A DNA stretch of 64,000 nt from an uncultured Actinomycetes bacterium (GCA_963731625.1 CAVSWH010000021.1:96108-160107), one strand, 5' to 3'. Counted from the first letter of the stretch, positions 1 through 64,000 are shown. Translations and numbers: made by a program. The notes: generated from the letters alone by a model not told the origin.

Positions 1-229
1 CGCTCGTCCACCCGCCACGGGTCGCTCCGGACGCGTCGACGAAAAGCGCGTACGGAGTCGGGTTCTCGATCGTCAACGTGACGAACGTCGGTCCCGCGAA
101 GAGCAGCTGAACCGCGACGAGGCTGAGGACCAGCACGACGACCGCCACGATCCGGTTCCACGGCAGCGCCCGCAAGTCGAGCCGTGGTCGGCTGACGGGC
201 GCTCGCGCCTCGGCTGTGCGGGAGCTCAT
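1..229 (-). CDS. hypothetical membrane-anchored protein, N-terminal part only (continues past left edge)
   Basis: Not in the ORF track because it has no stop in the window. ATG at 229 on the minus strand reads MSSRTAEARAPVSRPRLDLRALPWNRIVAVVVLVLSLVAVQLLFAGPTF..., a charged N-terminus followed by one hydrophobic helix. Confidence 0.4.
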   Translation of the reverse strand, partial: MSSRTAEARAPVSRPRLDLRALPWNRIVAVVVLVLSLVAVQLLFAGPTFVTLTIENPTPYALFVDASGATRGGWTS

Positions 230-295
230 CGCGGCTGCCTTCGTCCGACGAAGTGTCAGACATCCGTCAGGTGCGTGCGGTGCTGTCCGCGGACG

Positions 296-835
296 CTACC
301 GGCGCGGGGCGGATCCAAAGCCCGCGAGCAGGGGCGGCGGCGGCGACGCAGGCCCGGCAGCGCAAGGGTGCACGGCTCGGCAGGATGGCGACGCCGTGGC
401 GGGGGCTGGCGCGAGCTCAGTGTCCTCGAGGGAGCAGGACCGCTCCCAGTCGGCGACAATGCGCGGCGCGGCGGCCGTCGAGCAGGCGCGCGAGGGGCTG
501 GCCGTCGAAGGTGTCGACGAGCAGGTTGTCCGCCAGCAGCGCGTCGAGCGCATCGTCGAGGCTGCGGGGCAGCGGCTCGAGCAGCGTCGCACCGACCGTC
601 GGGTCGTAGCCGTGGGCCGACTCCTCGGCGGGGCTCGGCAGCTCCACGCCACGCTCGAGGCCGTCGAGACCCGCGGCGATCAGGCCGACGAGGAGCAGGT
701 AGGGAGTCGCGGACGGGTCGGCCCCCGGTACTCGATCGACGCGTCGGACCGGCGGGACGAGCTCACGCGCAGCAGCGCGGCCCGGTTGGTGAGCGCCCAT
801 ACGGCGCGAGCGTTACGCGATCGCCACAGAAACCT
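296..835 (-). pseudogene. glutamine-synthetase-like C-terminal remnant, frameshifted and N-terminally truncated
   Basis: GS C-terminal motifs are split over minus-strand frames. One frame reads ...VWALTNRAALLRVSSSRRSDASIEYRG. Track ORF 417..800 then reads GADPSATPYLLLVGLIAAGLDGLERG...LPRSLDDALDALLADNLLVDTF. Track ORF 296..652 then reads ...IVADWERS. The roughly 300 N-terminal residues a GS needs cannot fit before the mutase stop at 859. Confidence 0.45.
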
Positions 836-858
836 GGCGCGAACCGTTCGGTGGGCTG

Positions 859-2844
859 TCAGGCGTGGGCGGGCGTCTGCTGGTGCCGGCGGTGCTCGGC
901 CGCGAGCTCGGCCAGGTCACCGACGATCGTCGCCAGCCGGAAGTCCTTCGGCGTGTAGATGCCGGCCACCCCGGCGGCGCGCAGCGCCGGCTGGTCGGCC
1001 TCGGGGATGATCCCGCCGACCACGACCGGCGCGTCGACCCCGTCCTCGCGGAGCAGCCGCACCGTCTCGGGGACGAGCTCGCGGTGGGACCCCGACAGGA
1101 TCGAGAGCCCGACGACGTCGACGTCCTCGTCGCGGGCGGCCGCGGCGATCTGCGCCGGCGTGAGGCGGATCCCCTGGTAGATGACCTCGAAGCCGGCGTC
1201 GCGTGCAGCAACGGCGAGCTGCTCCGCGCCGTTGGAGTGCCCGTCCAGGCCAGGCTTGGCGACGAGGAGCCGGAGCGGGCCGCGCAGCTCGCGGCCCGCC
1301 GCCTGGACCCGCTCGCGGACGGCGCGCAGCTCGCCGGTCGGTGACGAGACCGCCGCGCCGACCCCGGTGGGGGCCCGGTACTCGCCGAATATCTCGCGCA
1401 GAGCGTCGGCCCACTCGCCGACCGTGCCGCCCGCCCGGGCGAGGGCGATCGTCGCGGGGACGAGGTTCTCGTCGGTGCCGGCCACCCGCCGGACCTCGTC
1501 GAGCGCGACGCGGACCGCGCGGTCGTCGCGGGCGGACCGCCAGCGCGCGAGGTTCGCGACCTGCTCCGCCTCCGCGGCCGGGTCGACGACCAGGATGTGC
1601 TCGGCATCGTCGGTCACGAGCGGCGACGCGGCCGTCTCGGTCAGCGTGTTGACGCCGACCACGGGCAGCTCGCCGTCCTCGATGCGGCGCCGGCGGTCGG
1701 CGTGGCTCTGCACGAGCCGCCCTTTCATGGCGTCGATCATCTCGAACGCGCCGCCGCCGTCGAGCACCCAGGCGAGCTCGGCGCTCGCCTGCTCCTCGAG
1801 CTCGGCCGTCTTGGCCTCCACGACCGGTGAGCCCTCGAAGAGGTCGCCGTACTCGAGCAGGTCGGTCTCGTAGGCGAGCACCTGCTGGATGCGCAGCGAC
1901 CATTGCTGGTCCCACGGCCGGGGCAGGCCGAGCGCCTCGTTCCACGTCGGCAGCTGCACGGCCCGGGCGCGTACGTCGCGACTGAGGGTGACGGCGAGCG
2001 CCTCGAGCACGATGCGCTGCACATTGTTCTCGGGCTGCTCCTCGGTCAGGCCGAGCGAGTTGACCTGCACGCCGTAGCGGAAGCGGCGCAGCGTCGGGTC
2101 GGTGACCCCGTAGCGCTCGGCGGTGAGGCGGTCCCAGAGCCGCCCCATCGCCCGGAGCTTGCACATCTCCTCGATGAAGCGGATGCCGGCGTTCACGAAG
2201 AACGACATGCGCCCGACGACGTTCGCCAGCTCGTCGGCGGGCACCTGACCCGAGTCGCGCACCGCGTCGAGCACGCCGAGCGCAGTCGCCAGCGCGTAGG
2301 CGATCTCCTGCACCGGCGTCGCGCCGGCCTCCTGGAGGTGGTACGAGCACACGTTGATCGGGTTCCAGCGCGGCACCTGGCGCACCGTGTGGCAGATGAG
2401 GTCGACGGTGAGGCGCCGCGACGGCTCGGGCCCGAAGATGTAGGTGCCCCGGCTCAGGTACTCCTTCACGATGTCGTTCTGGGTGGTCCCGGCCAGCACG
2501 GCGGGGTCGACGCCGCGCTCCTCGGCGAGCGCCAGGTAGAGGCCGAGCAGCCACATGGCCGTCGCGTTGATCGTCATCGAGGTGTTCATGTCCTCGATGG
2601 GGATGGCGTCGAAGAGGGCCCGCATCTCGCCGAGGTGGGGGACGGGCACGCCGACCTTCCCCACTTCGCCGCGGGCGAGCGGATGGTCCGGGTCGTAGCC
2701 GGTCTGGGTCGGGAGGTCGAAGGCGACCGACAGGCCGGTCTGGCCCTTCGCCAGGTTCGTGCGGTACAGCTCGTTCGAGGCGGCGGCCGAGGAGTGCCCC
2801 GAGTAGGTCCGCATGAGCCAGGGCCGGTCGGTCATCGGCTCCAT
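859..2844 (-). CDS. coenzyme-B12-dependent acyl-CoA mutase, fused catalytic and B12-binding domains (MeaA/ethylmalonyl-CoA-mutase-like)
   Basis: 661 aa. The N-terminus reads RTYSGHSSAAASNELYRTNLAKGQTGLSVAFDLPTQTGYDPDH, a mutase substrate-barrel signature. The C-terminus reads LLVAKPGLDGHSNGAEQLAVAARDAGFEVIY...VVGLSILSGSH, the DxHxxG-type B12-binding domain. Confidence 0.9.
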   Translation of the reverse strand: MEPMTDRPWLMRTYSGHSSAAASNELYRTNLAKGQTGLSVAFDLPTQTGYDPDHPLARGEVGKVGVPVPHLGEMRALFDAIPIEDMNTSMTINATAMWLLGLYLALAEERGVDPAVLAGTTQNDIVKEYLSRGTYIFGPEPSRRLTVDLICHTVRQVPRWNPINVCSYHLQEAGATPVQEIAYALATALGVLDAVRDSGQVPADELANVVGRMSFFVNAGIRFIEEMCKLRAMGRLWDRLTAERYGVTDPTLRRFRYGVQVNSLGLTEEQPENNVQRIVLEALAVTLSRDVRARAVQLPTWNEALGLPRPWDQQWSLRIQQVLAYETDLLEYGDLFEGSPVVEAKTAELEEQASAELAWVLDGGGAFEMIDAMKGRLVQSHADRRRRIEDGELPVVGVNTLTETAASPLVTDDAEHILVVDPAAEAEQVANLARWRSARDDRAVRVALDEVRRVAGTDENLVPATIALARAGGTVGEWADALREIFGEYRAPTGVGAAVSSPTGELRAVRERVQAAGRELRGPLRLLVAKPGLDGHSNGAEQLAVAARDAGFEVIYQGIRLTPAQIAAAARDEDVDVVGLSILSGSHRELVPETVRLLREDGVDAPVVVGGIIPEADQPALRAAGVAGIYTPKDFRLATIVGDLAELAAEHRRHQQTPAHA

Positions 2845-2887
2845 TCTCGTCCTCTCCGCGGTCGCCGACGACCGGCGGGCGGGCGGA

Positions 2888-3745
2888 TCAGCGGCGGCGG
2901 TACTCGTAGAACCCCGCGCCGGACTTGCGTCCGTACCGCTCGGCGCTGACGAGCCGGCGCAGCATGGGCGCGGGCGCGTAGTTGGGGTCCTTGAACTCGG
3001 CGTAGAGCGCCTCGAGGATGGCGAGGCTCGTGTCGAGGCCGACGAGGTCGAGCAGGCTGAGCGGGCCCATCGGGAAGTTGCAGCCCCCCTGCATCGCCGC
3101 GTCGATGTCGTCGCGGCTCGCGACGCCCGCCTCGAGCAGCTTCACCGCGTTGTTCAGGTACGGGAAGAGCAGGGCGTTCACGATGAACCCGGCCTGGTCG
3201 CGCACGTCGACGACGGTCTTGCCGCACCCCTCGGCAAAGGCCCGGGCGGCGGCGATCGTCTCGTCCGACGTGGTGATCGCCCGCACGACCTCGACGAGGC
3301 TCATCGCCGGCGCCGGGTTGAAGAAGTGGATGCCGCACACGCGCTCGGGTCGCCCGGTCGCCATCGCCAGCTCGACGACCGGCAGCGTGGAGGTGTTCGT
3401 GGCGAGGATGGCCTCGTCGCCGCAGACCCGGTCGAGCTCGGTGAAGAGGTGCGTCTTGGTCGCTAGGTCCTCGACGATCGACTCGAGCACCAGGTCGCAG
3501 GGCGCCAGCTCGCCGAGGTCGGTCACGACCTGGAGGCGGCCGAGCGTCGCGGTGCGCTCCGCGTCCTCGAGCGTCCCCTTGTCGACCTGCTTGGTGAGCG
3601 ACTTCTCGACGCCGGCGAGGAGGGCATCGCCGGTGGTCTGGGCCCGGCTGCGCACCACCACCTCGAACCCGGCCTTCGCCGCCACCTCGGCGACCCCGGC
3701 GCCCATGATTCCGGCGCCCACGACGCCAACCCGCTTGACCTCCAC
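2888..3745 (-). CDS. 3-hydroxyacyl-CoA (3-hydroxybutyryl-CoA) dehydrogenase
   Basis: 285 aa. It has the N-terminal Rossmann motif VGVVGAGIMGAG and a typical Hbd/FadB2 length and layout. It lies directly upstream of the mutase on the same strand. Confidence 0.9.
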   Translation of the reverse strand: MEVKRVGVVGAGIMGAGVAEVAAKAGFEVVVRSRAQTTGDALLAGVEKSLTKQVDKGTLEDAERTATLGRLQVVTDLGELAPCDLVLESIVEDLATKTHLFTELDRVCGDEAILATNTSTLPVVELAMATGRPERVCGIHFFNPAPAMSLVEVVRAITTSDETIAAARAFAEGCGKTVVDVRDQAGFIVNALLFPYLNNAVKLLEAGVASRDDIDAAMQGGCNFPMGPLSLLDLVGLDTSLAILEALYAEFKDPNYAPAPMLRRLVSAERYGRKSGAGFYEYRRR

Positions 3746-3781
3746 CCCGACTCCTTTGTCCGGCAGCGGAAACGCCAGAGG

Positions 3782-4279
3782 TTACTGCTCGGTAGCAAAG
3801 TGCCGCAGCCGCAGCGCGCCGGCGACGGCGAGCGCCGGGCCGCACACCAGCAGCTTCAGGGCGGCGATCCACAGCGTGACGGTCTCGGCGGCCCCGCCCG
3901 TGTCGACGACGAGGAGCGCGACCACGCCCGCGAGCCCGAGCATGAGCAGCAGGAGACCGGACCACACCGCGGCGCGGGCTCGTCCCGGCGTCCGGAAGAG
4001 CGGCTCGTGGTGGGCCACGGACGTCGTCGGCGCGGCGCTCGCGGCGTCGGAGAGATGCCGGGCGTCGTACGCGTCGCGGCTGCGCGGCCGGCGCAAGGTC
4101 TCGTACGCGAGCGTGAGGTCTTTGAAGCGCTCGGCCGCTACGGGGTCGCCCGGGTTGCGGTCCGGGTGCAGGCGCCGGGCCTGGGTGCGGAACGCCCCGG
4201 CAATGTCGGCCGACGAGGCGCTCGGTGTGACGCCGAGCACCTGGTAGAGGTCGCTGCGCCGGACGGTCACGGACGCCAT
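3782..4279 (-). CDS. J-domain (DnaJ-like) protein with C-terminal transmembrane segments
   Basis: The sequence DLYQVLGVTPSASSADIAGAFRTQARRLHPDRNPGDP contains the HPD tripeptide. The C-terminal half (AAVWSGLLLLMLGLAGVVALLVV..., TLWIAALKLLVCGPALAVAGAL) is hydrophobic. Confidence 0.75.
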   Translation of the reverse strand: MASVTVRRSDLYQVLGVTPSASSADIAGAFRTQARRLHPDRNPGDPVAAERFKDLTLAYETLRRPRSRDAYDARHLSDAASAAPTTSVAHHEPLFRTPGRARAAVWSGLLLLMLGLAGVVALLVVDTGGAAETVTLWIAALKLLVCGPALAVAGALRLRHFATEQ

Positions 4280-4340
4280 GGGCCCAGTATGGGTCGCGCG
4301 GGCGAGCGACGAGATGGCGGGGTCCCGTTAGAGTGCGCCG

Positions 4341-5057
4341 ATGCCGGTCGCCAAAGGGGCCGCGCGCGGCGTGGGGACGTTGGCCCTCATCGGCGGCGGC
4401 GAGTGGACCGACGAGTGCCGCGGCTTCGACACCGAGCTGCTGGCGGCGTCGGGCGCCGACGAGGTGGTCGTGCTCCCGACGGCCGCGGCGTTCGAGCACC
4501 CCGATCGCGTCGCCGCACGGGCCACGGCGTACCTCGAGTCGCTCGGCGTGGCGGCCCGATCGCTCCGGGTGCTGCACCGGGGCGAGGCGGAGGACGCGAA
4601 GACGGCCGAGACGGTCCGCGCGGCCCGGTTCGTCTACGTGGCCGACGGCTCGCCGCTGCACCTGCGCTCCGTCCTGAAGGACTCGGCGCTCTACGACGCG
4701 ATGCTCGCCTCGTACCACTCGGGTGGCGTGCTCGCGGCGTCCGGGGCGGGCGCCACCCTGGTGTGTGACCCGATGGTCGACCCGCGCGGCGGCGCGTACA
4801 CCGTCGGTCTCGGGGTCGTCGCCGGGCTCGCGGTGTTCCCGTACCACGGCAGCGCCGCGGAGCATCTCCGAGAGCGCTCCATCGACCTGCTGCCGGACCG
4901 GGCGCAGCTCGTCGGCGTCGACGAGCACACCGCGCTGCTGCGCGACCCCTCCGGGGCCTGGCGTGTGGCCGGCGCCGGCGCGGTGACCGTGTACCAGGGC
5001 CGCGACGCCGTCCGCTACGACGCGGGCGCGCCGGTCGAGCGCCTCGAGGGCCTCTAG
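4341..5057 (+). CDS. peptidase S51 / cyanophycinase-like protein
   Basis: 238 aa. The pattern LALIGGGEW...VVVLPTAAAF...FVYVADGSPLHL...AASGAGATL matches the cyanophycinase/peptidase-E fold as I remember it. No HMM confirmation was possible. Confidence 0.65.
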   Translation: MPVAKGAARGVGTLALIGGGEWTDECRGFDTELLAASGADEVVVLPTAAAFEHPDRVAARATAYLESLGVAARSLRVLHRGEAEDAKTAETVRAARFVYVADGSPLHLRSVLKDSALYDAMLASYHSGGVLAASGAGATLVCDPMVDPRGGAYTVGLGVVAGLAVFPYHGSAAEHLRERSIDLLPDRAQLVGVDEHTALLRDPSGAWRVAGAGAVTVYQGRDAVRYDAGAPVERLEGL

Positions 5058-5067
5058 CGCGTCGAGG

Positions 5068-5880
5068 TCAGGAGCTCGGCGGCGTCGACGACGTGGTCGT
5101 GGTCGACGCCGCGGACGGCGTGGTGATCCGCACCGACTTGATGACGACGACCGTGGTCGGGTACCCGTCGCCGCTCGCGGGCGCGAACGAGTCGATCTTC
5201 TGCGCGACGTTGAGACCCTTCGTCACCTTCCCGAAGATGGCGTAGCTGGGACCGAGCTGGAGGCCCTGGCTGCCGGTGACGATGAAGAACTGCGAGCTTG
5301 CCGTGCCCGGCGGGTCGCTTCCGCCCGTGGCGAACGCGACCGTGCCGACCGGGTAGGCCGACCCGCCGGGCGCCGTCGTCGGCACCTCGGCCTGCACGCT
5401 GTAGCCCGGCCCGCCGTTGCTCGTCGTGTTCGTCTGGTCGGGGCTGCCCGCCTGGACGACGAAGTTCTTCGCCGCCCGGACGAACGCCATGTTGTCGTAG
5501 AAGCCCTGGTTGGCGAGCGACACGAAGTTGTTGACCGCCGTCGGGTACTGCTGGACGGCGAGCGCGACCTGGATCGTGCCGCACGACGTGTCGAGGGTCG
5601 CCACGTAGTTCACCGCCGGGCTCACGCCGAGGGGCGGCGCGGTGAGCTTCGTCGTCTTGGCCGGCGGCTTCTTGACGGCCTGGCACGTCACCGTGCTCGA
5701 CGAGCTCGACCCGCCGCTCAGCACCTGGACGAGGACGATGGCGATGATCGCCGGCACGGCGACGATCGCGACGCGCCGCCCGGTGCGCATCGCCTTCTGG
5801 CGCTTCGCCCGCTGCTCTTCGTAGGCCCGCCGCGCCGCCCGGTTCTCGCGCTGCCGCTCCCGACGACTCGCCTTTGACAC
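5068..5880 (-). CDS. membrane-anchored cyclophilin-type peptidyl-prolyl cis-trans isomerase
   Basis: Cyclophilin core GTIQVALAVQQYPTAVNNFVSLANQGFYDNMAFVRAAKNFVVQAG...SQFFIVTG. The start was moved to the in-frame GTG at 5880 (VSKASRRERQ..., basic region then TM VAIVAVPAIIAIVLV). The 5' third of track ORF 5068..6138 overlaps the ask start and looks non-coding. Confidence 0.85.
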   Translation of the reverse strand: MSKASRRERQRENRAARRAYEEQRAKRQKAMRTGRRVAIVAVPAIIAIVLVQVLSGGSSSSSTVTCQAVKKPPAKTTKLTAPPLGVSPAVNYVATLDTSCGTIQVALAVQQYPTAVNNFVSLANQGFYDNMAFVRAAKNFVVQAGSPDQTNTTSNGGPGYSVQAEVPTTAPGGSAYPVGTVAFATGGSDPPGTASSQFFIVTGSQGLQLGPSYAIFGKVTKGLNVAQKIDSFAPASGDGYPTTVVVIKSVRITTPSAASTTTTSSTPPSS

Positions 5881-5973
5881 GGTGCGGCAGTCTAGGGAGT
5901 CGGCTTCGCGACGGGTGGGGCGCGCCGGAACCACACCGGGTCGGCGAAGGGCCCACCGGTACCATCGGAGGTC

Positions 5974-7188
5974 GTGAGCCTCGTCGTGCAGAAGTACGGC
6001 GGCACGTCGGTTGCGGACCCTTCTCGCATCAAGGCGGTGGCCGACCACATCGTCGCGACCCGCCAGGGCGGCGCCGACGTGCTCGTCGTGGTGTCGGCGA
6101 TGGGCTCGACGACCGACGAGCTCGAACGCCTCGCCCATGACGTGTCACCGACGCCGGCCGCCCGCGAGCTCGACATGCTCCTGACCGCCGGGGAGCGCAT
6201 CTCGATGGCGCTGCTCTGCATGGCGATCCTCGACCGCGGCGAGCGCGCCGTGAGCTTCACGGGCTCCCAGGCCGGGATCATGACCGACACCTCCCACGGT
6301 CGAGCCAAGATCGTCGAGGTCCGGGGCGACCGGCTGCGCGAGACCCTCGCCGGCGACGCGATCGCCGTCGTCGCCGGCTTCCAGGGCGTGTCGACGACGG
6401 CGGACATCACCACGCTCGGGCGGGGCGGCTCGGACACGACGGCCGTGGCGCTCGCCGCGGCGCTGGGCGCCGACGTGTGCGAGATCTACACCGACGTCGA
6501 GGGCGTCTTGACGGCCGACCCCCGGGTCGTGCCCGGGGCCCACCAGCTGGCCCGTGTCTCCTATGAGGAGATGCTCGACCTCGCTGCGACGGGGGGCCGC
6601 GTCCTGTCGCTGCGCTCGGTCGAGTTCGCGCGCAACTACCACGTGCCGGTGCACGTCCGGTCCAGCTTCACCTGGGCCAACGGGACGTGGGTCGGGGAGG
6701 AGGACCCGATGGAGCAGGCCATCATCTCGGGCGTCACCCACGACGTCTCCGAGGCGAAGGTGACGATCACCCGCGTGCCCGACCGCCCCGGGGTCGCCGC
6801 GAAGCTGTTCCGGACGCTCGCCGACGAGTCCGTCAACGTCGACATGATCGTGCAGAACGTGTCGAGCGCCGGCCAGACCGACATCTCCTTCACGGTGCCG
6901 CGCGACGACCTCGCCCGGGCCCGCAAGGTCATGGAGACCATCGTTGACGACCTCGAGGCCGCCGGTGTCACCGAGGACGCCGACATCGGGCGTGTGTCCG
7001 TCGTCGGGGCCGGCATGAAGACCCATCCTGGGGTCGCGGCCGAGATGTTCGAGGTCCTGGCTCGCGAGCGCATCAACATCGAGATGATCTCGACGTCGTC
7101 GATCCGCATCTCCTGCGTCGTCGCGTCGGGCGACGTCGAGCGGGCCGTCCGGGCGCTGCACGACGCCTTCGGCCTGGACCAGGCGTGA
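5974..7188 (+). CDS. ask: aspartate kinase
   Basis: 404 aa. It has the kinase N-terminus [20 protein letters not shown] and two C-terminal ACT domains. Its stop overlaps the asd start (GTGA at 7185-7188). Confidence 0.95.
6709..7188 (+). CDS. putative in-frame internal start giving the aspartate kinase beta (regulatory) subunit
   Basis: In-frame ATG at codon 246 ([20 protein letters not shown]...) is preceded by GGGGAGGAGGACCCG, a strong SD. Corynebacterial and mycobacterial lysC/ask genes are known to express a beta subunit from such a nested start at the equivalent sequence. Confidence 0.45.
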
Positions 7189-8219
7189 CCGTGCGCGTCG
7201 GGGTCGTCGGGGCGACCGGGCTGGTCGGCACCGAGATGCTGCGGGTCCTCGAGGAGCGCGCCTTCCCGGTCGACGAGCTCCGGGTCTACGCGTCGCCGCG
7301 CTCGGAGGGTCGCCGCCTCGCGTTCGCGGGGCGTGAGGTCGTCTGCGAGACGCTGCGGGACGGCTGCTTCGACGGCCTCGACCTGGTCATCGTCGACGTC
7401 GACGACCCGCTCGCCCGCGAGTGGGTGCCCCGGGCCGCGGCCAGCGGTGCGCTCGTCGTGGACAACTCGGCCGCGTTCCGGATGGACCCCGACGTCCCGC
7501 TCGTGGTGGCCGAGGTGAACCCCGACGACCTGCGGACGGCCCCGAAGCGGATCGTGTCGTGCCCCAACTGCACGACGATGGTGCTGGTCACCGCGCTCGG
7601 CCCGCTCCACGCGGCCGCCGGGATCGAGCGACTCGTGGTGTCCACCTACCAATCGGTGTCGGGTGCCGGGCAGGCCGGCATGCGGGAGCTCGCCGAACAG
7701 TGGACGAAGGGCGCCGGCCGCGAGGACGCGCTGCGCCGGGCGGGCGCGACGCCGGGCGGCATCGAGCCCGGCGAGGTGTGGTCGAAGCCGATCGCCGGGA
7801 ACGTGATCCCGCTCGCCGGCAGGGTCGGTGACGGCGGCATGACCTCCGAGGAGACGAAGCTCGTGCGCGAGAGCCGCAGGATCCTCCACGCGCCGGAGCT
7901 CGCGGTGAGCGTGACCTGCGTGCGCGTCCCCGTGTACGTCGGCCACGCGATGACAGCGAACGTCGCGTTCGCGCGTCCGCTCTCCCGGGACGACGCCGCG
8001 GCGGTGCTCGCGAGTGCGCCCGGCGTGACGCTCGACGACCGTGACGGTGCGCCGACACCGCTCGACGCCGCGGGGATCGACCCGGTGCTCGTCGGTCGTT
8101 TGCGCGACGACGTGTCCCAGCCCCGCACCCTCGACCTGTGGGTCACGGGCGACAACCTGCGCAAGGGCGCCGCGCTGAACGCGGTGCAGCTCGCCGAGCG
8201 TCTCCTCGCGCCCGGCTAG
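7185..8219 (+). CDS. asd: aspartate-semialdehyde dehydrogenase
   Basis: 344 aa. It has the motifs [11 protein letters not shown] and SCPNCTT (active-site Cys) and sits in the ask-asd operon arrangement. Confidence 0.95.
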
Positions 8220-8237
8220 GCCCGTCGCGGCCGGGGG

Positions 8238-8618
8238 TCAGCTCTCGACGACGACGAGCCCATTGGCGTCGGGGTCCCGGAACTCGAACATGGGTGGGAC
8301 GCCGGGCCAGCGGAGCAGGTCGTCGGCGTCCACGCCTCGGGCGATGAGGTCGGCGTGGTCGGCCTCGACATCGCTCGTCGCGAGGCGGATTCCGGTGGGC
8401 CGGCCGGCCTGCGCGCCGGTGCTGCTCGGGACGAGGGCGATCGTGGTCGGTGCGCCGGGTGGCGCCACCTCGATCCAGCGCCCGCTGTCGCCCATCGGGA
8501 CGTCGCGGCGGGTCTCGAAGCCGAGGGTGTCGAGGTAGAAGGCCAGCGCACGGTCCTGGTCGGTGACGGGCACGCCGACCGTGTGCACGCCGTGGATCCT
8601 CGTCGGGTGGTCGCTCAT
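8238..8618 (-). CDS. VOC / glyoxalase-bleomycin-resistance family protein
   Basis: Start taken at the ATG giving MSDHPTRIHGVHTVGVPVTDQDRALAFYLDTLGFE... (126 aa). The upstream part of track ORF 8238..8792 is just the tRNA-Pro read as protein. Confidence 0.8.
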   Translation of the reverse strand: MSDHPTRIHGVHTVGVPVTDQDRALAFYLDTLGFETRRDVPMGDSGRWIEVAPPGAPTTIALVPSSTGAQAGRPTGIRLATSDVEADHADLIARGVDADDLLRWPGVPPMFEFRDPDANGLVVVES

Positions 8619-8734
8619 CGGTTCCTCCGCGGATGATCGGTGCTGCGGGCCAGACGGTTCCCGGCGGCGGGATTCATCGGTTCGACGGGCGCGGGTCGCG
8701 CCCGAGCGCGGTGCGACGCTCTGCAAACCGGCGG

Positions 8735-8808
<74 letters not shown>

Positions 8809-8965
8809 TGAGCACGGCGAGTGTAGTGGAGGGCCTCGTCGATCCTTCTGGTCGTTGCGGTCAGCTCAGCGGCCGCCGCCCGGACGCGGCGACGCCGCGG
8901 CACACCTCGTCGCCCGGAAGGTCAGGCACTCGGACACATCCACGACCGGGGCGTCCGGCGCGCGA

Positions 8966-9349
8966 TCAGACGACGCCGGCGCGCTCGGCCATCACGCGCT
9001 TGACGGTGCGGCGCAGCACGCCGGCGTCGAGCGGCTTCACGACGACGCCGTCGACGTCGGCGCGCTTGGCGAGGAAACGGTCGCACTCCCGGTCGAGGAG
9101 CAGCACGATCGGCACGTCGGGCACCCGGCCGGCGGACGCCTCCAGGCGCAGGTCGAGCGCGACGGCGACGCCACCCATGTTGCCGATCTGCATGTCGAGG
9201 ACGACGAGGTCGGGCTCGTGCAGCGCGACGGCGTCGCACACGTCCTGGCCCCGGTCGAGCTCGAGCACGGCCTGGTCGGGGCCGGCGAGCGCGGACCGGA
9301 CCTGGTTGCGGAGCCAGGTGCCGTCGGCGGCGATGATGACGGAGCCCAC
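8966..9349 (-). CDS. stand-alone response-regulator receiver-domain protein
   Basis: 127 aa from GTG 9349. It has the acceptor context LVVLDMQIGNMGG and the conserved VVVKPLD (Lys-Pro) but no output domain. It lies 11 nt downstream of the second ArsA-like gene. Confidence 0.75.
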   Translation of the reverse strand: MGSVIIAADGTWLRNQVRSALAGPDQAVLELDRGQDVCDAVALHEPDLVVLDMQIGNMGGVAVALDLRLEASAGRVPDVPIVLLLDRECDRFLAKRADVDGVVVKPLDAGVLRRTVKRVMAERAGVV

Positions 9350-9360
9350 GGCCGGGAACG

Positions 9361-10506
9361 TTACCCAGTCGTCGACGGGCGGCCGTCGTCCACGAGGAGC
9401 CTGGCCACGGCGTCGAGCGCCTCGAAGTCGACGATGTCGTGGGCGAGCGACGGGACGTAGACGACGGTGGCGGCGCCGATGCGTGCGCCGACGTCGGCCA
9501 GGCGGTGGCGCTCCTCGTCGGCGAGCGCCACGTAGTCGGCGAGGGTGTCGTATCGGGCGGCGAGGCGGTCGGCCGCGTCGCTCCCGCGCCGCTCCGCGGC
9601 GCGGGCCTCCTCGCGGAGCGCGTCGACGGGGCGATGCTCGCCGAAATCGGGATGGACGCGGTTCACGACGAGCGCGGCGACGCCGAGGTCGGCGTCGCGG
9701 AGCCGACCGGCGAAGAACTCGGCCTCGTCGACGGCGTCGCGGCGTGCCGACGTGATGAGCACGAACACGGTCGTCGGCGCGAGCAGCAGCTCGTCGACGC
9801 GGGCTGCCCGGGCGCGGAAGCCGGCTTCCATCCCCTCGAAGGCCCGGAAGAAGGCGACGATGTCGTCGAGCACCTCGGCGCCGATCACCTTGCCGGCGGT
9901 GCGCAGGAACCGCTGCACGGCGTTGCTCGCCACGCGCACGTAGGTGCGGGTCGGCATCATGAGGAACCGGAAGACTCGGTTGTCGAGCAGCCGGGTGAGG
10001 CGCTGCGGCGCGTCGAGGAAGTCGAGCGCGTGCCGGGACGGCGGGGTGTCGACGACGATGAGGTCGTACCCGCCCTCCTCGTGGAGCTCGTGCAGCTTCT
10101 CCATCGCCATGTACTCCTGGGTGCCGGAGAGCGCGCTCGCGATGTTGCGGTAGAAGCCGTTGCCGAGGATGCGGTCGGCCTGCTCCTCGTCCCGGGCGTA
10201 GCGGCGCACGAGGCCGTCGAAGGTGGCCCGGGTGTCGAGCATCAGGGCGGACAGCCGACCGTCCCCCGCGGTCGCCCCATCGGCCCAGCGGGCGCGTGGG
10301 ATCACGTGGGCGGTGTTGCCGAGGCCGACGAGGCCGAGCGTGTCGGCGAGCCGCTTGGCCGGGTCGATCGTGACCACGACGGCGTCGCGGCCGCGCCGCG
10401 CCGCGGCGAGGGCGAGCACCGCGGCCGTCGTCGTCTTGCCGACGCCGCCCGTGCCGCAGCACACGATGACGTCGCGCTCCTCGACGAGCTCGCCCAGGCC
10501 GGTCAC
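9361..10506 (-). CDS. ArsA/Get3-family P-loop ATPase (second of a coupled pair)
   Basis: GTG at 10506 gives VTGLGELVEERDVIVCCGTGGVGKTTTAAVLALAAA... (deviant Walker A), followed by VVTIDPAKRLADTLG and DLIVVDTPPSRHALDFL. Its start overlaps the upstream stop (GTGA 10503-10506). The rest of the 1289-aa track ORF is an artefact. Confidence 0.85.
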   Translation of the reverse strand: MTGLGELVEERDVIVCCGTGGVGKTTTAAVLALAAARRGRDAVVVTIDPAKRLADTLGLVGLGNTAHVIPRARWADGATAGDGRLSALMLDTRATFDGLVRRYARDEEQADRILGNGFYRNIASALSGTQEYMAMEKLHELHEEGGYDLIVVDTPPSRHALDFLDAPQRLTRLLDNRVFRFLMMPTRTYVRVASNAVQRFLRTAGKVIGAEVLDDIVAFFRAFEGMEAGFRARAARVDELLLAPTTVFVLITSARRDAVDEAEFFAGRLRDADLGVAALVVNRVHPDFGEHRPVDALREEARAAERRGSDAADRLAARYDTLADYVALADEERHRLADVGARIGAATVVYVPSLAHDIVDFEALDAVARLLVDDGRPSTTG

Positions 10507-11465
10507 GTCGGGAGCGCGCCGATCCCCGCCGCGAGCGCGTCGGCGAGCCCCGCGACCTCGTGCGGTCCGATCTCCCCGAGCACGAGGGGGAGCGTGAGCT
10601 GGGGCAGCGGAAGGCGTCGCGCCAGCCGCTCGGCCTGCGCCAGCGCGAGTGCGTGTCGATCGTGGCAGAAGCGCGCGGCCGCGTCGAGCGCCGCCGCCTC
10701 GGCTGGGCTGAGCGCGATCCCGAGCGCGGTGGCGTCGGCGCCCGCGGCGTGTCCGTCGACGTCGAGGGCCGGCGGCACCGCGTTCACGACGACGGGCCCC
10801 AGCTTCACGCCGACGCGGTCCTCGAGCGCGTACGCCGTGTCGACGAGCTCGTTCACCGGCGTCTCCTCGGGCAGCGTGACGAGTAGCACGCGGCACCGTG
10901 CCGGGTCGGAGAGCAGCGCGATCACGTCCTCGGCCTGGGCACGCACCGGCCCCATCCGCACCGCGTCGAGCAGCCCGCGGGGCGACAAGAGGAACTGCAC
11001 GGCGTGGCCCGCCGCGGGCGCGTCGATCAGGATGAGGTCTGCGGCCTCGGCGCGCTCGAGCGCCTTCACCTTGCCGAGCACCAGGATGTCGCGCATGCCC
11101 GGGACCGCCGTCGCGACGACGTCGAGCGCGCCGGAGCGCACGAGCCGGCGCGAGATCCGCCGCAGGCCGTGCTCCTCGAGGTACTCGAGCAGCGCCTCGT
11201 CGGGTGTGAGCGTCCGCGCCCGCAGCCGCTCGCTCAGCGTCTGCTCCTCGTAGGTGAGGGGCGCGGCGCCGAGCGCCGACGCGAGCCCCGATTTGCCTTC
11301 GATCTCGACGATCAGCACGCTGGCCCCGGCGCGGGCGGCGGCGGTCGCCAACGCTGCGGTCACGGTCGTCTTGCCGACGCCACCCTTGCCCGCCACGATG
11401 ACGACGCGGGAGGCGGAGCAGAACTGCTCCACGTTCATGGTTGAGTCCGCAGGGCTGCCGTCCAT
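10503..11465 (-). CDS. ArsA/Get3-family P-loop ATPase (first of a coupled pair)
   Basis: Contains VVIVAGKGGVGKTTVTAALATAAA and LILIDAPAAGHAVQFL. The alternative start ATG 11438 (MNVEQF...) is equally plausible. Confidence 0.85.
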   Translation of the reverse strand: MDGSPADSTMNVEQFCSASRVVIVAGKGGVGKTTVTAALATAAARAGASVLIVEIEGKSGLASALGAAPLTYEEQTLSERLRARTLTPDEALLEYLEEHGLRRISRRLVRSGALDVVATAVPGMRDILVLGKVKALERAEAADLILIDAPAAGHAVQFLLSPRGLLDAVRMGPVRAQAEDVIALLSDPARCRVLLVTLPEETPVNELVDTAYALEDRVGVKLGPVVVNAVPPALDVDGHAAGADATALGIALSPAEAAALDAAARFCHDRHALALAQAERLARRLPLPQLTLPLVLGEIGPHEVAGLADALAAGIGALPT

Positions 11466-12918
11466 CCTCGGCGGTCATCGTAGGGGCGCGCTGTCTGGGA
11501 ACCATCGCCGACGTGGTGCGCTCGCGCTGACGTTCGCCGGCCTGGTGCTGCTCGGCACGGCCGGCTCGGCGGCCGCGCTCACCGGGTCCGGCGCGACACG
11601 CGCCGCGTCGGGCGGGCAGGGCGGCATCACCGTCGTCCAGCTGCAAGGCTTCCTCGACCCGCCGCTCGCCGCGCTGGCCCGCCACTCCATCGACGACGCC
11701 AACGCCGCGCACGCGACGCTGGTGCTCATCCAGCTCGACTCGAGCGGCGCGCTCGCCACCGACATCGATGCGCTCGTCCAGCTCATCCACCAGTCCCACG
11801 TGCCTGTCGCCGTGTGGGTCGGGCCGTCGGGCGCGCAGGCCGCCGGCGGTGCGGCGCTGCTCGCCGAAGCGGCGTCGGTGCTCTTCGTCTCCCAAGGCTC
11901 GAGCCTCGGGCCGGCTCAGCCGGTCCGGCTCGACCAGCCCCACGCCGTCACCGACGGTGCCGTCGCCGACGAGCTGCGCCGGCTCGCGGCCAGCCGGGGC
12001 CGCGACGGCGACCGGGCGGCGACGCTCGCCACGACGAGCCTCGGCGCCAGCGCGGCGGCCGCCGCCCGGGTCACGAACGGGAGCCAGCCGACGATCGGCG
12101 AGGTCATCGTGACCCTCGACGGCGAGACGGTGCCGACCGCCGCCGGGCCGGTGCACCTCTCCACGGCCCGGGTGATCGGCACGGGGCGGAACCGCCGCCG
12201 CCAGCCGAACCAAGAGGTCGTGTTCGCCGGGCTGGGCCTCGGCGCGCGCCTCCAGCACACGCTGCTCAGCAGCCGCGTGACGTACCTGCTGCTCGTCGCC
12301 GGCCTCGCGCTCATCGCGTTCGAGTTCTTCGCGGCGAGCGTCGGCTTCGCCGCCGGCGTGGGCGCGCTCGCCGTCCTCGGCGCCGGGTACGGCGCGTCGC
12401 ACCTGCCGGTCTCGTGGTGGGCCGCGGCGCTCATCGCCGCCGCGATCGTCGCCTTCTCGGTCGACGTGCAGGCAGGCGGCCTCGGGTTCTGGACGGGCGC
12501 CGGCGCGGTGACGCTGCTCGTCGGCTCGCTCACGCTCTTCGGCGGGTCGACGCGCCTCCATGTCCCGTGGTGGGAGCTCGCCCTCGTCCTCGCCGGCACC
12601 CTCCTCTTCTTTGTCGGCGCCCTGCCCGCCTTCGTCCGGTCCCGCTTCTCCACCCCGACGATCGGGCGGGAGGGGCTCGTCGGCGAGCTGGGCGAGGCCG
12701 AGGTCGCCGTCGACCCCGACGGCGTCGTCGTGATCCGGGGCAGTCGCTGGCGGGCCCGCACGAACCGGGCCACCCCCATCGCCGCCGGCGCCCGGGCCCG
12801 GGTCGTGTCGGTCGAGGGCCTCGTGCTCGAGGTGGAGCCCGAGGAGGGCGGCGCCCGAGATCACCGGGAGCGCGCCCGGTCCCGACGCCGCGACGCTGAC
12901 GGCGGCGCCCCCGCCTGA
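11437..12918 (+). CDS. NfeD-family membrane protein (ClpP/SppA-like domain, TM block, C-terminal OB-fold)
   Basis: ATG 11437 is the only canonical start upstream of the signal/TM segment ALALTFAGLVLLGTAGSAAA. The protein has a protease-like domain (VVQLQGFLDPP...LIQLDSSGA), four hydrophobic helices, and the C-terminal motif GELGEAEVAVDPDGVVVIRGSRWRART...VSVEGLVLEVEP. Confidence 0.7.
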   Translation: MVESAGLPSILGGHRRGALSGNHRRRGALALTFAGLVLLGTAGSAAALTGSGATRAASGGQGGITVVQLQGFLDPPLAALARHSIDDANAAHATLVLIQLDSSGALATDIDALVQLIHQSHVPVAVWVGPSGAQAAGGAALLAEAASVLFVSQGSSLGPAQPVRLDQPHAVTDGAVADELRRLAASRGRDGDRAATLATTSLGASAAAAARVTNGSQPTIGEVIVTLDGETVPTAAGPVHLSTARVIGTGRNRRRQPNQEVVFAGLGLGARLQHTLLSSRVTYLLLVAGLALIAFEFFAASVGFAAGVGALAVLGAGYGASHLPVSWWAAALIAAAIVAFSVDVQAGGLGFWTGAGAVTLLVGSLTLFGGSTRLHVPWWELALVLAGTLLFFVGALPAFVRSRFSTPTIGREGLVGELGEAEVAVDPDGVVVIRGSRWRARTNRATPIAAGARARVVSVEGLVLEVEPEEGGARDHRERARSRRRDADGGAPA

Positions 12919-12926
12919 GCGGCGCG

Positions 12927-12969
12927 CCCCTTCCTCCTCTGGGCCTCTTTCTCCCTCTTTTCTTTTCTC
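12927..12969 (+). repeat. homopyrimidine (C/T) tract between the NfeD stop and the whiB start
   Basis: ccccttcctcctctgggcctctttctccctcttttcttttctc has 40 of 43 pyrimidines on the plus strand, interrupted only by ggg. Confidence 0.8.
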
Positions 12970-13040
12970 GCGCGCGACCGGCCTGTAGCGTTCGCGCCGC
13001 TGGGCGTCAGGCGTCAGACGGCCGGCGCAAAGGGGGAGCC

Positions 13041-13304
13041 GTGACGCTGCACCGCATCGACGAGGCGTGGGCGCGCCGTGCCGCCTGTCGGGGCCCCGAG
13101 GCATCGCTGTTCTACCCGCCGGCGGCCGCCGAGCCCCGCGTCGAGCGGGAGGCACGCGAACGCCGGGCCAAGGCCATCTGCGCGGTCTGCCCGGTTCGGG
13201 AGCCGTGCCTGGCGGTCGCGCTCGACACACGCGAGCCGCACGGCATCTGGGGCGGGCTCAACGAGACCGAGCGCCAGGCCCTGCTCGAGCGCCGCGCCGG
13301 GTAG
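13041..13304 (+). CDS. WhiB-family Fe-S transcription factor
   Basis: 87 aa. Four Cys lie in the WhiB pattern (AACRG...CAVCPVREPC), followed by GIWGG and a basic tail. The GTG start is preceded by AAGGGGGA. Confidence 0.9.
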   Translation: MTLHRIDEAWARRAACRGPEASLFYPPAAAEPRVEREARERRAKAICAVCPVREPCLAVALDTREPHGIWGGLNETERQALLERRAG

Positions 13305-13313
13305 GCGCCGCCC

Positions 13314-15107
13314 TCAGCGGGCGAGGCCGCTCGTCGGCCCGGGGACGCGGTCGTCGCCCCGACGGCGCGTGACGCCCGTCCGGTCCAGCCAGCCGCAGAG
13401 TGGCACGACGTACTTGCGGGTCGACCCGAGCAGCGTCCGGATGTCCGCGACCGTGAGCCGGCCGGCGCGGGCCAGTGCCTCGACGACCATCGCCCGGGCG
13501 CGGGCCAGCGCCGTCGCGGCGAACACGACACCGTCGACGTCCACGAGCGCACCTTCCCGGACCAGGGAGCGGACGAGCGCCGCGTCGGGACCCTCCGGCG
13601 CCGGTGGCGAGAACGGCGCCGCCTCGAAGGTCCCGAGCAGCCGCTGCCCCTCGGCGGAGGCGCTGACCCGCCCGGCGTGGCTGCGCTGGCGCACGATGCC
13701 CCGCTCGACGACCAGTTCCCCGTCGTCGGCGGCGAGCGCGGCGCGGAGCTGGTCGGGTTCCACGCCGAGGGTCGAGGCCAGCCGTCCGAGCTCGAGGCCG
13801 GGTTCCTGGGGGTGGGCGCGGTGGTGGGCCTCGACCCGCTCGCGTGCCGTCGTCTCGAGGGCGCGGAGGGCCGCGACGTCGACGAGCCAGCGGTCGCGCC
13901 GCGCGGCGTGCCCGCCACCGACGAGCGCGGCGGCGAGGGCGTCGGCATCGGCGGGCGAGAGGCCGCCGCGGGTGGTGAGCACGTCGGGGGTGAGCCAGGG
14001 CGCGCCGGCGAGGAGCCGCTCCCCGAGCGGCAAGCCGAGTCGAGCCGGCGCGTCCTTCGCGCGCCTGGTGGGGGCCACGTCGAGGACCTCGGCGCCGGCG
14101 ACGGTCCGCCGCCGGCCGAGGTCGCGCAGCACGAGTCGGTCGCCGGGCGCGAGGGGTCGCGGCGTCTCCAGCCGCACCCGGGCGTACCGCCCGTCGTCGT
14201 CCAGGCTCCGCCACGCGACCCGCTGCTCGCCGGAGCCGATGGCGGCGTGGAGGCGACGCCGGCGCGGCGGGGTCTCGTCGGCGAGCGCCTGGACCGCCAC
14301 GTCCACGACGCTCGGTGTGACCCATTGCTCGGGGCGCACGACGGCATCGCCGCGGCGCAGGTCGCGGTGCTCGACGCCGGCGAGGTTCAGCGCGACCCGC
14401 GTGCCGGGCTCGGCGTGCTCGAGCTGCTGACCGGCGGTCTCGATGCCGCGGATCCGCGCCGGATGCGCCCCGGCGAGGACCTCGTCGCCGACCGCGACGC
14501 GCCCCGTCGTGAGCGTGCCGGTCACGATCGTCCCGGCGCCACGAGCCGCGAACACCCGGTCGATCCAGAGACGGGGTCGGTCGAGGTCGCGGGGCGCGGG
14601 CGCGGCGGCGAGGACCTCGTCGAGCGTGGCCCGGACCTCGTCGATGCCGCGACCCGACACCGAGTCGCAGACGACGACGGGCGCCTCGGCGAGGGCCGAG
14701 CCGTCGAGGTGCTCCTCGACCTCGAGCTGGGTGACGAGCAGCGTCTCGGGATCGACGGCGTCGGCCTTCGTGATCGCGATCATCCCGGCGTGCACGCCGA
14801 GCAGGTCGAGGATGGCGCCGTGCTCCTCGCTCTGGGGCATCCAGGATTCGTTGGCGGCGACCACGAACAGCGCGACCTCGACGGCGCCGACGCCGGCGAG
14901 CATGTTCTTGATGAAGCGCACGTGACCGGGGACGTCGACGAAGCCGACCTCGGTACCGGACGGCAGCGTCGTGAACGCGAACCCGAGGTCGATGGTGAGG
15001 CCGCGCGCCTTCTCCTCGGCGAGCCGGTCGGGGTCGGTGCCGGTCAGCGCCCGGACCAGCGATGACTTGCCGTGATCGACGTGGCCGGCGGTGGCGACCG
15101 TCCTCAC
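13314..15107 (-). CDS. selB: selenocysteine-specific translation elongation factor
   Basis: GTG 15107 gives [23 protein letters not shown]...DVPGH...TKAD (GTPase G1-G4), followed by about 350 aa of C-terminal extension as expected for SECIS-binding winged helices. Its start overlaps the selA stop (GTGA 15104-15107). Confidence 0.9.
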
Positions 15108-16435
15108 GACCCGGCGGCGACCAGCGCGGCGGCGAGCCGCTCGTCGTCGCGGGGGTCGACGGTGCGCAGGTCGCAGACGACCGCGTCGCCGTCGATGCGA
15201 GCGACCACGCCCTGGCCTCGCAGGACGGCGAGCGCCCCGTCGGGGTCGGGTGTCTCCACCACGACCCCGACGGACGGGATCGTCAGCCCGGGGAGGGAGC
15301 CGCCGCCCGCCACCGCCTCGGTGTCGGCGACCTTGGCGCGAGGGACGCGCTGGGCGACGGCCTCGGCCCGCACGGTCAGCTCGACGGTCGGGGTGATCGC
15401 CATCCGCCAGAGGGGCACGCGGGTTGCGTCGCCGTCGAGGTACGCCGCGGCGACGGCTTGCAGCGCCGCCAGCGTCATCTTGTCGGCGCGTACCGCGCGC
15501 GCCAGCGGGTGGCGTGCGATCCGCTCGAGCAGGTCGGCCCGCCCGACGATCACGCCGGCCTGCGGCCCGCCGAGCAGCTTGTCGCCCGAGAACGTGACCA
15601 CGGCCGCGCCGGCGTCGAGCGCCTGCCGGACGCCGGGCTCGTCGTGCAGCCACGTCGGCCGCCGCGGGAGCCAGGGCGTGGTCTCGTCGAGGAGGCCGGA
15701 GCCGACGTCGACCATGACCGGCGGGCCGAGCGCGGCGAGCGCGCGCACCGGCGTCGCCTCGGTGAAGCCGATGAGGCGGTAGTTCGAGGCGTGGACCTTC
15801 AGGATCAGGGCGGTGTCGGGGGTGCGGGCCGTGCGGTAGTCGCCGAGGCGGGTGCGGTTCGTCGTCCCGACCTCGACGAGGCGGGCACCGGACTCGGCCA
15901 TGATCTCGGGGACCCGGAAGCCGCCGCCGATCTCCACGAGCTCGCCCCGGGACACGAGCACCTCCTGCCCCCGGGCCAGCGCGGCGAGCGAGAGCAGCAC
16001 GGCGGCGGCGTTGTTGTTGACGACGAGCCCGGCGTCGGCGCCGCACGCCTGGGCGAGGAGGTGCCCAGCGTGGTCGTGGCGGGACCCCCGCCGGCCGGTC
16101 TCGAGGCGGTACTCCAGGTTCGAGTAGCCGCCCCCGACGTCCGCGGCGACGCGGAGGGCCTCCTCGCCGAGGGGGGCACGGCCCAGGTTCGTGTGCAGGA
16201 GCACCCCGGTGGCGTTGACGACGGGGCGGAGCTGGCGGGCTGCGAGCGCGGCGACGCGTGCCTGGGCGTCGCGCACCACGGCGGCGGCGTCGACGGGCGT
16301 GGCGCCCGCGCCGCTCGCGGCCCGGGCCGCGTCGATGGCCTCGCGGGCGCAGCGCACGAGGAGCGTGCGCGGCAGGCCCGAGAGCTCGGCGAGGACACGC
16401 TCGACGCTCGGCAGGGCGCGCCGGGGGTCCGTCAC
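15104..16435 (-). CDS. selA: L-seryl-tRNA(Sec) selenium transferase
   Basis: GTG 16435 gives VTDPRRALPSVERVL..., followed by VVNATGVLLHTNLGRAPL, YSNLEYRLETGRRGSR, LVVNNNAAAVLL and FSGDKLLGGPQAG (PLP lysine). TACGCT lies 6 nt upstream of the GTG, so the mRNA may be leaderless. Confidence 0.9.
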   Translation of the reverse strand: MTDPRRALPSVERVLAELSGLPRTLLVRCAREAIDAARAASGAGATPVDAAAVVRDAQARVAALAARQLRPVVNATGVLLHTNLGRAPLGEEALRVAADVGGGYSNLEYRLETGRRGSRHDHAGHLLAQACGADAGLVVNNNAAAVLLSLAALARGQEVLVSRGELVEIGGGFRVPEIMAESGARLVEVGTTNRTRLGDYRTARTPDTALILKVHASNYRLIGFTEATPVRALAALGPPVMVDVGSGLLDETTPWLPRRPTWLHDEPGVRQALDAGAAVVTFSGDKLLGGPQAGVIVGRADLLERIARHPLARAVRADKMTLAALQAVAAAYLDGDATRVPLWRMAITPTVELTVRAEAVAQRVPRAKVADTEAVAGGGSLPGLTIPSVGVVVETPDPDGALAVLRGQGVVARIDGDAVVCDLRTVDPRDDERLAAALVAAGS

Positions 16436-16632
16436 GGGGCAAGCGTAGGGCGGGCGCGTGGAGCGTCCGCCGGAAGGCGCGGACACGAATCGGCGCGCCC
16501 GTAGAATGAGCGGGTGGAACGGCGCGCAACCGACGTCTCGACGCGGATCCCGGTGACGGTGGGCGGGCGCGGCGGGTCCAGCCTGGCGGGCATCCGCTCG
16601 GGGGGAAGTCACAGCTCGAAGACGCCGGACTG

Positions 16633-17475
16633 ATGCCCGACCTGACGCCGGGCGTCCCGAGCGCCCTGTCGCCGCTGGTGCGGCGGGTCGTGGCCCCGAA
16701 CCCGGGGCCCTTCACCGGCCCGGGCACCAACACCTACCTCGTCGGCATCGACGAGGTGGCGGTGATCGACCCGGGGCCGGACGTGAAGTCCCACATCGAC
16801 GCCATCGTCGGCGCCTCGATGCGCGAGCGGGTGCGCTGGGTCGTGCTCACCCACACCCACCCGGACCACTGGCCGGGCACCGCCCGGCTCGTGAAGGCCA
16901 CCGGCGCCGAGGTGCTCGCCTACGGGAAGCACCGGGACAAGGACGCGACGGTCGTCCCCGACCGCACGATCGCCGAGGGCGACACCATCGAGGGCAGCGA
17001 GTGGGGCCTCGAGGTGCTGCACACCCCGGGCCACGCGCCGAACCACCTGTCCTTCCTGCTCGAGGAGGAGCGGGCCCTCTTCACCGGCGACACGGTGCTC
17101 GACGGCATGTACTCGGTCGTCAGCCCGAGCCGGGGCGGGGACATGGCGGTGTACGTCCGGACCCTCGAGCGGCTGCGCCGGCTCCGCCTGGCCCGCATCT
17201 GCCCCGGTCACGGCGACGTGATCGAGGACCCGAAGGCGCGCCTCGACGACTATCTCACGCACCGCCGCCAGCGCGGCCAGCAGATCCTGAAGCTCGTGCG
17301 CAAGAACGACGGGGTGAAGATCCGCGAGATCGTGGACACGATCTACGGCCGGGCGGACCTCCCTCCCGAGCTCGTCGAGGCCGCGGGCTGGCAGGTGCAC
17401 GCGCACCTGCTCGAGCTGAAGGCCGACGGCAAGGTCGTCGGGACCAGCGCGAAGGCGGCGTGGCGAGCGGCCTAG
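16633..17475 (+). CDS. MBL-fold metallo-hydrolase
   Basis: 280 aa with the HxHxDH motif (VLTHTHPDHWPG) and downstream His/Asp ligands (HTPGH, CPGHG). The stop codons of this gene and the convergent Mrp gene overlap in CTAG at 17472-17475. Confidence 0.85.
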   Translation: MPDLTPGVPSALSPLVRRVVAPNPGPFTGPGTNTYLVGIDEVAVIDPGPDVKSHIDAIVGASMRERVRWVVLTHTHPDHWPGTARLVKATGAEVLAYGKHRDKDATVVPDRTIAEGDTIEGSEWGLEVLHTPGHAPNHLSFLLEEERALFTGDTVLDGMYSVVSPSRGGDMAVYVRTLERLRRLRLARICPGHGDVIEDPKARLDDYLTHRRQRGQQILKLVRKNDGVKIREIVDTIYGRADLPPELVEAAGWQVHAHLLELKADGKVVGTSAKAAWRAA

Positions 17476-18665
17476 GGCCGCGCCGCGTTCACGAGGTCGA
17501 AGATGCGGGCGGTGCAGCCCGCCATCTCGACGGGGGGCAGCAGCTCGGTCACGAGCCGCGCCGCGAGCGCATGGAACGCCGCGCCGGCCGGGCTGGCCGG
17601 GTCGTGCTCGGCGACGGGCTCCCCGCGGTCGCCGCCGGCGGCCAGGCTCGACTCGAGGGGGATCTGCGCCACGAGCGGCGCGCCGCTCGTCTCGGCGAGC
17701 GTCGCCCCACCGCCCTCCCCGAACAGGGGGTACTCGGTGCCGTCCGGCGCGACGAACGCGCTCATGTTCTCGACGACGCCGAGGACCTTCAGGTAGGAGC
17801 GGTGGGCCATGTCGACGATCCGGGCCGCGACCCGCTGGGCGGCGCGCGCCGGGGTCGTGACCACGAGCAGCTCGGTCTGGGGGAGCATCCGCGCGAGGCC
17901 CATCTGGACGTCGCCCGTGCCCGGCGGCATGTCGACGAGCAGGTAGTCCATGTCGCCCCAGCGGACGTCGTGGAGGAACTGCTCGACGGCCTTCGTGAGG
18001 ATGAGGCCCCGCCACATGAGCGCCGTCTCCTCGTCGTCGACGAGGAGACCCATCGAGACGACCTTGAGCCGGCCCGGCGGACCCGACGGGTCGAGCTGGT
18101 TCGCGACCGTGCGCTCGTTCGGGTGGATCTTGCCGTCGGCGCCGCCGAGGCGACCCTCGACGCCGAGCATCCCCGGGACGCTGAAGCCCCAGATGTCCGC
18201 GTCGAGGACGCCGACCTGCAGGCCGCGGGCGGCGAGCGCCACGGCGAGGTTCACGGTGACGCTCGACTTCCCGACGCCGCCCTTGCCGCTCGCCACGGCG
18301 AGGACCCGCGTCGAGGCGGGGACCTCGGTCGGGTCGGCCTGCTCGCGCGCCTGCCAGCGCGCCCGCTGCATCGCCGCGCTCTTCTGCGCCGCGTTCATCT
18401 CCCCGTACTCGACCGCCACGTCGGTGACGCCGGGGATGCCGCGCACCTTCGACTCGACGTCGTCGCGGATCCGGGTGCGCAGCGGGCAGCCGGCCGTCGT
18501 GAGCGCGACCCGCACCCGGGCGCGGCCGTCCGTGACCGTGACGTCGTCGACCATGCCGAGATCCACGATGCTGACGTGCAGCTCGGGGTCGAGGACGCCG
18601 GCCAGGGCGCGACGGACATCGTCGGGGGTCGGCGACCGTCGGTCGGCAGCGGAGCGTTCACTCAT
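17472..18665 (-). CDS. Mrp/ApbC-type Fe-S cluster carrier ATPase with N-terminal DUF59-like domain
   Basis: ATG 18665 gives MSERSAADRR..., followed by LDPELHVSIVDLGMV (DUF59-type), VASGKGGVGKSSVTVNLA (deviant Walker A) and DYLLVDMPPGTGD. Confidence 0.9.
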   Translation of the reverse strand: MSERSAADRRSPTPDDVRRALAGVLDPELHVSIVDLGMVDDVTVTDGRARVRVALTTAGCPLRTRIRDDVESKVRGIPGVTDVAVEYGEMNAAQKSAAMQRARWQAREQADPTEVPASTRVLAVASGKGGVGKSSVTVNLAVALAARGLQVGVLDADIWGFSVPGMLGVEGRLGGADGKIHPNERTVANQLDPSGPPGRLKVVSMGLLVDDEETALMWRGLILTKAVEQFLHDVRWGDMDYLLVDMPPGTGDVQMGLARMLPQTELLVVTTPARAAQRVAARIVDMAHRSYLKVLGVVENMSAFVAPDGTEYPLFGEGGGATLAETSGAPLVAQIPLESSLAAGGDRGEPVAEHDPASPAGAAFHALAARLVTELLPPVEMAGCTARIFDLVNAARP

Positions 18666-18684
18666 CGTCGAATAAAACCAGTCT

Positions 18685-18722
18685 CCCTTGAAAATATGCC
18701 CCGTCGCGGGTACCGTCAAGGG
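18685..18722. promoter_or_regulatory. face-to-face overlapping divergent promoters framed by a 7-bp inverted repeat
   Basis: Plus strand: TTGAAA (18688-18693), 17 nt, TACCGT (18711-18716), then 7 nt to GTG 18724, which suggests a leaderless regulator mRNA. Minus strand: TTGACG (18719-18714), 17 nt, TATTTT (18696-18691), then about 25 nt with GGGAGA to the Mrp ATG at 18665. CCCTTGA (18685-18691) and TCAAGGG (18716-18722) are inverted repeats. This is the only AT-rich patch in the neighbourhood. Confidence 0.45.
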
Positions 18723-18723
18723 C

Positions 18724-19395
18724 GTGCTGGACCTGGGGGTCCTCAAGGCCTTAGCGGACGAGACGCGCTACGCCGTCTACCGGGAGCTGGCCTCGTCCCC
18801 CGCCCCGCTCTCCGCCCCCGACCTGGCCGAGCGCCTCGGGGTCCACGCCAACACCGTGCGGCTGCACCTGGAGCGACTCCGCGACGCCGGGCTCGTGGAC
18901 GCCGAGGCCGTCCACCGGGGCACCGTCGGGCGGCCCCAGCACCTCTACTTCCTGGCGCCCGGCGCGCCGAGCCTCGGGTTCGACCCGCCGGCCCACGCGC
19001 TGCTGGCCGGGCTCCTCGCCGCGCTGGCCGAGCGGGTCGGCGCGGACGTCGACGACGCCGCCAGCACGGGGCATGCCTGGGGCGCGGAGGCCGGCCGGCG
19101 CACACGTGCCCGCTCGTGCGTGCAGGCCCTCGCCGCCGAGCTCGAGCGGCTCGGCTTCGAGCCGGCGCTCGCGCCGGGCGACGGTCCGTCCGAGGGCGCG
19201 GCGCGCATCGACTTCCTGCACTGCCCCTTCCGGGAGCTCGCCGAGGCCTACCCCGAGCTCGTGTGCAACCTCCACCGCGGCCTCTGCGAGGGCATCGTCG
19301 ACGAGGTCGGCCGGGGAAGCGTGGAGGAGTTCGCGACGTTGTACGACCATGAGCCGTGCCACGTCACCGTCGCGACGCGCCGCGACGACCAGTAG
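18724..19395 (+). CDS. ArsR/SufR-like winged-helix transcriptional regulator
   Basis: Reads VLDLGVLKALADETRYAVYRELASSPAPLSAPDLAERLGVHANTVRLHLERLRDAGLV (ArsR-type HTH). The C-terminal half contains CPF...C...C residues. The track start TTG 18688 is better explained as the -35 hexamer. Confidence 0.7.
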   Translation: MLDLGVLKALADETRYAVYRELASSPAPLSAPDLAERLGVHANTVRLHLERLRDAGLVDAEAVHRGTVGRPQHLYFLAPGAPSLGFDPPAHALLAGLLAALAERVGADVDDAASTGHAWGAEAGRRTRARSCVQALAAELERLGFEPALAPGDGPSEGAARIDFLHCPFRELAEAYPELVCNLHRGLCEGIVDEVGRGSVEEFATLYDHEPCHVTVATRRDDQ

Positions 19396-19417
19396 GCTGA
19401 ACGCAGGAGGGACAGCG

Positions 19418-19774
19418 ATGACGATGTTCGAGGTCACCGACGCCAGCGAGGTGTTCTTGCTCACCGACGCGGCCGCGACCAAGGTCCAGAGCCTCCTCGA
19501 CGCCGAGGCAGGCGACGAGGTGCTCGCGCTGCGCGTGGCGGTTCGTCCCGGCGGCTGCTCCGGGTACAGCTACGAGATGTTCTTCGACGCCGCCATCGCC
19601 GACGACGACCTCAAGAGCGAGCACGCCGGTGTCCAGGTCGTGATCGACCCGCAGAGCTTCCAGCTCCTGAAGGGCGCCACCCTGGACTTCAAGGACGGGC
19701 TCCAGGGCGCCGGGTTCGCGATCAGCAACCCGAACGCCGAGCGGTCCTGCGGCTGCGGCCAGTCCTTCTCCTAA
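19418..19774 (+). CDS. HesB/IscA-family Fe-S cluster insertion protein
   Basis: 118 aa with an AGGAGG SD 8 nt upstream. It has RVAVRPGGCSGYSY and the C-terminal SCGCGQSF, the three conserved Cys. Confidence 0.9.
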   Translation: MTMFEVTDASEVFLLTDAAATKVQSLLDAEAGDEVLALRVAVRPGGCSGYSYEMFFDAAIADDDLKSEHAGVQVVIDPQSFQLLKGATLDFKDGLQGAGFAISNPNAERSCGCGQSFS

Positions 19775-19911
19775 CGCACGCGCCGCGGCGCGGATGTCGC
19801 GCGCGTCGTCCGATTCGAGCGGAGAATCCTGTATCTCGTCGCGCGATTGGTTTACGCTGACGGTTCACTGCTCGTGTGTTCATCGAGGGTTGGCTGAAGG
19901 GAGCGACGCCC

Positions 19912-20415
19912 ATGTCATCGTGGCCACCTAACCCGCCGATCGGTGGTGGGATGTCGACGCCGCCGAGTCCGCCCCCGCCGCGGCCGTGGGAGCCCCCGGC
20001 ACCCGCGGCTCCGCCTCCGCCGTCGCCGGCGGCGGCGCCGAAGCCGGCGAAGAAGGCAGCCAAGAAGCGCAAGGCAGCCAAGAAGCGTCCGGCCAAGAAG
20101 CGTCCGGCCAAGAAGCGCGTGGCGAAGAAGGCGACGAAGAAGCGCCCCGCGAAGCGCAAGGCCGCCGCGAAGCGCCGTCCCGCGAAGCGCAAGGCCGTCA
20201 AGAAGACGACGAAGCGCAAGGCGACCAAGCGCAAGGCCGTCAAGAAGACCACGAAGCGCAAGGCCACCAAGCGCAAGGCCACGAAGCGCAAGGCGACGGC
20301 GCGCAAGCCCGCCAAGCGCAAGGCCACGAAGCGCAAGGCGACCAAGCGCAAGGCGACGGCGCGCAAGCCCGCCAAGCGCAAGGCCACGAAGCGCAAGGCG
20401 ACCAAGCGCCGCTAA
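19912..20415 (+). CDS. Pro-rich N-terminus plus Lys/Ala/Arg/Thr-rich histone-H1/AlgP-like basic repeat protein
   Basis: ATG 19912 is preceded by GAAGGGAG. The sequence is MSSWPPNPPIGGGMSTPPSPPPPRPWEPPAPAAPPPPSPAAAPKPAKKAAKKRKAAKKRPAKK...KRKATKRKATARKPAKRKATKRKATKRR. Synonymous differences between repeat units argue that it is translated. Confidence 0.7.
   Translation: MSSWPPNPPIGGGMSTPPSPPPPRPWEPPAPAAPPPPSPAAAPKPAKKAAKKRKAAKKRPAKKRPAKKRVAKKATKKRPAKRKAAAKRRPAKRKAVKKTTKRKATKRKAVKKTTKRKATKRKATKRKATARKPAKRKATKRKATKRKATARKPAKRKATKRKATKRR
20194..20400 (+). repeat. in-frame tandem duplications inside the basic-protein gene
   Basis: 20194-20235 and 20236-20277 are a 42-bp pair (40/42 identical). 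20281-20340 and 20341-20400 are a 60-bp pair (59/60 identical). Confidence 0.9.
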
Positions 20416-20437
20416 GGCTTCGTCAAAGGATCCAGGT

Positions 20438-20466
20438 CGGGCCCACCGGTCACACCGGTGGGCCCG
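20438..20466. terminator. strong GC hairpin between convergent genes (bidirectional terminator candidate)
   Basis: c GGGCCCACCGGT cac ACCGGTGGGCCC g forms a 13-bp perfect stem with a 3-nt loop. It lies between the stop at 20415 (+) and the stop at 20480 (-). There is no U-tract, as is common in high-GC actinobacteria. Confidence 0.55.
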
Positions 20467-20479
20467 GTCGCGTCAGCGC

Positions 20480-21334
20480 TCAGGCGACGAGCGACTGCAG
20501 CAGCGGGGTGATCTCGTCGCGTCCGAACGCGCTGTCCAGCCGACCGCGGATCACGCCGCTGCCGTCGATGGTGAAGAAGAACGGCTCGTAGGGGATGCCC
20601 CACGCGAGGACCGTCGGTGCTTCTTGCGTGCCGGTGAGCGACTGGTAGATCTCGACGTGGACGAACGCGACCTCGTTCTGAAAGGGGGCGCTCGCGGCGA
20701 TCAGCTCGTTCAGCACCGGCCCGCAGTAGCGGGTCTGGCACAGCGCCGGCGTGGCGAACAGGACGGCCACGGGCTTCCCCGTGCCGATCACGTCCGACAG
20801 CGACAGGCTGTGGAGCGGGCACGGCGGCTGGCGTGTGCAGATCGGGTTCACGCCGAGCGGGTTCGCCTTCGTCGGTGACGGCGCGCGGCTGGCCATCTGC
20901 CCGGGGACGGGCGCGTCGGCCGTCGCCTTGACTTCGAGGGCGAGCGGGAGCCGGCGGCCCTGGAAGAGCACCTGACCCTGGTAAGTGCCCGCCTGGTCGA
21001 GGACCGCGTCGACGACGTAGACGCCGCGCCCCTTCGGGAGCCCCGTCGCCATCTTCACGGCTGTGACGATCTCGCCCTGCGCCGCGCCGGGCGGGGCGAC
21101 CGCGAGGCGCGCCGTCGCCCCGGAGTCGGGGGTCGGGCCGCGGTAGATGACGAACGCGACCCGCTGCGGCGTCGACGTCACGTAGAGATCGTTCGAGACG
21201 AGCAGTGCGCTCAGGGCCGTCGACGTGTCCGGCCGGCTCGCACCCGCCACGTCGGGCCACCCGAGCGTCCCGAGCAGGGCCGCGCCGGCGGACGCGGCGA
21301 GGAATCCGCGACGGCTCGGGGTCGGCGACGGCAT
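20480..21334 (-). CDS. Tat-signal secreted thioredoxin-fold (TlpA/redoxin-like) protein
   Basis: ATG 21334 gives MPSPTPSRRGFLAASAGAALLG (twin-arginine signal). The C-terminal domain has PVAVLFATPALCQTRYCGPVLNEL, with a Cys pair in a thioredoxin-like context. Confidence 0.7.
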   Translation of the reverse strand: MPSPTPSRRGFLAASAGAALLGTLGWPDVAGASRPDTSTALSALLVSNDLYVTSTPQRVAFVIYRGPTPDSGATARLAVAPPGAAQGEIVTAVKMATGLPKGRGVYVVDAVLDQAGTYQGQVLFQGRRLPLALEVKATADAPVPGQMASRAPSPTKANPLGVNPICTRQPPCPLHSLSLSDVIGTGKPVAVLFATPALCQTRYCGPVLNELIAASAPFQNEVAFVHVEIYQSLTGTQEAPTVLAWGIPYEPFFFTIDGSGVIRGRLDSAFGRDEITPLLQSLVA

Positions 21335-21357
21335 CGCTCCTATCCTGCCGTAGCGCC

Positions 21358-23070
21358 ATGGCGGATACGCATCGGGTCGAGTTCGTCTGCAACGACGCGC
21401 CCGTCGCGGTCGACGTGACCGAAGGCGAGTCGCTGCTCGCCGTGCTCCGGGAGCACCTCGGCCTGCGCGCCGCGAAGGACGGATGCGCGCCACAGGGTCA
21501 GTGCGGCTGCTGCACCGTCCTCGTCGACGGCGACGCTCGCGTCGCCTGCGTCACGCCCGCGGCCCGCGTCGCCGGCCGACGGGTCACCACGCTCGAGGGT
21601 CTCGATGCGACGCGCCGCGACACGCTCGCGTCCGCGTTCGTCGACGCCGGCGCGTCGCAGTGCGGATTCTGCACGCCGGGGATCCTCCTGCGGATCGCGG
21701 CGCTGCAGGACCGCGGCCGCGACGGCGCGGGCGACGTCGAGCGGGCCCTCGGTGCGCACCTCTGCCGCTGCACCGGATGGCGGAGCGTCGTCGAGGCCGC
21801 CACCCACGCCACACCGCGCCCGGGCCGCCGGGACCTCGACGCGGCCTCGGCCCGCGCCGCGCTCGAGGGCGGGGTCGCGCAGCGCGTCAGCCCCGACGTC
21901 CCCCTCGGCGCCGGGGGCTTCGCCGATGACGGCGCACCACCGGACGCGCTCGTGGCCGTGCCCTGCCCGCCCGGCTCGACGGCCGAGCGCGTCGACGCCG
22001 CCGGGCAGGCCTGGGTCGTCGCCGAGACGCTCGCGGGGGCGCGCGCCCTCGCGGCGCCCACCCCGGGCCGGCGCAGCACCCGCCGCGAGCAGGCGCCGCT
22101 GGCCCTCCCCGACGCCGTGCCGGGCGGCGTGCGGCTGGCCACGGGCTGGGTGGAGCCCGCGTACCTGGAGCCCGACGCGTCCTGGTGTGCGCCAGGTGGT
22201 GTCCCAGCCTCGCCGCTCGCCAACGGGGGGGCGTTCGGCGGCAAGGAGACATCGCGCGCCCCCGCGGCGGCACAGGCCCTGGCGGCGCGCCTCGGACGGC
22301 CGGTCCGGGTGGTCTACGCGCGCGAGGACGTCGTCCGGCTCGGGCCGAAGCGACCGCCGATCGCGGCAACCGCCGTGTGGCGCGACGGCGCCGTGCGCGT
22401 CGACGGGCGCGTCGTGGCCGACACGACGAGCTGGGCGCCCGAGCCGCCCGTGTCGACGGTCCCGCTCGAGGAGCACTGGCGGGGCGTGACCGCGCCCGGG
22501 CCGCCGACGACGACGAACGTGCGAGCCTTCCCGCTGGCCGAGCGCACGGTCCTGCGCGAGGCGGCACTCGCCGCGGCGGGCGTCGACGCCGCGTCGTGCT
22601 GCCTCGACGCGCGCGTCGCTCGTACCCGCCTTGCGGCGGTCGCGGCCGCGTCGGGTGGTGGGCTCGCGGGTGCGGCAGTGCAGCTGGACGAGGCGAGCGG
22701 CGCCGTGGCGCGGGTCCAGATCCGGGTCGCGGCCGGTGACCCGCTCGACGAGGTCGTGCTCCGCTCCTACTGCCAAGGGGCGGCGCACATGGCGCTCGGC
22801 TGGGTGCTGACCGAGGGCCTCGCCGTCGACCCGGACACGGGCGAGGTGCTCGACCTGACCATCCGGTCGTTCGGCATCCTGCGGGCCCGGTCCACGCCCC
22901 CGCTCGAGGTGACCGTGCTCGACGATCCCGGCCCGCCGCTCGCGGTGAGCGACGCCGTGTTCGCCGCGGTCGCGTCGGCCGCGTGGGAGGCGCTGACCGC
23001 GGCCGAGGGCCAGCGGCCGGACGTGTTCCCCGCGGCCGCGAGCCGGGCGGCGCGCGCGACCCGCGCGTGA
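21358..23070 (+). CDS. [2Fe-2S]-binding domains fused to a shortened xanthine-dehydrogenase/aldehyde-oxidase-type molybdopterin-subunit-like region
   Basis: ATG 21358. The N-terminal 150 aa carry both XDH small-subunit clusters (CAPQGQCGCCTVLV...C and CGFCTPG...CRCTGW). The remainder has GGAFGGKE and VRVVYAREDVVRLGPKRP, and near the C-terminus DDPGPPLAVSDAVFAAVASAAW. Confidence 0.8.
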   Translation: MADTHRVEFVCNDAPVAVDVTEGESLLAVLREHLGLRAAKDGCAPQGQCGCCTVLVDGDARVACVTPAARVAGRRVTTLEGLDATRRDTLASAFVDAGASQCGFCTPGILLRIAALQDRGRDGAGDVERALGAHLCRCTGWRSVVEAATHATPRPGRRDLDAASARAALEGGVAQRVSPDVPLGAGGFADDGAPPDALVAVPCPPGSTAERVDAAGQAWVVAETLAGARALAAPTPGRRSTRREQAPLALPDAVPGGVRLATGWVEPAYLEPDASWCAPGGVPASPLANGGAFGGKETSRAPAAAQALAARLGRPVRVVYAREDVVRLGPKRPPIAATAVWRDGAVRVDGRVVADTTSWAPEPPVSTVPLEEHWRGVTAPGPPTTTNVRAFPLAERTVLREAALAAAGVDAASCCLDARVARTRLAAVAAASGGGLAGAAVQLDEASGAVARVQIRVAAGDPLDEVVLRSYCQGAAHMALGWVLTEGLAVDPDTGEVLDLTIRSFGILRARSTPPLEVTVLDDPGPPLAVSDAVFAAVASAAWEALTAAEGQRPDVFPAAASRAARATRA

Positions 23071-23249
23071 GCCTCGAGCGCGTCGGCGGGGGCTACCGTC
23101 GTGGCGTGCCCGGCGCGCTCGTCTTCGTCGTCGCGATGGTGCTCGTCGTCCCCGTCGGCGTGATGCTGGTCGGCGCGGTGTGGAGCGCCCTGTTCGGCTG
23201 GCTCGAATCGTCCGACGCCGAGGCCGTCGAGCCGTCCCCGAAGGCCTAG
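23067..23249 (+). CDS. small single-pass membrane protein, start overlapping the upstream stop
   Basis: GTG 23067 overlaps TGA 23068-23070 (GTGA). The 60-aa product is VSLERVGGGYRRGVPGALVFVVAMVLVVPVGVMLVGAVWSALFGWLESSDAEAVEPSPKA, with one clear TM helix. Confidence 0.35.
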   Translation: MSLERVGGGYRRGVPGALVFVVAMVLVVPVGVMLVGAVWSALFGWLESSDAEAVEPSPKA

Positions 23250-23253
23250 CTGC

Positions 23254-23940
23254 TCACTCCGGCGCGGCGCGGGTCTGCCCGAAGCGGTACCCGACCGAGC
23301 GCACCGTCTGGATCCAGCTGGCGTGCTCCTCGCCGAGCTTGGCGCGTAGGCGTCGGACGTGGACGTCGACCGTCCGGGCCCCGCCGTAGTACTCGTAGCC
23401 CCAGACGCGCGAGAGCAGCTGCTCGCGGGTGAACACCTTCCCCGGGTGGATGGTGAAGAACTTCAACAGCTCGTACTCCATGTACGTGAGGTCGAGCGCC
23501 CGGCCCCCGAGCTCGGCCTGGTAGGTCTCGAGGTTCAGCATCATGTCGCCGTACTCGACGATCTCGGGGCGTGCCCCGCGCCCGGCGCGCCACAGCAGGT
23601 GGCGCAGCCGCGCCTCGAGCTCCTGGGGGTGGAACGGGGCGAGGCAGAAGTCGTCGAAGAGGTCCTCGCGCAGCTCGAGCTCGGCGAGCTGCGCGCCAGA
23701 GATGAGCACGAGCACCGGCGCGAGCTGCGTGTCGCGGCGCCGCAGCACTCGGCACACCCCGAAGGCGCCCTCCGGGTCCTCGTCGCACACGACGATCGCG
23801 CCGACCCAGCCGTCGCGGGGCTCCGCGGCGTTCGCCGCGGACGCGTTCGCGACCGCCTTCCAGCGGTGCCCGCTCAGGTCGAGCGTCTGGGCGAGCAGCG
23901 GTGGCGGGGGGTCCGGGAAGACGAGGAGCGGCTCGTCCAT
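23254..23940 (-). CDS. glnR: OmpR-family orphan response regulator GlnR
   Basis: 228 aa. The C-terminal winged helix [72 protein letters not shown] closely matches my memory of Streptomyces GlnR. The ATG shares one base with the upstream GS stop (TGATG at 23942-23938). Confidence 0.8.
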
Positions 23941-25265
23941 CAGAGCGAGCCGAGGTAGCGGTTCAGCTCGAACGGGGTGACCTGGGCGCGGTAGTCGTCC
24001 CACTCGGCGCGCTTGTTGCGCACGAAGTGCTCGAAGATGTGCTCGCCGAGCGCCTCGGCGACGAGTTCGGAGTGCTCCATGACGTCGATGGCCTCGCCGA
24101 GGGATTCGGGGAGCGAGGCGATGCCCTCGGCGATGCGCTCCTCGGGCGTGAGCTCGAAGATGTTGTTCGTCGCCTCGGGCGCCAGGTCGTAGTTCTGCTC
24201 GATGCCCTCGAGCCCGGCGGCGAGGATCACCGAGAACGCCAGGTACGGGTTGCAGGCCGGGTCGGGGGAGCGGAACTCGATGCGCGTCGAGCTCTCCTTG
24301 CCGGCCTTCGTCACCGGCACCCGCACGAGCGCCGAGCGGTTGTTGCGCGCCCAGCACACGTAGACCGGGGCCTCGTAGCGGACGCTCAGCCGCTTGTAGG
24401 AGTTCACCCACTGGTTCGTCACCGCGGTGATCTCCCGGGCGTGGTGGAGGAGCCCGGCGATGAAGCACCGCCCGATCTTCGAGAGCCCGTGGTCGTCGCG
24501 TGGGTCATGGAACGCGTTCACGTCGCCCTCGAAGAGCGAGAAGTGGGTGTGCATCCCCGATCCGAAGTCGCCCGAGATGGGCTTGGGCATGAACGTGGCG
24601 TAGATGCCGTGGTCGGCCGCGACCTTCTTCACGACGTAGCGGAACGAGACGACGTTGTCGGCCATCGTGAGCGCGTCGGTGTAGCGCAGGTCGATCTCGT
24701 GCTGGCTGGGGCCGAGCTCGTGGTGGCTGTACTCGACGGGGATGCCCATGGCCTCGAGCGTGACGATCGTTTGCTTGCGCAGGTCCGAGATCTGCTCGAG
24801 CTGGGCCACGTCGAAGAATCCCGCGTGGTCGAGCGGCTCGGTGGACTCCGCCGAACCGAAGTAGAAGAACTCCATCTCGGGGCCGGCGTAGAACGTGAAG
24901 CCCTTCTCGCGGGCCCGCTCGAGGTTGCGCTTCAGGACGAAGCGTGGGTCGCCCTCGAAGGGCTCGTTCGTGATCCGGTGCACGTCGCAGAACATCCGCG
25001 CCGTCGGGGCGTCCTCGCTGTGCCAGGGCACGATCTCGAACGTGTTGGCGTCGGGCCGCAGGAGCATGTCGGACTCCTGGACGCGGCTGTAGCCCTCGAT
25101 CGCCGACCCGTCGAAGGTCATCCCCTCCTCGAGGGCCGTCTCGAGCTCGGCCGGCGTGATCTCGAAGCTCTTGAGGAACCCGAGCACATCGGTGAACCAG
25201 AGCCGCACGAAGCGGACGCCGCGCTCCTCGACGGTGCGCAGCACGTAGTCGAGCTGGTGCTGCAT
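23940..25265 (-). CDS. glutamine synthetase, type I (GlnA2-like paralogue)
   Basis: ATG 25265 gives [29 protein letters not shown]... (441 aa), with PEMEFF, FMPKP...[10 protein letters not shown] and NSYKRL motifs. Confidence 0.9.
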
Positions 25266-25325
25266 CCCGCCAGTGTGGCAGGCCCGCGCGGGCCGTCCGC
25301 CACCGATACATCGGGCAAAGGTGCT

Positions 25326-25376
25326 GTTCACACGGCGTTCACGAACGCGAATGGGATCGGAAACACCGGGCGTGAC
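25326..25376. promoter_or_regulatory. GlnR-box-like half-site array in the divergent GS/GS intergenic region
   Basis: Five pentamer-like sites recur about every 11 nt: GTTCAC (25326), GTTCAC (25337), GAATG (25349), GAAAC (25360) and GTGAC (25372). This resembles the actinobacterial GlnR consensus gTnAc-n6-GaAAc as I recall it. Confidence 0.35.
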
Positions 25377-25451
25377 AGCATCCCGCATCGGTTCGGCGAG
25401 CTGCGGCCACGAAGGGCCGGGTGGGATCGCCGAGGAACGGAGGGTACGCAC

Positions 25452-26888
25452 GTGGAGAGCCGCAACCCGAACGAGGTCCTCGACCTGGCCAAGCGCTCCG
25501 GCGCGCAGTTCGTCGACCTTCGCTTCTGCGACCTGCCCGGTGTGATGCAGCACTTCTCGATGCCGATCCACGAGCTGACGGCGGACGGCTTCGAGGACGG
25601 CTACGGCTTCGACGGCTCGTCGATCCGGGGGTTCCAGGAGATCCAAGAGTCCGACATGCTCTTGATCCCGGACCCGAACACCGCGGTGGTCGACCCGTTC
25701 CGCGAGCACACGACGCTCAACCTGAACTGCTTCGTGCGCGACCCGGTGACCGGGGAGTCGTACTCGCGGGACCCTCGCTACGTGGCGCGCAAGGCCGAGG
25801 AGTACCTGAAGAGCACGGGCCTCGCTGACACCGTGTACTTCGGGCCGGAGGCCGAGTTCTACATCTTCGACCAGGTGCGCTTCGACCAGAACCAGTACTC
25901 GGGCTACTACTTCGTCGATTCGGTCGAGGGTGTCTGGGGCTCGGGGAACGAGTTCGAGCTCGACGGCTCACCGAACCTCGGCTACAAGCCGAGGTACAAG
26001 GAGGGCTACTTCCCGGTCCCGCCGATGGACTCCTACCAGGACCTGCGCTCGGAGATGGTCTCGGTGATGGAGTCGGTCGGGATCGAGATCGAGGTGCAGC
26101 ACCATGAGGTCGGCACGGCCGGTCAGGCCGAGATCGACATGCGTTTCGACAAGCTGCTGCGCATGGCCGACAAGCTGATGCTCTACAAGTACGTCACGAA
26201 GAACGTGGCGCGGGCGCGCGGCAAGTCGGTCACGTTCATGCCGAAGCCCGTGTTCATGGACAACGGCTCGGGGATGCACGTCCACCAGTCGCTGTGGAAG
26301 GGCGACCAGCCGCTGTTCTTCGACGAGAAGGGCTACGGCGGCATCTCGGACATGGCCCGCTGGTACATCGGCGGGCTGCTCACCCACGCGGCGTCGATCA
26401 TCGCCTTCTCGAACCCGACGACGAACTCGTACAAGCGGCTCGTCCCGGGCTACGAGGCGCCGGTCAACCTCGTGTACTCGCAGCGGAACCGGTCGGCGGC
26501 GGTCCGGATCCCGCTGTACTCCAAGAGCCCGAAGGCCAAGCGCCTCGAGTTCCGCTGCCCGGACCCGTCCTGCAACCCGTACCTGGCGTTCTCGGCGATG
26601 ATGATGGCGGGCATCGACGGCATCCAGAACAAGCTGGAGCCGCCGAGCCCCGTCGACCGGGACCTCTACGACCTCCCGGCCGAGGAGCTGGCGAAGGTTC
26701 CCCAGGTGCCGGGCTCGCTCGACGATGCGCTCGCCGCGCTCGAGGCCGACCACGACTTCTTGCTCGCGGGGAACGTGTTCACCCAGGACGTCATCGACAC
26801 CTGGATCTCGTACAAGCAGGAGAGCGAGATCGACGCGATGCGGCTGCGCCCGCACCCCTACGAGTTCTACCTGTACTACGACATCTGA
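25452..26888 (+). CDS. glnA: glutamine synthetase, type I
   Basis: GTG 25452 is preceded by GGAACGGAGGG. The 478-aa product has [23 protein letters not shown]...[11 protein letters not shown] and [13 protein letters not shown], plus the adenylylation-loop context NLYDLP-like (DLYDLP). Confidence 0.95.
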
Positions 26889-26903
26889 GCCGGCGCTGCC
26901 CGG

Positions 26904-27425
26904 TCAGGGGCACTCGATGCCGAGGTCGGCCGCGACGGCCGGTGGCGGAGGCGCGGCCGCCCCGCCGGGGCAGCCGACCTCGGCCGTGCCGAAGTCGGTG
27001 ACGGTCCACACCCCGCCGACGCAGTGCACGAGCCCCGAGCCGCCCTGGTAGGTGCCCTCCTGCCCGGGCTCGGGCAGCGTGTCGAAGCGACCCCACGTCG
27101 CATCCGACGCCGCGGTGCTCACGTTCTCGACCTGGTACACGGTCGGGTTCTGGTCGAGGCCGGCGACGGGACTGACCCGCACCGCGGCGGGGACGGTGGT
27201 CGGCCCGTCACAGGGCAGGCTCGCCGCGTCGGTCGTGGTGGTCGTGGACGCCGTTGTGCTCGTCGAGGGGATCCGCGCCGCGGTCGAGCCGGCGCCCGCG
27301 CCGCTGCATGCGGCGGCGCCGATCACGAGCGCCGCCGCGGCCAGCCAGATCCCCCGCCTCCTCGACTGGCTCGACACGAAGCGCCGCGCTGGCCCGACCT
27401 GGCCGGGCACGCGAGCCCCCTGCAC
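26904..27425 (-). CDS. secreted protein / probable lipoprotein with Ser/Thr-rich linker
   Basis: 173 aa. The signal-like RRRGIWLAAAALVIGAAAC is followed by STSTTASTTTTT and a Cys-containing globular part. Confidence 0.6.
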   Translation of the reverse strand: MQGARVPGQVGPARRFVSSQSRRRGIWLAAAALVIGAAACSGAGAGSTAARIPSTSTTASTTTTTDAASLPCDGPTTVPAAVRVSPVAGLDQNPTVYQVENVSTAASDATWGRFDTLPEPGQEGTYQGGSGLVHCVGGVWTVTDFGTAEVGCPGGAAAPPPPAVAADLGIECP

Positions 27426-27435
27426 GCGGCGGAGC

Positions 27436-30210
27436 CTACCGACGGCCTGTCGCGTCGCGCCGTCGGTCGTCAGTCGCCGCGTAGAAGACGCGTTCGACGA
27501 CGTGACGGGCCCGGCGGGTCACCCGGCGGAAGTCGTCGCGCAGCGCCGCCTCGGGTCGGCGCAGCTCGCCGAGCAGCCGTCCGACGCGGACCGCGTCGGG
27601 CCCGGTGGGAAGCGCGTTGCTGTCCCGGCCGGTGACGAGGTAGCAGGCGTTGCGCGCGCGCTGGCAGAAGGCGTACGCCTCGGCGAGGACCGCTGCGTCG
27701 TCGGACGCGAGGATCCCGGCTGTGGCCAGCGCCTCGAGTGCGGGGATGGTCGCCGCCCCGCGCACGCTCGGCTGGGTCGCGCCGTGCTGGAGCTGGAGCA
27801 GCTGGACGGTGAACTCGATGTCGGTCAGCCCGCCCCGCCCCAGCTTGAGGTGGAAGCTCGGGTCCTCGCCGGGCGGGATGCGCTCGCGCTCGACGCGGGC
27901 CTTCATCCGACGGATCTCGCGCGCGTCATCCTCGGGGAAGGGGTCCCGGTACACGAACGGCTCGACCATGGCCACGAAGCGTCGACCCAGGTCGGCGTCG
28001 CCCGCGACGGGACGGGCGCGCACCAGCGCCTGGTGCTCCCACGCGAGCGCCCATCGCTCGTAGTAGGCGCGGTAGCTGTCGAGCGAGCGGGCGAGCGGCC
28101 CGTGGCGACCCTCGGGACGGAGGTTCGCGTCGACGCGGAACGTCTGGCCCTCGGCGGTCGACTCGGCGAGGGCGGCGGTCAGGTGACGCGCCAGCTCGCT
28201 CGCGGTTGGGAGGTCGTGCGGGTCGTCGCCCTCGTAGACGAAGAGCACGTCGATGTCGGACTGGTACGACAGCTCCTGGCCGCCGAGGCCGCCCATGCCG
28301 ACGACGGCGAAGGGCAGGGGCGGCTCGAGCGCGGCGAGCGCGGCGTCGACGCACGCGTCGGCCAGCCCGGCGAGCTCGCGGGAGGTGACCTCGAGCGGGG
28401 CGAGTCCGACGATGTCCCGGGCCGCGATGCGCAGCACCTCGCGCCGCTTGAAGCGGCGCAGGCCGGCATGACGGCTCGCCCGGTCGGGGCGCCACCCCAG
28501 TGCCGCGCGCGCTGCTTCGCGCAGCTCCTCGCCGCTGCGCTCCGCGCCGAACCAGTCGTCGGCGCCGAGGAGCTCGACGACGTCGGGCTGGCGCAGGAGC
28601 TCGTCCCCGACGACCCGGCTCGTCCCGAGCACCCGGCAGACGCGGACGGCGGTGCCCGGCTGGTCGCGGAACGTCGCGGCGACGGCCGCGGCGCGGGTCG
28701 GCCCCTCCGTCAGTCGGCGGAGCTGCAGGAGCCCGAGGTCGGGGTTCGGGGTCGTCGAGAGCCAGTCGAGCACGACCGGCAGCAGGGCCTGGAGCACCCG
28801 GGACGTGCGGGTGAGCCCGGCCGTGAGGTCGCGCAGCGCCGTGCGCGTGTGCTCGGCGTCGGCGAAGCCGAAGGCGGCGAGGCGCGTCTCGGCTGCCTCG
28901 ACGGTCAGCCGCCCGACGCCGGCGAGCGTGTCGAGGATCGGGGCGAAGAAGAGGCGCTCGTGGACGGCGCGCACGCCCGTCTGATGGGTGCGCAGGTCCT
29001 CGTCGAACGCGTCGAGGGCGGTGACCTCTGGGTGGTCGCGGTAGCCGAGCACCCGCGCGAGCGCGCTGCGGCTCCGCGCGTCGGCGGGCACGGTGTGGGT
29101 CTGCGCCTCGTCGCGCAGCTGTAGCCGGTGCTCGACCTCGCGCAGGAACGTGTAGGAGCGGGCGAGCAGCGCGGCATCGTCGGCCTCGACGTACCCGCCG
29201 GTCGAGAGCGCGTCGAGGGCGTCCAGCGTGGTGGGCGAGCGGAGCGTCGCGTCGTGGCGTCCGTGAACGAGCTGGAGGAGCTGCACCGCGAACTCGACGT
29301 CGCGGATCCCGCCGGGGCCCCGTTTGAGCTCGCGGGCGGCGACGCCCCGTCGGCGCTGCTCGGCCTCGCTGCGCACCTTCATCTCCCGGGTGGCGCGCAC
29401 GGTGTCCGGGTCGAGGACGTCGGGCCACACGAACCGGCGGGTCTCGTCGACGAAGCGCTGCCCGAGCCCCGCCTCGCCCGCGACGGCGCGCGCTTTGACC
29501 AGCGCCTGGAACTCCCACGGCTGCGCCCAGCGCTCGTACCAGGTCGTGTAGCTGTCCAGGGTGCGCGAGAGCGCACCGGCCTTCCCCTCGGGCCGCAACG
29601 CGGCGTCGGTCCGGAACACGATCCCGTCCTGGGTCGGCTCGGCCATCGCGGCGAGGACGCGCCGCGCCGCGCGCCGCGCCCCGTCCGTCTCGCCGTCGTG
29701 GACGAAGAGGACGTCGACGTCGCTCGCGTAGTTCAGCTCGCGGCCGCCGAGCTTCCCCATCCCGATGACCGCGAACGGAGTCGGTGGCGCGGCGATCTGC
29801 ACGGCGACGGCGAGGCAGCCGTCGGCGAGGGCCGCGAGGCGGCGGGCGATCGTGGCGAGCTCGGCCTCGCCGAGGAGGTCGGCGGCGGCGATGCGCAGCA
29901 GCTCCCGGCGCTTCCACCGTCGTAGCGCGCCCGGGTCGGGTGCGGGTGCGGGGTCCAGCCCGCCTTGGGGGTCACGCAGCGCGCCGAGGAGCGTCGGGTC
30001 GCCGATGAGCGCCGTGGTGAGCGAGCGAGACGCGCACGCGATCGCGACGACCGCGTCGCGCACCCGTGGCGACTCGACGAGCTCGGCCGCCGCGGCCGGC
30101 GCGGCGTCGACGAGTCGCTCGAGGGTCCGGCGCGCGAGCGGGACATCCGCCGCGGCGTCGAGCGACGCCCCGACGTCCGCTCGTCGGAGGACGTCGTCCG
30201 CGGTCGTCAT
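27436..30210 (-). CDS. glnE: bifunctional glutamine synthetase adenylyltransferase / adenylyl-removing enzyme
   Basis: 924 aa with two nucleotidyltransferase halves (GMGKLGGRELNYASDVDVLFV and GMGGLGGQELSYQSDIDVLFV). Confidence 0.95.
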   Translation of the reverse strand: MTTADDVLRRADVGASLDAAADVPLARRTLERLVDAAPAAAAELVESPRVRDAVVAIACASRSLTTALIGDPTLLGALRDPQGGLDPAPAPDPGALRRWKRRELLRIAAADLLGEAELATIARRLAALADGCLAVAVQIAAPPTPFAVIGMGKLGGRELNYASDVDVLFVHDGETDGARRAARRVLAAMAEPTQDGIVFRTDAALRPEGKAGALSRTLDSYTTWYERWAQPWEFQALVKARAVAGEAGLGQRFVDETRRFVWPDVLDPDTVRATREMKVRSEAEQRRRGVAARELKRGPGGIRDVEFAVQLLQLVHGRHDATLRSPTTLDALDALSTGGYVEADDAALLARSYTFLREVEHRLQLRDEAQTHTVPADARSRSALARVLGYRDHPEVTALDAFDEDLRTHQTGVRAVHERLFFAPILDTLAGVGRLTVEAAETRLAAFGFADAEHTRTALRDLTAGLTRTSRVLQALLPVVLDWLSTTPNPDLGLLQLRRLTEGPTRAAAVAATFRDQPGTAVRVCRVLGTSRVVGDELLRQPDVVELLGADDWFGAERSGEELREAARAALGWRPDRASRHAGLRRFKRREVLRIAARDIVGLAPLEVTSRELAGLADACVDAALAALEPPLPFAVVGMGGLGGQELSYQSDIDVLFVYEGDDPHDLPTASELARHLTAALAESTAEGQTFRVDANLRPEGRHGPLARSLDSYRAYYERWALAWEHQALVRARPVAGDADLGRRFVAMVEPFVYRDPFPEDDAREIRRMKARVERERIPPGEDPSFHLKLGRGGLTDIEFTVQLLQLQHGATQPSVRGAATIPALEALATAGILASDDAAVLAEAYAFCQRARNACYLVTGRDSNALPTGPDAVRVGRLLGELRRPEAALRDDFRRVTRRARHVVERVFYAATDDRRRDATGRR

Positions 30211-30271
30211 CAGTCCAGTGTGTCGCAGCGGTTCCCGACCCGCTTCGGGCGCGTCGCCGTATCCTGGGTTC

Positions 30272-31981
30272 GTGCCGCGCCTGCGTCTCGCCGCCGCTCA
30301 GCTCGACCTCGTCGTCGGTGACCTCGAGGGCAACGCGGCGCGGATCCTCGACGCGTACGAGCGCGCCGAGGCCGCGGGGGCCGATCTCGTGGCGTTCCCC
30401 GAGCTCGCCGTGACCGGCTATCCGCCCGAGGACCTGCTGCTGCGACCCGCGTTCGTGGCCCAGGCGGGCGAATGGCTCGAGAAGCTGGCGGCGCGCACGG
30501 GCCGCGCGGCCGCGGTGATCGGGTATCCGCACGCCGACCGTGACCTGTACAACGCCGCGGCCGTCTGCGCGCAGGGCCGCGTGGTCGGCGTGTACCACAA
30601 GCACCTGCTCCCGAACTACGCCGTGTTCGACGAGCAGCGCTACTTCGCGCCGGGGCGGGTCGATGGGCCGCTGTTCGTCGTCGCCGGTGTTCGCGTCGGG
30701 GTGACGGTCTGCGAGGACGCGTGGAGCCCGACGGGGCCGGTGCTCACGCAGGCCGCCGGAGGCGCCGAGCTCGCCGTGAACATCAACGCCTCGCCGTACT
30801 CCGCGGGTCGCCTCCGCGAGCGGGAGACGATGCTCGCCACCCGGGCGGCCGACGCCTCGGTGCCGATCCTCTACGTGAACCTTGTCGGCGGCCAGGACGA
30901 GCTCGTCTTCGACGGCGGGTCCCTGTTCCTCGACGAGACGGGACGGGTGCTGGCCCGGGCCCGCCAGTTCGAGGAGGACCTGCTCCTCGTCGACGTCGAT
31001 GTCCGCTCGGCGTTCCGCCGCCGGGCGCTCGACCCACGCGGCCGGTCCGGCGCCTCCGTGCTCCCCGAGCTGGCGGTGAGCGAGGTGCGCCTCGGCGAGG
31101 CGCCGCTGCCGCCCCGGCTCGAGGAGCCGCTCCCGCCGGTCCGCGAGGTGTACGAGGCGCTGGTGCTCGGCACCCGCGACTACGTGCGCAAGAACGGCTT
31201 CACGGACGTGCTCGTGGGTCTGTCCGGCGGGGTCAATTCGTCGCTCGTCGCCACGGTCGCCGTCGATGCGCTCGGCCCGGAGCACGTCGTCGGGATCCTC
31301 ATGCCGTCGCGCTTCTCGAGCGAGGGCAGCGTCACGGACGCCGAGGCGCTCGTCGCCAACCTCGGGATCCGCCAGTACGTCGTGGCGATCGAGCCGGCGC
31401 ACGAGGCCTTCCTCGACATGCTCGCCGAGCCGCTCGGGTCGGGCTCGCCCGGCCTCGCCGAGGAGAACCTCCAGGCGCGCATCCGCGGCACGGTCCTCAT
31501 GACTGTCTCGAACAAGCACGGCTGGCTGGTGCTCACGACCGGCAACAAGAGTGAGACCGCCGTGGGCTACTCGACGCTGTACGGCGACATGGCGGGTGGG
31601 TTCGCGGTCATCAAGGACGTGCCGAAGACGTTGGTCTACGCGCTGGCGCGGGACCGCAACGACCGAGCCGACCGGGCGGTGATCCCCGACACCGTGCTCG
31701 AGAAGCCGCCGAGTGCCGAGCTGCGACCCGACCAGCGCGACAGCGACTCGCTGCCCGAGTACGCCGACCTCGACCCGATCATCGAGGAGTACGTCGAGGG
31801 GGACCGCTCGGTGGGCGAGCTCATCGACGCGGGGTACGACGCGGACACGGTGCGCCGGGTGGCGTGGCTCATCGACCGCAACGAGTACAAGCGCCGCCAG
31901 GCCGCGCCGGGCGTGCGGGTGTCCCCGAAGGCGTTCGGCAAGGACCGGCGGCTGCCGATCACGAACCGCTGGCCCGGCTGA
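30272..31981 (+). CDS. nadE: glutamine-dependent NAD+ synthetase
   Basis: GTG 30272. It has an N-terminal nitrilase/CN-hydrolase domain (LAAAQLDLVVGD...FPELAVTGY...CED) and a C-terminal synthetase domain with VGLSGGVNSS (PP-loop). Confidence 0.95.
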   Translation: MPRLRLAAAQLDLVVGDLEGNAARILDAYERAEAAGADLVAFPELAVTGYPPEDLLLRPAFVAQAGEWLEKLAARTGRAAAVIGYPHADRDLYNAAAVCAQGRVVGVYHKHLLPNYAVFDEQRYFAPGRVDGPLFVVAGVRVGVTVCEDAWSPTGPVLTQAAGGAELAVNINASPYSAGRLRERETMLATRAADASVPILYVNLVGGQDELVFDGGSLFLDETGRVLARARQFEEDLLLVDVDVRSAFRRRALDPRGRSGASVLPELAVSEVRLGEAPLPPRLEEPLPPVREVYEALVLGTRDYVRKNGFTDVLVGLSGGVNSSLVATVAVDALGPEHVVGILMPSRFSSEGSVTDAEALVANLGIRQYVVAIEPAHEAFLDMLAEPLGSGSPGLAEENLQARIRGTVLMTVSNKHGWLVLTTGNKSETAVGYSTLYGDMAGGFAVIKDVPKTLVYALARDRNDRADRAVIPDTVLEKPPSAELRPDQRDSDSLPEYADLDPIIEEYVEGDRSVGELIDAGYDADTVRRVAWLIDRNEYKRRQAAPGVRVSPKAFGKDRRLPITNRWPG

Positions 31982-31994
31982 CGCCGCGCCGGCG

Positions 31995-32879
31995 ATGCGC
32001 CGCTACGCGCCGGAGGGCGCGGTGGTCCTCGCCGCGCTGCTCTTCGGCGCCACGTTCCCGCTGGTGCACGATGCGCTCGGCGACATCGAGCCGTTCGCCT
32101 ACCTGGTCCTGCGCTTCTCGATCGCGGTCGCGGTGCTCGGGCCCTTCGCCGTGGTCCTGGCCCGTCGCCAGGGCGACGACCCGCGGCGGCTGTGGCGTGC
32201 CGGGCTCGGCGCGGGCTTGCTGCTCGCCGGCGGCTACGCGGCACAGACGGCGGGGCTGAAGCTCGTCTCGCCGTCGACGTCGGCGTTCATCACCGGGCTC
32301 TACGTCGTGCTCACGCCGCTCGTCGAGTCTGTGGTGCGCCGTCGCCTGCCACCCCGCGCCGTGCTCGGCGGGGTCGTCGTCGCCGCGGTCGGCCTGTACC
32401 TGCTGACCGGCGCGACCGTCGCGTTCAGCGCCGGCGACCTCCTCACGCTGCTCTGCGCCGCGCTGTTCGCGCTGTGGCTCGTCTACCAGGACGAGCCCGC
32501 GAAGGAGCTGCACCCGATCCCGTTCGCCACCGTCCAGATGCTCGTCATCGTGGTGGTCTGCCTTCCCCCGGCCGCGTCGCAGGGCGTCGGGCACCTCTCG
32601 GCCCTCGCGCTGTTCGCCGCGGCGTTCACCGGCGTCGCGTGCTCGGCGATCGCGCTGTCGCTGCAGGTGTGGGGGCAGCGGCGCCTCGGCCCGAGCCGCA
32701 CCGCGCTCATCCTCGTCCTCGAGCCGGTCTTCGCCGGGTTCGCCGGCTACTTGAACGGCGAGCGCCTCGGCCCCACGCAGCTCGTCGGCGCCGTGGTGAT
32801 CCTCGCCGCGATCCTCGTGGTCGAGATCGGGTCCCGCGCCGCGCCCGCGCATCCCGAGCTCGACCCGAAGCCCTTCTGA
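31995..32879 (+). CDS. EamA/DMT-family transporter
   Basis: ATG 31995. The 294-aa product has about ten hydrophobic helices in two EamA-like halves. Confidence 0.85.
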   Translation: MRRYAPEGAVVLAALLFGATFPLVHDALGDIEPFAYLVLRFSIAVAVLGPFAVVLARRQGDDPRRLWRAGLGAGLLLAGGYAAQTAGLKLVSPSTSAFITGLYVVLTPLVESVVRRRLPPRAVLGGVVVAAVGLYLLTGATVAFSAGDLLTLLCAALFALWLVYQDEPAKELHPIPFATVQMLVIVVVCLPPAASQGVGHLSALALFAAAFTGVACSAIALSLQVWGQRRLGPSRTALILVLEPVFAGFAGYLNGERLGPTQLVGAVVILAAILVVEIGSRAAPAHPELDPKPF

Positions 32880-32923
32880 CTCGATCGTCGGGGCGCCGGC
32901 CGGCCCCACCTACCATCCCGGCC

Positions 32924-33448
32924 GTGCTGGGCATCGACGCCACCGCCGCCTGGGTGAGCGACGCCTGCTGGCGGGAGGGGGCCGCGTTCGCCGTGCTCGG
33001 CGGCTGGGTCCCCAGCGTGCCCGAGCCGGCGGCGAAGCTGCTCGTGGCCCGCCACAGCCGTCACCACGGCTGGCACGCCGAGCTCCTCGCCGAGGTCCGC
33101 CCCGTTACCCGGGCCCACGACGGCGCCGCCGAGCCGGTCCCCCTCGACGAGCGCTGGGTCGGCGCGCTCGACGTCGTCCGGGGCGCGCCCGACCTGCCGA
33201 CGGTGGAGCGTCTCGCCGGCGCCTACCAGGCGCTGATGCCCCGGCTCCTCGCCGACTACGACCGGCTGCTCGACACAACCAGCGTGTGGAGCGACGGCCC
33301 GGTGGCTCGCCGTCTCCGTCTCATCGTCGACGACGAGCGCCACGCGCTCGGTGAGGGGCTGGTCGTCCTCGAGGGGCTCCTCGACGGGGACGCCGACCGG
33401 GCCGCCCGGCGGCGCGCCGAGGTGGAGGCGAGCCTCCCGGGCCGCTGA
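32924..33448 (+). CDS. hypothetical protein
   Basis: GTG 32924 gives 174 aa (VLGIDATAAWVSDACWREGAAF...) with ordinary composition, unlike the Arg-rich upstream part of track ORF 32192..33448. I recognise no family. Confidence 0.5.
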   Translation: MLGIDATAAWVSDACWREGAAFAVLGGWVPSVPEPAAKLLVARHSRHHGWHAELLAEVRPVTRAHDGAAEPVPLDERWVGALDVVRGAPDLPTVERLAGAYQALMPRLLADYDRLLDTTSVWSDGPVARRLRLIVDDERHALGEGLVVLEGLLDGDADRAARRRAEVEASLPGR

Positions 33449-33633
33449 TCCCGTGCCCGAACTCGGGGGCCCAGCCGGTATCGTGGACGCTCCCGTCGGG
33501 CGGCGGGCGTGCCTCGCGGGCCGTGCGGGCTCGCTTGACACGGACCGTATGGTACGGAGGAACCCGCCCCCGACCTGCGGGAACACGCTTCGGGGCCCGG
33601 TCCCGCCGGGCGTTCTCTTCCTGAAAGGCACCA

Positions 33634-34575
33634 GTGGCGAAGGAGCGCGTGGAGCGGGACGAGGAAGATCTCGTCCGGCTGTACCTGACCGACATCGGCC
33701 AGTACCCGCTGCTGACGAAGGACGACGAAGTTCGCCTGGCCCAGCAGATCGAGGGCGGGAACGCCGCCCGCGAGGACCTCGAACGGCTGCCGGCGAAGAA
33801 GCTCACACCGACGAAGAAGCGCGAGCTGCGCCGCGCGTCCCGCGAGGGTGACTACGCCCAGCGGACGTTCGTGCAGTCGAACCTGCGCCTCGTCGTGTCG
33901 ATCGCCAAGAAGTACCAGGCCTCGGGGCTGCCGCTGCTCGACCTGATCCAGGAGGGCAACCTCGGGCTCATGCACGCCGTCGAGAAGTTCGACTGGCGCA
34001 AGGGCTTCAAGTTCTCCACGTACGCCACCTGGTGGATCCGCCAGGCCATCACCCGCGGCATCGCCAACACCGGGCGCACCATCCGCCTCCCGGTCCACGC
34101 CGGCGACACGCTCGCCCGCCTCCAGAAGGCCCGCTCGCGCCTCGAGCTCAAGCTCGGCCGGCCGGCGACGCTCGCCGAGCTCGCCGTCGAGGTCGAGATG
34201 CCCGAGGACAAGGTCACCGAGGCCCTGCGCTTCGCCGCCGAGCCGCTCTCGCTCTCCGAGCCGCTCCGCGAGGACGGCGACGCCGAGCTGGGCGACATCG
34301 TCGAGGACCGCTCCGCCGAATCGCCGTTCGAGGTCGCGGCCACGGCGCTGCTCCCCGACGAGATCGAGAAGCTGCTCGGCCCGCTCGACGAGCGCGAGCG
34401 CCAGATCCTCGCCCTGCGCTTCGGGCTCGACCGCGGCGAGCCCCGCACCCTCGAGGAGGTCGGGGAGTACTTCAACCTGACCCGCGAGCGGATCCGCCAG
34501 ATCGAGGCGCGGGCCATGTCGAAGCTGCGCCATCCCTCGGCCGACACCGGCGCACGCGACCTGCTCGCCGTCTGA
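33634..34575 (+). CDS. RNA polymerase sigma-70 family factor (SigB/HrdB-like, no long region 1.1)
   Basis: 313 aa with DLVRLYLTDIGQYPLLT (region 1.2), NLRLVVSIAKKY...DLIQEGNLGLMHAVEKFD...FSTYATWWIRQAITR (region 2), and region 4 LEEVGEYFNLTRERIRQIEARAMSKLR. Confidence 0.9.
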   Translation: MAKERVERDEEDLVRLYLTDIGQYPLLTKDDEVRLAQQIEGGNAAREDLERLPAKKLTPTKKRELRRASREGDYAQRTFVQSNLRLVVSIAKKYQASGLPLLDLIQEGNLGLMHAVEKFDWRKGFKFSTYATWWIRQAITRGIANTGRTIRLPVHAGDTLARLQKARSRLELKLGRPATLAELAVEVEMPEDKVTEALRFAAEPLSLSEPLREDGDAELGDIVEDRSAESPFEVAATALLPDEIEKLLGPLDERERQILALRFGLDRGEPRTLEEVGEYFNLTRERIRQIEARAMSKLRHPSADTGARDLLAV

Positions 34576-34597
34576 CCCCGCCGCCCGGGACCGGGCT

Positions 34598-34691
34598 TGG
34601 CGGAGGTGGCAGGAATCGAACCCACCGGACAGGGATCACCCGTCCCACTCGTTTTGAAGACGAGGGGGGCCACCAGGCCCCGTTCACCTCC
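34598..34691 (-). tRNA. selC: tRNA-Sec (anticodon TCA), CCA encoded
   Basis: The 94-nt minus-strand sequence is GGAGGTGAACGGGGCCTGGTGGCCCCCCTCGTCTTCAAAACGAGTGGGACGGGTGATCCCTGTCCGGTGGGTTCGATTCCTGCCACCTCCGCCA. It has a long acceptor stem (GGAGGTG/CACCTCC), a 6-bp D-stem with a 4-nt loop (GGGGCC TGGT GGCCCC) and the anticodon arm CTCGT CTTCAAA ACGAG. It also has a long variable arm and the T-loop TTCGATT. These are the hallmarks of bacterial tRNA-Sec. Confidence 0.9.
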
Positions 34692-34704
34692 GGGGCGGGT
34701 TGTA

Positions 34705-35505
34705 TCAGGCGGGGACCGGCGTCGCGACCGGCGGCGGCAGCGCCCGGCGGCCCGCCCGCTCCCGGAGCCGCCAGTAGAGGCCGACGAGGAGCCCGAAGCT
34801 GAACCCGCCGACGTGGGCGCCCCCGGCAACCCCGGCGGTCGACGCCACGTACTGGAACTGCAGCAGGAACCAGATGACGAGCAGCCACTGCGCCGTCACC
34901 TTCCGCAGCAGCATCGGCCCGAAGAAGATGATCGACTTCACCCGGGCCTTCGGGTAGCAGACGAGGTAGGCGCCCATCACGGCGGCGATCGCCCCGGACG
35001 CGCCGATGATCGGCACGGTCGAGCTCGGGTCGATCGCCACCTGCGTGGCGGTCGCGATCGCGCCGCCGACGAGATAGAGGAGCAGGAACCGCCACCAGCC
35101 TTTGCGGTCCTCGATGTTGTTGCCGAAGACCCACAAGAAGAGCATGTTGCCGAAGAGGTGCGGGATGCTCACGTGGAGGAACATCGTGAGGAACGCGGCG
35201 AAGTAGACGTTCTTCCCCGGGTCGTGCTCGGGCCCGGACCCGTGGGTGCACGCGTCGGCGTTCCCGTTGTCGAAGGTGTCCTCGTACTCCTGCTCGGTGA
35301 GCGGCCGGCCGCGCACGAGCTCGCACGGGATGCCCGCGTGGTCGACGACGAAGCGCTGGTCGTTGACGCTCACCGACTCGGCGACGCCACTCCAGGAGAA
35401 GTGGATGGCTTTGAAGGGCTGCACCCCGAAGTAGACGATCGTGCAGGTGAGGATCAGCAGGACCGTGCACCACGGGAAGTGCCGGACCGGGTTCTCGTCG
35501 GCCAT
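34705..35505 (-). CDS. rhomboid-family intramembrane serine protease
   Basis: ATG 35505, 266 aa. It has HLFGNMLFLWVFG, the catalytic GASGAI and a downstream GGAHVGGF (His). Its stop lies 13 nt before the selC 5' end. Confidence 0.85.
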   Translation of the reverse strand: MADENPVRHFPWCTVLLILTCTIVYFGVQPFKAIHFSWSGVAESVSVNDQRFVVDHAGIPCELVRGRPLTEQEYEDTFDNGNADACTHGSGPEHDPGKNVYFAAFLTMFLHVSIPHLFGNMLFLWVFGNNIEDRKGWWRFLLLYLVGGAIATATQVAIDPSSTVPIIGASGAIAAVMGAYLVCYPKARVKSIIFFGPMLLRKVTAQWLLVIWFLLQFQYVASTAGVAGGAHVGGFSFGLLVGLYWRLRERAGRRALPPPVATPVPA

Positions 35506-35510
35506 GGGGA

Positions 35511-36092
35511 TCACGCCGGCGGCTCCCCCGAGGGTGGCCAGGTGTACCCCGTCCACTGCCGGCCGTCCCACCAGCGCAGCGGGTGCAGCCGCCACGGGTC
35601 GGGATGCCAGCCGGCCGGCGAGACGGTCGGCCCCGCCGACCCGGCGCGGGCGCGGGCCGCGGGGACGGCGCGCTCGAGCACGGCCACGAGCTCGTCGCGG
35701 CGGTTCGTCCCGACGGACAGCCAGTAGGTCTGGCCCCCGTCGGTGCCCCGGACGCCGACCGAGTCGCGGGTCCAGATCGGGTTCGCGCCGAGGTAGCGGG
35801 GGCTGAAGGACCGCCACGGCCACGTGTTGCTCGCCCGCCCGAGCGTGTCGAGGTCCAGGGCGGCGAGGCGGGCCCACCGGCGGTTGACCCACACGTAGTC
35901 GTCGTCGACGCGCACCACGGCGCCCCGGTAGCGCAGCACGTTCACGAGCCAGGCGATGAGGGCGATCGGCACCACGATGGGCGCGATGGCGAGGAACGTG
36001 ATGACCACGATCACCGCGAGCCAGATCCAGGCCTTCCGGCCGGGACCGACCCGCTCCTCGAACTGCAGCCGCTGAGCGGCCCCGACGCTCAC
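35511..36092 (-). CDS. membrane protein with C-terminal DUF2510-type motif
   Basis: 193 aa. It has two N-terminal TM helices (AWIWLAVIVVITFLAIAPIVVPIALIAWLV) and the C-terminal motif GWHPDPWRLHPLRWWDGRQWT. Confidence 0.65.
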   Translation of the reverse strand: MSVGAAQRLQFEERVGPGRKAWIWLAVIVVITFLAIAPIVVPIALIAWLVNVLRYRGAVVRVDDDYVWVNRRWARLAALDLDTLGRASNTWPWRSFSPRYLGANPIWTRDSVGVRGTDGGQTYWLSVGTNRRDELVAVLERAVPAARARAGSAGPTVSPAGWHPDPWRLHPLRWWDGRQWTGYTWPPSGEPPA

Positions 36093-36165
36093 CGGCGGGC
36101 GAGCGTAGAGGGTCCTGCCCGGCGGGCGATAGCCTCACCCTGGCCATCGCCAAACGGGAGGGACC

Positions 36166-36240
36166 GTGAAGAAGCTGCTTTTCCTCTTGATCCTGGTCTT
36201 GGTCGGCGTTGCGGTAGCCCGCAAGCTGCGCGAGACCTGA
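36166..36240 (+). CDS. candidate 24-aa hydrophobic micro-protein
   Basis: GGGAGGGACC precedes GTG 36166. The product is VKKLLFLLILVLVGVAVARKLRET. Codons are unusually AT-rich for this genome. It is too short to score. Confidence 0.3.
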   Translation: MKKLLFLLILVLVGVAVARKLRET

Positions 36241-36285
36241 TCGGCCCGACGTCGGGCCCGCTGCGGCGGGCTCGACGCCGCGGGC

Positions 36286-37266
36286 TCACCCCCCGCGCGG
36301 GGAGCCGAGACTCGAGGCGTAGCGCGTCGCGAACAGCGCCGGCGCGCCACCCGTGTGCCAGAACACCACCGGGTCGTCCGCGCCGATCCGCTCCTCGCGG
36401 ACCGCCGCCACCAGCCCCGCCATCGCCTTGCCGGTGTACACCGGGTCCAGGACCAGCCCCTCCAAGCGGGCGGCGAGCTGGACCGCCTCCACCGTCGCGT
36501 CGGTGAGCGCGCCGTACCCCGAGCCGAACCGGTCGTGGTCGATCACCGCGACGACCGGTGCCGCCGGGCGGCCGGACTGCGACGCGGCCGCCGCCGCCAG
36601 GCGCGGCACGACCTCGTCGAGATCGGGCCGCGTGCCGACGTCGACGCCGAGCACGCCCGGCGTGGCGCCGAACCCGGCGAGCAGCCCGGCGTGCGTCCCG
36701 CCCGAGCCGTCGGCGACCACGACCGTGCCGACGTCGACGCCCGCGTCGCGGCACTGGCCGCACAGCTCGTCGGCGGCGTCCGCGTAGGCGAGCACGCCGG
36801 TCACCGACGCGCCGCCGACCGGGATGGCGAACGGACGGTGCCCGGCCCGGGCGAGGTCGGCGGCGAGCGCCTCGATCGCGGCCTCGAGCTCGTAGTAGTC
36901 GGCCGGCCCCGTGTAGTGGAGCTCGATGCCGAGCAACTCGTCGACGAGCAGGTTCCCGCTCGGCGGGTCGGGACGGTCACCGGCGAGCGCCACGTGGCAG
37001 GCGACTCCGAGGCGGTTGGCGGTCGCGCCGGTCATGCGCACGTGGTTGCTCTGGGGCCCCCCGCCGGTGACGAGCACGTCGCAGCCGCGGGCCAGCGCCT
37101 CGGCGGCGAGCCACTCGAGCTTGCGGGCCTTGTTGCCGCCGAGCGCGAGCCCCGTGCAGTCGTCGCGCTTCACGTAGAGCGGCGGACCACCGAGCGCCTC
37201 GGCGAGGCGGGGCATCTCCTCGAAGGGGGTCGGGAGGTGCGCGAGCCGAATGCGGTCGGGGGTCAT
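36286..37266 (-). CDS. PLP-dependent D-cysteine desulfhydrase / ACC deaminase family protein
   Basis: ATG 37266 gives MTPDRIRLAHLPTPFEEMPRL...KRDDCTGLALGGNKARKLE (PLP lysine motif). The ATG shares a base with the upstream HAD stop. Confidence 0.85.
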   Translation of the reverse strand: MTPDRIRLAHLPTPFEEMPRLAEALGGPPLYVKRDDCTGLALGGNKARKLEWLAAEALARGCDVLVTGGGPQSNHVRMTGATANRLGVACHVALAGDRPDPPSGNLLVDELLGIELHYTGPADYYELEAAIEALAADLARAGHRPFAIPVGGASVTGVLAYADAADELCGQCRDAGVDVGTVVVADGSGGTHAGLLAGFGATPGVLGVDVGTRPDLDEVVPRLAAAAASQSGRPAAPVVAVIDHDRFGSGYGALTDATVEAVQLAARLEGLVLDPVYTGKAMAGLVAAVREERIGADDPVVFWHTGGAPALFATRYASSLGSPRGG

Positions 37267-38126
37267 CAGGCGGCGGCGCCCTCCCGGTGGCGCCACCACC
37301 ACCAGACGGCGACGCCGGCGCCGGCCGCCGCGACGGCGCCGCTCGCCGCCCACGCGTGCTCACGTCCCATCCGGTCCCGCAGCCGCACCGGCTTGGCGAA
37401 GTTGCGGATCTCCCAGCCCTCGGCCTGGGCGAGCTTCGCCAGCTCCCGGTCGGGGTTCACCGCCACGGGATGGCCGACGGCGCGCAGCATCGGCGCGTCG
37501 GTGATCGAGTCCGAGTACGCGTAGGACCGCTCGAGCGGGATGCCCTCGACGGCCGCGAGCCGCTCCATCGCCTCCGCCTTGAAGGGGCCGTAGCCGTAGA
37601 ACGCGAGCTCGCCGGTGTAGTCGCCCCGCTCGTCGACCTCGGCCCGGGTGGCGATCACCTCGTCGACACCGAGGTGCTCGCCGAGGGGCCGCACGACCTC
37701 CTCGGGTGCCGAGCTCACGAGCACCACCATCCGCCCGGCGGCGTGGTGCTCGTCGATGAGGTCCAGCGCCTCCTTGAAGATGATCGGCGTCACGACCGCG
37801 GCGAGGGTCTCCCGCACGATCTGGGCGACGTGGTCCTGGTTCCAGCCCCGGATCATCTGCAGCATCGCGACCCGCAGCTTCTCCATCTTCTGCTCGTCGG
37901 CGCCCACGAGCATGAAGATCACCTGCGCGTACGCGCTCTTCACGATGGCGGAGCGGGAGAGGAGCCCCTCCCGGTAGAAGGGGCGACCGAACGCCAGCAC
38001 GCTGCTCTTGGCGATGACGGTCTTGTCGAGGTCGAAGAACGCGGCCTCCACGCCCGGGAGGGTACCGCCGGCCCGCCGCCGGACCGGGGCCCGTCCGCTG
38101 GTGGGGTTCGCGCCGATGCAGCGCAA
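37266..38126 (-). CDS. HAD-IB (SerB-like) hydrolase with hydrophobic C-terminal tail
   Basis: It has FFDLDKTV (DxDxT), SSAPEE and YSDSITDAPML motifs, and the C-terminus GAVAAAGAGVAVWWWW. The true start may be GTG 38051 (VEAAFFDLD). Confidence 0.8.
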   Translation of the reverse strand: MRCIGANPTSGRAPVRRRAGGTLPGVEAAFFDLDKTVIAKSSVLAFGRPFYREGLLSRSAIVKSAYAQVIFMLVGADEQKMEKLRVAMLQMIRGWNQDHVAQIVRETLAAVVTPIIFKEALDLIDEHHAAGRMVVLVSSAPEEVVRPLGEHLGVDEVIATRAEVDERGDYTGELAFYGYGPFKAEAMERLAAVEGIPLERSYAYSDSITDAPMLRAVGHPVAVNPDRELAKLAQAEGWEIRNFAKPVRLRDRMGREHAWAASGAVAAAGAGVAVWWWWRHREGAAA

Positions 38127-38223
38127 CGACTAGGTTGCCGTTCTTCCCGGCGGGGCCGGGCTCGGCCGCTGGACACCCTCGGACCGGCGGGACCGACGGG
38201 GGACGCGAGGGGGAGGAGTTCGG

Positions 38224-40599
38224 GTGATGAGCGTCAGCGTCCTCGCGGCCGAGGGCGGCTACCAGCAGTTCCACCTGGCGGCCGGCGAGTGGGGCTGGCT
38301 GCTCTTCTCGGCGGCCACCGCGGTGACCGCCATCGTCGTGGGCTTCGGGCTCGTCCAGGGAGTGCTCGCCGCCGACCAAGGCACCCCGACGATGATCCGC
38401 ATCGCCAAGGCGATCCAAGACGGCGCGATGACCTACCTCCGCCGCCAATTCCGGACGATCCTGCTCATCCTCGCCCCGGTCGCGGCGCTGGTGTTCCTCA
38501 GCTCGACGAAGATCGCGAAGCCGGGCGGCGATGTCGCCCTCTCCTTCGGCGCATCGGGAGCGTTCCGCATGGGCGCGTTCATCGCGGGCGCGTTCCTGTC
38601 GGGCCTCACCGGGTTCATCGGCATGAGCCTGGCCGTGCGCGGCAACGTGCGCACCGCGGCCGCCGCCCGGTCGGGCTCGCTGCGCGCCGCGCTGAAGGTC
38701 GCGTTCCGCACCGGCGGCGTCGCCGGCATGTTCACGGTCGGCCTCGGCCTCCTCGGCGCGACGGCGATCATCATGATCTTCCAGAACACCGCGACCGCGA
38801 TCCTGGTCGGCTTCGGGTTCGGCGGCTCGCTGCTCGCCCTGTTCATGCGCGTCGGCGGCGGCATCTTCACGAAGGCCGCCGACGTCGGCGCCGACCTCGT
38901 CGGCAAGGTCGAACAGGGAATCCCCGAGGACGACCCGCGCAACCCGGCGACGATCGCCGACAACGTGGGGGACAACGTCGGGGACTGCGCAGGGATGGCT
39001 GCCGACCTCTTCGAGTCCTACGAGGTCACGCTCGTCGCGGCGATCATCCTGGGCGTCCCGGCGTTCGCGTCGATCGGCGCCAACCCGGCGCTCGGGCTGC
39101 TCTTCCCGCTCATCGCCCGGGCCGTCGGCGTGCTCGCCTCGATCGCCGGGGTGTTCATGGTCCGCGCCACCGGCCGGGACAAGTCCGCGATGGCGCCGAT
39201 CAACCGGGGCTTCGCCACCGCCAGCATCCTGACCGTCCTCGGCGTCGGCGCCGTCGGCATCTTCTACATCGGGAACAGCCACGGCAACGAGGGATGGCGC
39301 GTCATCGGCGCCGTGGTCGTCGGGCTCGTGCTCGCCCAGGGCGTCAGCCGGCTCACCGAGTACTTCACCTCCACCGAGACCCGGCCGGTGCAAGAGATCG
39401 CCTCGGCCACGCGCACCGGGCCGGCCACAACCATCCTGGCGGGCATCAGCAGCGGCCTCGAGTCCTCGGTCTGGTCGATCATCGCGATTGCCATCGCGAT
39501 CGGGGTCGCCATCGCCCTCGGCAACGGCAACCTCCAGTTCTCCCTCTACCTCATCGCGCTCACCGGGATGGGCATGCTCGCCACCACCGGCGTCGTCGTC
39601 TCCGAGGACACGTTCGGCCCCGTCGCCGACAACGCGGCGGGCATCGCCGAGATGTCCGGCGAGTTCAGCGGTGAGGCCGAGCGCGTCATGGTCAGCCTTG
39701 ACGCCGTCGGCAACACCACGAAGGCGGTCACGAAGGGCTTCGCGATCGGCTCGGCGGTCATCGCCGCGGTCGCCCTCTTCTCGTCCTACATCGAGACGAT
39801 CGGCACCGAGCTCGGGCTGCGGACCAAGTCGGGCGCCCTCCTGGTCGGCAGCGCGCTGTTCCGCGACGCCCGGGCGGCGATCAACGTCGCCGACCCCAAG
39901 ATCTTCATCGGCCTGCTGGTCGGCGGGTCGATCGCCTTCATCTTCTCCTCGTTGGCGATCCGGGCCGTCGGCCGCACCGCCGGCGCGGTGGTCGAGGAGG
40001 TCCGCAAGCAGTTCCGCGAGCGCAAGATCATGGAGGGAATCGACGAGCCCGACAACGAGCGGGTGATCGACATCTGCACCACCGCGGCGCTGCGGGAGCT
40101 CACCACCCCCGCGCTCCTCGCCGTCCTCACTCCGGCGATCATCGGGTTCGGGATCAGCTACCTGGCGCTCGGCGCCTTCCTCGCCGCCGTGATCCTCACC
40201 GGCCAGCTCATGGCCGTGTTCCTCTCCAACTCCGGCGGCGCGTGGGACAACGCCAAGAAGTTCATCGAGGACGGGCACTACGGCGGCAAGGGCTCCGAGC
40301 GCCACACCGCGGCCGTCATCGGCGACACGGTCGGGGACCCCTTCAAGGACACGGCGGGCCCGGCGCTGAACCCGCTCATCAAGGTGATGAACCTGGTCTC
40401 GCTGCTGTTGCTTCCGGCGATCATCAGCACCCGCAACGACGACGTCGTCCGGTTCGCTATCGCCGGCGCCGCGCTCGTCGCCCTCCTCATCTCGATCGCC
40501 TACTCGAAGCGCCAAGGCGGCTTCACCGCCGAATCCGAGGAGGTCGACGAAGCGCTCGCCGCCGAGGGGCTCCCCGACGGGTCGTCCGCCGGGGAGTGA
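38224..40599 (+). CDS. hppA: membrane-bound proton-translocating inorganic pyrophosphatase
   Basis: 791 aa, polytopic. It has GGGIFTKAADVGADLVGKVE, DNVGDNVGDCAGM, GPVADNAAGIAEM and IGDTVGDPFKDTAGPALNPLIKV signatures. Confidence 0.95.
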   Translation: MMSVSVLAAEGGYQQFHLAAGEWGWLLFSAATAVTAIVVGFGLVQGVLAADQGTPTMIRIAKAIQDGAMTYLRRQFRTILLILAPVAALVFLSSTKIAKPGGDVALSFGASGAFRMGAFIAGAFLSGLTGFIGMSLAVRGNVRTAAAARSGSLRAALKVAFRTGGVAGMFTVGLGLLGATAIIMIFQNTATAILVGFGFGGSLLALFMRVGGGIFTKAADVGADLVGKVEQGIPEDDPRNPATIADNVGDNVGDCAGMAADLFESYEVTLVAAIILGVPAFASIGANPALGLLFPLIARAVGVLASIAGVFMVRATGRDKSAMAPINRGFATASILTVLGVGAVGIFYIGNSHGNEGWRVIGAVVVGLVLAQGVSRLTEYFTSTETRPVQEIASATRTGPATTILAGISSGLESSVWSIIAIAIAIGVAIALGNGNLQFSLYLIALTGMGMLATTGVVVSEDTFGPVADNAAGIAEMSGEFSGEAERVMVSLDAVGNTTKAVTKGFAIGSAVIAAVALFSSYIETIGTELGLRTKSGALLVGSALFRDARAAINVADPKIFIGLLVGGSIAFIFSSLAIRAVGRTAGAVVEEVRKQFRERKIMEGIDEPDNERVIDICTTAALRELTTPALLAVLTPAIIGFGISYLALGAFLAAVILTGQLMAVFLSNSGGAWDNAKKFIEDGHYGGKGSERHTAAVIGDTVGDPFKDTAGPALNPLIKVMNLVSLLLLPAIISTRNDDVVRFAIAGAALVALLISIAYSKRQGGFTAESEEVDEALAAEGLPDGSSAGE

Positions 40600-40606
40600 C
40601 CCAGCC

Positions 40607-41287
40607 TCAGCCCTCGTCCGGAGCGGGCGGCGGGCTCGGCCGATCCGCCGGCGTCGCCGCGGCGCGGCGCTTCGTGCGGCGCCACTCCAGGTACACGGGC
40701 ACGAACGAGACCAGGATGATCAGCGCGATCAGGGGCAGCAGGTAGTTGTCGACGTTCCCGCCGATCGCGTTGCCGAGCACGTAGCCGAGCATCGTGACCC
40801 CGACCGACCAGATCAGCGCCCCGACGACGTTGTACAGCGAGTAGACGCGCCGGTTCATCTTGCCGACGCCCGCCATCACCGGCATGAACGTGCGCACCAC
40901 CGGCACGAACCGGGCGAGCAGCACCGCCTTCGAGCCGTGGCGCTCGAAGAACTCGTGGGTCCGCCCGACATACTCCTGCTTGAAGAACCGTGAGTCCGGC
41001 CGGCGGAACAGCGCCGGGCCAACACGCGCGCCGATGAAGTAGCCGACCTCCCCGCCGAGCGTCGCGCCGACGAACACGCCGGGCAGCAGCAGCCAGAGCT
41101 GCAGCTTGCCCTGCCCAGCGAGGATCCCCGCGGTGAACAGCAGCGAGTCACCGGGCAAGAAGAAGCCGAGCAGCAGCCCCGTCTCGGCGAACACGATGAA
41201 CCACGCGAAGAGTTCGCCGTAGGGGCTGAGCGAATCGAAGAGCTGCTTGGGGTTCAGGCTGATCGAGCCGATGACACCTTTGAACAC
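40607..41287 (-). CDS. DedA / SNARE-associated family membrane protein
   Basis: GTG 41287, 226 aa, with FAETGLLLGFFLPGDSLLF and ARFVPVVRTFMPVMAGV motifs. The remaining 1100 aa of track ORF 40607..44575 is antisense to topA. Confidence 0.85.
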   Translation of the reverse strand: MFKGVIGSISLNPKQLFDSLSPYGELFAWFIVFAETGLLLGFFLPGDSLLFTAGILAGQGKLQLWLLLPGVFVGATLGGEVGYFIGARVGPALFRRPDSRFFKQEYVGRTHEFFERHGSKAVLLARFVPVVRTFMPVMAGVGKMNRRVYSLYNVVGALIWSVGVTMLGYVLGNAIGGNVDNYLLPLIALIILVSFVPVYLEWRRTKRRAAATPADRPSPPPAPDEG

Positions 41288-41401
41288 GGCCCGGAACCTT
41301 AGACTCCGGCCCCGACCGGGCTGGATGCTCGGTCTCGGCGGACCTGCGGGCCAAACTGGGCCGGCCCCGGGCACCTGCCATGGGCACGCAGTGAGGTACA
41401 T

Positions 41402-44050
41402 GTGTCGAAGTCGCTCGTGATCGTCGAGTCGCCCGCGAAGGCGAAGACCATCGAGGGCTTCCTCGGACGCGCCGACTACACGGTGCTGGCGAGCCGCGGC
41501 CACATCCGCGACCTGCCGAGCAGCGCCAAGCAGGTGCCGAAGAGCGTCACCGACCCCGAGATCCGCCGGCTCGGGATCGACGTCAACAACCACTTCGAGC
41601 CGGTGTACGTCGTCGTCGACAAGAAGCGCGACGTCGTGAAGGAGCTGCGGGCCGCCCTGAAGGACGCCGACGAGGTGCTGCTCGCCACCGACGAGGACCG
41701 CGAAGGGGAGGCGATCTCCTGGCACGTTCTTGAGGTGCTGAAGCCGAGCGTCCCGGTGAAGCGGCTCGTGTTCCACGAGATCACCGCCCACGCGATCGGC
41801 GACGCCCTCGCGAACCCCCGCGAGCTGGACATGCGCCTCGTCGAGGCGCAGGAGGGTCGCCGCAAGCTGGACCGGCTCTTCGGCTACGAGATGTCGGTCG
41901 TGACCCGCCGCCGGGCGGGCGGCGCGACCTCGGCCGGGCGGGTCCAGAGCGTCGCCGCCCGCCTCGTCGTCGAGCGGGAGCGGGCCCGGATGGCGTTCCG
42001 GGCCGCCTCCTACTGGAACCTCGAGGGCACCTTCGCGGGCCGGGACACGGAGTTCCCAGCGACGCTGCTGTCCCTCGACGGGCGCCGCCTCGCCAGCGGA
42101 CGGGACTTCGAGCCGACGACCGGCCAGCTTGCCCCCGGGGCGGAGGTCGCCCTCGTCGACGAGGCCCGGGCGCGCGCCCTGGCCGGGGCGCTGGCCGGCG
42201 CCGCGTTCACGGTGGACTCGGTGGAGGCCAAGGCGCAGGTTGAGCGGCCGCGGCCCCCGTTCACGACCTCGACGCTCCAGCAGGAGGCCGGCCGCAAGCT
42301 CGGGTTCACCGCGGCGCGCGCGATGGCCGTCGCGCAGGGCCTCTACGAGCACGGCTACATCACCTACATGCGCACCGACGCGACGTTCCTCTCGGACCAG
42401 GCGATCACCGCCGCCCGTGCACAGATCCGCGACCGCTACGGCGAGGAGTACCTCCCCTCCGAGCCGCGCGAGTACCGCGGCAAGGTCAAGAACGCCCAGG
42501 AGGCCCACGAGGCGATCCGGCCGGCCGGTGACACGATGCGGCTCCCCGACGACCTCGCGGGCGAGCTGACCACCGACGAGCGCCGCATCTACGACCTCAT
42601 CTGGAAGCGGACCGTCGCCTGCCAGATGGCCGACGCGCGCGTGCGACGAGTCACGGTGCGCCTCGGTGCCACCGCGACGAGCGGCGAGCGCGCCGTGTTC
42701 CAGGCCACCGGGCGCGTCATCGAGTTCCCCGGGTACCTGCGCGCCTACGTCGAGGGTGCCGACGACCCCGACGCCGAGCTCGAGGACCGCGAGGTCATCC
42801 TGCCCGCCCTCGAGTCCGGCGACGCGGTGCAGTGCCGCGCCCTCGAGCCGTCCGGGCACAGCACGCAGCCGCCGGCGCGCTACACCGAGGCCAGCCTGGT
42901 GAAGGAGCTCGAGGAGCGCGGCATCGGGCGCCCGTCGACGTACGCCGTCGTGATCGACACGCTGCTGCGCCGCGACTACGTCTGGAAGAAGGGCGCGGCG
43001 CTCGTGCCGACGTGGACGGCGTTCGCCAAGCAGCAGCTGCTCGAGCGCTTCTTCGCCCACCTCATCGACTACGAGTTCACCGCCACGATGGAGGAGGCGC
43101 TCGACGCGATTGCCCGCGGCGAGGGCGAGGCGGAGAAGTGGCTGCACGCCTTCTGGTTCGGGAACGGCCAGACCGGGTTGAAGGACCTCGTGAACGAGGA
43201 CCACCTCGCGACGATCGACCCCGCCGAGGTCAACGCCGTGCCGATCGCCACCGACGCCCAGGGACGAGACATCATCGTGCGGGTCTGGAACAACGGGGCG
43301 AGCGTCGTGCGCGGCGAGGAGCGTGCGCCCGTGCCGGTCGACCTCGCGCCCGACGAGCTCACGCTCGAGAAGGCCGAGGACCTGCTCGAGAAGGGCGCGG
43401 CCGGGCCGCGGGTGCTCGGCGACGACCCCGAGACGGGGCTGCCCGTCCTCACGCTCACCGGCCGGTACGGGCCGTTCGTCCAGCTCGGCGAGATGGTCGA
43501 CGGGTCGAAGGAGAAGCCCAAGCGCGCGTCGCTGCTCACCGACATGGCCGTCGACACGGTCACGCTCGACGAGGCCCTCCAGCTGTTGTCGCTGCCTCGA
43601 GTCGTGGGTGCCGGCGAGGACGGCGTCGAGATCACCGCGCAGAACGGCCGCTACGGCCCCTACCTGAAGAAGGGGACCGACAGCCGCAGCCTCGAGACCG
43701 AAGCCGAGCTGTTCACCATCACGCTCCCCCAGGCCGAGGCGATCTTCGCCCAGCCCAAGCGACGCGGCCGGCGCACGAAGCCGCCGATCGCCGAGCTCGG
43801 CCCCCACCCCGAGTCCGGCGTCGCCGTGCGCGTGCTCGACGGCCGCTACGGGCCCTACGTCACCGACGGCGAGCTGAACGCCACCGTCCCGCGCGGCGTG
43901 GACCCGGCAACGGTCGACCTCGGGCAGGCCGTCGAGCTCCTCGCCGAGCGCGCGGCGCGGGGCCCGGCGACGAAGCCGGCGAAGCGGACCCGCACGAAGC
44001 CGGCGAGCACCACCCGCCGCACCGTCCGGAAGGGCGCGACCCGCCGCTGA
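41402..44050 (+). CDS. topA: DNA topoisomerase I
   Basis: 882 aa with a Toprim N-terminus (LVIVESPAKAKTIEGFLG, DEDREGEAISWH), the active-site region YITYMRTD and a Lys/Arg-rich actinobacterial C-terminal tail. Confidence 0.95.
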   Translation: MSKSLVIVESPAKAKTIEGFLGRADYTVLASRGHIRDLPSSAKQVPKSVTDPEIRRLGIDVNNHFEPVYVVVDKKRDVVKELRAALKDADEVLLATDEDREGEAISWHVLEVLKPSVPVKRLVFHEITAHAIGDALANPRELDMRLVEAQEGRRKLDRLFGYEMSVVTRRRAGGATSAGRVQSVAARLVVERERARMAFRAASYWNLEGTFAGRDTEFPATLLSLDGRRLASGRDFEPTTGQLAPGAEVALVDEARARALAGALAGAAFTVDSVEAKAQVERPRPPFTTSTLQQEAGRKLGFTAARAMAVAQGLYEHGYITYMRTDATFLSDQAITAARAQIRDRYGEEYLPSEPREYRGKVKNAQEAHEAIRPAGDTMRLPDDLAGELTTDERRIYDLIWKRTVACQMADARVRRVTVRLGATATSGERAVFQATGRVIEFPGYLRAYVEGADDPDAELEDREVILPALESGDAVQCRALEPSGHSTQPPARYTEASLVKELEERGIGRPSTYAVVIDTLLRRDYVWKKGAALVPTWTAFAKQQLLERFFAHLIDYEFTATMEEALDAIARGEGEAEKWLHAFWFGNGQTGLKDLVNEDHLATIDPAEVNAVPIATDAQGRDIIVRVWNNGASVVRGEERAPVPVDLAPDELTLEKAEDLLEKGAAGPRVLGDDPETGLPVLTLTGRYGPFVQLGEMVDGSKEKPKRASLLTDMAVDTVTLDEALQLLSLPRVVGAGEDGVEITAQNGRYGPYLKKGTDSRSLETEAELFTITLPQAEAIFAQPKRRGRRTKPPIAELGPHPESGVAVRVLDGRYGPYVTDGELNATVPRGVDPATVDLGQAVELLAERAARGPATKPAKRTRTKPASTTRRTVRKGATRR

Positions 44051-44144
44051 CCAGCCCCCGAGCCGTGGGCTGGTGGTCGACGCGCTCCATCGGGCACGCT
44101 CACCCGATGCAGCGACGACGCGGCCCTCGCCGCCCCTCCCCCCG

Positions 44145-44756
44145 ATGAGCCTGCCCGGCAAGTTCCTGGTGCTCGAGGGCGGGGACGCGACCGGCAAGAC
44201 CACCCAGGCCGCACGCCTCGCCGCCCGGCTGCGGGCCGAGGGCCGCGAGGTCCTCGCCACGTTCGAGCCGGGCGGCACCGACCTCGGCTCCTCGTTGCGC
44301 CAGCTCCTGCTCGACGGGCCCGCCACGGTCGAGCCCGAGGCCGAGGCGCTGCTCATGGCGGCCGACCGCGCGCAGCATGTGCTCGAGGTGGTCCGGCCGG
44401 CGCTGGCGCGCGGCGACTGGGTGGTGAGCGACCGCTTCGTCCCGTCGTCGCTCGCGTACCAGGGCGTCGGACGCGGGCTGGGCGTGCCGGCGATCGAGAT
44501 CGTGAACGGCATCGCCACGGGTGGGCTCGAGGCCGACCTCGTCATCGTCCTCGACCTGGCCCCGGACGTCGCCACCCAGCGCTTCGGTGCGGCGCGGGAC
44601 CGCCTCGAAGAGGAGGACGACGCGTTCCGCCTCGCCGTCCACGAGGCCTACCGCGACCTGGCCGGCACGCGCGGCTGGGTGCTGCTCGACGCGGCGGGCG
44701 CCATCGAGGAGGTGGGGGACCAGATCTGGGCGATCGTGACGGAGCACCTCGGATGA
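44145..44756 (+). CDS. tmk: dTMP (thymidylate) kinase
   Basis: ATG 44145 gives MSLPGKFLVLEGGDATGKTTQ (P-loop), with DRFVPSSLAYQG. The stop overlaps the holB start (ATGA 44753-44756). Confidence 0.9.
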   Translation: MSLPGKFLVLEGGDATGKTTQAARLAARLRAEGREVLATFEPGGTDLGSSLRQLLLDGPATVEPEAEALLMAADRAQHVLEVVRPALARGDWVVSDRFVPSSLAYQGVGRGLGVPAIEIVNGIATGGLEADLVIVLDLAPDVATQRFGAARDRLEEEDDAFRLAVHEAYRDLAGTRGWVLLDAAGAIEEVGDQIWAIVTEHLG

Positions 44757-45850
44757 CCGACCCGTGGCGCCGCGTCGTGAGCCAGCCGCGTGCGGTGACA
44801 GCGCTGCAACGCGCAGCCGCGCGGCCCGCCCACGCCTACCTCATCGCTGGCCCGCGCGGCGCCGACGCGCCGACCCTTGCCCGGGCGTTCGCCGCGGCGC
44901 TCGTCGCGCCCGACGGGGACGAGCGCGCCGTCGATCTCGTCGAGCGTCGCCTGCACCCCGACGTCATCGAGTTCGAGCCGGAGCGCACCGTCATCACCGT
45001 CGATCAGGCACGTGACGAGATCATCCCGGAGGTGTGGCGCGCCCCGATCGAGGGGGCCCGCAAAGTCGTGGTCCTCCTCGAGGCGGAGCGTCTCCAGCCG
45101 GAGGCGGCGAACGCGCTCTTGAAGACGCTGGAAGAGCCGCCCGATCGCACGGTGATTGTCCTCGTGAGCGAGGCCGCCGACGAGCTGCCCGACACGGTCC
45201 GGTCGCGCTGCCAGCGGGTGGAGCTCGTCGCGGTCGCCGGCGAGACGATCCAGGCCGCGCTCGTCGGCGAAGGCACGGACGCCGACGAGGCCCGTCTCGC
45301 GGCTCGCCTGTCCGGTGGCCAGCTCGGGCGGGCTCGCGAGCTGGCCGGCGACACCCGCGCACTGCGCGACGCGTTCGTCGACGCGGCCGCGTCGCTCGAC
45401 GGTACGGGGGCGGCCGCAGGGCGCGCCGCGACGGAGATGCTCGACGCGGTACACGCGGCGATCGCCGCGGTGAAGCAGCACCACGTCAACGAGCTCACGT
45501 CGTTCGACGACGCCTGGCAGCACGCCGGCTACGAGGCCCGCGACGTGCGGCGGTTCCGGCGCCGCATCGAGGAGCGCCAACCGGCTCGCGAGCGGCTCGC
45601 TCGACGCAAGGCCATCGGTGAGGGCATCGCGGCGCTCGAGAGCCTCTACCGCGACAGCCTCGCCGGGCTCGACGCGCCGCGTCGCAACCTGGATCGCGAG
45701 CCGGGCGGGCACGAGCCGCGCGCGTCCGTCCGCGCGCTGGACGCGCTGCGCGAGGCTCGCGACGCGCTCGAGTTCAACCCGAACGAGAGCCTCCTGCTCG
45801 AGCGACTCGTGCTGCATCTGCCAGGGTCGACGCAGGTACCCGCTGGGTAG
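44753..45850 (+). CDS. holB: DNA polymerase III subunit delta'
   Basis: 365 aa with HAYLIAGPRG (degenerate P-loop typical of delta'), KVVVLLEAERLQPEAANALLKTLEEPP and SRCQRV. Confidence 0.85.
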   Translation: MTDPWRRVVSQPRAVTALQRAAARPAHAYLIAGPRGADAPTLARAFAAALVAPDGDERAVDLVERRLHPDVIEFEPERTVITVDQARDEIIPEVWRAPIEGARKVVVLLEAERLQPEAANALLKTLEEPPDRTVIVLVSEAADELPDTVRSRCQRVELVAVAGETIQAALVGEGTDADEARLAARLSGGQLGRARELAGDTRALRDAFVDAAASLDGTGAAAGRAATEMLDAVHAAIAAVKQHHVNELTSFDDAWQHAGYEARDVRRFRRRIEERQPARERLARRKAIGEGIAALESLYRDSLAGLDAPRRNLDREPGGHEPRASVRALDALREARDALEFNPNESLLLERLVLHLPGSTQVPAG

Positions 45851-45865
45851 ACTCGCCGCTCCCTC

Positions 45866-45938
45866 GCCGGGATAGCTCAGTCGGCAGAGCAGCTCACTCG
45901 TAATGAGCAGGTCAAGGGTTCGAGTCCCTTTCCCGGCT
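45866..45938 (+). tRNA. tRNA-Thr (anticodon CGT)
   Basis: The 73-nt sequence forms a cloverleaf: GCCGGGA TA GCTC AGTCGGCA GAGC A GCTCA CTCGTAA TGAGC AGGTC AAGGG TTCGAGT CCCTT TCCCGGC T. All stems pair. It lies 16 nt after the holB stop. Confidence 0.9.
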
Positions 45939-46060
45939 CCCAGGCTTTCGCTCTGACGGTTCGCGGCGCGGGCCCGACACGTCACCGTTGCTCATCGTGT
46001 TCCCTCGTCCGCCCCGAGGCTGCCAGACGGTGCCGGGACTCGCCGCGCGTGCCCGGACCG

Positions 46061-46849
46061 CTACATCGTGAATCGGAGGTTGCGAGCCACCTGGTTGCCG
46101 AGCTTGTCGTCGCCGGTCCACTGGATCCGACGGGCGTCGATGACGACCTGCGGGTCGAGTCGACCGCACGCCAGCTGCACGAAGGTGAGGGAGTCGGTCG
46201 TGACCTCGACGTCGGGGCGCTCGAGCGTGTCGACGACCTTCGCCCGGCCCTCAACGGCGACGTAGAAGTCGCGCTGGAGGGGCCCAGTGAGGTGGATGGC
46301 GACGCTGTGGCCGTCCGGCACGCCGACCCGCTTGCCGATGATGTAGCCGAGCGAGCCCGCAACCTCGCCGAGGGCGATCTCGGCACGGCGCCCGGCGTCG
46401 TCGGTGGCCCGACCGAGCGGCGTCGTGATGTCGCGTTCGTGGACCCAGCAGTCGAAGACGCGGATCTTCATGAACCGTCCGTAGGGGTGGGGGCCGACCG
46501 GCGTCCACGAAGGCCGCCCGAGGTCGGCGGTGGTGAGCGCGGCCAGGTTGCGGCGCCGGGCGGCGAAGACGTCTTTCACTTGGGCGGTGAACTCCTCGGC
46601 GCTCGCGATCGCCGTGTCATCGGTGAACGCGCGCGCCGGGGCGAACGAGGGTGGAACGTCGGCGCGCTCGGGTAGCCAGTCCACGAGCACCGCCTCGATG
46701 CTTGCGAAGTGGCTGATTACGGCGCGGCTGTCCCACTCGGGGCACAGGGATTGCGCCGTCCATTCGGCCGGGCTGAGGTCGTCGCAGAGCGCCTCGATGG
46801 CCTCGAAGGACCCCTCCAGCGCGCCCAGGATCGTCGGCAGGTCGTTCAC
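46061..46849 (-). CDS. DinB-fold, mycothiol-dependent maleylpyruvate-isomerase-family protein
   Basis: 262 aa. The N-terminal pattern [23 protein letters not shown]...DCWVHERD is typical of the MDMPI/DinB N-domain, followed by a C-terminal SCP2-like part. Family assignment is from memory. Confidence 0.7.
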
Positions 46850-47511
46850 GGCGTTTCCTTTTGGATCGTGACCCAGTCACGAGCATCGACGTAGGGGCGG
46901 AACGTCTCGGCGATCTCGTGGAGGTCTCGGTGCTGCTTCGGCCGCTGGAGCTCGTAGAGGTGCGGGAACGCGAGCCAGCCGGTGACGAGCTCCCACAGCC
47001 GGATGGCGTCGGCGCCGGTCGGGGGCTCGATCAGGACGGGGCCGAAGAGGGCCTGGCTGTCGTCGAAGACCAATGTCGGCACGCCCCACCCGCCGAGGGC
47101 CGTCACCCGGTCGTGATCGGCCTTGACCTCGTCGTGGGTGCTCGGGTCGGCGATCGCGTCCCGAACGACCGCCGGACCGAGGCCGAGCTGCTCGACGAGG
47201 TGCTCGGCGACCTCACGTCGGTGGGGTTTGCGCCCGTCGACGTGCAGCGCGGTGCCCGCGAGCCAGTACCAGCGGTCCAGCAGGTCAGGGTCGAGGCGCC
47301 GCAAGTAGGCGCCAACGCGCATCATCGACCAGCCGTAGGACCAGTCGCGTTCCCATGGGTGCTTCTTCCCGTCCGCTCGGTTGATCTCCTCGAGACTGAA
47401 GAATCGCCAGCGGACCTCGACGCCGAGCTGGTCGCGCACGTCGCGCATCCACAGCGACGTCTGGTACGCCCACGGGCACATGACATCGAAGTGGAAGTCG
47501 ATCACCGTCAT
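46846..47511 (-). CDS. DsbA-like thioredoxin-fold protein with single-Cys CPWA motif
   Basis: ATG 47511 gives [19 protein letters not shown]..., and [10 protein letters not shown] near the C-terminus is the DsbA-like cis-Pro loop context. Its stop overlaps the downstream start by 4 nt. Confidence 0.7.
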
Positions 47512-47734
47512 AGTCCGACATGGTGACGCGTCTGGTGACCGGACGACCACCCCGGTCTCGCGGGCGAGCGCGTGCCGTCATCCTGCGGCCGAACGCCATA
47601 GTTCCCGCGGGGGTCGCACGAGGGTGGGGACGCGGGACAGTGAGGGCCCCGCTCGACGATCGGAGACGTCACGTGGCCCGCGCGGTCGCACGCGTGAGCT
47701 GCGAAGGATCGGCGATCGCGATTCGTCGACCTAT

Positions 47735-47771
47735 GCAGGTCAAGGGTTCGAGTCCCTTTCCCGGCTCCCAG
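47735..47771 (+). repeat. copy 2 of the tRNA-Thr 3' part (att-like)
   Basis: 37/37 identical to 45907-45943 (variable loop through ...GGCTCCCAG). The 5' two-thirds of the tRNA are absent. Confidence 0.9.
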
Positions 47772-48073
47772 TCTCGCGACCTGCTACAACGCGCGTCGGA
47801 CTTGGTTCGACGCCCGCTGGGTTCGCTTGCACAGCGCTCAGACAGCGGATCACTCGACCCATAGTTGGCAGGAGACTCGGCTGGGTTCGCTCGCTGCGTT
47901 ACGCTGCGTCACGGAAGGGCGCGGTGGAGTTAGCGACGGGTGCTACCGCTCTTCTGTTGCCGAGTTGGGACGTGTCGGCAAGCCTTGGTAGTGCGCTGGA
48001 GCATCGGTCGGCCGTGCGAGCCGTGTGTGCGAGACTCTGGTGCTCTCTCGGCAGGAAAGTGAGGGGCGGGATC

Positions 48074-51000
48074 ATGTCTTCGTCGGTGACGGCGACGTTC
48101 GTGTTCACGGATCTCGTCGACTCGACCGCGACCGCGGCAGGTCTGGACCACGATGCGGCTGAGGAGCTGCGCCAGACCCATTTTCGGCTACTCCGAGGCG
48201 CCGTGGCGGGGTCGGGCGGTACGGAGGTCAAGAACCTCGGGGACGGGTTGATGGTGATGTACTCGTCGTCGAGCCCCGCGGTGGCGGGCGCGGTGGCGAT
48301 GCAGCAGGCGATCGAGCATCACAACCGCTCGGCCGAACATCCCCTTGGGGTGCGGGTCGGGATGAGTGCCGGAGAGGCGGTCGAGGAAGACGGCGACTAC
48401 TTCGGTGACCCAGTCGTGGAAGCGGCTCGTGTCTGTGCGTTGTGCGACGGTGGCCAGATTGTGGTCACCGAAATCGTGAGGTTGATGGCCGGGCGACGCA
48501 TCACGCATCCGTTCACCGAGTTGGGCGACCACGAGCTAAAGGGTCTTCCGGATCCGGTTCCGTTGTTTGAGGTCGGTTGGGTTCCCGCCGGGGAGATCAC
48601 GGTGGGCATTCCGCTCCCGGATCGCTTGGAGACGGATAGTTCGACCGCTTTGTTCGGGTTCCTCGGACGCCAGCGCGAGAAGATGCAGCTCTTCGACGCG
48701 GTCAAGAGCGCGACAACAGGCAGCCGTCAGGTGGCGTTCTTGTCGGGTGAGCCAGGCATCGGCAAGACGTCGCTGTGTCGACAAGTCGCGCAGCGTGCGC
48801 GCGAACTAGACGTGTGCGTGTTGTACGGGCGATGCGATGAGGATCTCGGGGTCAGCTATCAGCCCTTCGGCGAGGCGCTGTCGCATTTGGCTATCCATGC
48901 CAACGAACAGCTCCTCGAACAACACGTCGCTGACCATGGCGGCGCGCTTCTGGCTCTGGTCCCGGCCCTGTCGAAGCGCCTGCCCGACACGACCGAGATG
49001 CAGAGTGCCGATCCCGATACCCAACGCGAGCGTTTGTTCAACGCGGTGGTGGGTTTGTTGGCAGCCGCGGCGGCCGACCACGGATTGTTGCTGGTGGTCG
49101 ATGACCTGCATTGGGCTGACAAGGCAACGTTGCAGCTGCTCCGTCATGCCGCGACATCACATCAGTTGGCCAAGGTGATGATCCTCGGCACGTATCGGGA
49201 CTCCGACCTCTCAGCGAATAACCCGTTGTCCGACGTGTTGGCCAGCTTGCGCCGCGAGGGCGACGTGCAGCGCATCGACCTCGTCGGTCTCGATGACCTC
49301 GAAGTCATCGAGATGATGGAGGCCGCCGCTGGCCACGAGATGCCGGAAGAGGGCGTCGCGCTGGGCCACGCCGTGCGGCAAGAGACCGAAGGCAATCCGT
49401 TCTTCACTGCGGAGATGCTCATACACCTCGGTGAATCGGGGCTCGTTCGCCAAGACGAGACCGGCCGCTGGGTCGCGACCGACGACCTGTACGAACAAGG
49501 ACTGCCTCAGAGTGTCCGCGAGGTGGTTGGCCAGCGCATCGACCGGCTCGGCGACGAGCACCGCCGAGTCTTGTCGCAGGCAGCCGTGATCGGCCGCGAC
49601 TTCGACGTCGAACTCCTCGCGATGGTGGCCGACATCGACGAGGACCACCTGCTCGATCTTCTCGACCAGGCGGGCGCCGCCGGTCTCGTGACCGAGGTCG
49701 AGGGCGCGGTCGACCGATTCAGTTTCACCCACGCTCTGACCCAACACACGCTCTACGACGATCTCGGCGCCAGTCGGCGCGCCCGCGCTCATCGCAGGAT
49801 TGCCGAAGCGCTCGAAACGCTGTGCGGCGCTACGCCACAAGCACGGGCCGGGGAGTTGGCGCGGCACTTCGTTGGCGCGACCAAGGCCGCCGACATCGCT
49901 AAAGCGCTCGAGTACACGCAAATGGCTGGCAATCAGGCGCTCGCCCAGCTCGCCCCCGCCGACGCGCTCGGCTGGTTCGCCCAAGCCCTCGACCTCCACG
50001 GTCAGTCCCCGTCCGACGGGGTCGTCCAGTGCGATCTGCTCATCGGGCTGGGCACAGCGCAACGGCAAACCGGCGACCCCGCGCACCGTGAAACGCTGCT
50101 CCAAGCGGCGAACATCGCCAAGAGCCTCGGAGACACCGAGCGCCTCGTACAAGCCGCGCTGGCGGGCAGCCGCGGCGGCAGTGCCAGCAGGGCCGGACAG
50201 GTGGACAGCGAGCGTGTCGCGGTACTGGAAGACGTGCTGGATGCCATCGGCACCGACGACAGCGAAATCCGAGCTCGTCTCCTCGCGATGCTTGCCGTCG
50301 AGCTGTCGTACAGCGGTCAACGTGAACGCATCGCCGCACTTATCAACGAGAGCATGACCGTGGCGCGCCGCCTCGACGATCCGCTCGCGTTCCTACGGGC
50401 CGCCAGCGCCTACGGCGCCATTACACTTCCCGAGAACCTTGATGCGCGGCTGGTCGACCTCGCGGAGGCCTTGTCGACCGCGGCGGCCATTGGGGACCCG
50501 AGCGCGAGCTTTGACGCAAACTACAGTCGAGCGCTCGCATGCTTCCAGGCGGGGAACCGAGCCGCGCTTGAAGCCCACCTCGATGCGTGCGCGTCGCTTG
50601 CTGAGCAGCTCGACCGACGCTTGGAGCGCTGGATGGTCACCGGAACGCGCTCAGAGCTGTGCGTGATCTCCGGTGATCTCGACGCCGCCGAAGAGCTCGC
50701 GAACGACGCGTTGACGGTCGGGGCCGACAGCGTCCCCGAAGCGCTCACTACCTGGGGTGGCCTGCTCCTCGAGATCCGGGACGTGCAGGGTCGGTTGGGA
50801 GAGATGGTCGAGGTCCTCGAGCAAGCTGCCGTCGAGAATCCCGGCCTTCCGATCCTGCGCGCTGCGCTCGGCCGCACCTACTGCGAACTCGATCGCCCCG
50901 CCGACGCGCTTGCCCTCATCCAGGCCGACGTCAACGACAAGTTCGCAAAGTTCGAATACGACAACGCTTGGCTCACCGCCATGGCTCTCATGGCGGACGT

Positions 51001-51370
51001 CTGCGTCCAACTCGAACAGCACGACGTCCTGCCGCTGCTGTACGAGCAGTTGGGTGCGTGGCATGCCCAATGGACTGCGCTCGGCCCGGCTGCACGAGGT
51101 CCAGTGGCGCTCTATCTCGCGATGCTCGCTGGCGCACTCGATGACTACGACCGCGCTGAACGGCACTTCAATCAGGCGTTCGACATGAGCCAAAACCTAG
51201 AGGCCCCCTACTGGACCGCTCGTACCCAATACGAGTGGGCCAAGGTGCTCCGAAGACGCCATGAGGACACCGACGAACCCCGCGCGGCGAAATTGCTGAC
51301 GAGCGCGACCAATGCTTCAAACCAGTACGGTTTCACCGCCCTGGCGCAACGCGCCGACTCGCTTCTCTAA
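48074..51370 (+). CDS. class III adenylate/guanylate cyclase domain + P-loop STAND-type NTPase + TPR-like helical repeats
   Basis: ATG 48074 is preceded by GGAAAGTGAGGGG. The 1098-aa product has a cyclase domain (FVFTDLVDST...GDGLMVMY...VRVGMSAGEA...GDPVVEAAR), Walker A GEPGIGKTS, Walker B LLLVVDDLHWAD, and about 600 aa of helical repeats. There is no C-terminal HTH. The 5' 231 codons of track ORF 47381..51370 run across att copy 2 and are not coding. Confidence 0.85.
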   Translation: MSSSVTATFVFTDLVDSTATAAGLDHDAAEELRQTHFRLLRGAVAGSGGTEVKNLGDGLMVMYSSSSPAVAGAVAMQQAIEHHNRSAEHPLGVRVGMSAGEAVEEDGDYFGDPVVEAARVCALCDGGQIVVTEIVRLMAGRRITHPFTELGDHELKGLPDPVPLFEVGWVPAGEITVGIPLPDRLETDSSTALFGFLGRQREKMQLFDAVKSATTGSRQVAFLSGEPGIGKTSLCRQVAQRARELDVCVLYGRCDEDLGVSYQPFGEALSHLAIHANEQLLEQHVADHGGALLALVPALSKRLPDTTEMQSADPDTQRERLFNAVVGLLAAAAADHGLLLVVDDLHWADKATLQLLRHAATSHQLAKVMILGTYRDSDLSANNPLSDVLASLRREGDVQRIDLVGLDDLEVIEMMEAAAGHEMPEEGVALGHAVRQETEGNPFFTAEMLIHLGESGLVRQDETGRWVATDDLYEQGLPQSVREVVGQRIDRLGDEHRRVLSQAAVIGRDFDVELLAMVADIDEDHLLDLLDQAGAAGLVTEVEGAVDRFSFTHALTQHTLYDDLGASRRARAHRRIAEALETLCGATPQARAGELARHFVGATKAADIAKALEYTQMAGNQALAQLAPADALGWFAQALDLHGQSPSDGVVQCDLLIGLGTAQRQTGDPAHRETLLQAANIAKSLGDTERLVQAALAGSRGGSASRAGQVDSERVAVLEDVLDAIGTDDSEIRARLLAMLAVELSYSGQRERIAALINESMTVARRLDDPLAFLRAASAYGAITLPENLDARLVDLAEALSTAAAIGDPSASFDANYSRALACFQAGNRAALEAHLDACASLAEQLDRRLERWMVTGTRSELCVISGDLDAAEELANDALTVGADSVPEALTTWGGLLLEIRDVQGRLGEMVEVLEQAAVENPGLPILRAALGRTYCELDRPADALALIQADVNDKFAKFEYDNAWLTAMALMADVCVQLEQHDVLPLLYEQLGAWHAQWTALGPAARGPVALYLAMLAGALDDYDRAERHFNQAFDMSQNLEAPYWTARTQYEWAKVLRRRHEDTDEPRAAKLLTSATNASNQYGFTALAQRADSLL

Positions 51371-51653
51371 GCAACCCACCGCCACCCACCGAATTCTCAT
51401 GCGGGTATCCAAGGTTGCGGCGTCGGTGACGCACACCGACCCTTCCGTTCACCTCGGTCGCCTCTCGCCGGGTCCGCCGTTTCGAGCCCCGTGTCTCTCC
51501 TGGTGTGGTCATTCGAAGAGCGGTCGAGAGCACTCGACCCCCGAACCCGCAGCCGTGAGCCGCCACAGCAGATAACTCGGTCGCCGTCGCTCGGCCGGCA
51601 TCGGCCTGCCACGGCGCATCGCGGCCGGTAGTACATCGCTGGCTGTTGGATTG

Positions 51654-51699
51654 CTCGTAATGAGCAGGTCAAGGGTTCGAGTCTCTTTCCCGGCTCCCA
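51654..51699 (+). repeat. copy 3 of the tRNA-Thr 3' part (att-like, starts in the anticodon loop)
   Basis: 45/46 identical to 45897-45942. The single mismatch is at 51684. Confidence 0.9.
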
Positions 51700-52086
51700 A
51701 CGTCATGACCAGCGCGTTCGCGATGCAGCGTCACGCGATCGGGTGACGAACGCCGAGCACAGCACTCGTACAGCGGCTCATGTGTCGCGCGGCCCCCCCT
51801 GCGTTTGTCGCTACGTCGGCTCCGGGGGTGCGATCACGTCGATTGGTACGGCGGTGGCGTATTCGACGTTGACCCGCAACGTCGCCCCGACGGGCAGCGC
51901 AGTGGAGTCGTCTTCTTCGATCAGGTCGTTTCGCTCGGTGTTCGTGGAGCCGGCGGGTACGGGAAGCTGTGCGCTGGTACCAGCACGTCGTTGGGGTGCA
52001 ACCCGCGAACGAGACCGCGAACTCGTGTGCCCTGACCGCGACGGGGAATGACAGCCTCGACGCGAACAATCCGCTGCTTGGCGCGC

Positions 52087-52107
52087 TCGAGTCCCTTCCC
52101 GGCTCCA
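52087..52107 (+). repeat. copy 4 of the tRNA-Thr 3' part (short, degenerate)
   Basis: tcgagtcccttcccggctcca matches 45920-45942 except for two single-base deletions. It is supported by the conserved box at the same downstream offset as the other copies. Confidence 0.6.
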
Positions 52108-52470
52108 ACGACGGCGACCGGCGACGACGCGCAGTTGGTTGGCGGGCCGCACAGCTAGCCGGGTGGCGCAGCGCTCGTTGAGCAGATCAGTCGATTACCC
52201 GCGACCACGTGAGCGATGTGGGGTATCGCCCTGCTCGAGATAGTTGAGGTTTGGTTTCGACCCGACGTGGGGTGTCGAGCCAACGGGCGGACGGCTCTGC
52301 AACTCGGCGTGCGCTCCGCATGCCCTACGGATCCACGTCTGCGGTCCGACCGGCCGCCCGGACCTGTTTAGCCGGCCTTCATCTAGGATGGCGCCACGTC
52401 GTGAAGGTCGAAGCGTGGGTTGACGAGGGCGCAGCGATCCACCTCCGCCAGTGCAACGAATGGATGCAGG

Positions 52471-52929
52471 ATGACCGGTGACCCGCTCGATCAGCTCGGA
52501 CCCGTCGATTTCATCATTGTCGAGTTCCCTGAAGGAGAACGTAACTTCACGGGGGAGGCAGCCAACGAGTTGGTCGCGCTCGTCGAGGCGGGGTCTATCC
52601 GTGTTATCGACGTTCTGATCCTCATGAAGGACCAGGACGGCACCGTTGAGGCCATGGAGTTGTCCGACCTCGATGACCTCGGACCATTCGAGGCGCTCGA
52701 GGTCGAGCTCGCCGAGTTCCTTGCCGAAGATGACGTCGAACACCTCGCTGCCGCGATGGATCCCGGAAGTGTCGCTGGTGTCCTCGTCTACGAGAATGTG
52801 TGGGCCGCGCCGTTCGCGTCGGCCGTCCGCCGTGCGGGCGGCCAGTTGATCGCGAATGGCCGCATTTCCCCCCAGGCGATCATCGCCGCCCTGGAGGCGG
52901 ACGAAGCGCTCGAATCAAAAGGAGCCTGA
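52471..52929 (+). CDS. DUF6325-like protein
   Basis: ATG 52471 gives MTGDPLDQLGPVDFIIVEFPEGERNFTGEAANELVALVEAGSIRVIDVLILMKDQDGTVEAMEL... This matches my memory of the actinobacterial DUF6325 pattern (GPVEYIVVEFPG...F.GEI...L..LV..G.IRIIDL). Confidence 0.6.
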   Translation: MTGDPLDQLGPVDFIIVEFPEGERNFTGEAANELVALVEAGSIRVIDVLILMKDQDGTVEAMELSDLDDLGPFEALEVELAEFLAEDDVEHLAAAMDPGSVAGVLVYENVWAAPFASAVRRAGGQLIANGRISPQAIIAALEADEALESKGA

Positions 52930-52930
52930 C

Positions 52931-53095
52931 ATGCCACTTGGACCCGGACGTCGAGGACGAGTCGGAGTGGTCCGCGCGCCCGTAGCGAAGGCCGCCGTCG
53001 TGACCAGAGCCGTCACCCCTGGGCCTTCGCCCGTTGCAAAGGCAGCAGTCGTTGGTGCAGCCGTGACACCTGGCCGGCGTCGCCGGCGAATTTGA
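52931..53095 (+). CDS. small Ala/Val/Gly-rich protein with internal duplication
   Basis: ATG lies 1 nt after the upstream stop. The 54-aa product contains VAKAAVVTRAVTPG and VAKAAVVGAAVTPG, encoded by DNA that differs mostly at synonymous positions. This suggests selection on the peptide. Confidence 0.4.
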   Translation: MPLGPGRRGRVGVVRAPVAKAAVVTRAVTPGPSPVAKAAVVGAAVTPGRRRRRI

Positions 53096-53149
53096 GTTCG
53101 CCCCTAATGTCCGGGCGCGAGGGGACACCCACTATGAGTCGATCCGCTT

Positions 53150-53345
53150 GTCCCGCAAATTCACCAACCCACATCCACGACCCACGCACTTCGCGCTGAT
53201 CGAGCCGACACGATCCTTCGGGCTGCGAAGGAAGTGAATGCCGACCTCATCGTGGTCGGCATAAGCGCGTTGAAGGCATAGGCCGATTCCTCGGAAGCGT
53301 GCCAAAAAACGTCGCCCACGCGTGGAAGCAGAGGCTCTTCCAAGC
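53150..53345 (+). pseudogene. universal stress protein (UspA-type) C-terminal remnant, frameshifted
   Basis: One frame reads ...HALRADRADTILRAAKEVNADLIVVGISALKA then stops (TAG 53279-53281). The next frame continues GIGRFLGSVPKNVAHA... Together these give the USP pattern (ADLIVVG...LGSV...V.HA). The N-terminal half is absent and the C-terminus is degenerate. Confidence 0.45.
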
Positions 53346-53578
53346 CGCACCCGGTCTCTCCCTGGGCGTGCCCGTCGAGTTCGTTGCCTCCGCTTGGGCG
53401 CGTCGCTCTGAGGGGCCATCGCGGCTTCGTAATGGCTCGACGACAGCCGTACCCGGCTCGGGTGTCCACAGGACCGCATCGCGCGCCGCAGGTCATTGCG
53501 AAGGTCTGCGGCTTCGTTCACGACCGCGGTCACGGTGTCCAAGGCTCGCGGCGCGTGATGCCAGGCTGAGGACGCTCA

Positions 53579-54310
53579 GTGACCAAAACGTCCCGAGGAG
53601 GCCTCGTGAATTCGAGCCGGCAAGGTACGCCTGAAGTGCCGCGAACGCCGCGCGCCGCCGCGGTCGCCGGCATCGTGTTCGCACTCTTGTTCGGCGCCGT
53701 CGCCGTCGCATTTCACCTCGCGGTGCCCGCGAGTCCCAATGCCGCAGGAGCCTGGCTCACAAATTCGTCGCAGCGCAACGCCGTGCATGTGGCACTCAAC
53801 CTCGTGCCGTTCTGTGGCGTCGCATTCCTGTGGTTCATGGGTGTCGTGCGCACCCAGATCGGCGACGCCGAGGACAAGTTCTTCGCCACCGTCTATCTCG
53901 GCAGCGGCCTGCTCTTCGTCGCGATGCTGTTTGTGATGGCAGCGCTTGGTGGCGGGCTGCTTTCGGAGGCGGCTCGCCACCACGGCGCGGTGCCCCTCGA
54001 TGTGTGGGAGTTCGGCCGCCCCACGACCTACAGCCTCCTGAGCAACTTCGGTATTCGAATGGCCGGCGTCTTCATTATCTCGACATCAGCAATCGGTCTT
54101 CGCGTCGGTCTTATCGCCCAACGTTGGTTCGCTCGAGGCGGCTTCCTGATCGGGCTGTTCCTCGTCCTCGTCGCCAGCTCCATCCCATGGATTGAGCTGC
54201 TCTTCCCTGCCTGGGTCCTGTTCCTGAGCGTCGACCTGCTCATCCGCACTCTGACGGACCCAGACCGACTTGGCCGGCCAATTCACCCCGTCAGCCCTCC
54301 GATGGCATGA
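53579..54310 (+). CDS. integral membrane protein (about six hydrophobic segments), unknown function
   Basis: 243 aa with a basic N-terminus and then repeated hydrophobic helices (AAVAGIVFALLFGAVAVAF..., LVPFCGVAFLWFMGVV, VYLGSGLLFVAMLFVMAAL...). I recognise no family. Confidence 0.6.
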   Translation: MTKTSRGGLVNSSRQGTPEVPRTPRAAAVAGIVFALLFGAVAVAFHLAVPASPNAAGAWLTNSSQRNAVHVALNLVPFCGVAFLWFMGVVRTQIGDAEDKFFATVYLGSGLLFVAMLFVMAALGGGLLSEAARHHGAVPLDVWEFGRPTTYSLLSNFGIRMAGVFIISTSAIGLRVGLIAQRWFARGGFLIGLFLVLVASSIPWIELLFPAWVLFLSVDLLIRTLTDPDRLGRPIHPVSPPMA

Positions 54311-54459
54311 CCGGCGTGTCGCGCCACAGTGGATTTGTGGAACCTCGAGCCGCTCTCCAGCGGATCACTCGGATGCCCGTCGCTCATCCGTGATCGGCAT
54401 TCCGCCGGGGCGTGGCGGCGGTCAGCACAGCGCTCGGCGCTGGGACCGTTCCTAAATAT

Positions 54460-54495
54460 GCAGGTCAAGGGTTCGAGTCCCGTTGCCGGCTCCCC
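54460..54495 (+). repeat. copy 5 of the tRNA-Thr 3' part (att-like)
   Basis: 33/36 identical to 45907-45942. It has the same left junction TATG|CAGG as copy 2. Confidence 0.85.
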
Positions 54496-54799
54496 GCCTC
54501 GTCTGATGAGCGACGACGCGCCTCGCGAAGTACCGCCGTCGGCAGGCTCCTTCGCCCAGCGCTCTCACAGGCGAATTAGTCGTCCCCGATGTCCGTGCTT
54601 GCGTGGTCGGACCCCTGATTCACTGCGGTGCGGATAGCGAAGGAGAGGGCAGTCGGCAGAGCTGCCAACCAGGCGACCTTCTGCGCGGCCGTGGACGACG
54701 GCCAACGGCGTCACAGCCGGCCGGTGGAGGCAGCCGCGAAATACGTCCCCTAGTCTGGCTCGCGTGGCGTCGTAGCCACTCGATCGCGAGGGGATTGCC

Positions 54800-56218
54800 G
54801 TGAGCGTGGTCGCGCATCCGAGTGTCGAAGATCGCCGAGCGCAGGGGAAGGCTGCACGCGATGTGGTGGCCCCGTCGGGTCATACGGGATGGAAGCCTGC
54901 CGCGGGCCGGCCCGACCCCGTTGCGCTGCTCGAGGAACAGAACACGACTCGGGAGCCGGATCTGGTGCCGGTCCGTCATGGCCGAATGATGGTCTCGCCG
55001 TTCACGTTCTATCGGGGTGCGGCGAAGATCATGGCGTCCGACCTGAAGGACACGCCGAGGGCGGGACTCAACGTCCAGCTGTGCGGCGACGCGCACCTGT
55101 CGAACTTCGGTGCATTCGCGTCACCGGAGCGAACGTTGCTGTTCGACCTGAACGACTTCGACGAGACGCTTCCCGGGCCGTTTGAGTACGACGTCAAACG
55201 GATGGCGGCGAGTTTTGCGATCGCGGCGCGCAACAATGGCTTCAAGAAGGCCGACGAGCGCGCCGCGACGCTTGCCTCAGTGTCGGCGTATCGACAGGCG
55301 ATGGCCGAGTTCGCCGACATGCGCACGCTGGACATCTGGTACTCGCGCATCACCGAGGCGGACGTGTTAGGCGCCGTGAACCAGATCGCGCAGTCGGTGA
55401 AGAGCAAAGCCGACAAGCGCTTGGCCAAGAACGCGGCCGCAACGGCGGAGAAGGCACACACCCGTGACAGCCTGCAGGCCTTGTCGAAGCTCGCGGAGCG
55501 CGTCGACGGCCAGTATCGGATCGTCAGCCAACCCCCGATCGTTGTCCCCGCACGCGACATCGAAGCGGCATTCGGTGTCTCGCCCGGGGAGGTCGAGCGA
55601 ACCATCCACGACCAGTTCCGGGCCTACCGGGCCACGTTGCAAGCCGACCGGCGGGAGCTATTGGAGCGGTTCGAGGTCGTCGACATGGCCCGCAAGGTCG
55701 TGGGCGTCGGCAGCGTCGGCACTCGAGCGTTCATCGTCCTCTTGCAGGGCCGCGATCAGCAAGATCCGCTGTTCCTGCAAGTCAAGGAGGCGACCGCCTC
55801 GGTTCTTGAGGACCACCTGCCCAAGAGCCGTTTTCGGCAACCCGGCGAGCGAGTCGTGGAAGGTCAGCGCATGATGCAGGCGGCGAGCGACATCTTCCTG
55901 GGCTGGACTAAAGGCGTCGAGGCCAATCGGTACCTGTATTGGCGGCAGCTTCGCGACATGAAGGGCTCGGCGGCCGTCGAAACCCTCACACCAACCGGGC
56001 TGTCCTTTTACGGGGGTATCTGCGGCCAAACACTGGCGCGTGCCCACGCCCGCTCCGGCGACCCGATCGCCCTCGCGGCATACCTCGGCAAGAAGGATCG
56101 GTTCGACGAGTCGATCACTGACTTCTCGGAGAGGTACGCCGACCAGAACGAGCGCGACTACCAAGCCTTCACGGCAGCTGTCCGATCCGGACGCCTCGAA
56201 GCACGCGAGGGCCTCTGA
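54800..56218 (+). CDS. DUF2252-family protein
   Basis: 472 aa. The run LVPVRHGRMMVSPFTFYRGAAKIMASDL...QLCGDAHLSNFG...LFDLNDFDET matches my memory of the DUF2252 signature region. Confidence 0.8.
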   Translation: MSVVAHPSVEDRRAQGKAARDVVAPSGHTGWKPAAGRPDPVALLEEQNTTREPDLVPVRHGRMMVSPFTFYRGAAKIMASDLKDTPRAGLNVQLCGDAHLSNFGAFASPERTLLFDLNDFDETLPGPFEYDVKRMAASFAIAARNNGFKKADERAATLASVSAYRQAMAEFADMRTLDIWYSRITEADVLGAVNQIAQSVKSKADKRLAKNAAATAEKAHTRDSLQALSKLAERVDGQYRIVSQPPIVVPARDIEAAFGVSPGEVERTIHDQFRAYRATLQADRRELLERFEVVDMARKVVGVGSVGTRAFIVLLQGRDQQDPLFLQVKEATASVLEDHLPKSRFRQPGERVVEGQRMMQAASDIFLGWTKGVEANRYLYWRQLRDMKGSAAVETLTPTGLSFYGGICGQTLARAHARSGDPIALAAYLGKKDRFDESITDFSERYADQNERDYQAFTAAVRSGRLEAREGL

Positions 56219-56297
56219 CCGAGCCGCACCAGCGGCCACGCCCAGCGTTGATGACTAGGGACAGTGGTGTCGTGGCGGCGAGCCGATCTACGTTTGC

Positions 56298-56460
56298 GTG
56301 ATGGACGCGCCCAACGTGTTGCTGATCATGACGAACGAGTAGCGGTACCCGCCGCCGTACGAGACCGATGCAGCGAAGACGTTCCGTCAGAAGTACCTCC
56401 CAGCGCCCGAACGCGACGCCGAGCGACGCCCTCCTGCACGCCGCAACACCGCCGGCTGAA
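56298..56460 (+). pseudogene. sulfatase N-terminal remnant with in-frame TAG
   Basis: Reads VMDAPNVLLIMTNE*RYPPPYETDAAKTFRQKYLPAPER. PNVLLIMT(D/N)(E/Q) is the sulfatase N-terminal metal-site strand. TAG at 56340-56342 sits where Gln/His is expected. No sulfatase body follows, because the MFS gene starts at 56527. Confidence 0.35.
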
Positions 56461-56526
56461 ACCACGCACCCTCGGTCGGCGCCGCCAAGCTGAGTGTCAC
56501 GCGCCCACATTGACCCACACGCCACG

Positions 56527-58194
56527 ATGACGGATACGACGATGAGGACGGAACAGGCCGTGAGCGGTGCGGCCAAGGCGGTCCTCGTCACATTGGCGGC
56601 TGCGCAGTTCGTAATGATTCTCGACGCGTCGGTGATGAACGTGTCGATCGCGACCGTCGCGAAGGACCTGGGGACGACGGTTACCGGGATCCAGACCGCG
56701 ATCACGATGTTCACGTTGGTGATGGCGGCGTTGATGATCACCGGTGGCCGGATGGGCGCGATCTTGGGACGCAAGCGTGCCTTCTCGATCGGCTGTGTGA
56801 TCTACGCGTGCGGTTCGTTGACGACGGCCGTCTCTCCCAATCTCGGCGTGTTGTTGTTCGGCTGGTCGTTCCTCGAAGGAGTCGGCGCTGCGCTTGTCAT
56901 GCCGGCGATCGTGGCGTTGGTGGCCTCGAACTTCGCCAAACCTGATCGGCCCCGCGCGTACGGGATCGTGGCCGCCGGGGGCGCCATCGCCGTGGGGGTC
57001 GGTCCGCTCATCGGTGGGTTGTTCACCACCTATTGGTCGTGGCGGTACGTGTTCGTCGGTGAGGCGCTCGTGATCGGCGTGGTCCTGCTCCTCAACCGCC
57101 GCACGGCCGACACGCCCAAGGAGGAAGGCGCGCGTCTCGACCTGGTCGGTACGGCGCTGTCGGCGCTGGGGCTGGGCCTGATCGTCTACGGGATCCTCCG
57201 GTCGGGGACCTGGGGACTCGTGCAACCCAAACCGGATGCGCCGACGTGGTTGGGGCTCTCGCCGGTGATCTGGTTGGTGCTTGGTGGCGGAGCGGTCCTG
57301 GTGGGGTTCCTGGAGTGGGAGAAGCACCGGCGGGACGTGGGCAAGCCCGCGCTGCTCGACCCCGCGATCTTGCGGGTCCGTCTGCTCCGCAGCGGGCTCA
57401 CCGCGTTCTTCTTCCAATTCTTGCTCCAGGCCGGCCTGTTCTTCGCGGTGCCGTTGTTCCTGTCGATCGCGCTCGGCCTCTCCGCGATCGAGACCGGCGT
57501 CCGGGTTCTGCCGTTGTCGATCACCTTGGTGATCGCTGCCGTCGGGATCCCCAAGGCGTTTCCACACGCGTCACCGCGGCGCGTGTCCCAGCTCGGGTTC
57601 CTCGCGCTGTTCCTCGGCCTCGTCGTGTTCGTCGCCGCGCTTGACGCCGGCGCCGGCGCCGAGATCACCACCTGGCCGATGATCCTCGGCGGCTTGGGTA
57701 TCGGCGCCCTCGCATCGCAGCTCGGCGCCGTGACCGTCTCTGCCCTGCCCGACGAGCAAAGTGGCGAGGTCGGCGGGCTCCAGAACACCTTTAGCAACCT
57801 CGGTATCTCGCTCGGTACCGCGTTGTCCGGCGCGGTTCTGATCTCAGCGCTGACCGCCTCTTTCTTCACTGGCATCCAGAACAACCCCGCGGTGCCCAAA
57901 GACCTCACCTCCAAGGCCCAAACGCAGCTCACCAGCGGCGTACCGTTCATCTCCGACGCCGACCTCCAAGCCGCGCTCAAAGACGCCGGCGTCACCGGCT
58001 CGACTGCCACCGCAATCGTCGACGCAAACGCGCAGGCCCGCCTCGACGGCCTGCGCGCCTCCCTGTCGCTCCTCGCTGTGCTCGCGCTGATCGCGCTCCT
58101 CTTCACCCGCGGACTCCCCACCACCCCGGTCGGAGCCGAGGAGACTGAATCCGCCGATCCGCTGGCCCAGCAACAAGAGGTGCACGGTCCGTGA
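56527..58194 (+). CDS. MFS transporter, 14-TMS DHA2/EmrB-like
   Basis: Start at ATG 56527 (MTDTTMRTEQ...). It has LDASVMNVSIATVAKDLG (DHA2 motif), GGRMGAILGRKRAF (motif A-like) and many TM helices. Confidence 0.9.
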   Translation: MTDTTMRTEQAVSGAAKAVLVTLAAAQFVMILDASVMNVSIATVAKDLGTTVTGIQTAITMFTLVMAALMITGGRMGAILGRKRAFSIGCVIYACGSLTTAVSPNLGVLLFGWSFLEGVGAALVMPAIVALVASNFAKPDRPRAYGIVAAGGAIAVGVGPLIGGLFTTYWSWRYVFVGEALVIGVVLLLNRRTADTPKEEGARLDLVGTALSALGLGLIVYGILRSGTWGLVQPKPDAPTWLGLSPVIWLVLGGGAVLVGFLEWEKHRRDVGKPALLDPAILRVRLLRSGLTAFFFQFLLQAGLFFAVPLFLSIALGLSAIETGVRVLPLSITLVIAAVGIPKAFPHASPRRVSQLGFLALFLGLVVFVAALDAGAGAEITTWPMILGGLGIGALASQLGAVTVSALPDEQSGEVGGLQNTFSNLGISLGTALSGAVLISALTASFFTGIQNNPAVPKDLTSKAQTQLTSGVPFISDADLQAALKDAGVTGSTATAIVDANAQARLDGLRASLSLLAVLALIALLFTRGLPTTPVGAEETESADPLAQQQEVHGP

Positions 58195-58283
58195 CGCGTT
58201 GACGGACCGTCGGGGAGCCGCGGCGATGACGCCGAGTAGCCTTCCGGACGCAGGGATGGGGATGGCGTGCACCTCGACGTCAC

Positions 58284-59518
58284 ATGGTGAGGGCGGGTCG
58301 CGCCCGGTTGGTGCGTGCGGCCGTCTGTGGGATCGTGCTATCCGTCGTCGCCCTCGTGGTGCCGGTCACGACCGCGCGCGGGCCCGAGCCGAGGCGTGGG
58401 TGGCGGCGTGGAGCTCCAGCCCACAGGGAGCGTTCCCGCTCCCAGTTCCCCCTCGGAGTGCCACAACGAGGGGCGCATCAACGAGCACCGTCACGGTGCG
58501 CGAGTTCATCCATCCGAGCGTCGGCGGGAACGGCGTGCGGGTCCGTCTGACCAACGAGTTCGGCACGACGTCCCTGTGGATGGTGTCGGCGACGCTCGCC
58601 GCCGTCGACGCTGGCGGGGTGGTGCCGGGCACCCTGCACGCGCTGACGGTAGGCGGCCGTTCCGAGATCTCCATCCGCCCGGGTGGCACGGCGCTGACGG
58701 ATCTGGTGCCGTGGACGGTTGACCCGTCGAGCGAGATGGCGGTGAGTCTCGCCATCCGCGCGGGCAGCACCGACGCAACCGAGAACATCGACGCCCAGCA
58801 GCGCAACCTCGTTGCGTACGGGGATCGGGTGTGGCAACGGTCGGATCGGGCGTTCCGGCCCGTCACGGCCTGGCCCTGGGTCTCGGATCTCGAAGTCCGG
58901 CGGCCCGTGCCGAGCCACACCGTCGTTGCGTTCGGTGACTCGCTCACGAGCGGTCTGGGCTCGAGCCTCAACCGCAACGATCGTTGGCCGGACCGCCTGG
59001 CGCGCCGCCTCGACGCCCGACCCGACAACGGCGTCTCGATTGTGAACGCGGGGATCGTCGGCAACCAGCTGCTGGCGTCCACCACCTTGAGCCCGAGCGC
59101 CGTGTCTCGGGTCGGCCAAGACGCGCTCGACCAGCCCGGTGTGCGGACAGTGATTCTCCTCGAGGGCGTGAACGACCTGAACAGCCCGAACCCCCCGAAC
59201 GTCGTGGCCTTGGTGGCGGGCTACCGCCGAGTCGTGGCTGACGCGCACGCCCGCGGCGTCCGGGTCATTGTCTCGACGATCCTCCCGTTCGGCGGCTACG
59301 AGGTGTGGACGCCGGAGCGAGAGCTCGAGCGCGACGCGATCAATCGCTGGATCACGACGAGCGGCGCCTTCGACGGGGTCGTCGACCTGGCGGCCGCGGT
59401 CGCCGACCCGGCCGCGCCTGACCAGCTCGCGGCTCGCTTCGACAGCGGCGACCACCTGCACCTCAACGACGCGGGCTACGTCGCGCTCGCCGCCGCGATC
59501 CCGCTGCGAGGGCTCTAA
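58284..59518 (+). pseudogene. secreted SGNH/GDSL hydrolase with the reading frame broken in a (CG)4 run
   Basis: The signal peptide MVRAGRARLVRAAVCGIVLSVVALVVPVTTAR is in the frame of track ORF 58284..58550. The catalytic body is in the frame of track ORF 58199..59518 (AEAWVAAWSSSPQ..., VVAFGDSLTSG, NAGIVGN, LLEGVNDL, DHLHLND). The frames meet at cgcgcgcg 58373-58380. Confidence 0.7.
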
Positions 59519-59595
59519 CCGCATTTCCGGCCAGAACGGACGATTGCGTCCCGTCCGGGCGTTATCGCGGGGCCTGGTGGCCGTTTTGCACGTAG

Positions 59596-61527
59596 ATGTC
59601 GTGTCCCGACGTGGCCTCATCGTCGACCCGGCGGCACCGTCTCCCGTACTCAGCAGGGATCGACGGCCTGCGTGCCGTCGCGGTGCTGGCGGTGATCGTG
59701 TTCCACGCGGGCGCACCGTGGCTCCCCGGGGGCTTCCTCGGCGTCGACGTCTTCTTTGTCATCTCCGGGTTCCTCATCACCTCGCTCCTGTTGAGCGAGC
59801 ACCGATCGAACGGCCGAATCGGTTTCGGCGGCTTCTGGTCGCGCCGAGCCCGTCGTCTGCTCCCTGCCCTGCTGGTGCTGCTCGGCGTCATGGCCCTGTG
59901 GGCCCGCACGTCGTGGCCCGACCCGGTCCAGCTGCATGCGTTCCCCGGCGACGCCCTCGCCTCGCTCGCCTATGTGGCCAACTGGCATTTCGCCGCGCAG
60001 GGCACGAGCTACTTCACCCAGTTCAGCGCGCCGAGCCCGCTCCAGCATCTGTGGAGTCTCGCGATCGAGGAGCAGTTCTACTTGCTGTGGCCGCTGGCCC
60101 TCGCGGCGTTCCTCGCGGTGCGCTCGCTCGGGCGGCGTGGGCTGCTCGTCCTGGCCCTCGCCGGTGCGGGTGTGTCGATCGCCTTGATGGCGCTGTGGTA
60201 CAGCCCGACGAACCCCTCGGCCGTGTACTTCCAGACCGACACCCATGCGTTCGGGCTGCTCTTCGGTGCCGCGGCCGCGCTCCTCGTCGCCGGGCCGCTC
60301 GGCGAGCGTGTCCGGCGGGCGTGCGCGGTCGTCGCGCCCCTCGCCCTCGGCGGGCTCCTGGCGTGCCTCTTGCTGGTCGACGGCCGTCAGGCGTTCGCGT
60401 ATCAGGGTGGGATCGCGCTCGCCTCGTTCCTGACCGTGCCCGTCGTGGTGGCTGCCTCCCGCCCCGGCGTCGTCACCACCGTGCTCGCGCGCCGGCCGCT
60501 CGTGCGGATCGGGCTCATCTCGTACGGCTTGTACCTGTGGCACTGGCCGATCTGGACGATCCTCACCGACGCCCGCCTCGGGGTCGACTGGTTCGACGGG
60601 ACGGTGATCCGCGCCGGGCTGCTGCTCGCGACGACGCTCGCCTCGTACTGGCTCGTCGAGCGGCCGGTCCGTCACGGCGTGGCCCGCGGCTGGACCGTGC
60701 GACTGGCGACCCCGCTCGTGGTCGGCGGTGTCGCGGCGGCTGTCGTGACCGCGCCGATCGCGCCGCCCGTGTTCACGCCCCCGGTGCAGGTGTCCGCCGC
60801 GACGGCGAGCCGTCAGCCGCCCGTGCACGAGGCGCCCCGGGTCCTCATCGTCGGCGACTCGACGGCAGCGTCCGCCGCGATCGGCTTCATCGATGTCGCA
60901 AGGGCGTCCTACATCGTCGTCCCGGCCGGCATGCCGCCCAAGACGCCCGGCTCGTACTGCCCGCTCGACATCTGGTCCGATGCCGTCCGCGAGACGCCCG
61001 GCGACGTCAAGGTGCACCCGCCCTCGCCGGAGTGTGAGTGGCCGGTGAAGTTCCCGCCCCTGGTGCAGGCCTTCGACCCGTCCGCCGTGGTGGTGATGTG
61101 GAGCCTCTGGGACGGCATGCCCCACCGTGTGAACGGGCAGTGGCTCGAGGTCGGAACACCGGGTTGGGCCGCCGAGCTCACCGCCGCGGCGGACTGCGCG
61201 ATCAGCATGCTCAGCGTGAACGGCGCGCGGGTCTACTTCGCGCTCGCGCCGCCCATGGTCCAGCAGCCCTTCTGGCAGACGGAGGCGCTGGACTCGGTCT
61301 ACGAGGCCGTGGCGGCGGCGGACCCGAACCGGGTCGGCATCATCGACGACCGCAACACCATCCAGAACGGCGGCCCCGGCTACCGGTGGGACGGGATCCA
61401 CTACACGGTCGCGGGCGCCGACGTGCTCGCCACGGCGGCGCTGCCGACGCTCGAGGAGGCGATCACCGGGCCGCGGCTCCCCCCCGCGCCACCAGCGGCG
61501 TGTCAGCCACCGTCGGCCAGTCCCTGA
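59596..61527 (+). CDS. acyltransferase-3 (OafA/YrhL-type) membrane O-acyltransferase with C-terminal SGNH-like domain
   Basis: 643 aa with GIDGLRAVAVLAVIVFHAG...GVDVFFVISGFLIT...HLWSLAIEEQFYLLWP, about 10 TM helices, and a C-terminal extracytoplasmic domain starting VLIVGDSTAAS. Confidence 0.85.
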   Translation: MSCPDVASSSTRRHRLPYSAGIDGLRAVAVLAVIVFHAGAPWLPGGFLGVDVFFVISGFLITSLLLSEHRSNGRIGFGGFWSRRARRLLPALLVLLGVMALWARTSWPDPVQLHAFPGDALASLAYVANWHFAAQGTSYFTQFSAPSPLQHLWSLAIEEQFYLLWPLALAAFLAVRSLGRRGLLVLALAGAGVSIALMALWYSPTNPSAVYFQTDTHAFGLLFGAAAALLVAGPLGERVRRACAVVAPLALGGLLACLLLVDGRQAFAYQGGIALASFLTVPVVVAASRPGVVTTVLARRPLVRIGLISYGLYLWHWPIWTILTDARLGVDWFDGTVIRAGLLLATTLASYWLVERPVRHGVARGWTVRLATPLVVGGVAAAVVTAPIAPPVFTPPVQVSAATASRQPPVHEAPRVLIVGDSTAASAAIGFIDVARASYIVVPAGMPPKTPGSYCPLDIWSDAVRETPGDVKVHPPSPECEWPVKFPPLVQAFDPSAVVVMWSLWDGMPHRVNGQWLEVGTPGWAAELTAAADCAISMLSVNGARVYFALAPPMVQQPFWQTEALDSVYEAVAAADPNRVGIIDDRNTIQNGGPGYRWDGIHYTVAGADVLATAALPTLEEAITGPRLPPAPPAACQPPSASP

Positions 61528-61750
61528 CGCGGCGCGGCGTTTCGCCCCCAGCCTCGACGCCCCGCCCGACCGGTCGCGCCGCACGGGCCGACGACCGACG
61601 CGGCCGAGGCTTCCGGCGGGAGTGATTTCCTGGGGTTCGGCACGAAGGGAACCCCGACAGCAAAGAACTCGGACGCCGTCGCTCGACCGTGGCCGTATCC
61701 CGCCCGTCGCTGCGGCAGCTGGCGCAGCCGCTCGGTGCTGAGTTGCTCGC

Positions 61751-61785
61751 CAGGTCGAGGGTTCGCGTCCCTCTCCCGGCTCCGA
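61751..61785 (+). repeat. copy 6 of the tRNA-Thr 3' part (most diverged)
   Basis: caggtcgagggttcgcgtccctctcccggctccga is 31/35 identical to 45908-45942. The T-arm still pairs (GAGGG/CCCTC). Confidence 0.6.
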
Positions 61786-61792
61786 GTGTCCT

Positions 61793-62608
61793 TTACCCCG
61801 CCCGCATCGTGTTCGCGGCCGCTCGTTCGCTGTGGAGCAGCGCCCAGGGTCGGTCGTCGGTCATGTCGTACACCTGGTGCTCGATGGGTACGCGGTAGCG
61901 GTAGTCGGTGTCGGTGAACCCGCGGAAGTGATAGTTCAGCAGCCGGCGGTCGGCGAGTGACCGAGCACCGACGATGAGCTGTGGGTAGTGCACGCCGATC
62001 GCCGCGGCGGCGCGACATCGAGTGATGCTCTTCATGCCGTGGAAGAGCGGCACGACCTCAGCGCATCGTCGAAGTTCGGGGACGAGGAGGGGCGCAGGTC
62101 GTGGTCGTCGCTCACCGTCCCAGCGCGGCTCGACGACGACCTGCTCCATCTGGATCGAGTCGTAGGCGTCGGGGCATGCGGTGAGCGCCGCCTTGATGGT
62201 TCGAAACTCGTCTTGCGGCACGAGGTACTCGTCGATGTCGTGGACTCCGACCCAGTCGAAGTTGTGGCGCTGGAGGCCAAACACCGCGTTGTAGAAGCGA
62301 CGCTGCGCGGGCATGTAGTGGGGATCGGTACGCAGCACGATGTAGGGCGTCACGCGCGCGCCGAACGGGCGGACCAGATCGAGTGTGTGCTCGAGCAGCT
62401 CGACCTCGGTCGACTCCAGGTCGTACATCGCGGGCGTGGGGCGCCGAGGGTTCAGGTACGTCGATGGATCGACGAGGTCGTCCGTCACGTTCAGACCCAA
62501 GAAGGTGTGGTCGACGCCCAGGGTCAGGTGATACTCGAGCCACTCGCCGATGAACGGGAGCTCGCCCCGCAGGTACATGAGCGCGACCGTGCACACCCGC
62601 GTATTCAC
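61793..62608 (-). CDS. glycosyltransferase family 92 (DUF23)-like protein
   Basis: GTG 62608, 271 aa, with LRGELPFIGEWLEYHLTLGVDHTF and WVGVHDIDEYLVP (DxD-type motif). Family assignment is from memory. The upstream 276 codons of track ORF 61793..63436 are Arg/Pro-rich and antisense to the next gene. Confidence 0.55.
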   Translation of the reverse strand: MNTRVCTVALMYLRGELPFIGEWLEYHLTLGVDHTFLGLNVTDDLVDPSTYLNPRRPTPAMYDLESTEVELLEHTLDLVRPFGARVTPYIVLRTDPHYMPAQRRFYNAVFGLQRHNFDWVGVHDIDEYLVPQDEFRTIKAALTACPDAYDSIQMEQVVVEPRWDGERRPRPAPLLVPELRRCAEVVPLFHGMKSITRCRAAAAIGVHYPQLIVGARSLADRRLLNYHFRGFTDTDYRYRVPIEHQVYDMTDDRPWALLHSERAAANTMRAG

Positions 62609-62812
62609 CAGGCGCCGCCAGCGACCGGTGCGAGGTGGCCCGTCAAGCCGCGGCCGGCACACGCGGCGCGGCGCCGCTGGGCCCGCGCGCCGCCGCGGCG
62701 GCGCGAAGGAGGCGTGCCGCGCATGGGCGCGAACGCTACCGGCCCGCGGCCGCGCCGTCCCGTGGTCCGGTGCGCATCGGGCATCGGCGTCGCACCGGTA
62801 ATCTCGCCTGCC

Positions 62813-64000
62813 GTGCCGGTGGACGGAACGAAGATCCGAGAGCTGCTGCGGCTCGCGGCCGTCGGCACGCCGGCCGCCGGGGTCGAGGAGCGGGACGACG
62901 GCCAGGTCACGCCGCCGGCGGGGCCGCCGCACCCGCCGCGGACGCTCTGCATCGGGATGGCGACGTACGACGACTACGACGGCGTCTACTTCTCGGTCCA
63001 GGCGCTGCGCCTGTACCACCCCGAGGTGATGGACCGGGTCTCGATCCTCGTGTTGGACAACGACCCGACAGGGCAGGCGGCCTGGCCGCTCCGAGAGCTC
63101 TCGGACCGCGTCGAGCAGCTGCGCTACGTGCCGTGCGCCGAAGTTCGTGGCACCGCGGTGCGCGACCTCTTGTTTCGCTACGCCACGGCCGACTGGGTGC
63201 TCGTGATGGACTGCCACGTGCTGCTCGAGCCGGGCGCGCTCGCCGCGCTGCTGCGGTACATCGACGAGCATCCCGACTCGGATGACCTCTTGCAGGGCCC
63301 GATCGAGTGGGATGAGCTGGGCGGCCTGGTCGCGACGCACTTCGAGCCGGAGTGGCGGTCCGGCATGTATGGCACCTGGGCCGTCGATGATCGCGGCACC
63401 GCGCTCGACAGCGAGCCCTTCGAGATCCCGATGCACGGTCTGGGCTGCTTCGCCGCCCGGCGCAAGTCATGGCTGGGATTCAACCCGCGCTTCTCGGGGT
63501 TCGGGGGCGAGGAGGGCTACCTCCACGAGAAGTACCGCCAGCACGGGAGACGGACCGTCTGTCTGCCGTTCCTGCGCTGGGTGCATCGGTTCGACCGGCC
63601 GGCGGGGATCCAGTACGTGAACCGATGGGAGGACCGGATCCGCAACTACCTCATCGGTTGGGACGAGCTGGGGTTGGACGTCGGCGACGTCGTCGACCAC
63701 TTCGGGGAGCACCTCGGCGTCGAGCTCACCGAGCGCGTCGCGTCGACCTTCCAGCAGGCACGCCAGAGCCCGTTCTGGTTCTTCGACGCCATCTACTGCA
63801 TCAACGTGGACAGCGCGGCGGGCCGATGGGCAACGATGCAGGAGCGTTTCGAGCGCATCGGGATCGCGGACCGGGTGCGGCGGTTCCCTGCGATCGAGAC
63901 CCCGGCGTGTCATCACCTCGGGTGCACCCTCTCGCACCGTCGGATCGTCCAGCTCGCCCGTGACCAAGGGCTCGACAATGTCCTCGTCTTCGAGGACGAC
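62813..64000 (+). CDS. two-domain glycosyltransferase (GT2-like N-domain, GT25-like C-domain), 3' end beyond window
   Basis: Absent from the ORF track because it has no stop in the window. The frame is open from GTG 62813 to 64000 (396 codons). The N-domain reads ...LCIGMATYDDYDGVYFSVQALRLYHPEVMDRVSILVLDNDP...VLVMDCHVLLEPGAL...GLGCFAARRKSW.... The C-domain reads FDAIYCINVDSAAGRWATMQERFERIGI...HLGCTLSHRRIVQLARDQGLDNVLVFEDD. Confidence 0.65.
   Translation, partial: MPVDGTKIRELLRLAAVGTPAAGVEERDDGQVTPPAGPPHPPRTLCIGMATYDDYDGVYFSVQALRLYHPEVMDRVSILVLDNDPTGQAAWPLRELSDRVEQLRYVPCAEVRGTAVRDLLFRYATADWVLVMDCHVLLEPGALAALLRYIDEHPDSDDLLQGPIEWDELGGLVATHFEPEWRSGMYGTWAVDDRGTALDSEPFEIPMHGLGCFAARRKSWLGFNPRFSGFGGEEGYLHEKYRQHGRRTVCLPFLRWVHRFDRPAGIQYVNRWEDRIRNYLIGWDELGLDVGDVVDHFGEHLGVELTERVASTFQQARQSPFWFFDAIYCINVDSAAGRWATMQERFERIGIADRVRRFPAIETPACHHLGCTLSHRRIVQLARDQGLDNVLVFEDD

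Follow-up and report, generated by a model that had tools for sequence, protein, structure and literature searches.

A tRNA-Thr-anchored island in an uncultured actinobacterial lineage, probably grown by serial integration of one element family and since eroded

In the 64-kb stretch of DNA analysed here (the window), a 16-kb region behind an intact tRNA gene is punctuated by copies of the 3′ part of that gene, and no recombinase is found in it. How was such a region assembled? A sequence-only reading of the window had proposed that related elements integrated one after another into a single tRNA and that a conserved box lies in the element arm, and our analysis supports it: 45.9–61.8 kb is likely a tRNA-anchored island, formed by repeated integration of one lineage-specific element family into the anticodon loop of tRNA-Thr(CGT). 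The reading that fits best is serial integration with later decay, in the manner of CIME-like or tycheposon-like island growth. Island building of this kind is already known; here it concerns an uncultured soil actinobacterial lineage.

Copies of the tRNA 3′ part delimit the segments

The tRNA-Thr(CGT) gene lies downstream of topA (41402–44050), tmk and holB (44753–45850), topA and holB being identified by Pfam. The crossover site is its anticodon loop, CTCGTAA. Copies of its 3′ part are all on the + strand: 47735–47771 is exact, 51654–51699 runs from the anticodon loop onward with one mismatch, and the others are at 52087–52107 (truncated, one indel), 54460–54495 and 61751–61785. A 26-mer of the tRNA 3′ part, searched with at most three mismatches, gave five matches versus 0.00 expected. 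A 470-nt nhmmer module profile, made from 41 non-window modules, all from relatives, gave six matches in 64 kb, all on the + strand and corresponding to the tRNA and the five copies; the match on the tRNA (45897–45946) ends at model position 378. The region thus has an intact tRNA at one end and segments delimited by same-orientation 3′ repeats, which occur nowhere else in the 64 kb.

ARAGORN, the 26-mer search and the profile together confirm the tRNA and its five copies as first described. The sequence-only reading was also correct in giving two copies, numbered 2 and 5 and located at 47735 and 54460, the common left junction TATG|CAGG, and in describing the DNA between copies as less GC-rich than the core: GC is 0.645–0.675 over 47–58 kb versus 0.70–0.78 in the core, and is lower across the younger segments of the array.

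The box is the right arm of a larger module

The 11-mer GCNCAGCGCTC is found exactly at 47829, 52166, 54425 and 54554, and site 51757 reads GCACAGCACTC. The claim that it follows four copies holds exactly at 47829, 52166 and 54554, and is slightly wrong at 51757 because GCACAGCACTC differs by one mismatch. A second shared sequence, CAGCGGATCACTCG, had been placed at 47843–47856 and 54358–54371 and indeed starts at 47843 and at 54358. Scoring of the box against shuffled controls had been suggested. A PWM made from 40 right boxes of other genomes gave 40.5 bits at 52166, 36.8 at 47829 and 27.7 at 51757, that is, 28–40 bits against a random maximum averaging about 7 (best score in 50 Markov-shuffled windows: mean 7.0, sd 3.2, maximum 13.8). 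The box at 54554 has a 1-nt insertion and is detectable only by gapped methods. Neither the PWM scan nor the nhmmer profile found a recognisable box after the genuine tRNA, in agreement with the sequence-only reading.

The same reading had described a box of about 29 nt. This box does not stand alone; it is the right arm of a module about 0.25–0.5 kb long, in which conserved motifs flank the core in the order M2, M1, tRNA 3′ half from the anticodon loop, spacer, M1-M2. In attP, the left arm carries M2 (CAGCTGATAACTCGG), a CTTCCGyTC motif and M1 (GGTGAGCACAGCGCTC), the core starts at CTCGTAA and holds the tRNA 3′ half in full, and the right arm is made of TGACCAGCGAC, about 30 nt, then M1-M2. 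M2 resembles tRNA positions 20–35. Profile scores are 29–170 bits for the window modules versus 210–380 in relatives.

Segments, junctions and cargo of the window

The features of the region are as follows.

45866–45940, + strand: intact tRNA-Thr(CGT), attL-side target (ARAGORN)
45941–47719, no strand: segment 0 (Pfam, GC3, nhmmer, motif scan)
46061–46849, − strand: mycothiol maleylpyruvate-isomerase-like gene, segment 0 (Pfam)
46846–47550, − strand: Rv2466c/DsbA-like gene, segment 0 (Pfam)
47720–47859, + strand: junction module c1 (PWM 36.8 bits; nhmmer 74.7 bits over 47735–47859, model 339–462)
48074–51370, + strand: cargo 1, 1098-aa protein with adenylate/guanylate-cyclase, AAA_16 STAND ATPase and TPR (Pfam)
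51555–51784, + strand: junction module c2 (PWM 27.7 bits; nhmmer 169.9 bits over 51555–51781, model 230–456)
51790–52088, + strand: frameshifted gene fragment, amino acids ~234–338 of 415 (tblastn with L004 8486–9733, E 1e-15)
52087–52198, + strand: junction module c3 (PWM 40.5 bits; nhmmer 62 bits, model 352–464)
52420–54310, + strand: cargo 3 (Pfam)
52420–52929, + strand: DUF6325, cargo 3 (Pfam)
~53162–53270, + strand: universal-stress-protein C-terminal fragment, cargo 3 (Pfam)
53579–54310, + strand: unannotated ORF, cargo 3 (no Pfam annotation)
54350–54583, + strand: junction module c4 (nhmmer 72.8 bits, model 228–460)
54800–61527, + strand: cargo 4 (Pfam, GC3)
54800–56218, + strand: DUF2252, cargo 4 (Pfam)
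56494–58194, + strand: MFS transporter, cargo 4 (Pfam)
58199–59518, + strand: GDSL lipase, cargo 4 (Pfam)
59596–61527, + strand: AT3 acyltransferase with SGNH domain, cargo 4 (Pfam)
61657–61788, + strand: terminal junction c5, attR (nhmmer 29 bits, E 6e-8, model 240–377 only)

Segment 0 has a GC3 near the native level, and after the tRNA it shows no recognisable right arm, only a degenerate TGACGGTTCGCG (motif scan). In c1, the mutated crossover region (GATTC GTCGACC TATGCAGG) is followed by the tRNA 3′ part (47735–47771), a spacer and the right box M1-M2 at 47826–47856; cargo 1 behind it has a homologue in the array of relative L008 (37–53% identity). The best preserved junction module of the window is c2, with M2 (51565–51580) and a degenerate M1 (51626–51641) on the left, the junction GGATTG|CTCGTAA|TGAGCAGG with its overlap intact (51648–51668), and on the right the 3′ half of the tRNA, up to 51699, then the spacer TGACCAGCGCGTTCGCG and a right box at 51755–51784. 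The gene fragment at 51790–52088 belongs to a cargo-protein family recurring in the arrays of relatives; it is truncated at both ends and therefore represents a deleted cassette. The core of c3 is cut on the left by a deletion that left the T-loop and acceptor part (52087–52107), followed by a spacer and a strong right box (52164–52193). In c4, M2 (54358–54372) and M1 (54419–54435) precede a mutated crossover region (54444–54464), the tRNA 3′ part (54460–54495), a spacer and the right box with its insertion (54552–54582). The extra 11-mer listed by the sequence-only reading at 54425–54435 (GCACAGCGCTC) is present, and is M1 of this left arm.

Cargo 4 has a GC3 close to native and is presumably the oldest segment. 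Beyond it, c5 has M2-like (61658–61672) and M1-like (61719–61733) motifs, the junction GAGTTG|CTCGC, whose overlap has lost 7 nt, and the tRNA 3′ part to 61785; left arm and core are there and the right arm is not, as expected for a terminal attR. Arms are thus found on both sides of internal repeats (c2 and c4, model 228–460), and c5 covers 240–377 only. Four of the five junctions have a damaged crossover region, through mutation at c1 and c4 and through deletion at c3 and c5. Together with the fragment at 51.8–52.09 kb, the Usp fragment, the low module scores and the missing tRNA-proximal right arm, this marks the window array as a largely dead, eroded form.

Relatives carry the integrase and a circular form

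The relatives are uncultured Acidimicrobiia-like Actinomycetota with the same topA-tmk-holB-tRNA-Thr(CGT) locus and variable content. Six were selected by holB (L003–L008): all have the same holB-tRNA-Thr locus, and the content after the tRNA is different in every one. Five (L003, L004, L006, L007, L008) carry arrays with mostly unrelated cargo, and L005 carries an integrase. In the integrase-free arrays of relatives, modules stand 0.9–11 kb apart. A pattern scan of metagenomes gave 36 more module-containing stretches, a set in which module conservation is biased upward because the pattern required an intact junction. Neither an empty site nor a relative sharing the right flank of the window was seen among the relatives examined, and the right-flank protein of the window has no homologues at E ≤ 1e-40.

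In intact relatives (L005, L009, L011, L013), the gene of a 310-aa Xer-like tyrosine integrase starts 6–7 nt after the box, and integrase homologues (70–89% identity) lie directly after a full tRNA-Thr(CGT) on every contig with enough upstream sequence. The layout TTGnAC-N17-TAAnTT-N6-GTG occurs in these four and in L060/L061. The integrase also directly follows the tRNA in L056–L061, of which L056–L059 were read for tRNA adjacency and box start only. The sequence-only reading had advised looking for more core-plus-box modules and a recombinase beside one; relatives have both, and in them alone, not in the window, a cognate integrase adjoins the att site. That the box follows the tRNA and precedes the start codon of the integrase supports its assignment to the element arm. 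One family member has CRISPR-Cas genes immediately downstream of the integrase.

L012 is a circular contig of about 14.5 kb (127-nt terminal overlap), 100% identical to the element integrated in L011, and the homology breakpoint between the two is inside the anticodon loop. The attP of this excised circle matches profile positions 240–456 and has the module layout, and the element has genes for a large terminase and for an excisionase-like protein. Serial integration is supported by this circular form, to whose attP the window modules are homologous, and by the armless right side of c5.

The box had been interpreted as an arm-type site. The family integrase, an Xer-like protein of two domains, gave no match to an arm-binding N-terminal domain, and the box is therefore probably not a classical arm-type site. 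In intact relatives it is located within 40 nt immediately upstream of int, and M1 and M2 may bind the integrase or a regulator and overlap a leaderless int promoter; a sigma-70 consensus scan gave no support to the promoter reading of the box. A XerC/XerD chromosome-dimer resolvase was considered and rejected, with 147 and 141 bits versus cutoffs of 335 and 330, and a gene placed beside a tRNA att site within a mobile element, not in a dif context.

The direct orientation of the copies, their proximity to the tRNA and the 37/37 identity of c1 would also be compatible with a history free of mobile elements, in which the 3′ end of the tRNA, together with the sequence behind it, was duplicated locally or copied by gene conversion. 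We hold this to be very improbable: the genuine tRNA of the window lacks the box found at the copies, the left-arm sequence of the modules has no counterpart upstream of the tRNA, and their architecture is that of the attP of a circular, integrase-bearing element. Moreover, modules hold T-arm variants that differ from the host's own tRNA with base pairing kept, and the tRNA 3′ halves were therefore imported.

A strict integron or CALIN, with attC-like folded sites recombined by an IntI-type integrase, has next to no likelihood. The resemblance is superficial, residing in cassette arrays without adjacent integrase and cargo mostly in one orientation. The family integrase scores 57–62 bits on the integron-integrase model versus a cutoff of 265, and 33–38 bits versus 435 on a second NCBIfam model; it is not an IntI-type integrase with the integron-specific additional domain. 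The sites are not imperfect palindromes of 60–140 nt, and Rfam detects nothing beyond the tRNA itself; they appear to be tRNA-derived junctions of 0.25–0.5 kb, homologous to double-strand attP/attB sites with crossover in the anticodon loop, and attC-type sites were rejected.

Origin of the integrase-less segments

Under serial integration, each element would carry an attP made of left arm, core and right arm. Integration would restore the tRNA from the element's own copy and push the previous 3′ half inward, so that internal junctions would read left arm (new), core, right arm (old), and the outermost would be devoid of a right arm.

The absence of any recombinase frame over 45.9–64 kb, claimed by the sequence-only reading, stands: none was found by Pfam on all substantial ORFs of 44–64 kb or by a six-frame Pfam scan of 51.3–54.85 kb, and a family-specific integrase HMM (--max) left no trace at E ≤ 10 in the six-frame translation of the whole window. 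As integrase and element backbone are missing from all five segments, these would be CIME-like remnants or hitch-hiking cargo. The further claim that every integrase was later lost goes beyond this absence; across all loci searched, only two small integrase pseudogene fragments were seen (L048 and L031, both among the 36 metagenomic stretches), and we infer the order of events and how integrases disappeared.

Had integrase-bearing elements simply been stacked, some internal integrases would be expected, and their lack counts against serial integration. No integrase or backbone remnant was seen in the window or the six relatives' arrays, even at E ≤ 10; at about 50 internal junctions no intact integrase follows the right box, and all integrases seen are tRNA-proximal. 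In relatives, some cassettes span only 0.9–1.4 kb between complete modules, and module quality is no lower farther from the tRNA.

Alternatively, the integrase-less segments could be the mobile units themselves, each with its cargo and a full attP-type module (about 0.5 kb), inserted and excised by the integrase of a transient phage- or satellite-like helper of the same family. The helper would act in trans, or in cis after accretion, helper and cassette excising and travelling together. The tRNA-Thr locus would then resemble an integron platform with its integrase on a visitor. We regard this as rather unlikely for the segments, and as possible at the level of the clade that cassettes are moved by a helper-encoded integrase. 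It fits the seven arrays free of integrase and backbone remnants, the tRNA-proximal integrases and undiminished module scores along arrays, and also arrays that hold from 3 up to at least 6 complete modules and whose cargo is unrelated (spacing median 2.4 kb, minimum 0.9 kb), ~330 nt of left arm that are 75–90% conserved between cassettes of unrelated cargo, and, in the unbiased relatives, the exact anticodon-loop sequence at 12 of 15 internal overlaps. The same cargo families recur at different array positions (40–69% identity), and one 97%-identical array pair differs at 25/1076 nt in modules versus 62/1130 nt in cargo, a small sample affected by indels. Against it, the only circular form is the integrase-bearing L012, with no circular integrase-less cassette among the 36 metagenomic stretches, whose conserved junctions are inflated by the pattern used. 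Nor did a near-identical cassette turn up in two contexts. As the integrase fragments of L048 and L031 show, integrase-bearing elements gave rise to at least some segments, and with four of its five crossover regions mutated the window array is not serviceable now. The integron-like array serviced in trans, raised by the sequence-only reading, thus fails as integron family membership on integrase scores; as a working principle, the regular short cassettes hint at it.

Comparison with known systems

Serial integration followed by decay, our preferred reading, can be set beside several known systems. Integrons and CALINs share ordered small cargo units between conserved recombination sites, often with no integrase nearby; here, however, neither an IntI recombinase nor attC hairpins are involved, a tRNA gene takes the place of attI as anchor, and cassettes often hold several genes, on either strand. 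Integrases of the anticodon-loop class described by Williams in 2002 reportedly cross over in that loop, with an attP carrying the whole tRNA 3′ half. Our elements likewise cross over in the anticodon loop, of 7 nt, whose flanking inverted repeat is the anticodon stem, and restore the tRNA from their own copy, but the integrase is an arm-less Xer-like one and M1 and M2 are found on both arms.

The ssrA-specific islands of Dehalococcoides stand in tandem at one small-RNA gene and are delimited by its 3′-end repeats (PMC3146451), as are the tandem segments here. CIMEs and tandem accretion are known from ICESt1/ICESt3 in Streptococcus and from Streptomyces pathogenicity islands; a related incoming element integrates at one att site, and both can then excise and transfer as one composite (PMC5704250). 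The window segments are similarly integrase-less, with no recombinase and junction modules of one family on both sides. In contrast to those systems, conjugation genes play no part, up to five or more units are stacked, most att sites in the window are mutated, and the sole characterised intact member looks phage- or satellite-like.

Tycheposons of Prochlorococcus are tRNA-specific tyrosine-recombinase elements, cargo-carrying or phage-satellite-like, and in the islands of this host newcomers displace older elements inward, and partial tRNAs and integrase fragments remain dispersed across the island (Hackl et al., bioRxiv 10.1101/2020.12.28.424599). In a similar way, the family described here has a single tRNA as its target, one member that is satellite-like and carries a large terminase, another with CRISPR-Cas genes, and islands rich in partial tRNAs. 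The host phylum differs (Acidimicrobiia-like soil Actinomycetota), the integrase is of a short Xer-like type, the junctions keep a long conserved two-armed module, and the islands of relatives are unusually regular arrays of short integrase-less cassettes.

Copies of the tRNA-Thr 3′ part and of the box in the window

ARAGORN places tRNA-Thr(CGT) at 45866-45940 (+ strand), directly 3′ of topA (41402-44050), a tmk-like ORF and holB (44753-45850). A 26-nt probe (T-arm and acceptor end, ≤3 mismatches) matched at 45917, 47745, 51674, 54470 and 61760, all on the + strand and against 0.00 matches expected, and a weak sixth copy of the 3′ part was seen by sequence inspection at 52087-52107. This bears out the repeats described in a sequence-only reading of this DNA. 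The same reading had placed the 11-mer GCNCAGCGCTC behind four of the copies: it is exact at three of these positions (47829, 52166 and 54554), as well as at 54425, whereas the fourth, 51757, has one mismatch (GCACAGCACTC). A PWM built from 40 right boxes of relatives, thus carrying information of other genomes only, gave 40.5 bits at 52166, 36.8 at 47829 and 27.7 at 51757; the best scores in random windows averaged 7.0 (sd 3.2, n = 50), and the proposed box similarity therefore withstands a random control. Similarly, an nhmmer profile (470 nt, 41 modules, none from the window) found exactly six matches in 64 kb, the tRNA and the five copies.

Also as first described, the DNA between the copies is lower in GC (0.645-0.675 over 47-58 kb versus 0.70-0.78 elsewhere in the window), and HMM searches agree that it contains no detectable recombinase: none was found by Pfam among all substantial ORFs or in a six-frame scan of 51.3-54.85 kb, and a family-specific integrase HMM, used with filters off on six frames of the whole 64-kb window, returned nothing at E ≤ 10. 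Integrase remnants were also sought in the window by tblastn with four integrases and backbone proteins, and none were found. The right-flank protein (61793-63436, minus strand) has no homologues at E ≤ 1e-40.

Just one other patch of the window is low in GC (23254-26888, GC 0.665). It was considered as a second island at 24-27 kb and rejected: it carries a GlnR-like regulator and glutamine synthetase (glnA) and is core sequence. The glnA ORF is listed at 995 aa, and its true start is probably internal since the GS domains begin only at about residue 535. A tRNA-SeC(TCA) is present at 34599-34692 (minus strand), so the source organism probably makes selenoproteins.

Architecture of the junction module

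Scanning 185,579 species genomes with the core and box pattern retrieved one MAG, from an uncultured Actinomycetes bacterium, the match being situated at the orthologous holB-tRNA-Thr locus. holB homologues put the lineage among uncultured Acidimicrobiia-like Actinomycetota; the closest (95% identical) is carried on a 2.8-kb contig. The locus was compared across six holB-selected relatives (L003 to L008), using blastp because tblastx was swamped by high-GC compositional noise. A metagenome pattern scan contributed 36 further stretches, a set biased by the pattern itself. Alignment of 26 junctions placed the box within a conserved module that is much larger.

Elements of the junction module, in order, from the junction alignment
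Left arm, start: GTGGACAAC motif, preceding M2
Left arm, M2: CAGCTGATAACTCGG, after the GTGGACAAC motif
Left arm, between M2 and M1: CTTCCGyTCCC
Left arm, M1: GGTGAGCACAGCGCTC, then 12 nt ending in GATTG
Core: CTCGTAA TGAGCAGG..., from the first base of the anticodon loop to the tRNA 3′ end
After the tRNA end: TGACCAGCGAC..CGCG, then about 30 variable nt
Right box, at the right end of the module: M1 directly followed by M2, tAGCACAGCGCTCG ttGAGCAGATAACTCG

Two further details of the sequence-only reading are explained by this architecture. Position 54425, where an ‘extra’ GCACAGCGCTC had been noted, corresponds to the M1 in the left arm of c4, the fourth junction module counted from the tRNA, and the 14-mer common to 47843 and 54358 is M2, in one right-arm and one left-arm copy.

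The left arm is conserved over about 330 nt in many relatives. Rfam, run on three arrays, gave only the true tRNA, indicating no known RNA family in this arm, and the c1 module had no blastn match in phage and plasmid collections. An 88-nt ‘tRNA-Ser(gga)’ called by ARAGORN in a related stretch (L001 3177-3264) was rejected as a gene: it is a junction module in which a left arm adjoins the tRNA-Thr 3′ half, and such modules are a likely cause of false tRNA annotations in these genomes. Partial modules also occur, at 18065-18099 and 14782-14946 of L007. In the one, a left arm with 19 nt from the start of the core is joined to a Gly-rich gene; the other contains a left-arm fragment by itself. Both show rearrangement within a well-preserved array.

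The module is the attP of an integrative element

Homologues of one tyrosine recombinase (310-311 aa) are encoded immediately 3′ of tRNA-Thr(CGT) in L005, L009/L010, L011, L013/L014 and L056-L061. In intact elements the box fills the 40 nt before the int start, ending 6-7 nt before the GTG in the arrangement TTGnAC-N17-TAAnTT-N6-GTG (L005, L009, L011, L013, L060/L061; for L056-L059, the reading covers tRNA adjacency and the start of the box). One of these elements was also obtained as a circle: L012, a 14,620-bp contig with a 127-nt terminal overlap from a sample other than that of L011, is 100% identical, circularly permuted, to the element integrated in L011 (9875-20933). Homology between the integrated and circular forms starts at the anticodon loop. 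The attP of L012 comprises M2-like and M1-like motifs, core, spacer and M1-M2 directly before int, and aligns with positions 240-456 of the module profile. The module is an attP.

Besides an Xer-like integrase, the element encodes an excisionase-like HTH_17 (MerR-like) protein, a large terminase (phrog_9, E 1.7e-35), an 874-aa protein with a weak tape-measure match, and NYN-domain and AAA_25 proteins. It looks phage- or satellite-like and may be a phage satellite, because 14.5 kb is too small for a tailed phage.

The family integrase is an Xer-like enzyme of two domains. Scores on XerC/XerD models are 141-147 bits (cutoffs about 330), and of the solved structures that bear the name of a recombinase, XerD matches it best. 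Structure and family-model comparisons gave no match for an arm-binding N-terminal domain, which makes the proposed arm-type site unlikely, in the lambda sense of the term.

The box could instead have another role. Its halves M1 and M2 each recur separately in the left arm, and we infer putative integrase- or regulator-binding sites overlapping a leaderless int promoter. The putative -10 element TAAnTT fits the actinobacterial consensus TANNNT. A sigma-70 scan with an E. coli-type consensus did not call TTGCAC-N17-TAACTT and found no promoter within 45.8-55 kb of the window; the promoter in the box is thus kept as putative. M2 (CAGCnGATnACTCG; 47843-47856 and 54358-54371) also resembles tRNA positions 20-35 (CAGAGCAGCTCACTCG, 45885-45900), a stretch ending at the first four bases of the anticodon loop, with 15/16 matches in several relatives. 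In addition, scored with the box PWM, the 5′ half of the tRNA itself comes ninth among about 128,000 positions. On these two resemblances, it is tempting to speculate that M2 and the box are core-type-like sites.

Other occupants of such sites were observed. A 55%-identical, more distant integrase on an IMG/VR viral contig (L051, 9800-10000) adjoins the 3′ part of a different tRNA. There, TCTGACC lies just past the tRNA end, as it does after tRNA-Thr in the integrase family, which suggests a right-arm element conserved across tRNA specificities. In L009 (5028-15828), type I CRISPR-Cas genes (Cas3, a GSU0053-family Cas protein and Cas2) come after the integrase-bearing occupant of the tRNA-Thr site.

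The window carries an eroded array

Integration at the anticodon loop would yield B-O-P′ ... P-O-B′, and later integration into the restored tRNA would turn the older junction into P(new)-O-P′(old). Under serial integration, internal junctions are thus expected to have both arms, and the terminal junction to be devoid of the right arm. Profile matches in the window fit this prediction exactly.

Junction modules of the window, in order from the tRNA
c1, 47735-47859: profile positions 339-462, 74.7 bits; left arm lost
c2, 51555-51781: profile positions 230-456, 169.9 bits; both arms
c3, 52087-52198: profile positions 352-464, 62 bits; left arm lost
c4, 54350-54583: profile positions 228-460, 72.8 bits; both arms
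c5, 61657-61788: profile positions 240-377, 29 bits; left arm and core, ending at the tRNA end

The array is eroded. Its modules score 29-170 bits, compared to 210-380 in relatives, and the crossover overlap CTCGTAA is kept in c2 only: it is mutated in c1 (GTCGACC) and c4 (TTCCTAAA) and lost in c5, which is short by 7 nt there, while c3 is truncated inside the core. The genuine tRNA has no right arm, which we read as lost. Genes have decayed as well. The c2-c3 interval (51790-52088) is a frameshifted fragment truncated at both ends (aa ~234-338 of 415), whose cargo family is present in arrays of L003, L004, L007 and L008, and a C-terminal piece of a Usp gene is located near 53.2 kb. In function, the cargo belongs to ordinary accessory metabolism and regulation, comprising mycothiol-dependent enzymes, a cyclase-STAND-TPR protein, DUF6325, DUF2252, an MFS transporter, a GDSL lipase and an AT3 acyltransferase. 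GC3 of the distal segment is near native, consistent with this segment being the oldest. In the window, the next + strand start codon follows the box at a roughly constant distance (245-254 nt); this was treated as chance, the range being 180-475 nt in relatives.

Serial integration followed by decay accounts for both the 16 kb of accessory DNA and the absence of a recombinase. The segments are passengers of an integration hot spot, old and for the most part fixed, and the window itself is an ordinary decayed island.

Arrays in relatives

If integrase-bearing elements had been stacked, intact integrases or wrecks of them would be expected within the arrays. Across seven arrays (the window and L002-L008) neither was found, nor were backbone genes, and only two short integrase fragments occur in all loci (L048, aa 114-176, abutting a left arm; L031, aa 234-299). 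Every intact integrase is tRNA-proximal. These observations fit the main rival reading, which we nevertheless hold to be rather improbable and in which the tRNA-Thr(CGT) locus of the clade is a working gene-cassette platform and the window a decayed example. Each unit would be 0.4-7 kb of cargo with a complete attP-type module of about 0.5 kb but no integrase. Xer-like integrases would insert and excise these units and transfer them from cell to cell; they would be encoded on transient phage- or satellite-like helpers, which would always sit in the tRNA-proximal slot. Visiting helpers would shuffle the persisting units by accretion and cis-mobilisation (as CIMEs) or by trans action, an integron-like economy independently evolved on a tRNA anticodon-loop site. 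Inter-module distances in relatives (0.9-11.4 kb, median 2.4 kb), the lack of a gradient in module quality along arrays and left arms 75-90% identical beside unrelated cargo also speak for it. However, no integrase-less circle was detected by terminal overlaps, no near-identical cassette was found in two contexts, and the metagenome set is pattern-biased. As the sites of the window are mostly dead, this reading bears on the clade more than on the window, for which we retain serial integration and decay.

Some cargo is recurrent. An unannotated family of about 450 aa (40-53% identity) occupies different positions in the arrays of four relatives, in one case on the opposite strand, and a fragment persists in the window (51790-52088).

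Members of the ~450-aa cargo family
L003 17541-19034, minus strand
L004 8486-9733
L007 13399-14766
L008 11637-12868

A Gly-rich repeat protein is also recurrent (L007 18609-19991, L048 6091-7437, L002 2-721), and an IS element (rve-domain transposase and HTH domains) is inserted within the L003 array (16520-17491). The tRNA-Thr T-arm itself exists in several base-pair-compensated versions, CAAGG/CCTTT, CCGGG/CCCGT and CAGGA/TCCTT (sites: window 45912-45940, L003 11164, L048 7906, L009 4901). The version in a junction module is often not that of the host's own tRNA, implying that integration swaps the functional tRNA 3′ half between lineages.

Comparison with known systems

As far as could be found, an integrative-element family specific for the tRNA-Thr anticodon loop, with its attP architecture, was previously undescribed. 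What is new is the well-defined attP with a single target, tRNA-Thr(CGT), the uncultured soil lineage as host and the strikingly regular integrase-less arrays in relatives. The flexible genome of this soil actinobacterial lineage appears to accumulate at a single locus, and the conserved module, as pattern or profile, is a ready-made probe to map such islands in metagenomes. The clade-level pattern is worth following up. If the integrase-less cassettes are mobile, they would represent an independent origin of cassette-array logic outside integrons.

The system is not an integron. The family integrase reaches 57-62 bits on the integron-integrase model (cutoff 265), and the integron-like alternative of the sequence-only reading, taken as a true integron, is not borne out. 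The process in the window matches instead the growth of islands by Prochlorococcus tycheposons, where tandem tRNA integration leaves partial tRNAs and fragmented integrases (10.1101/2020.12.28.424599), and the formation and accretion of CIMEs, for which cis-mobilisation has also been described (PMC5704250).
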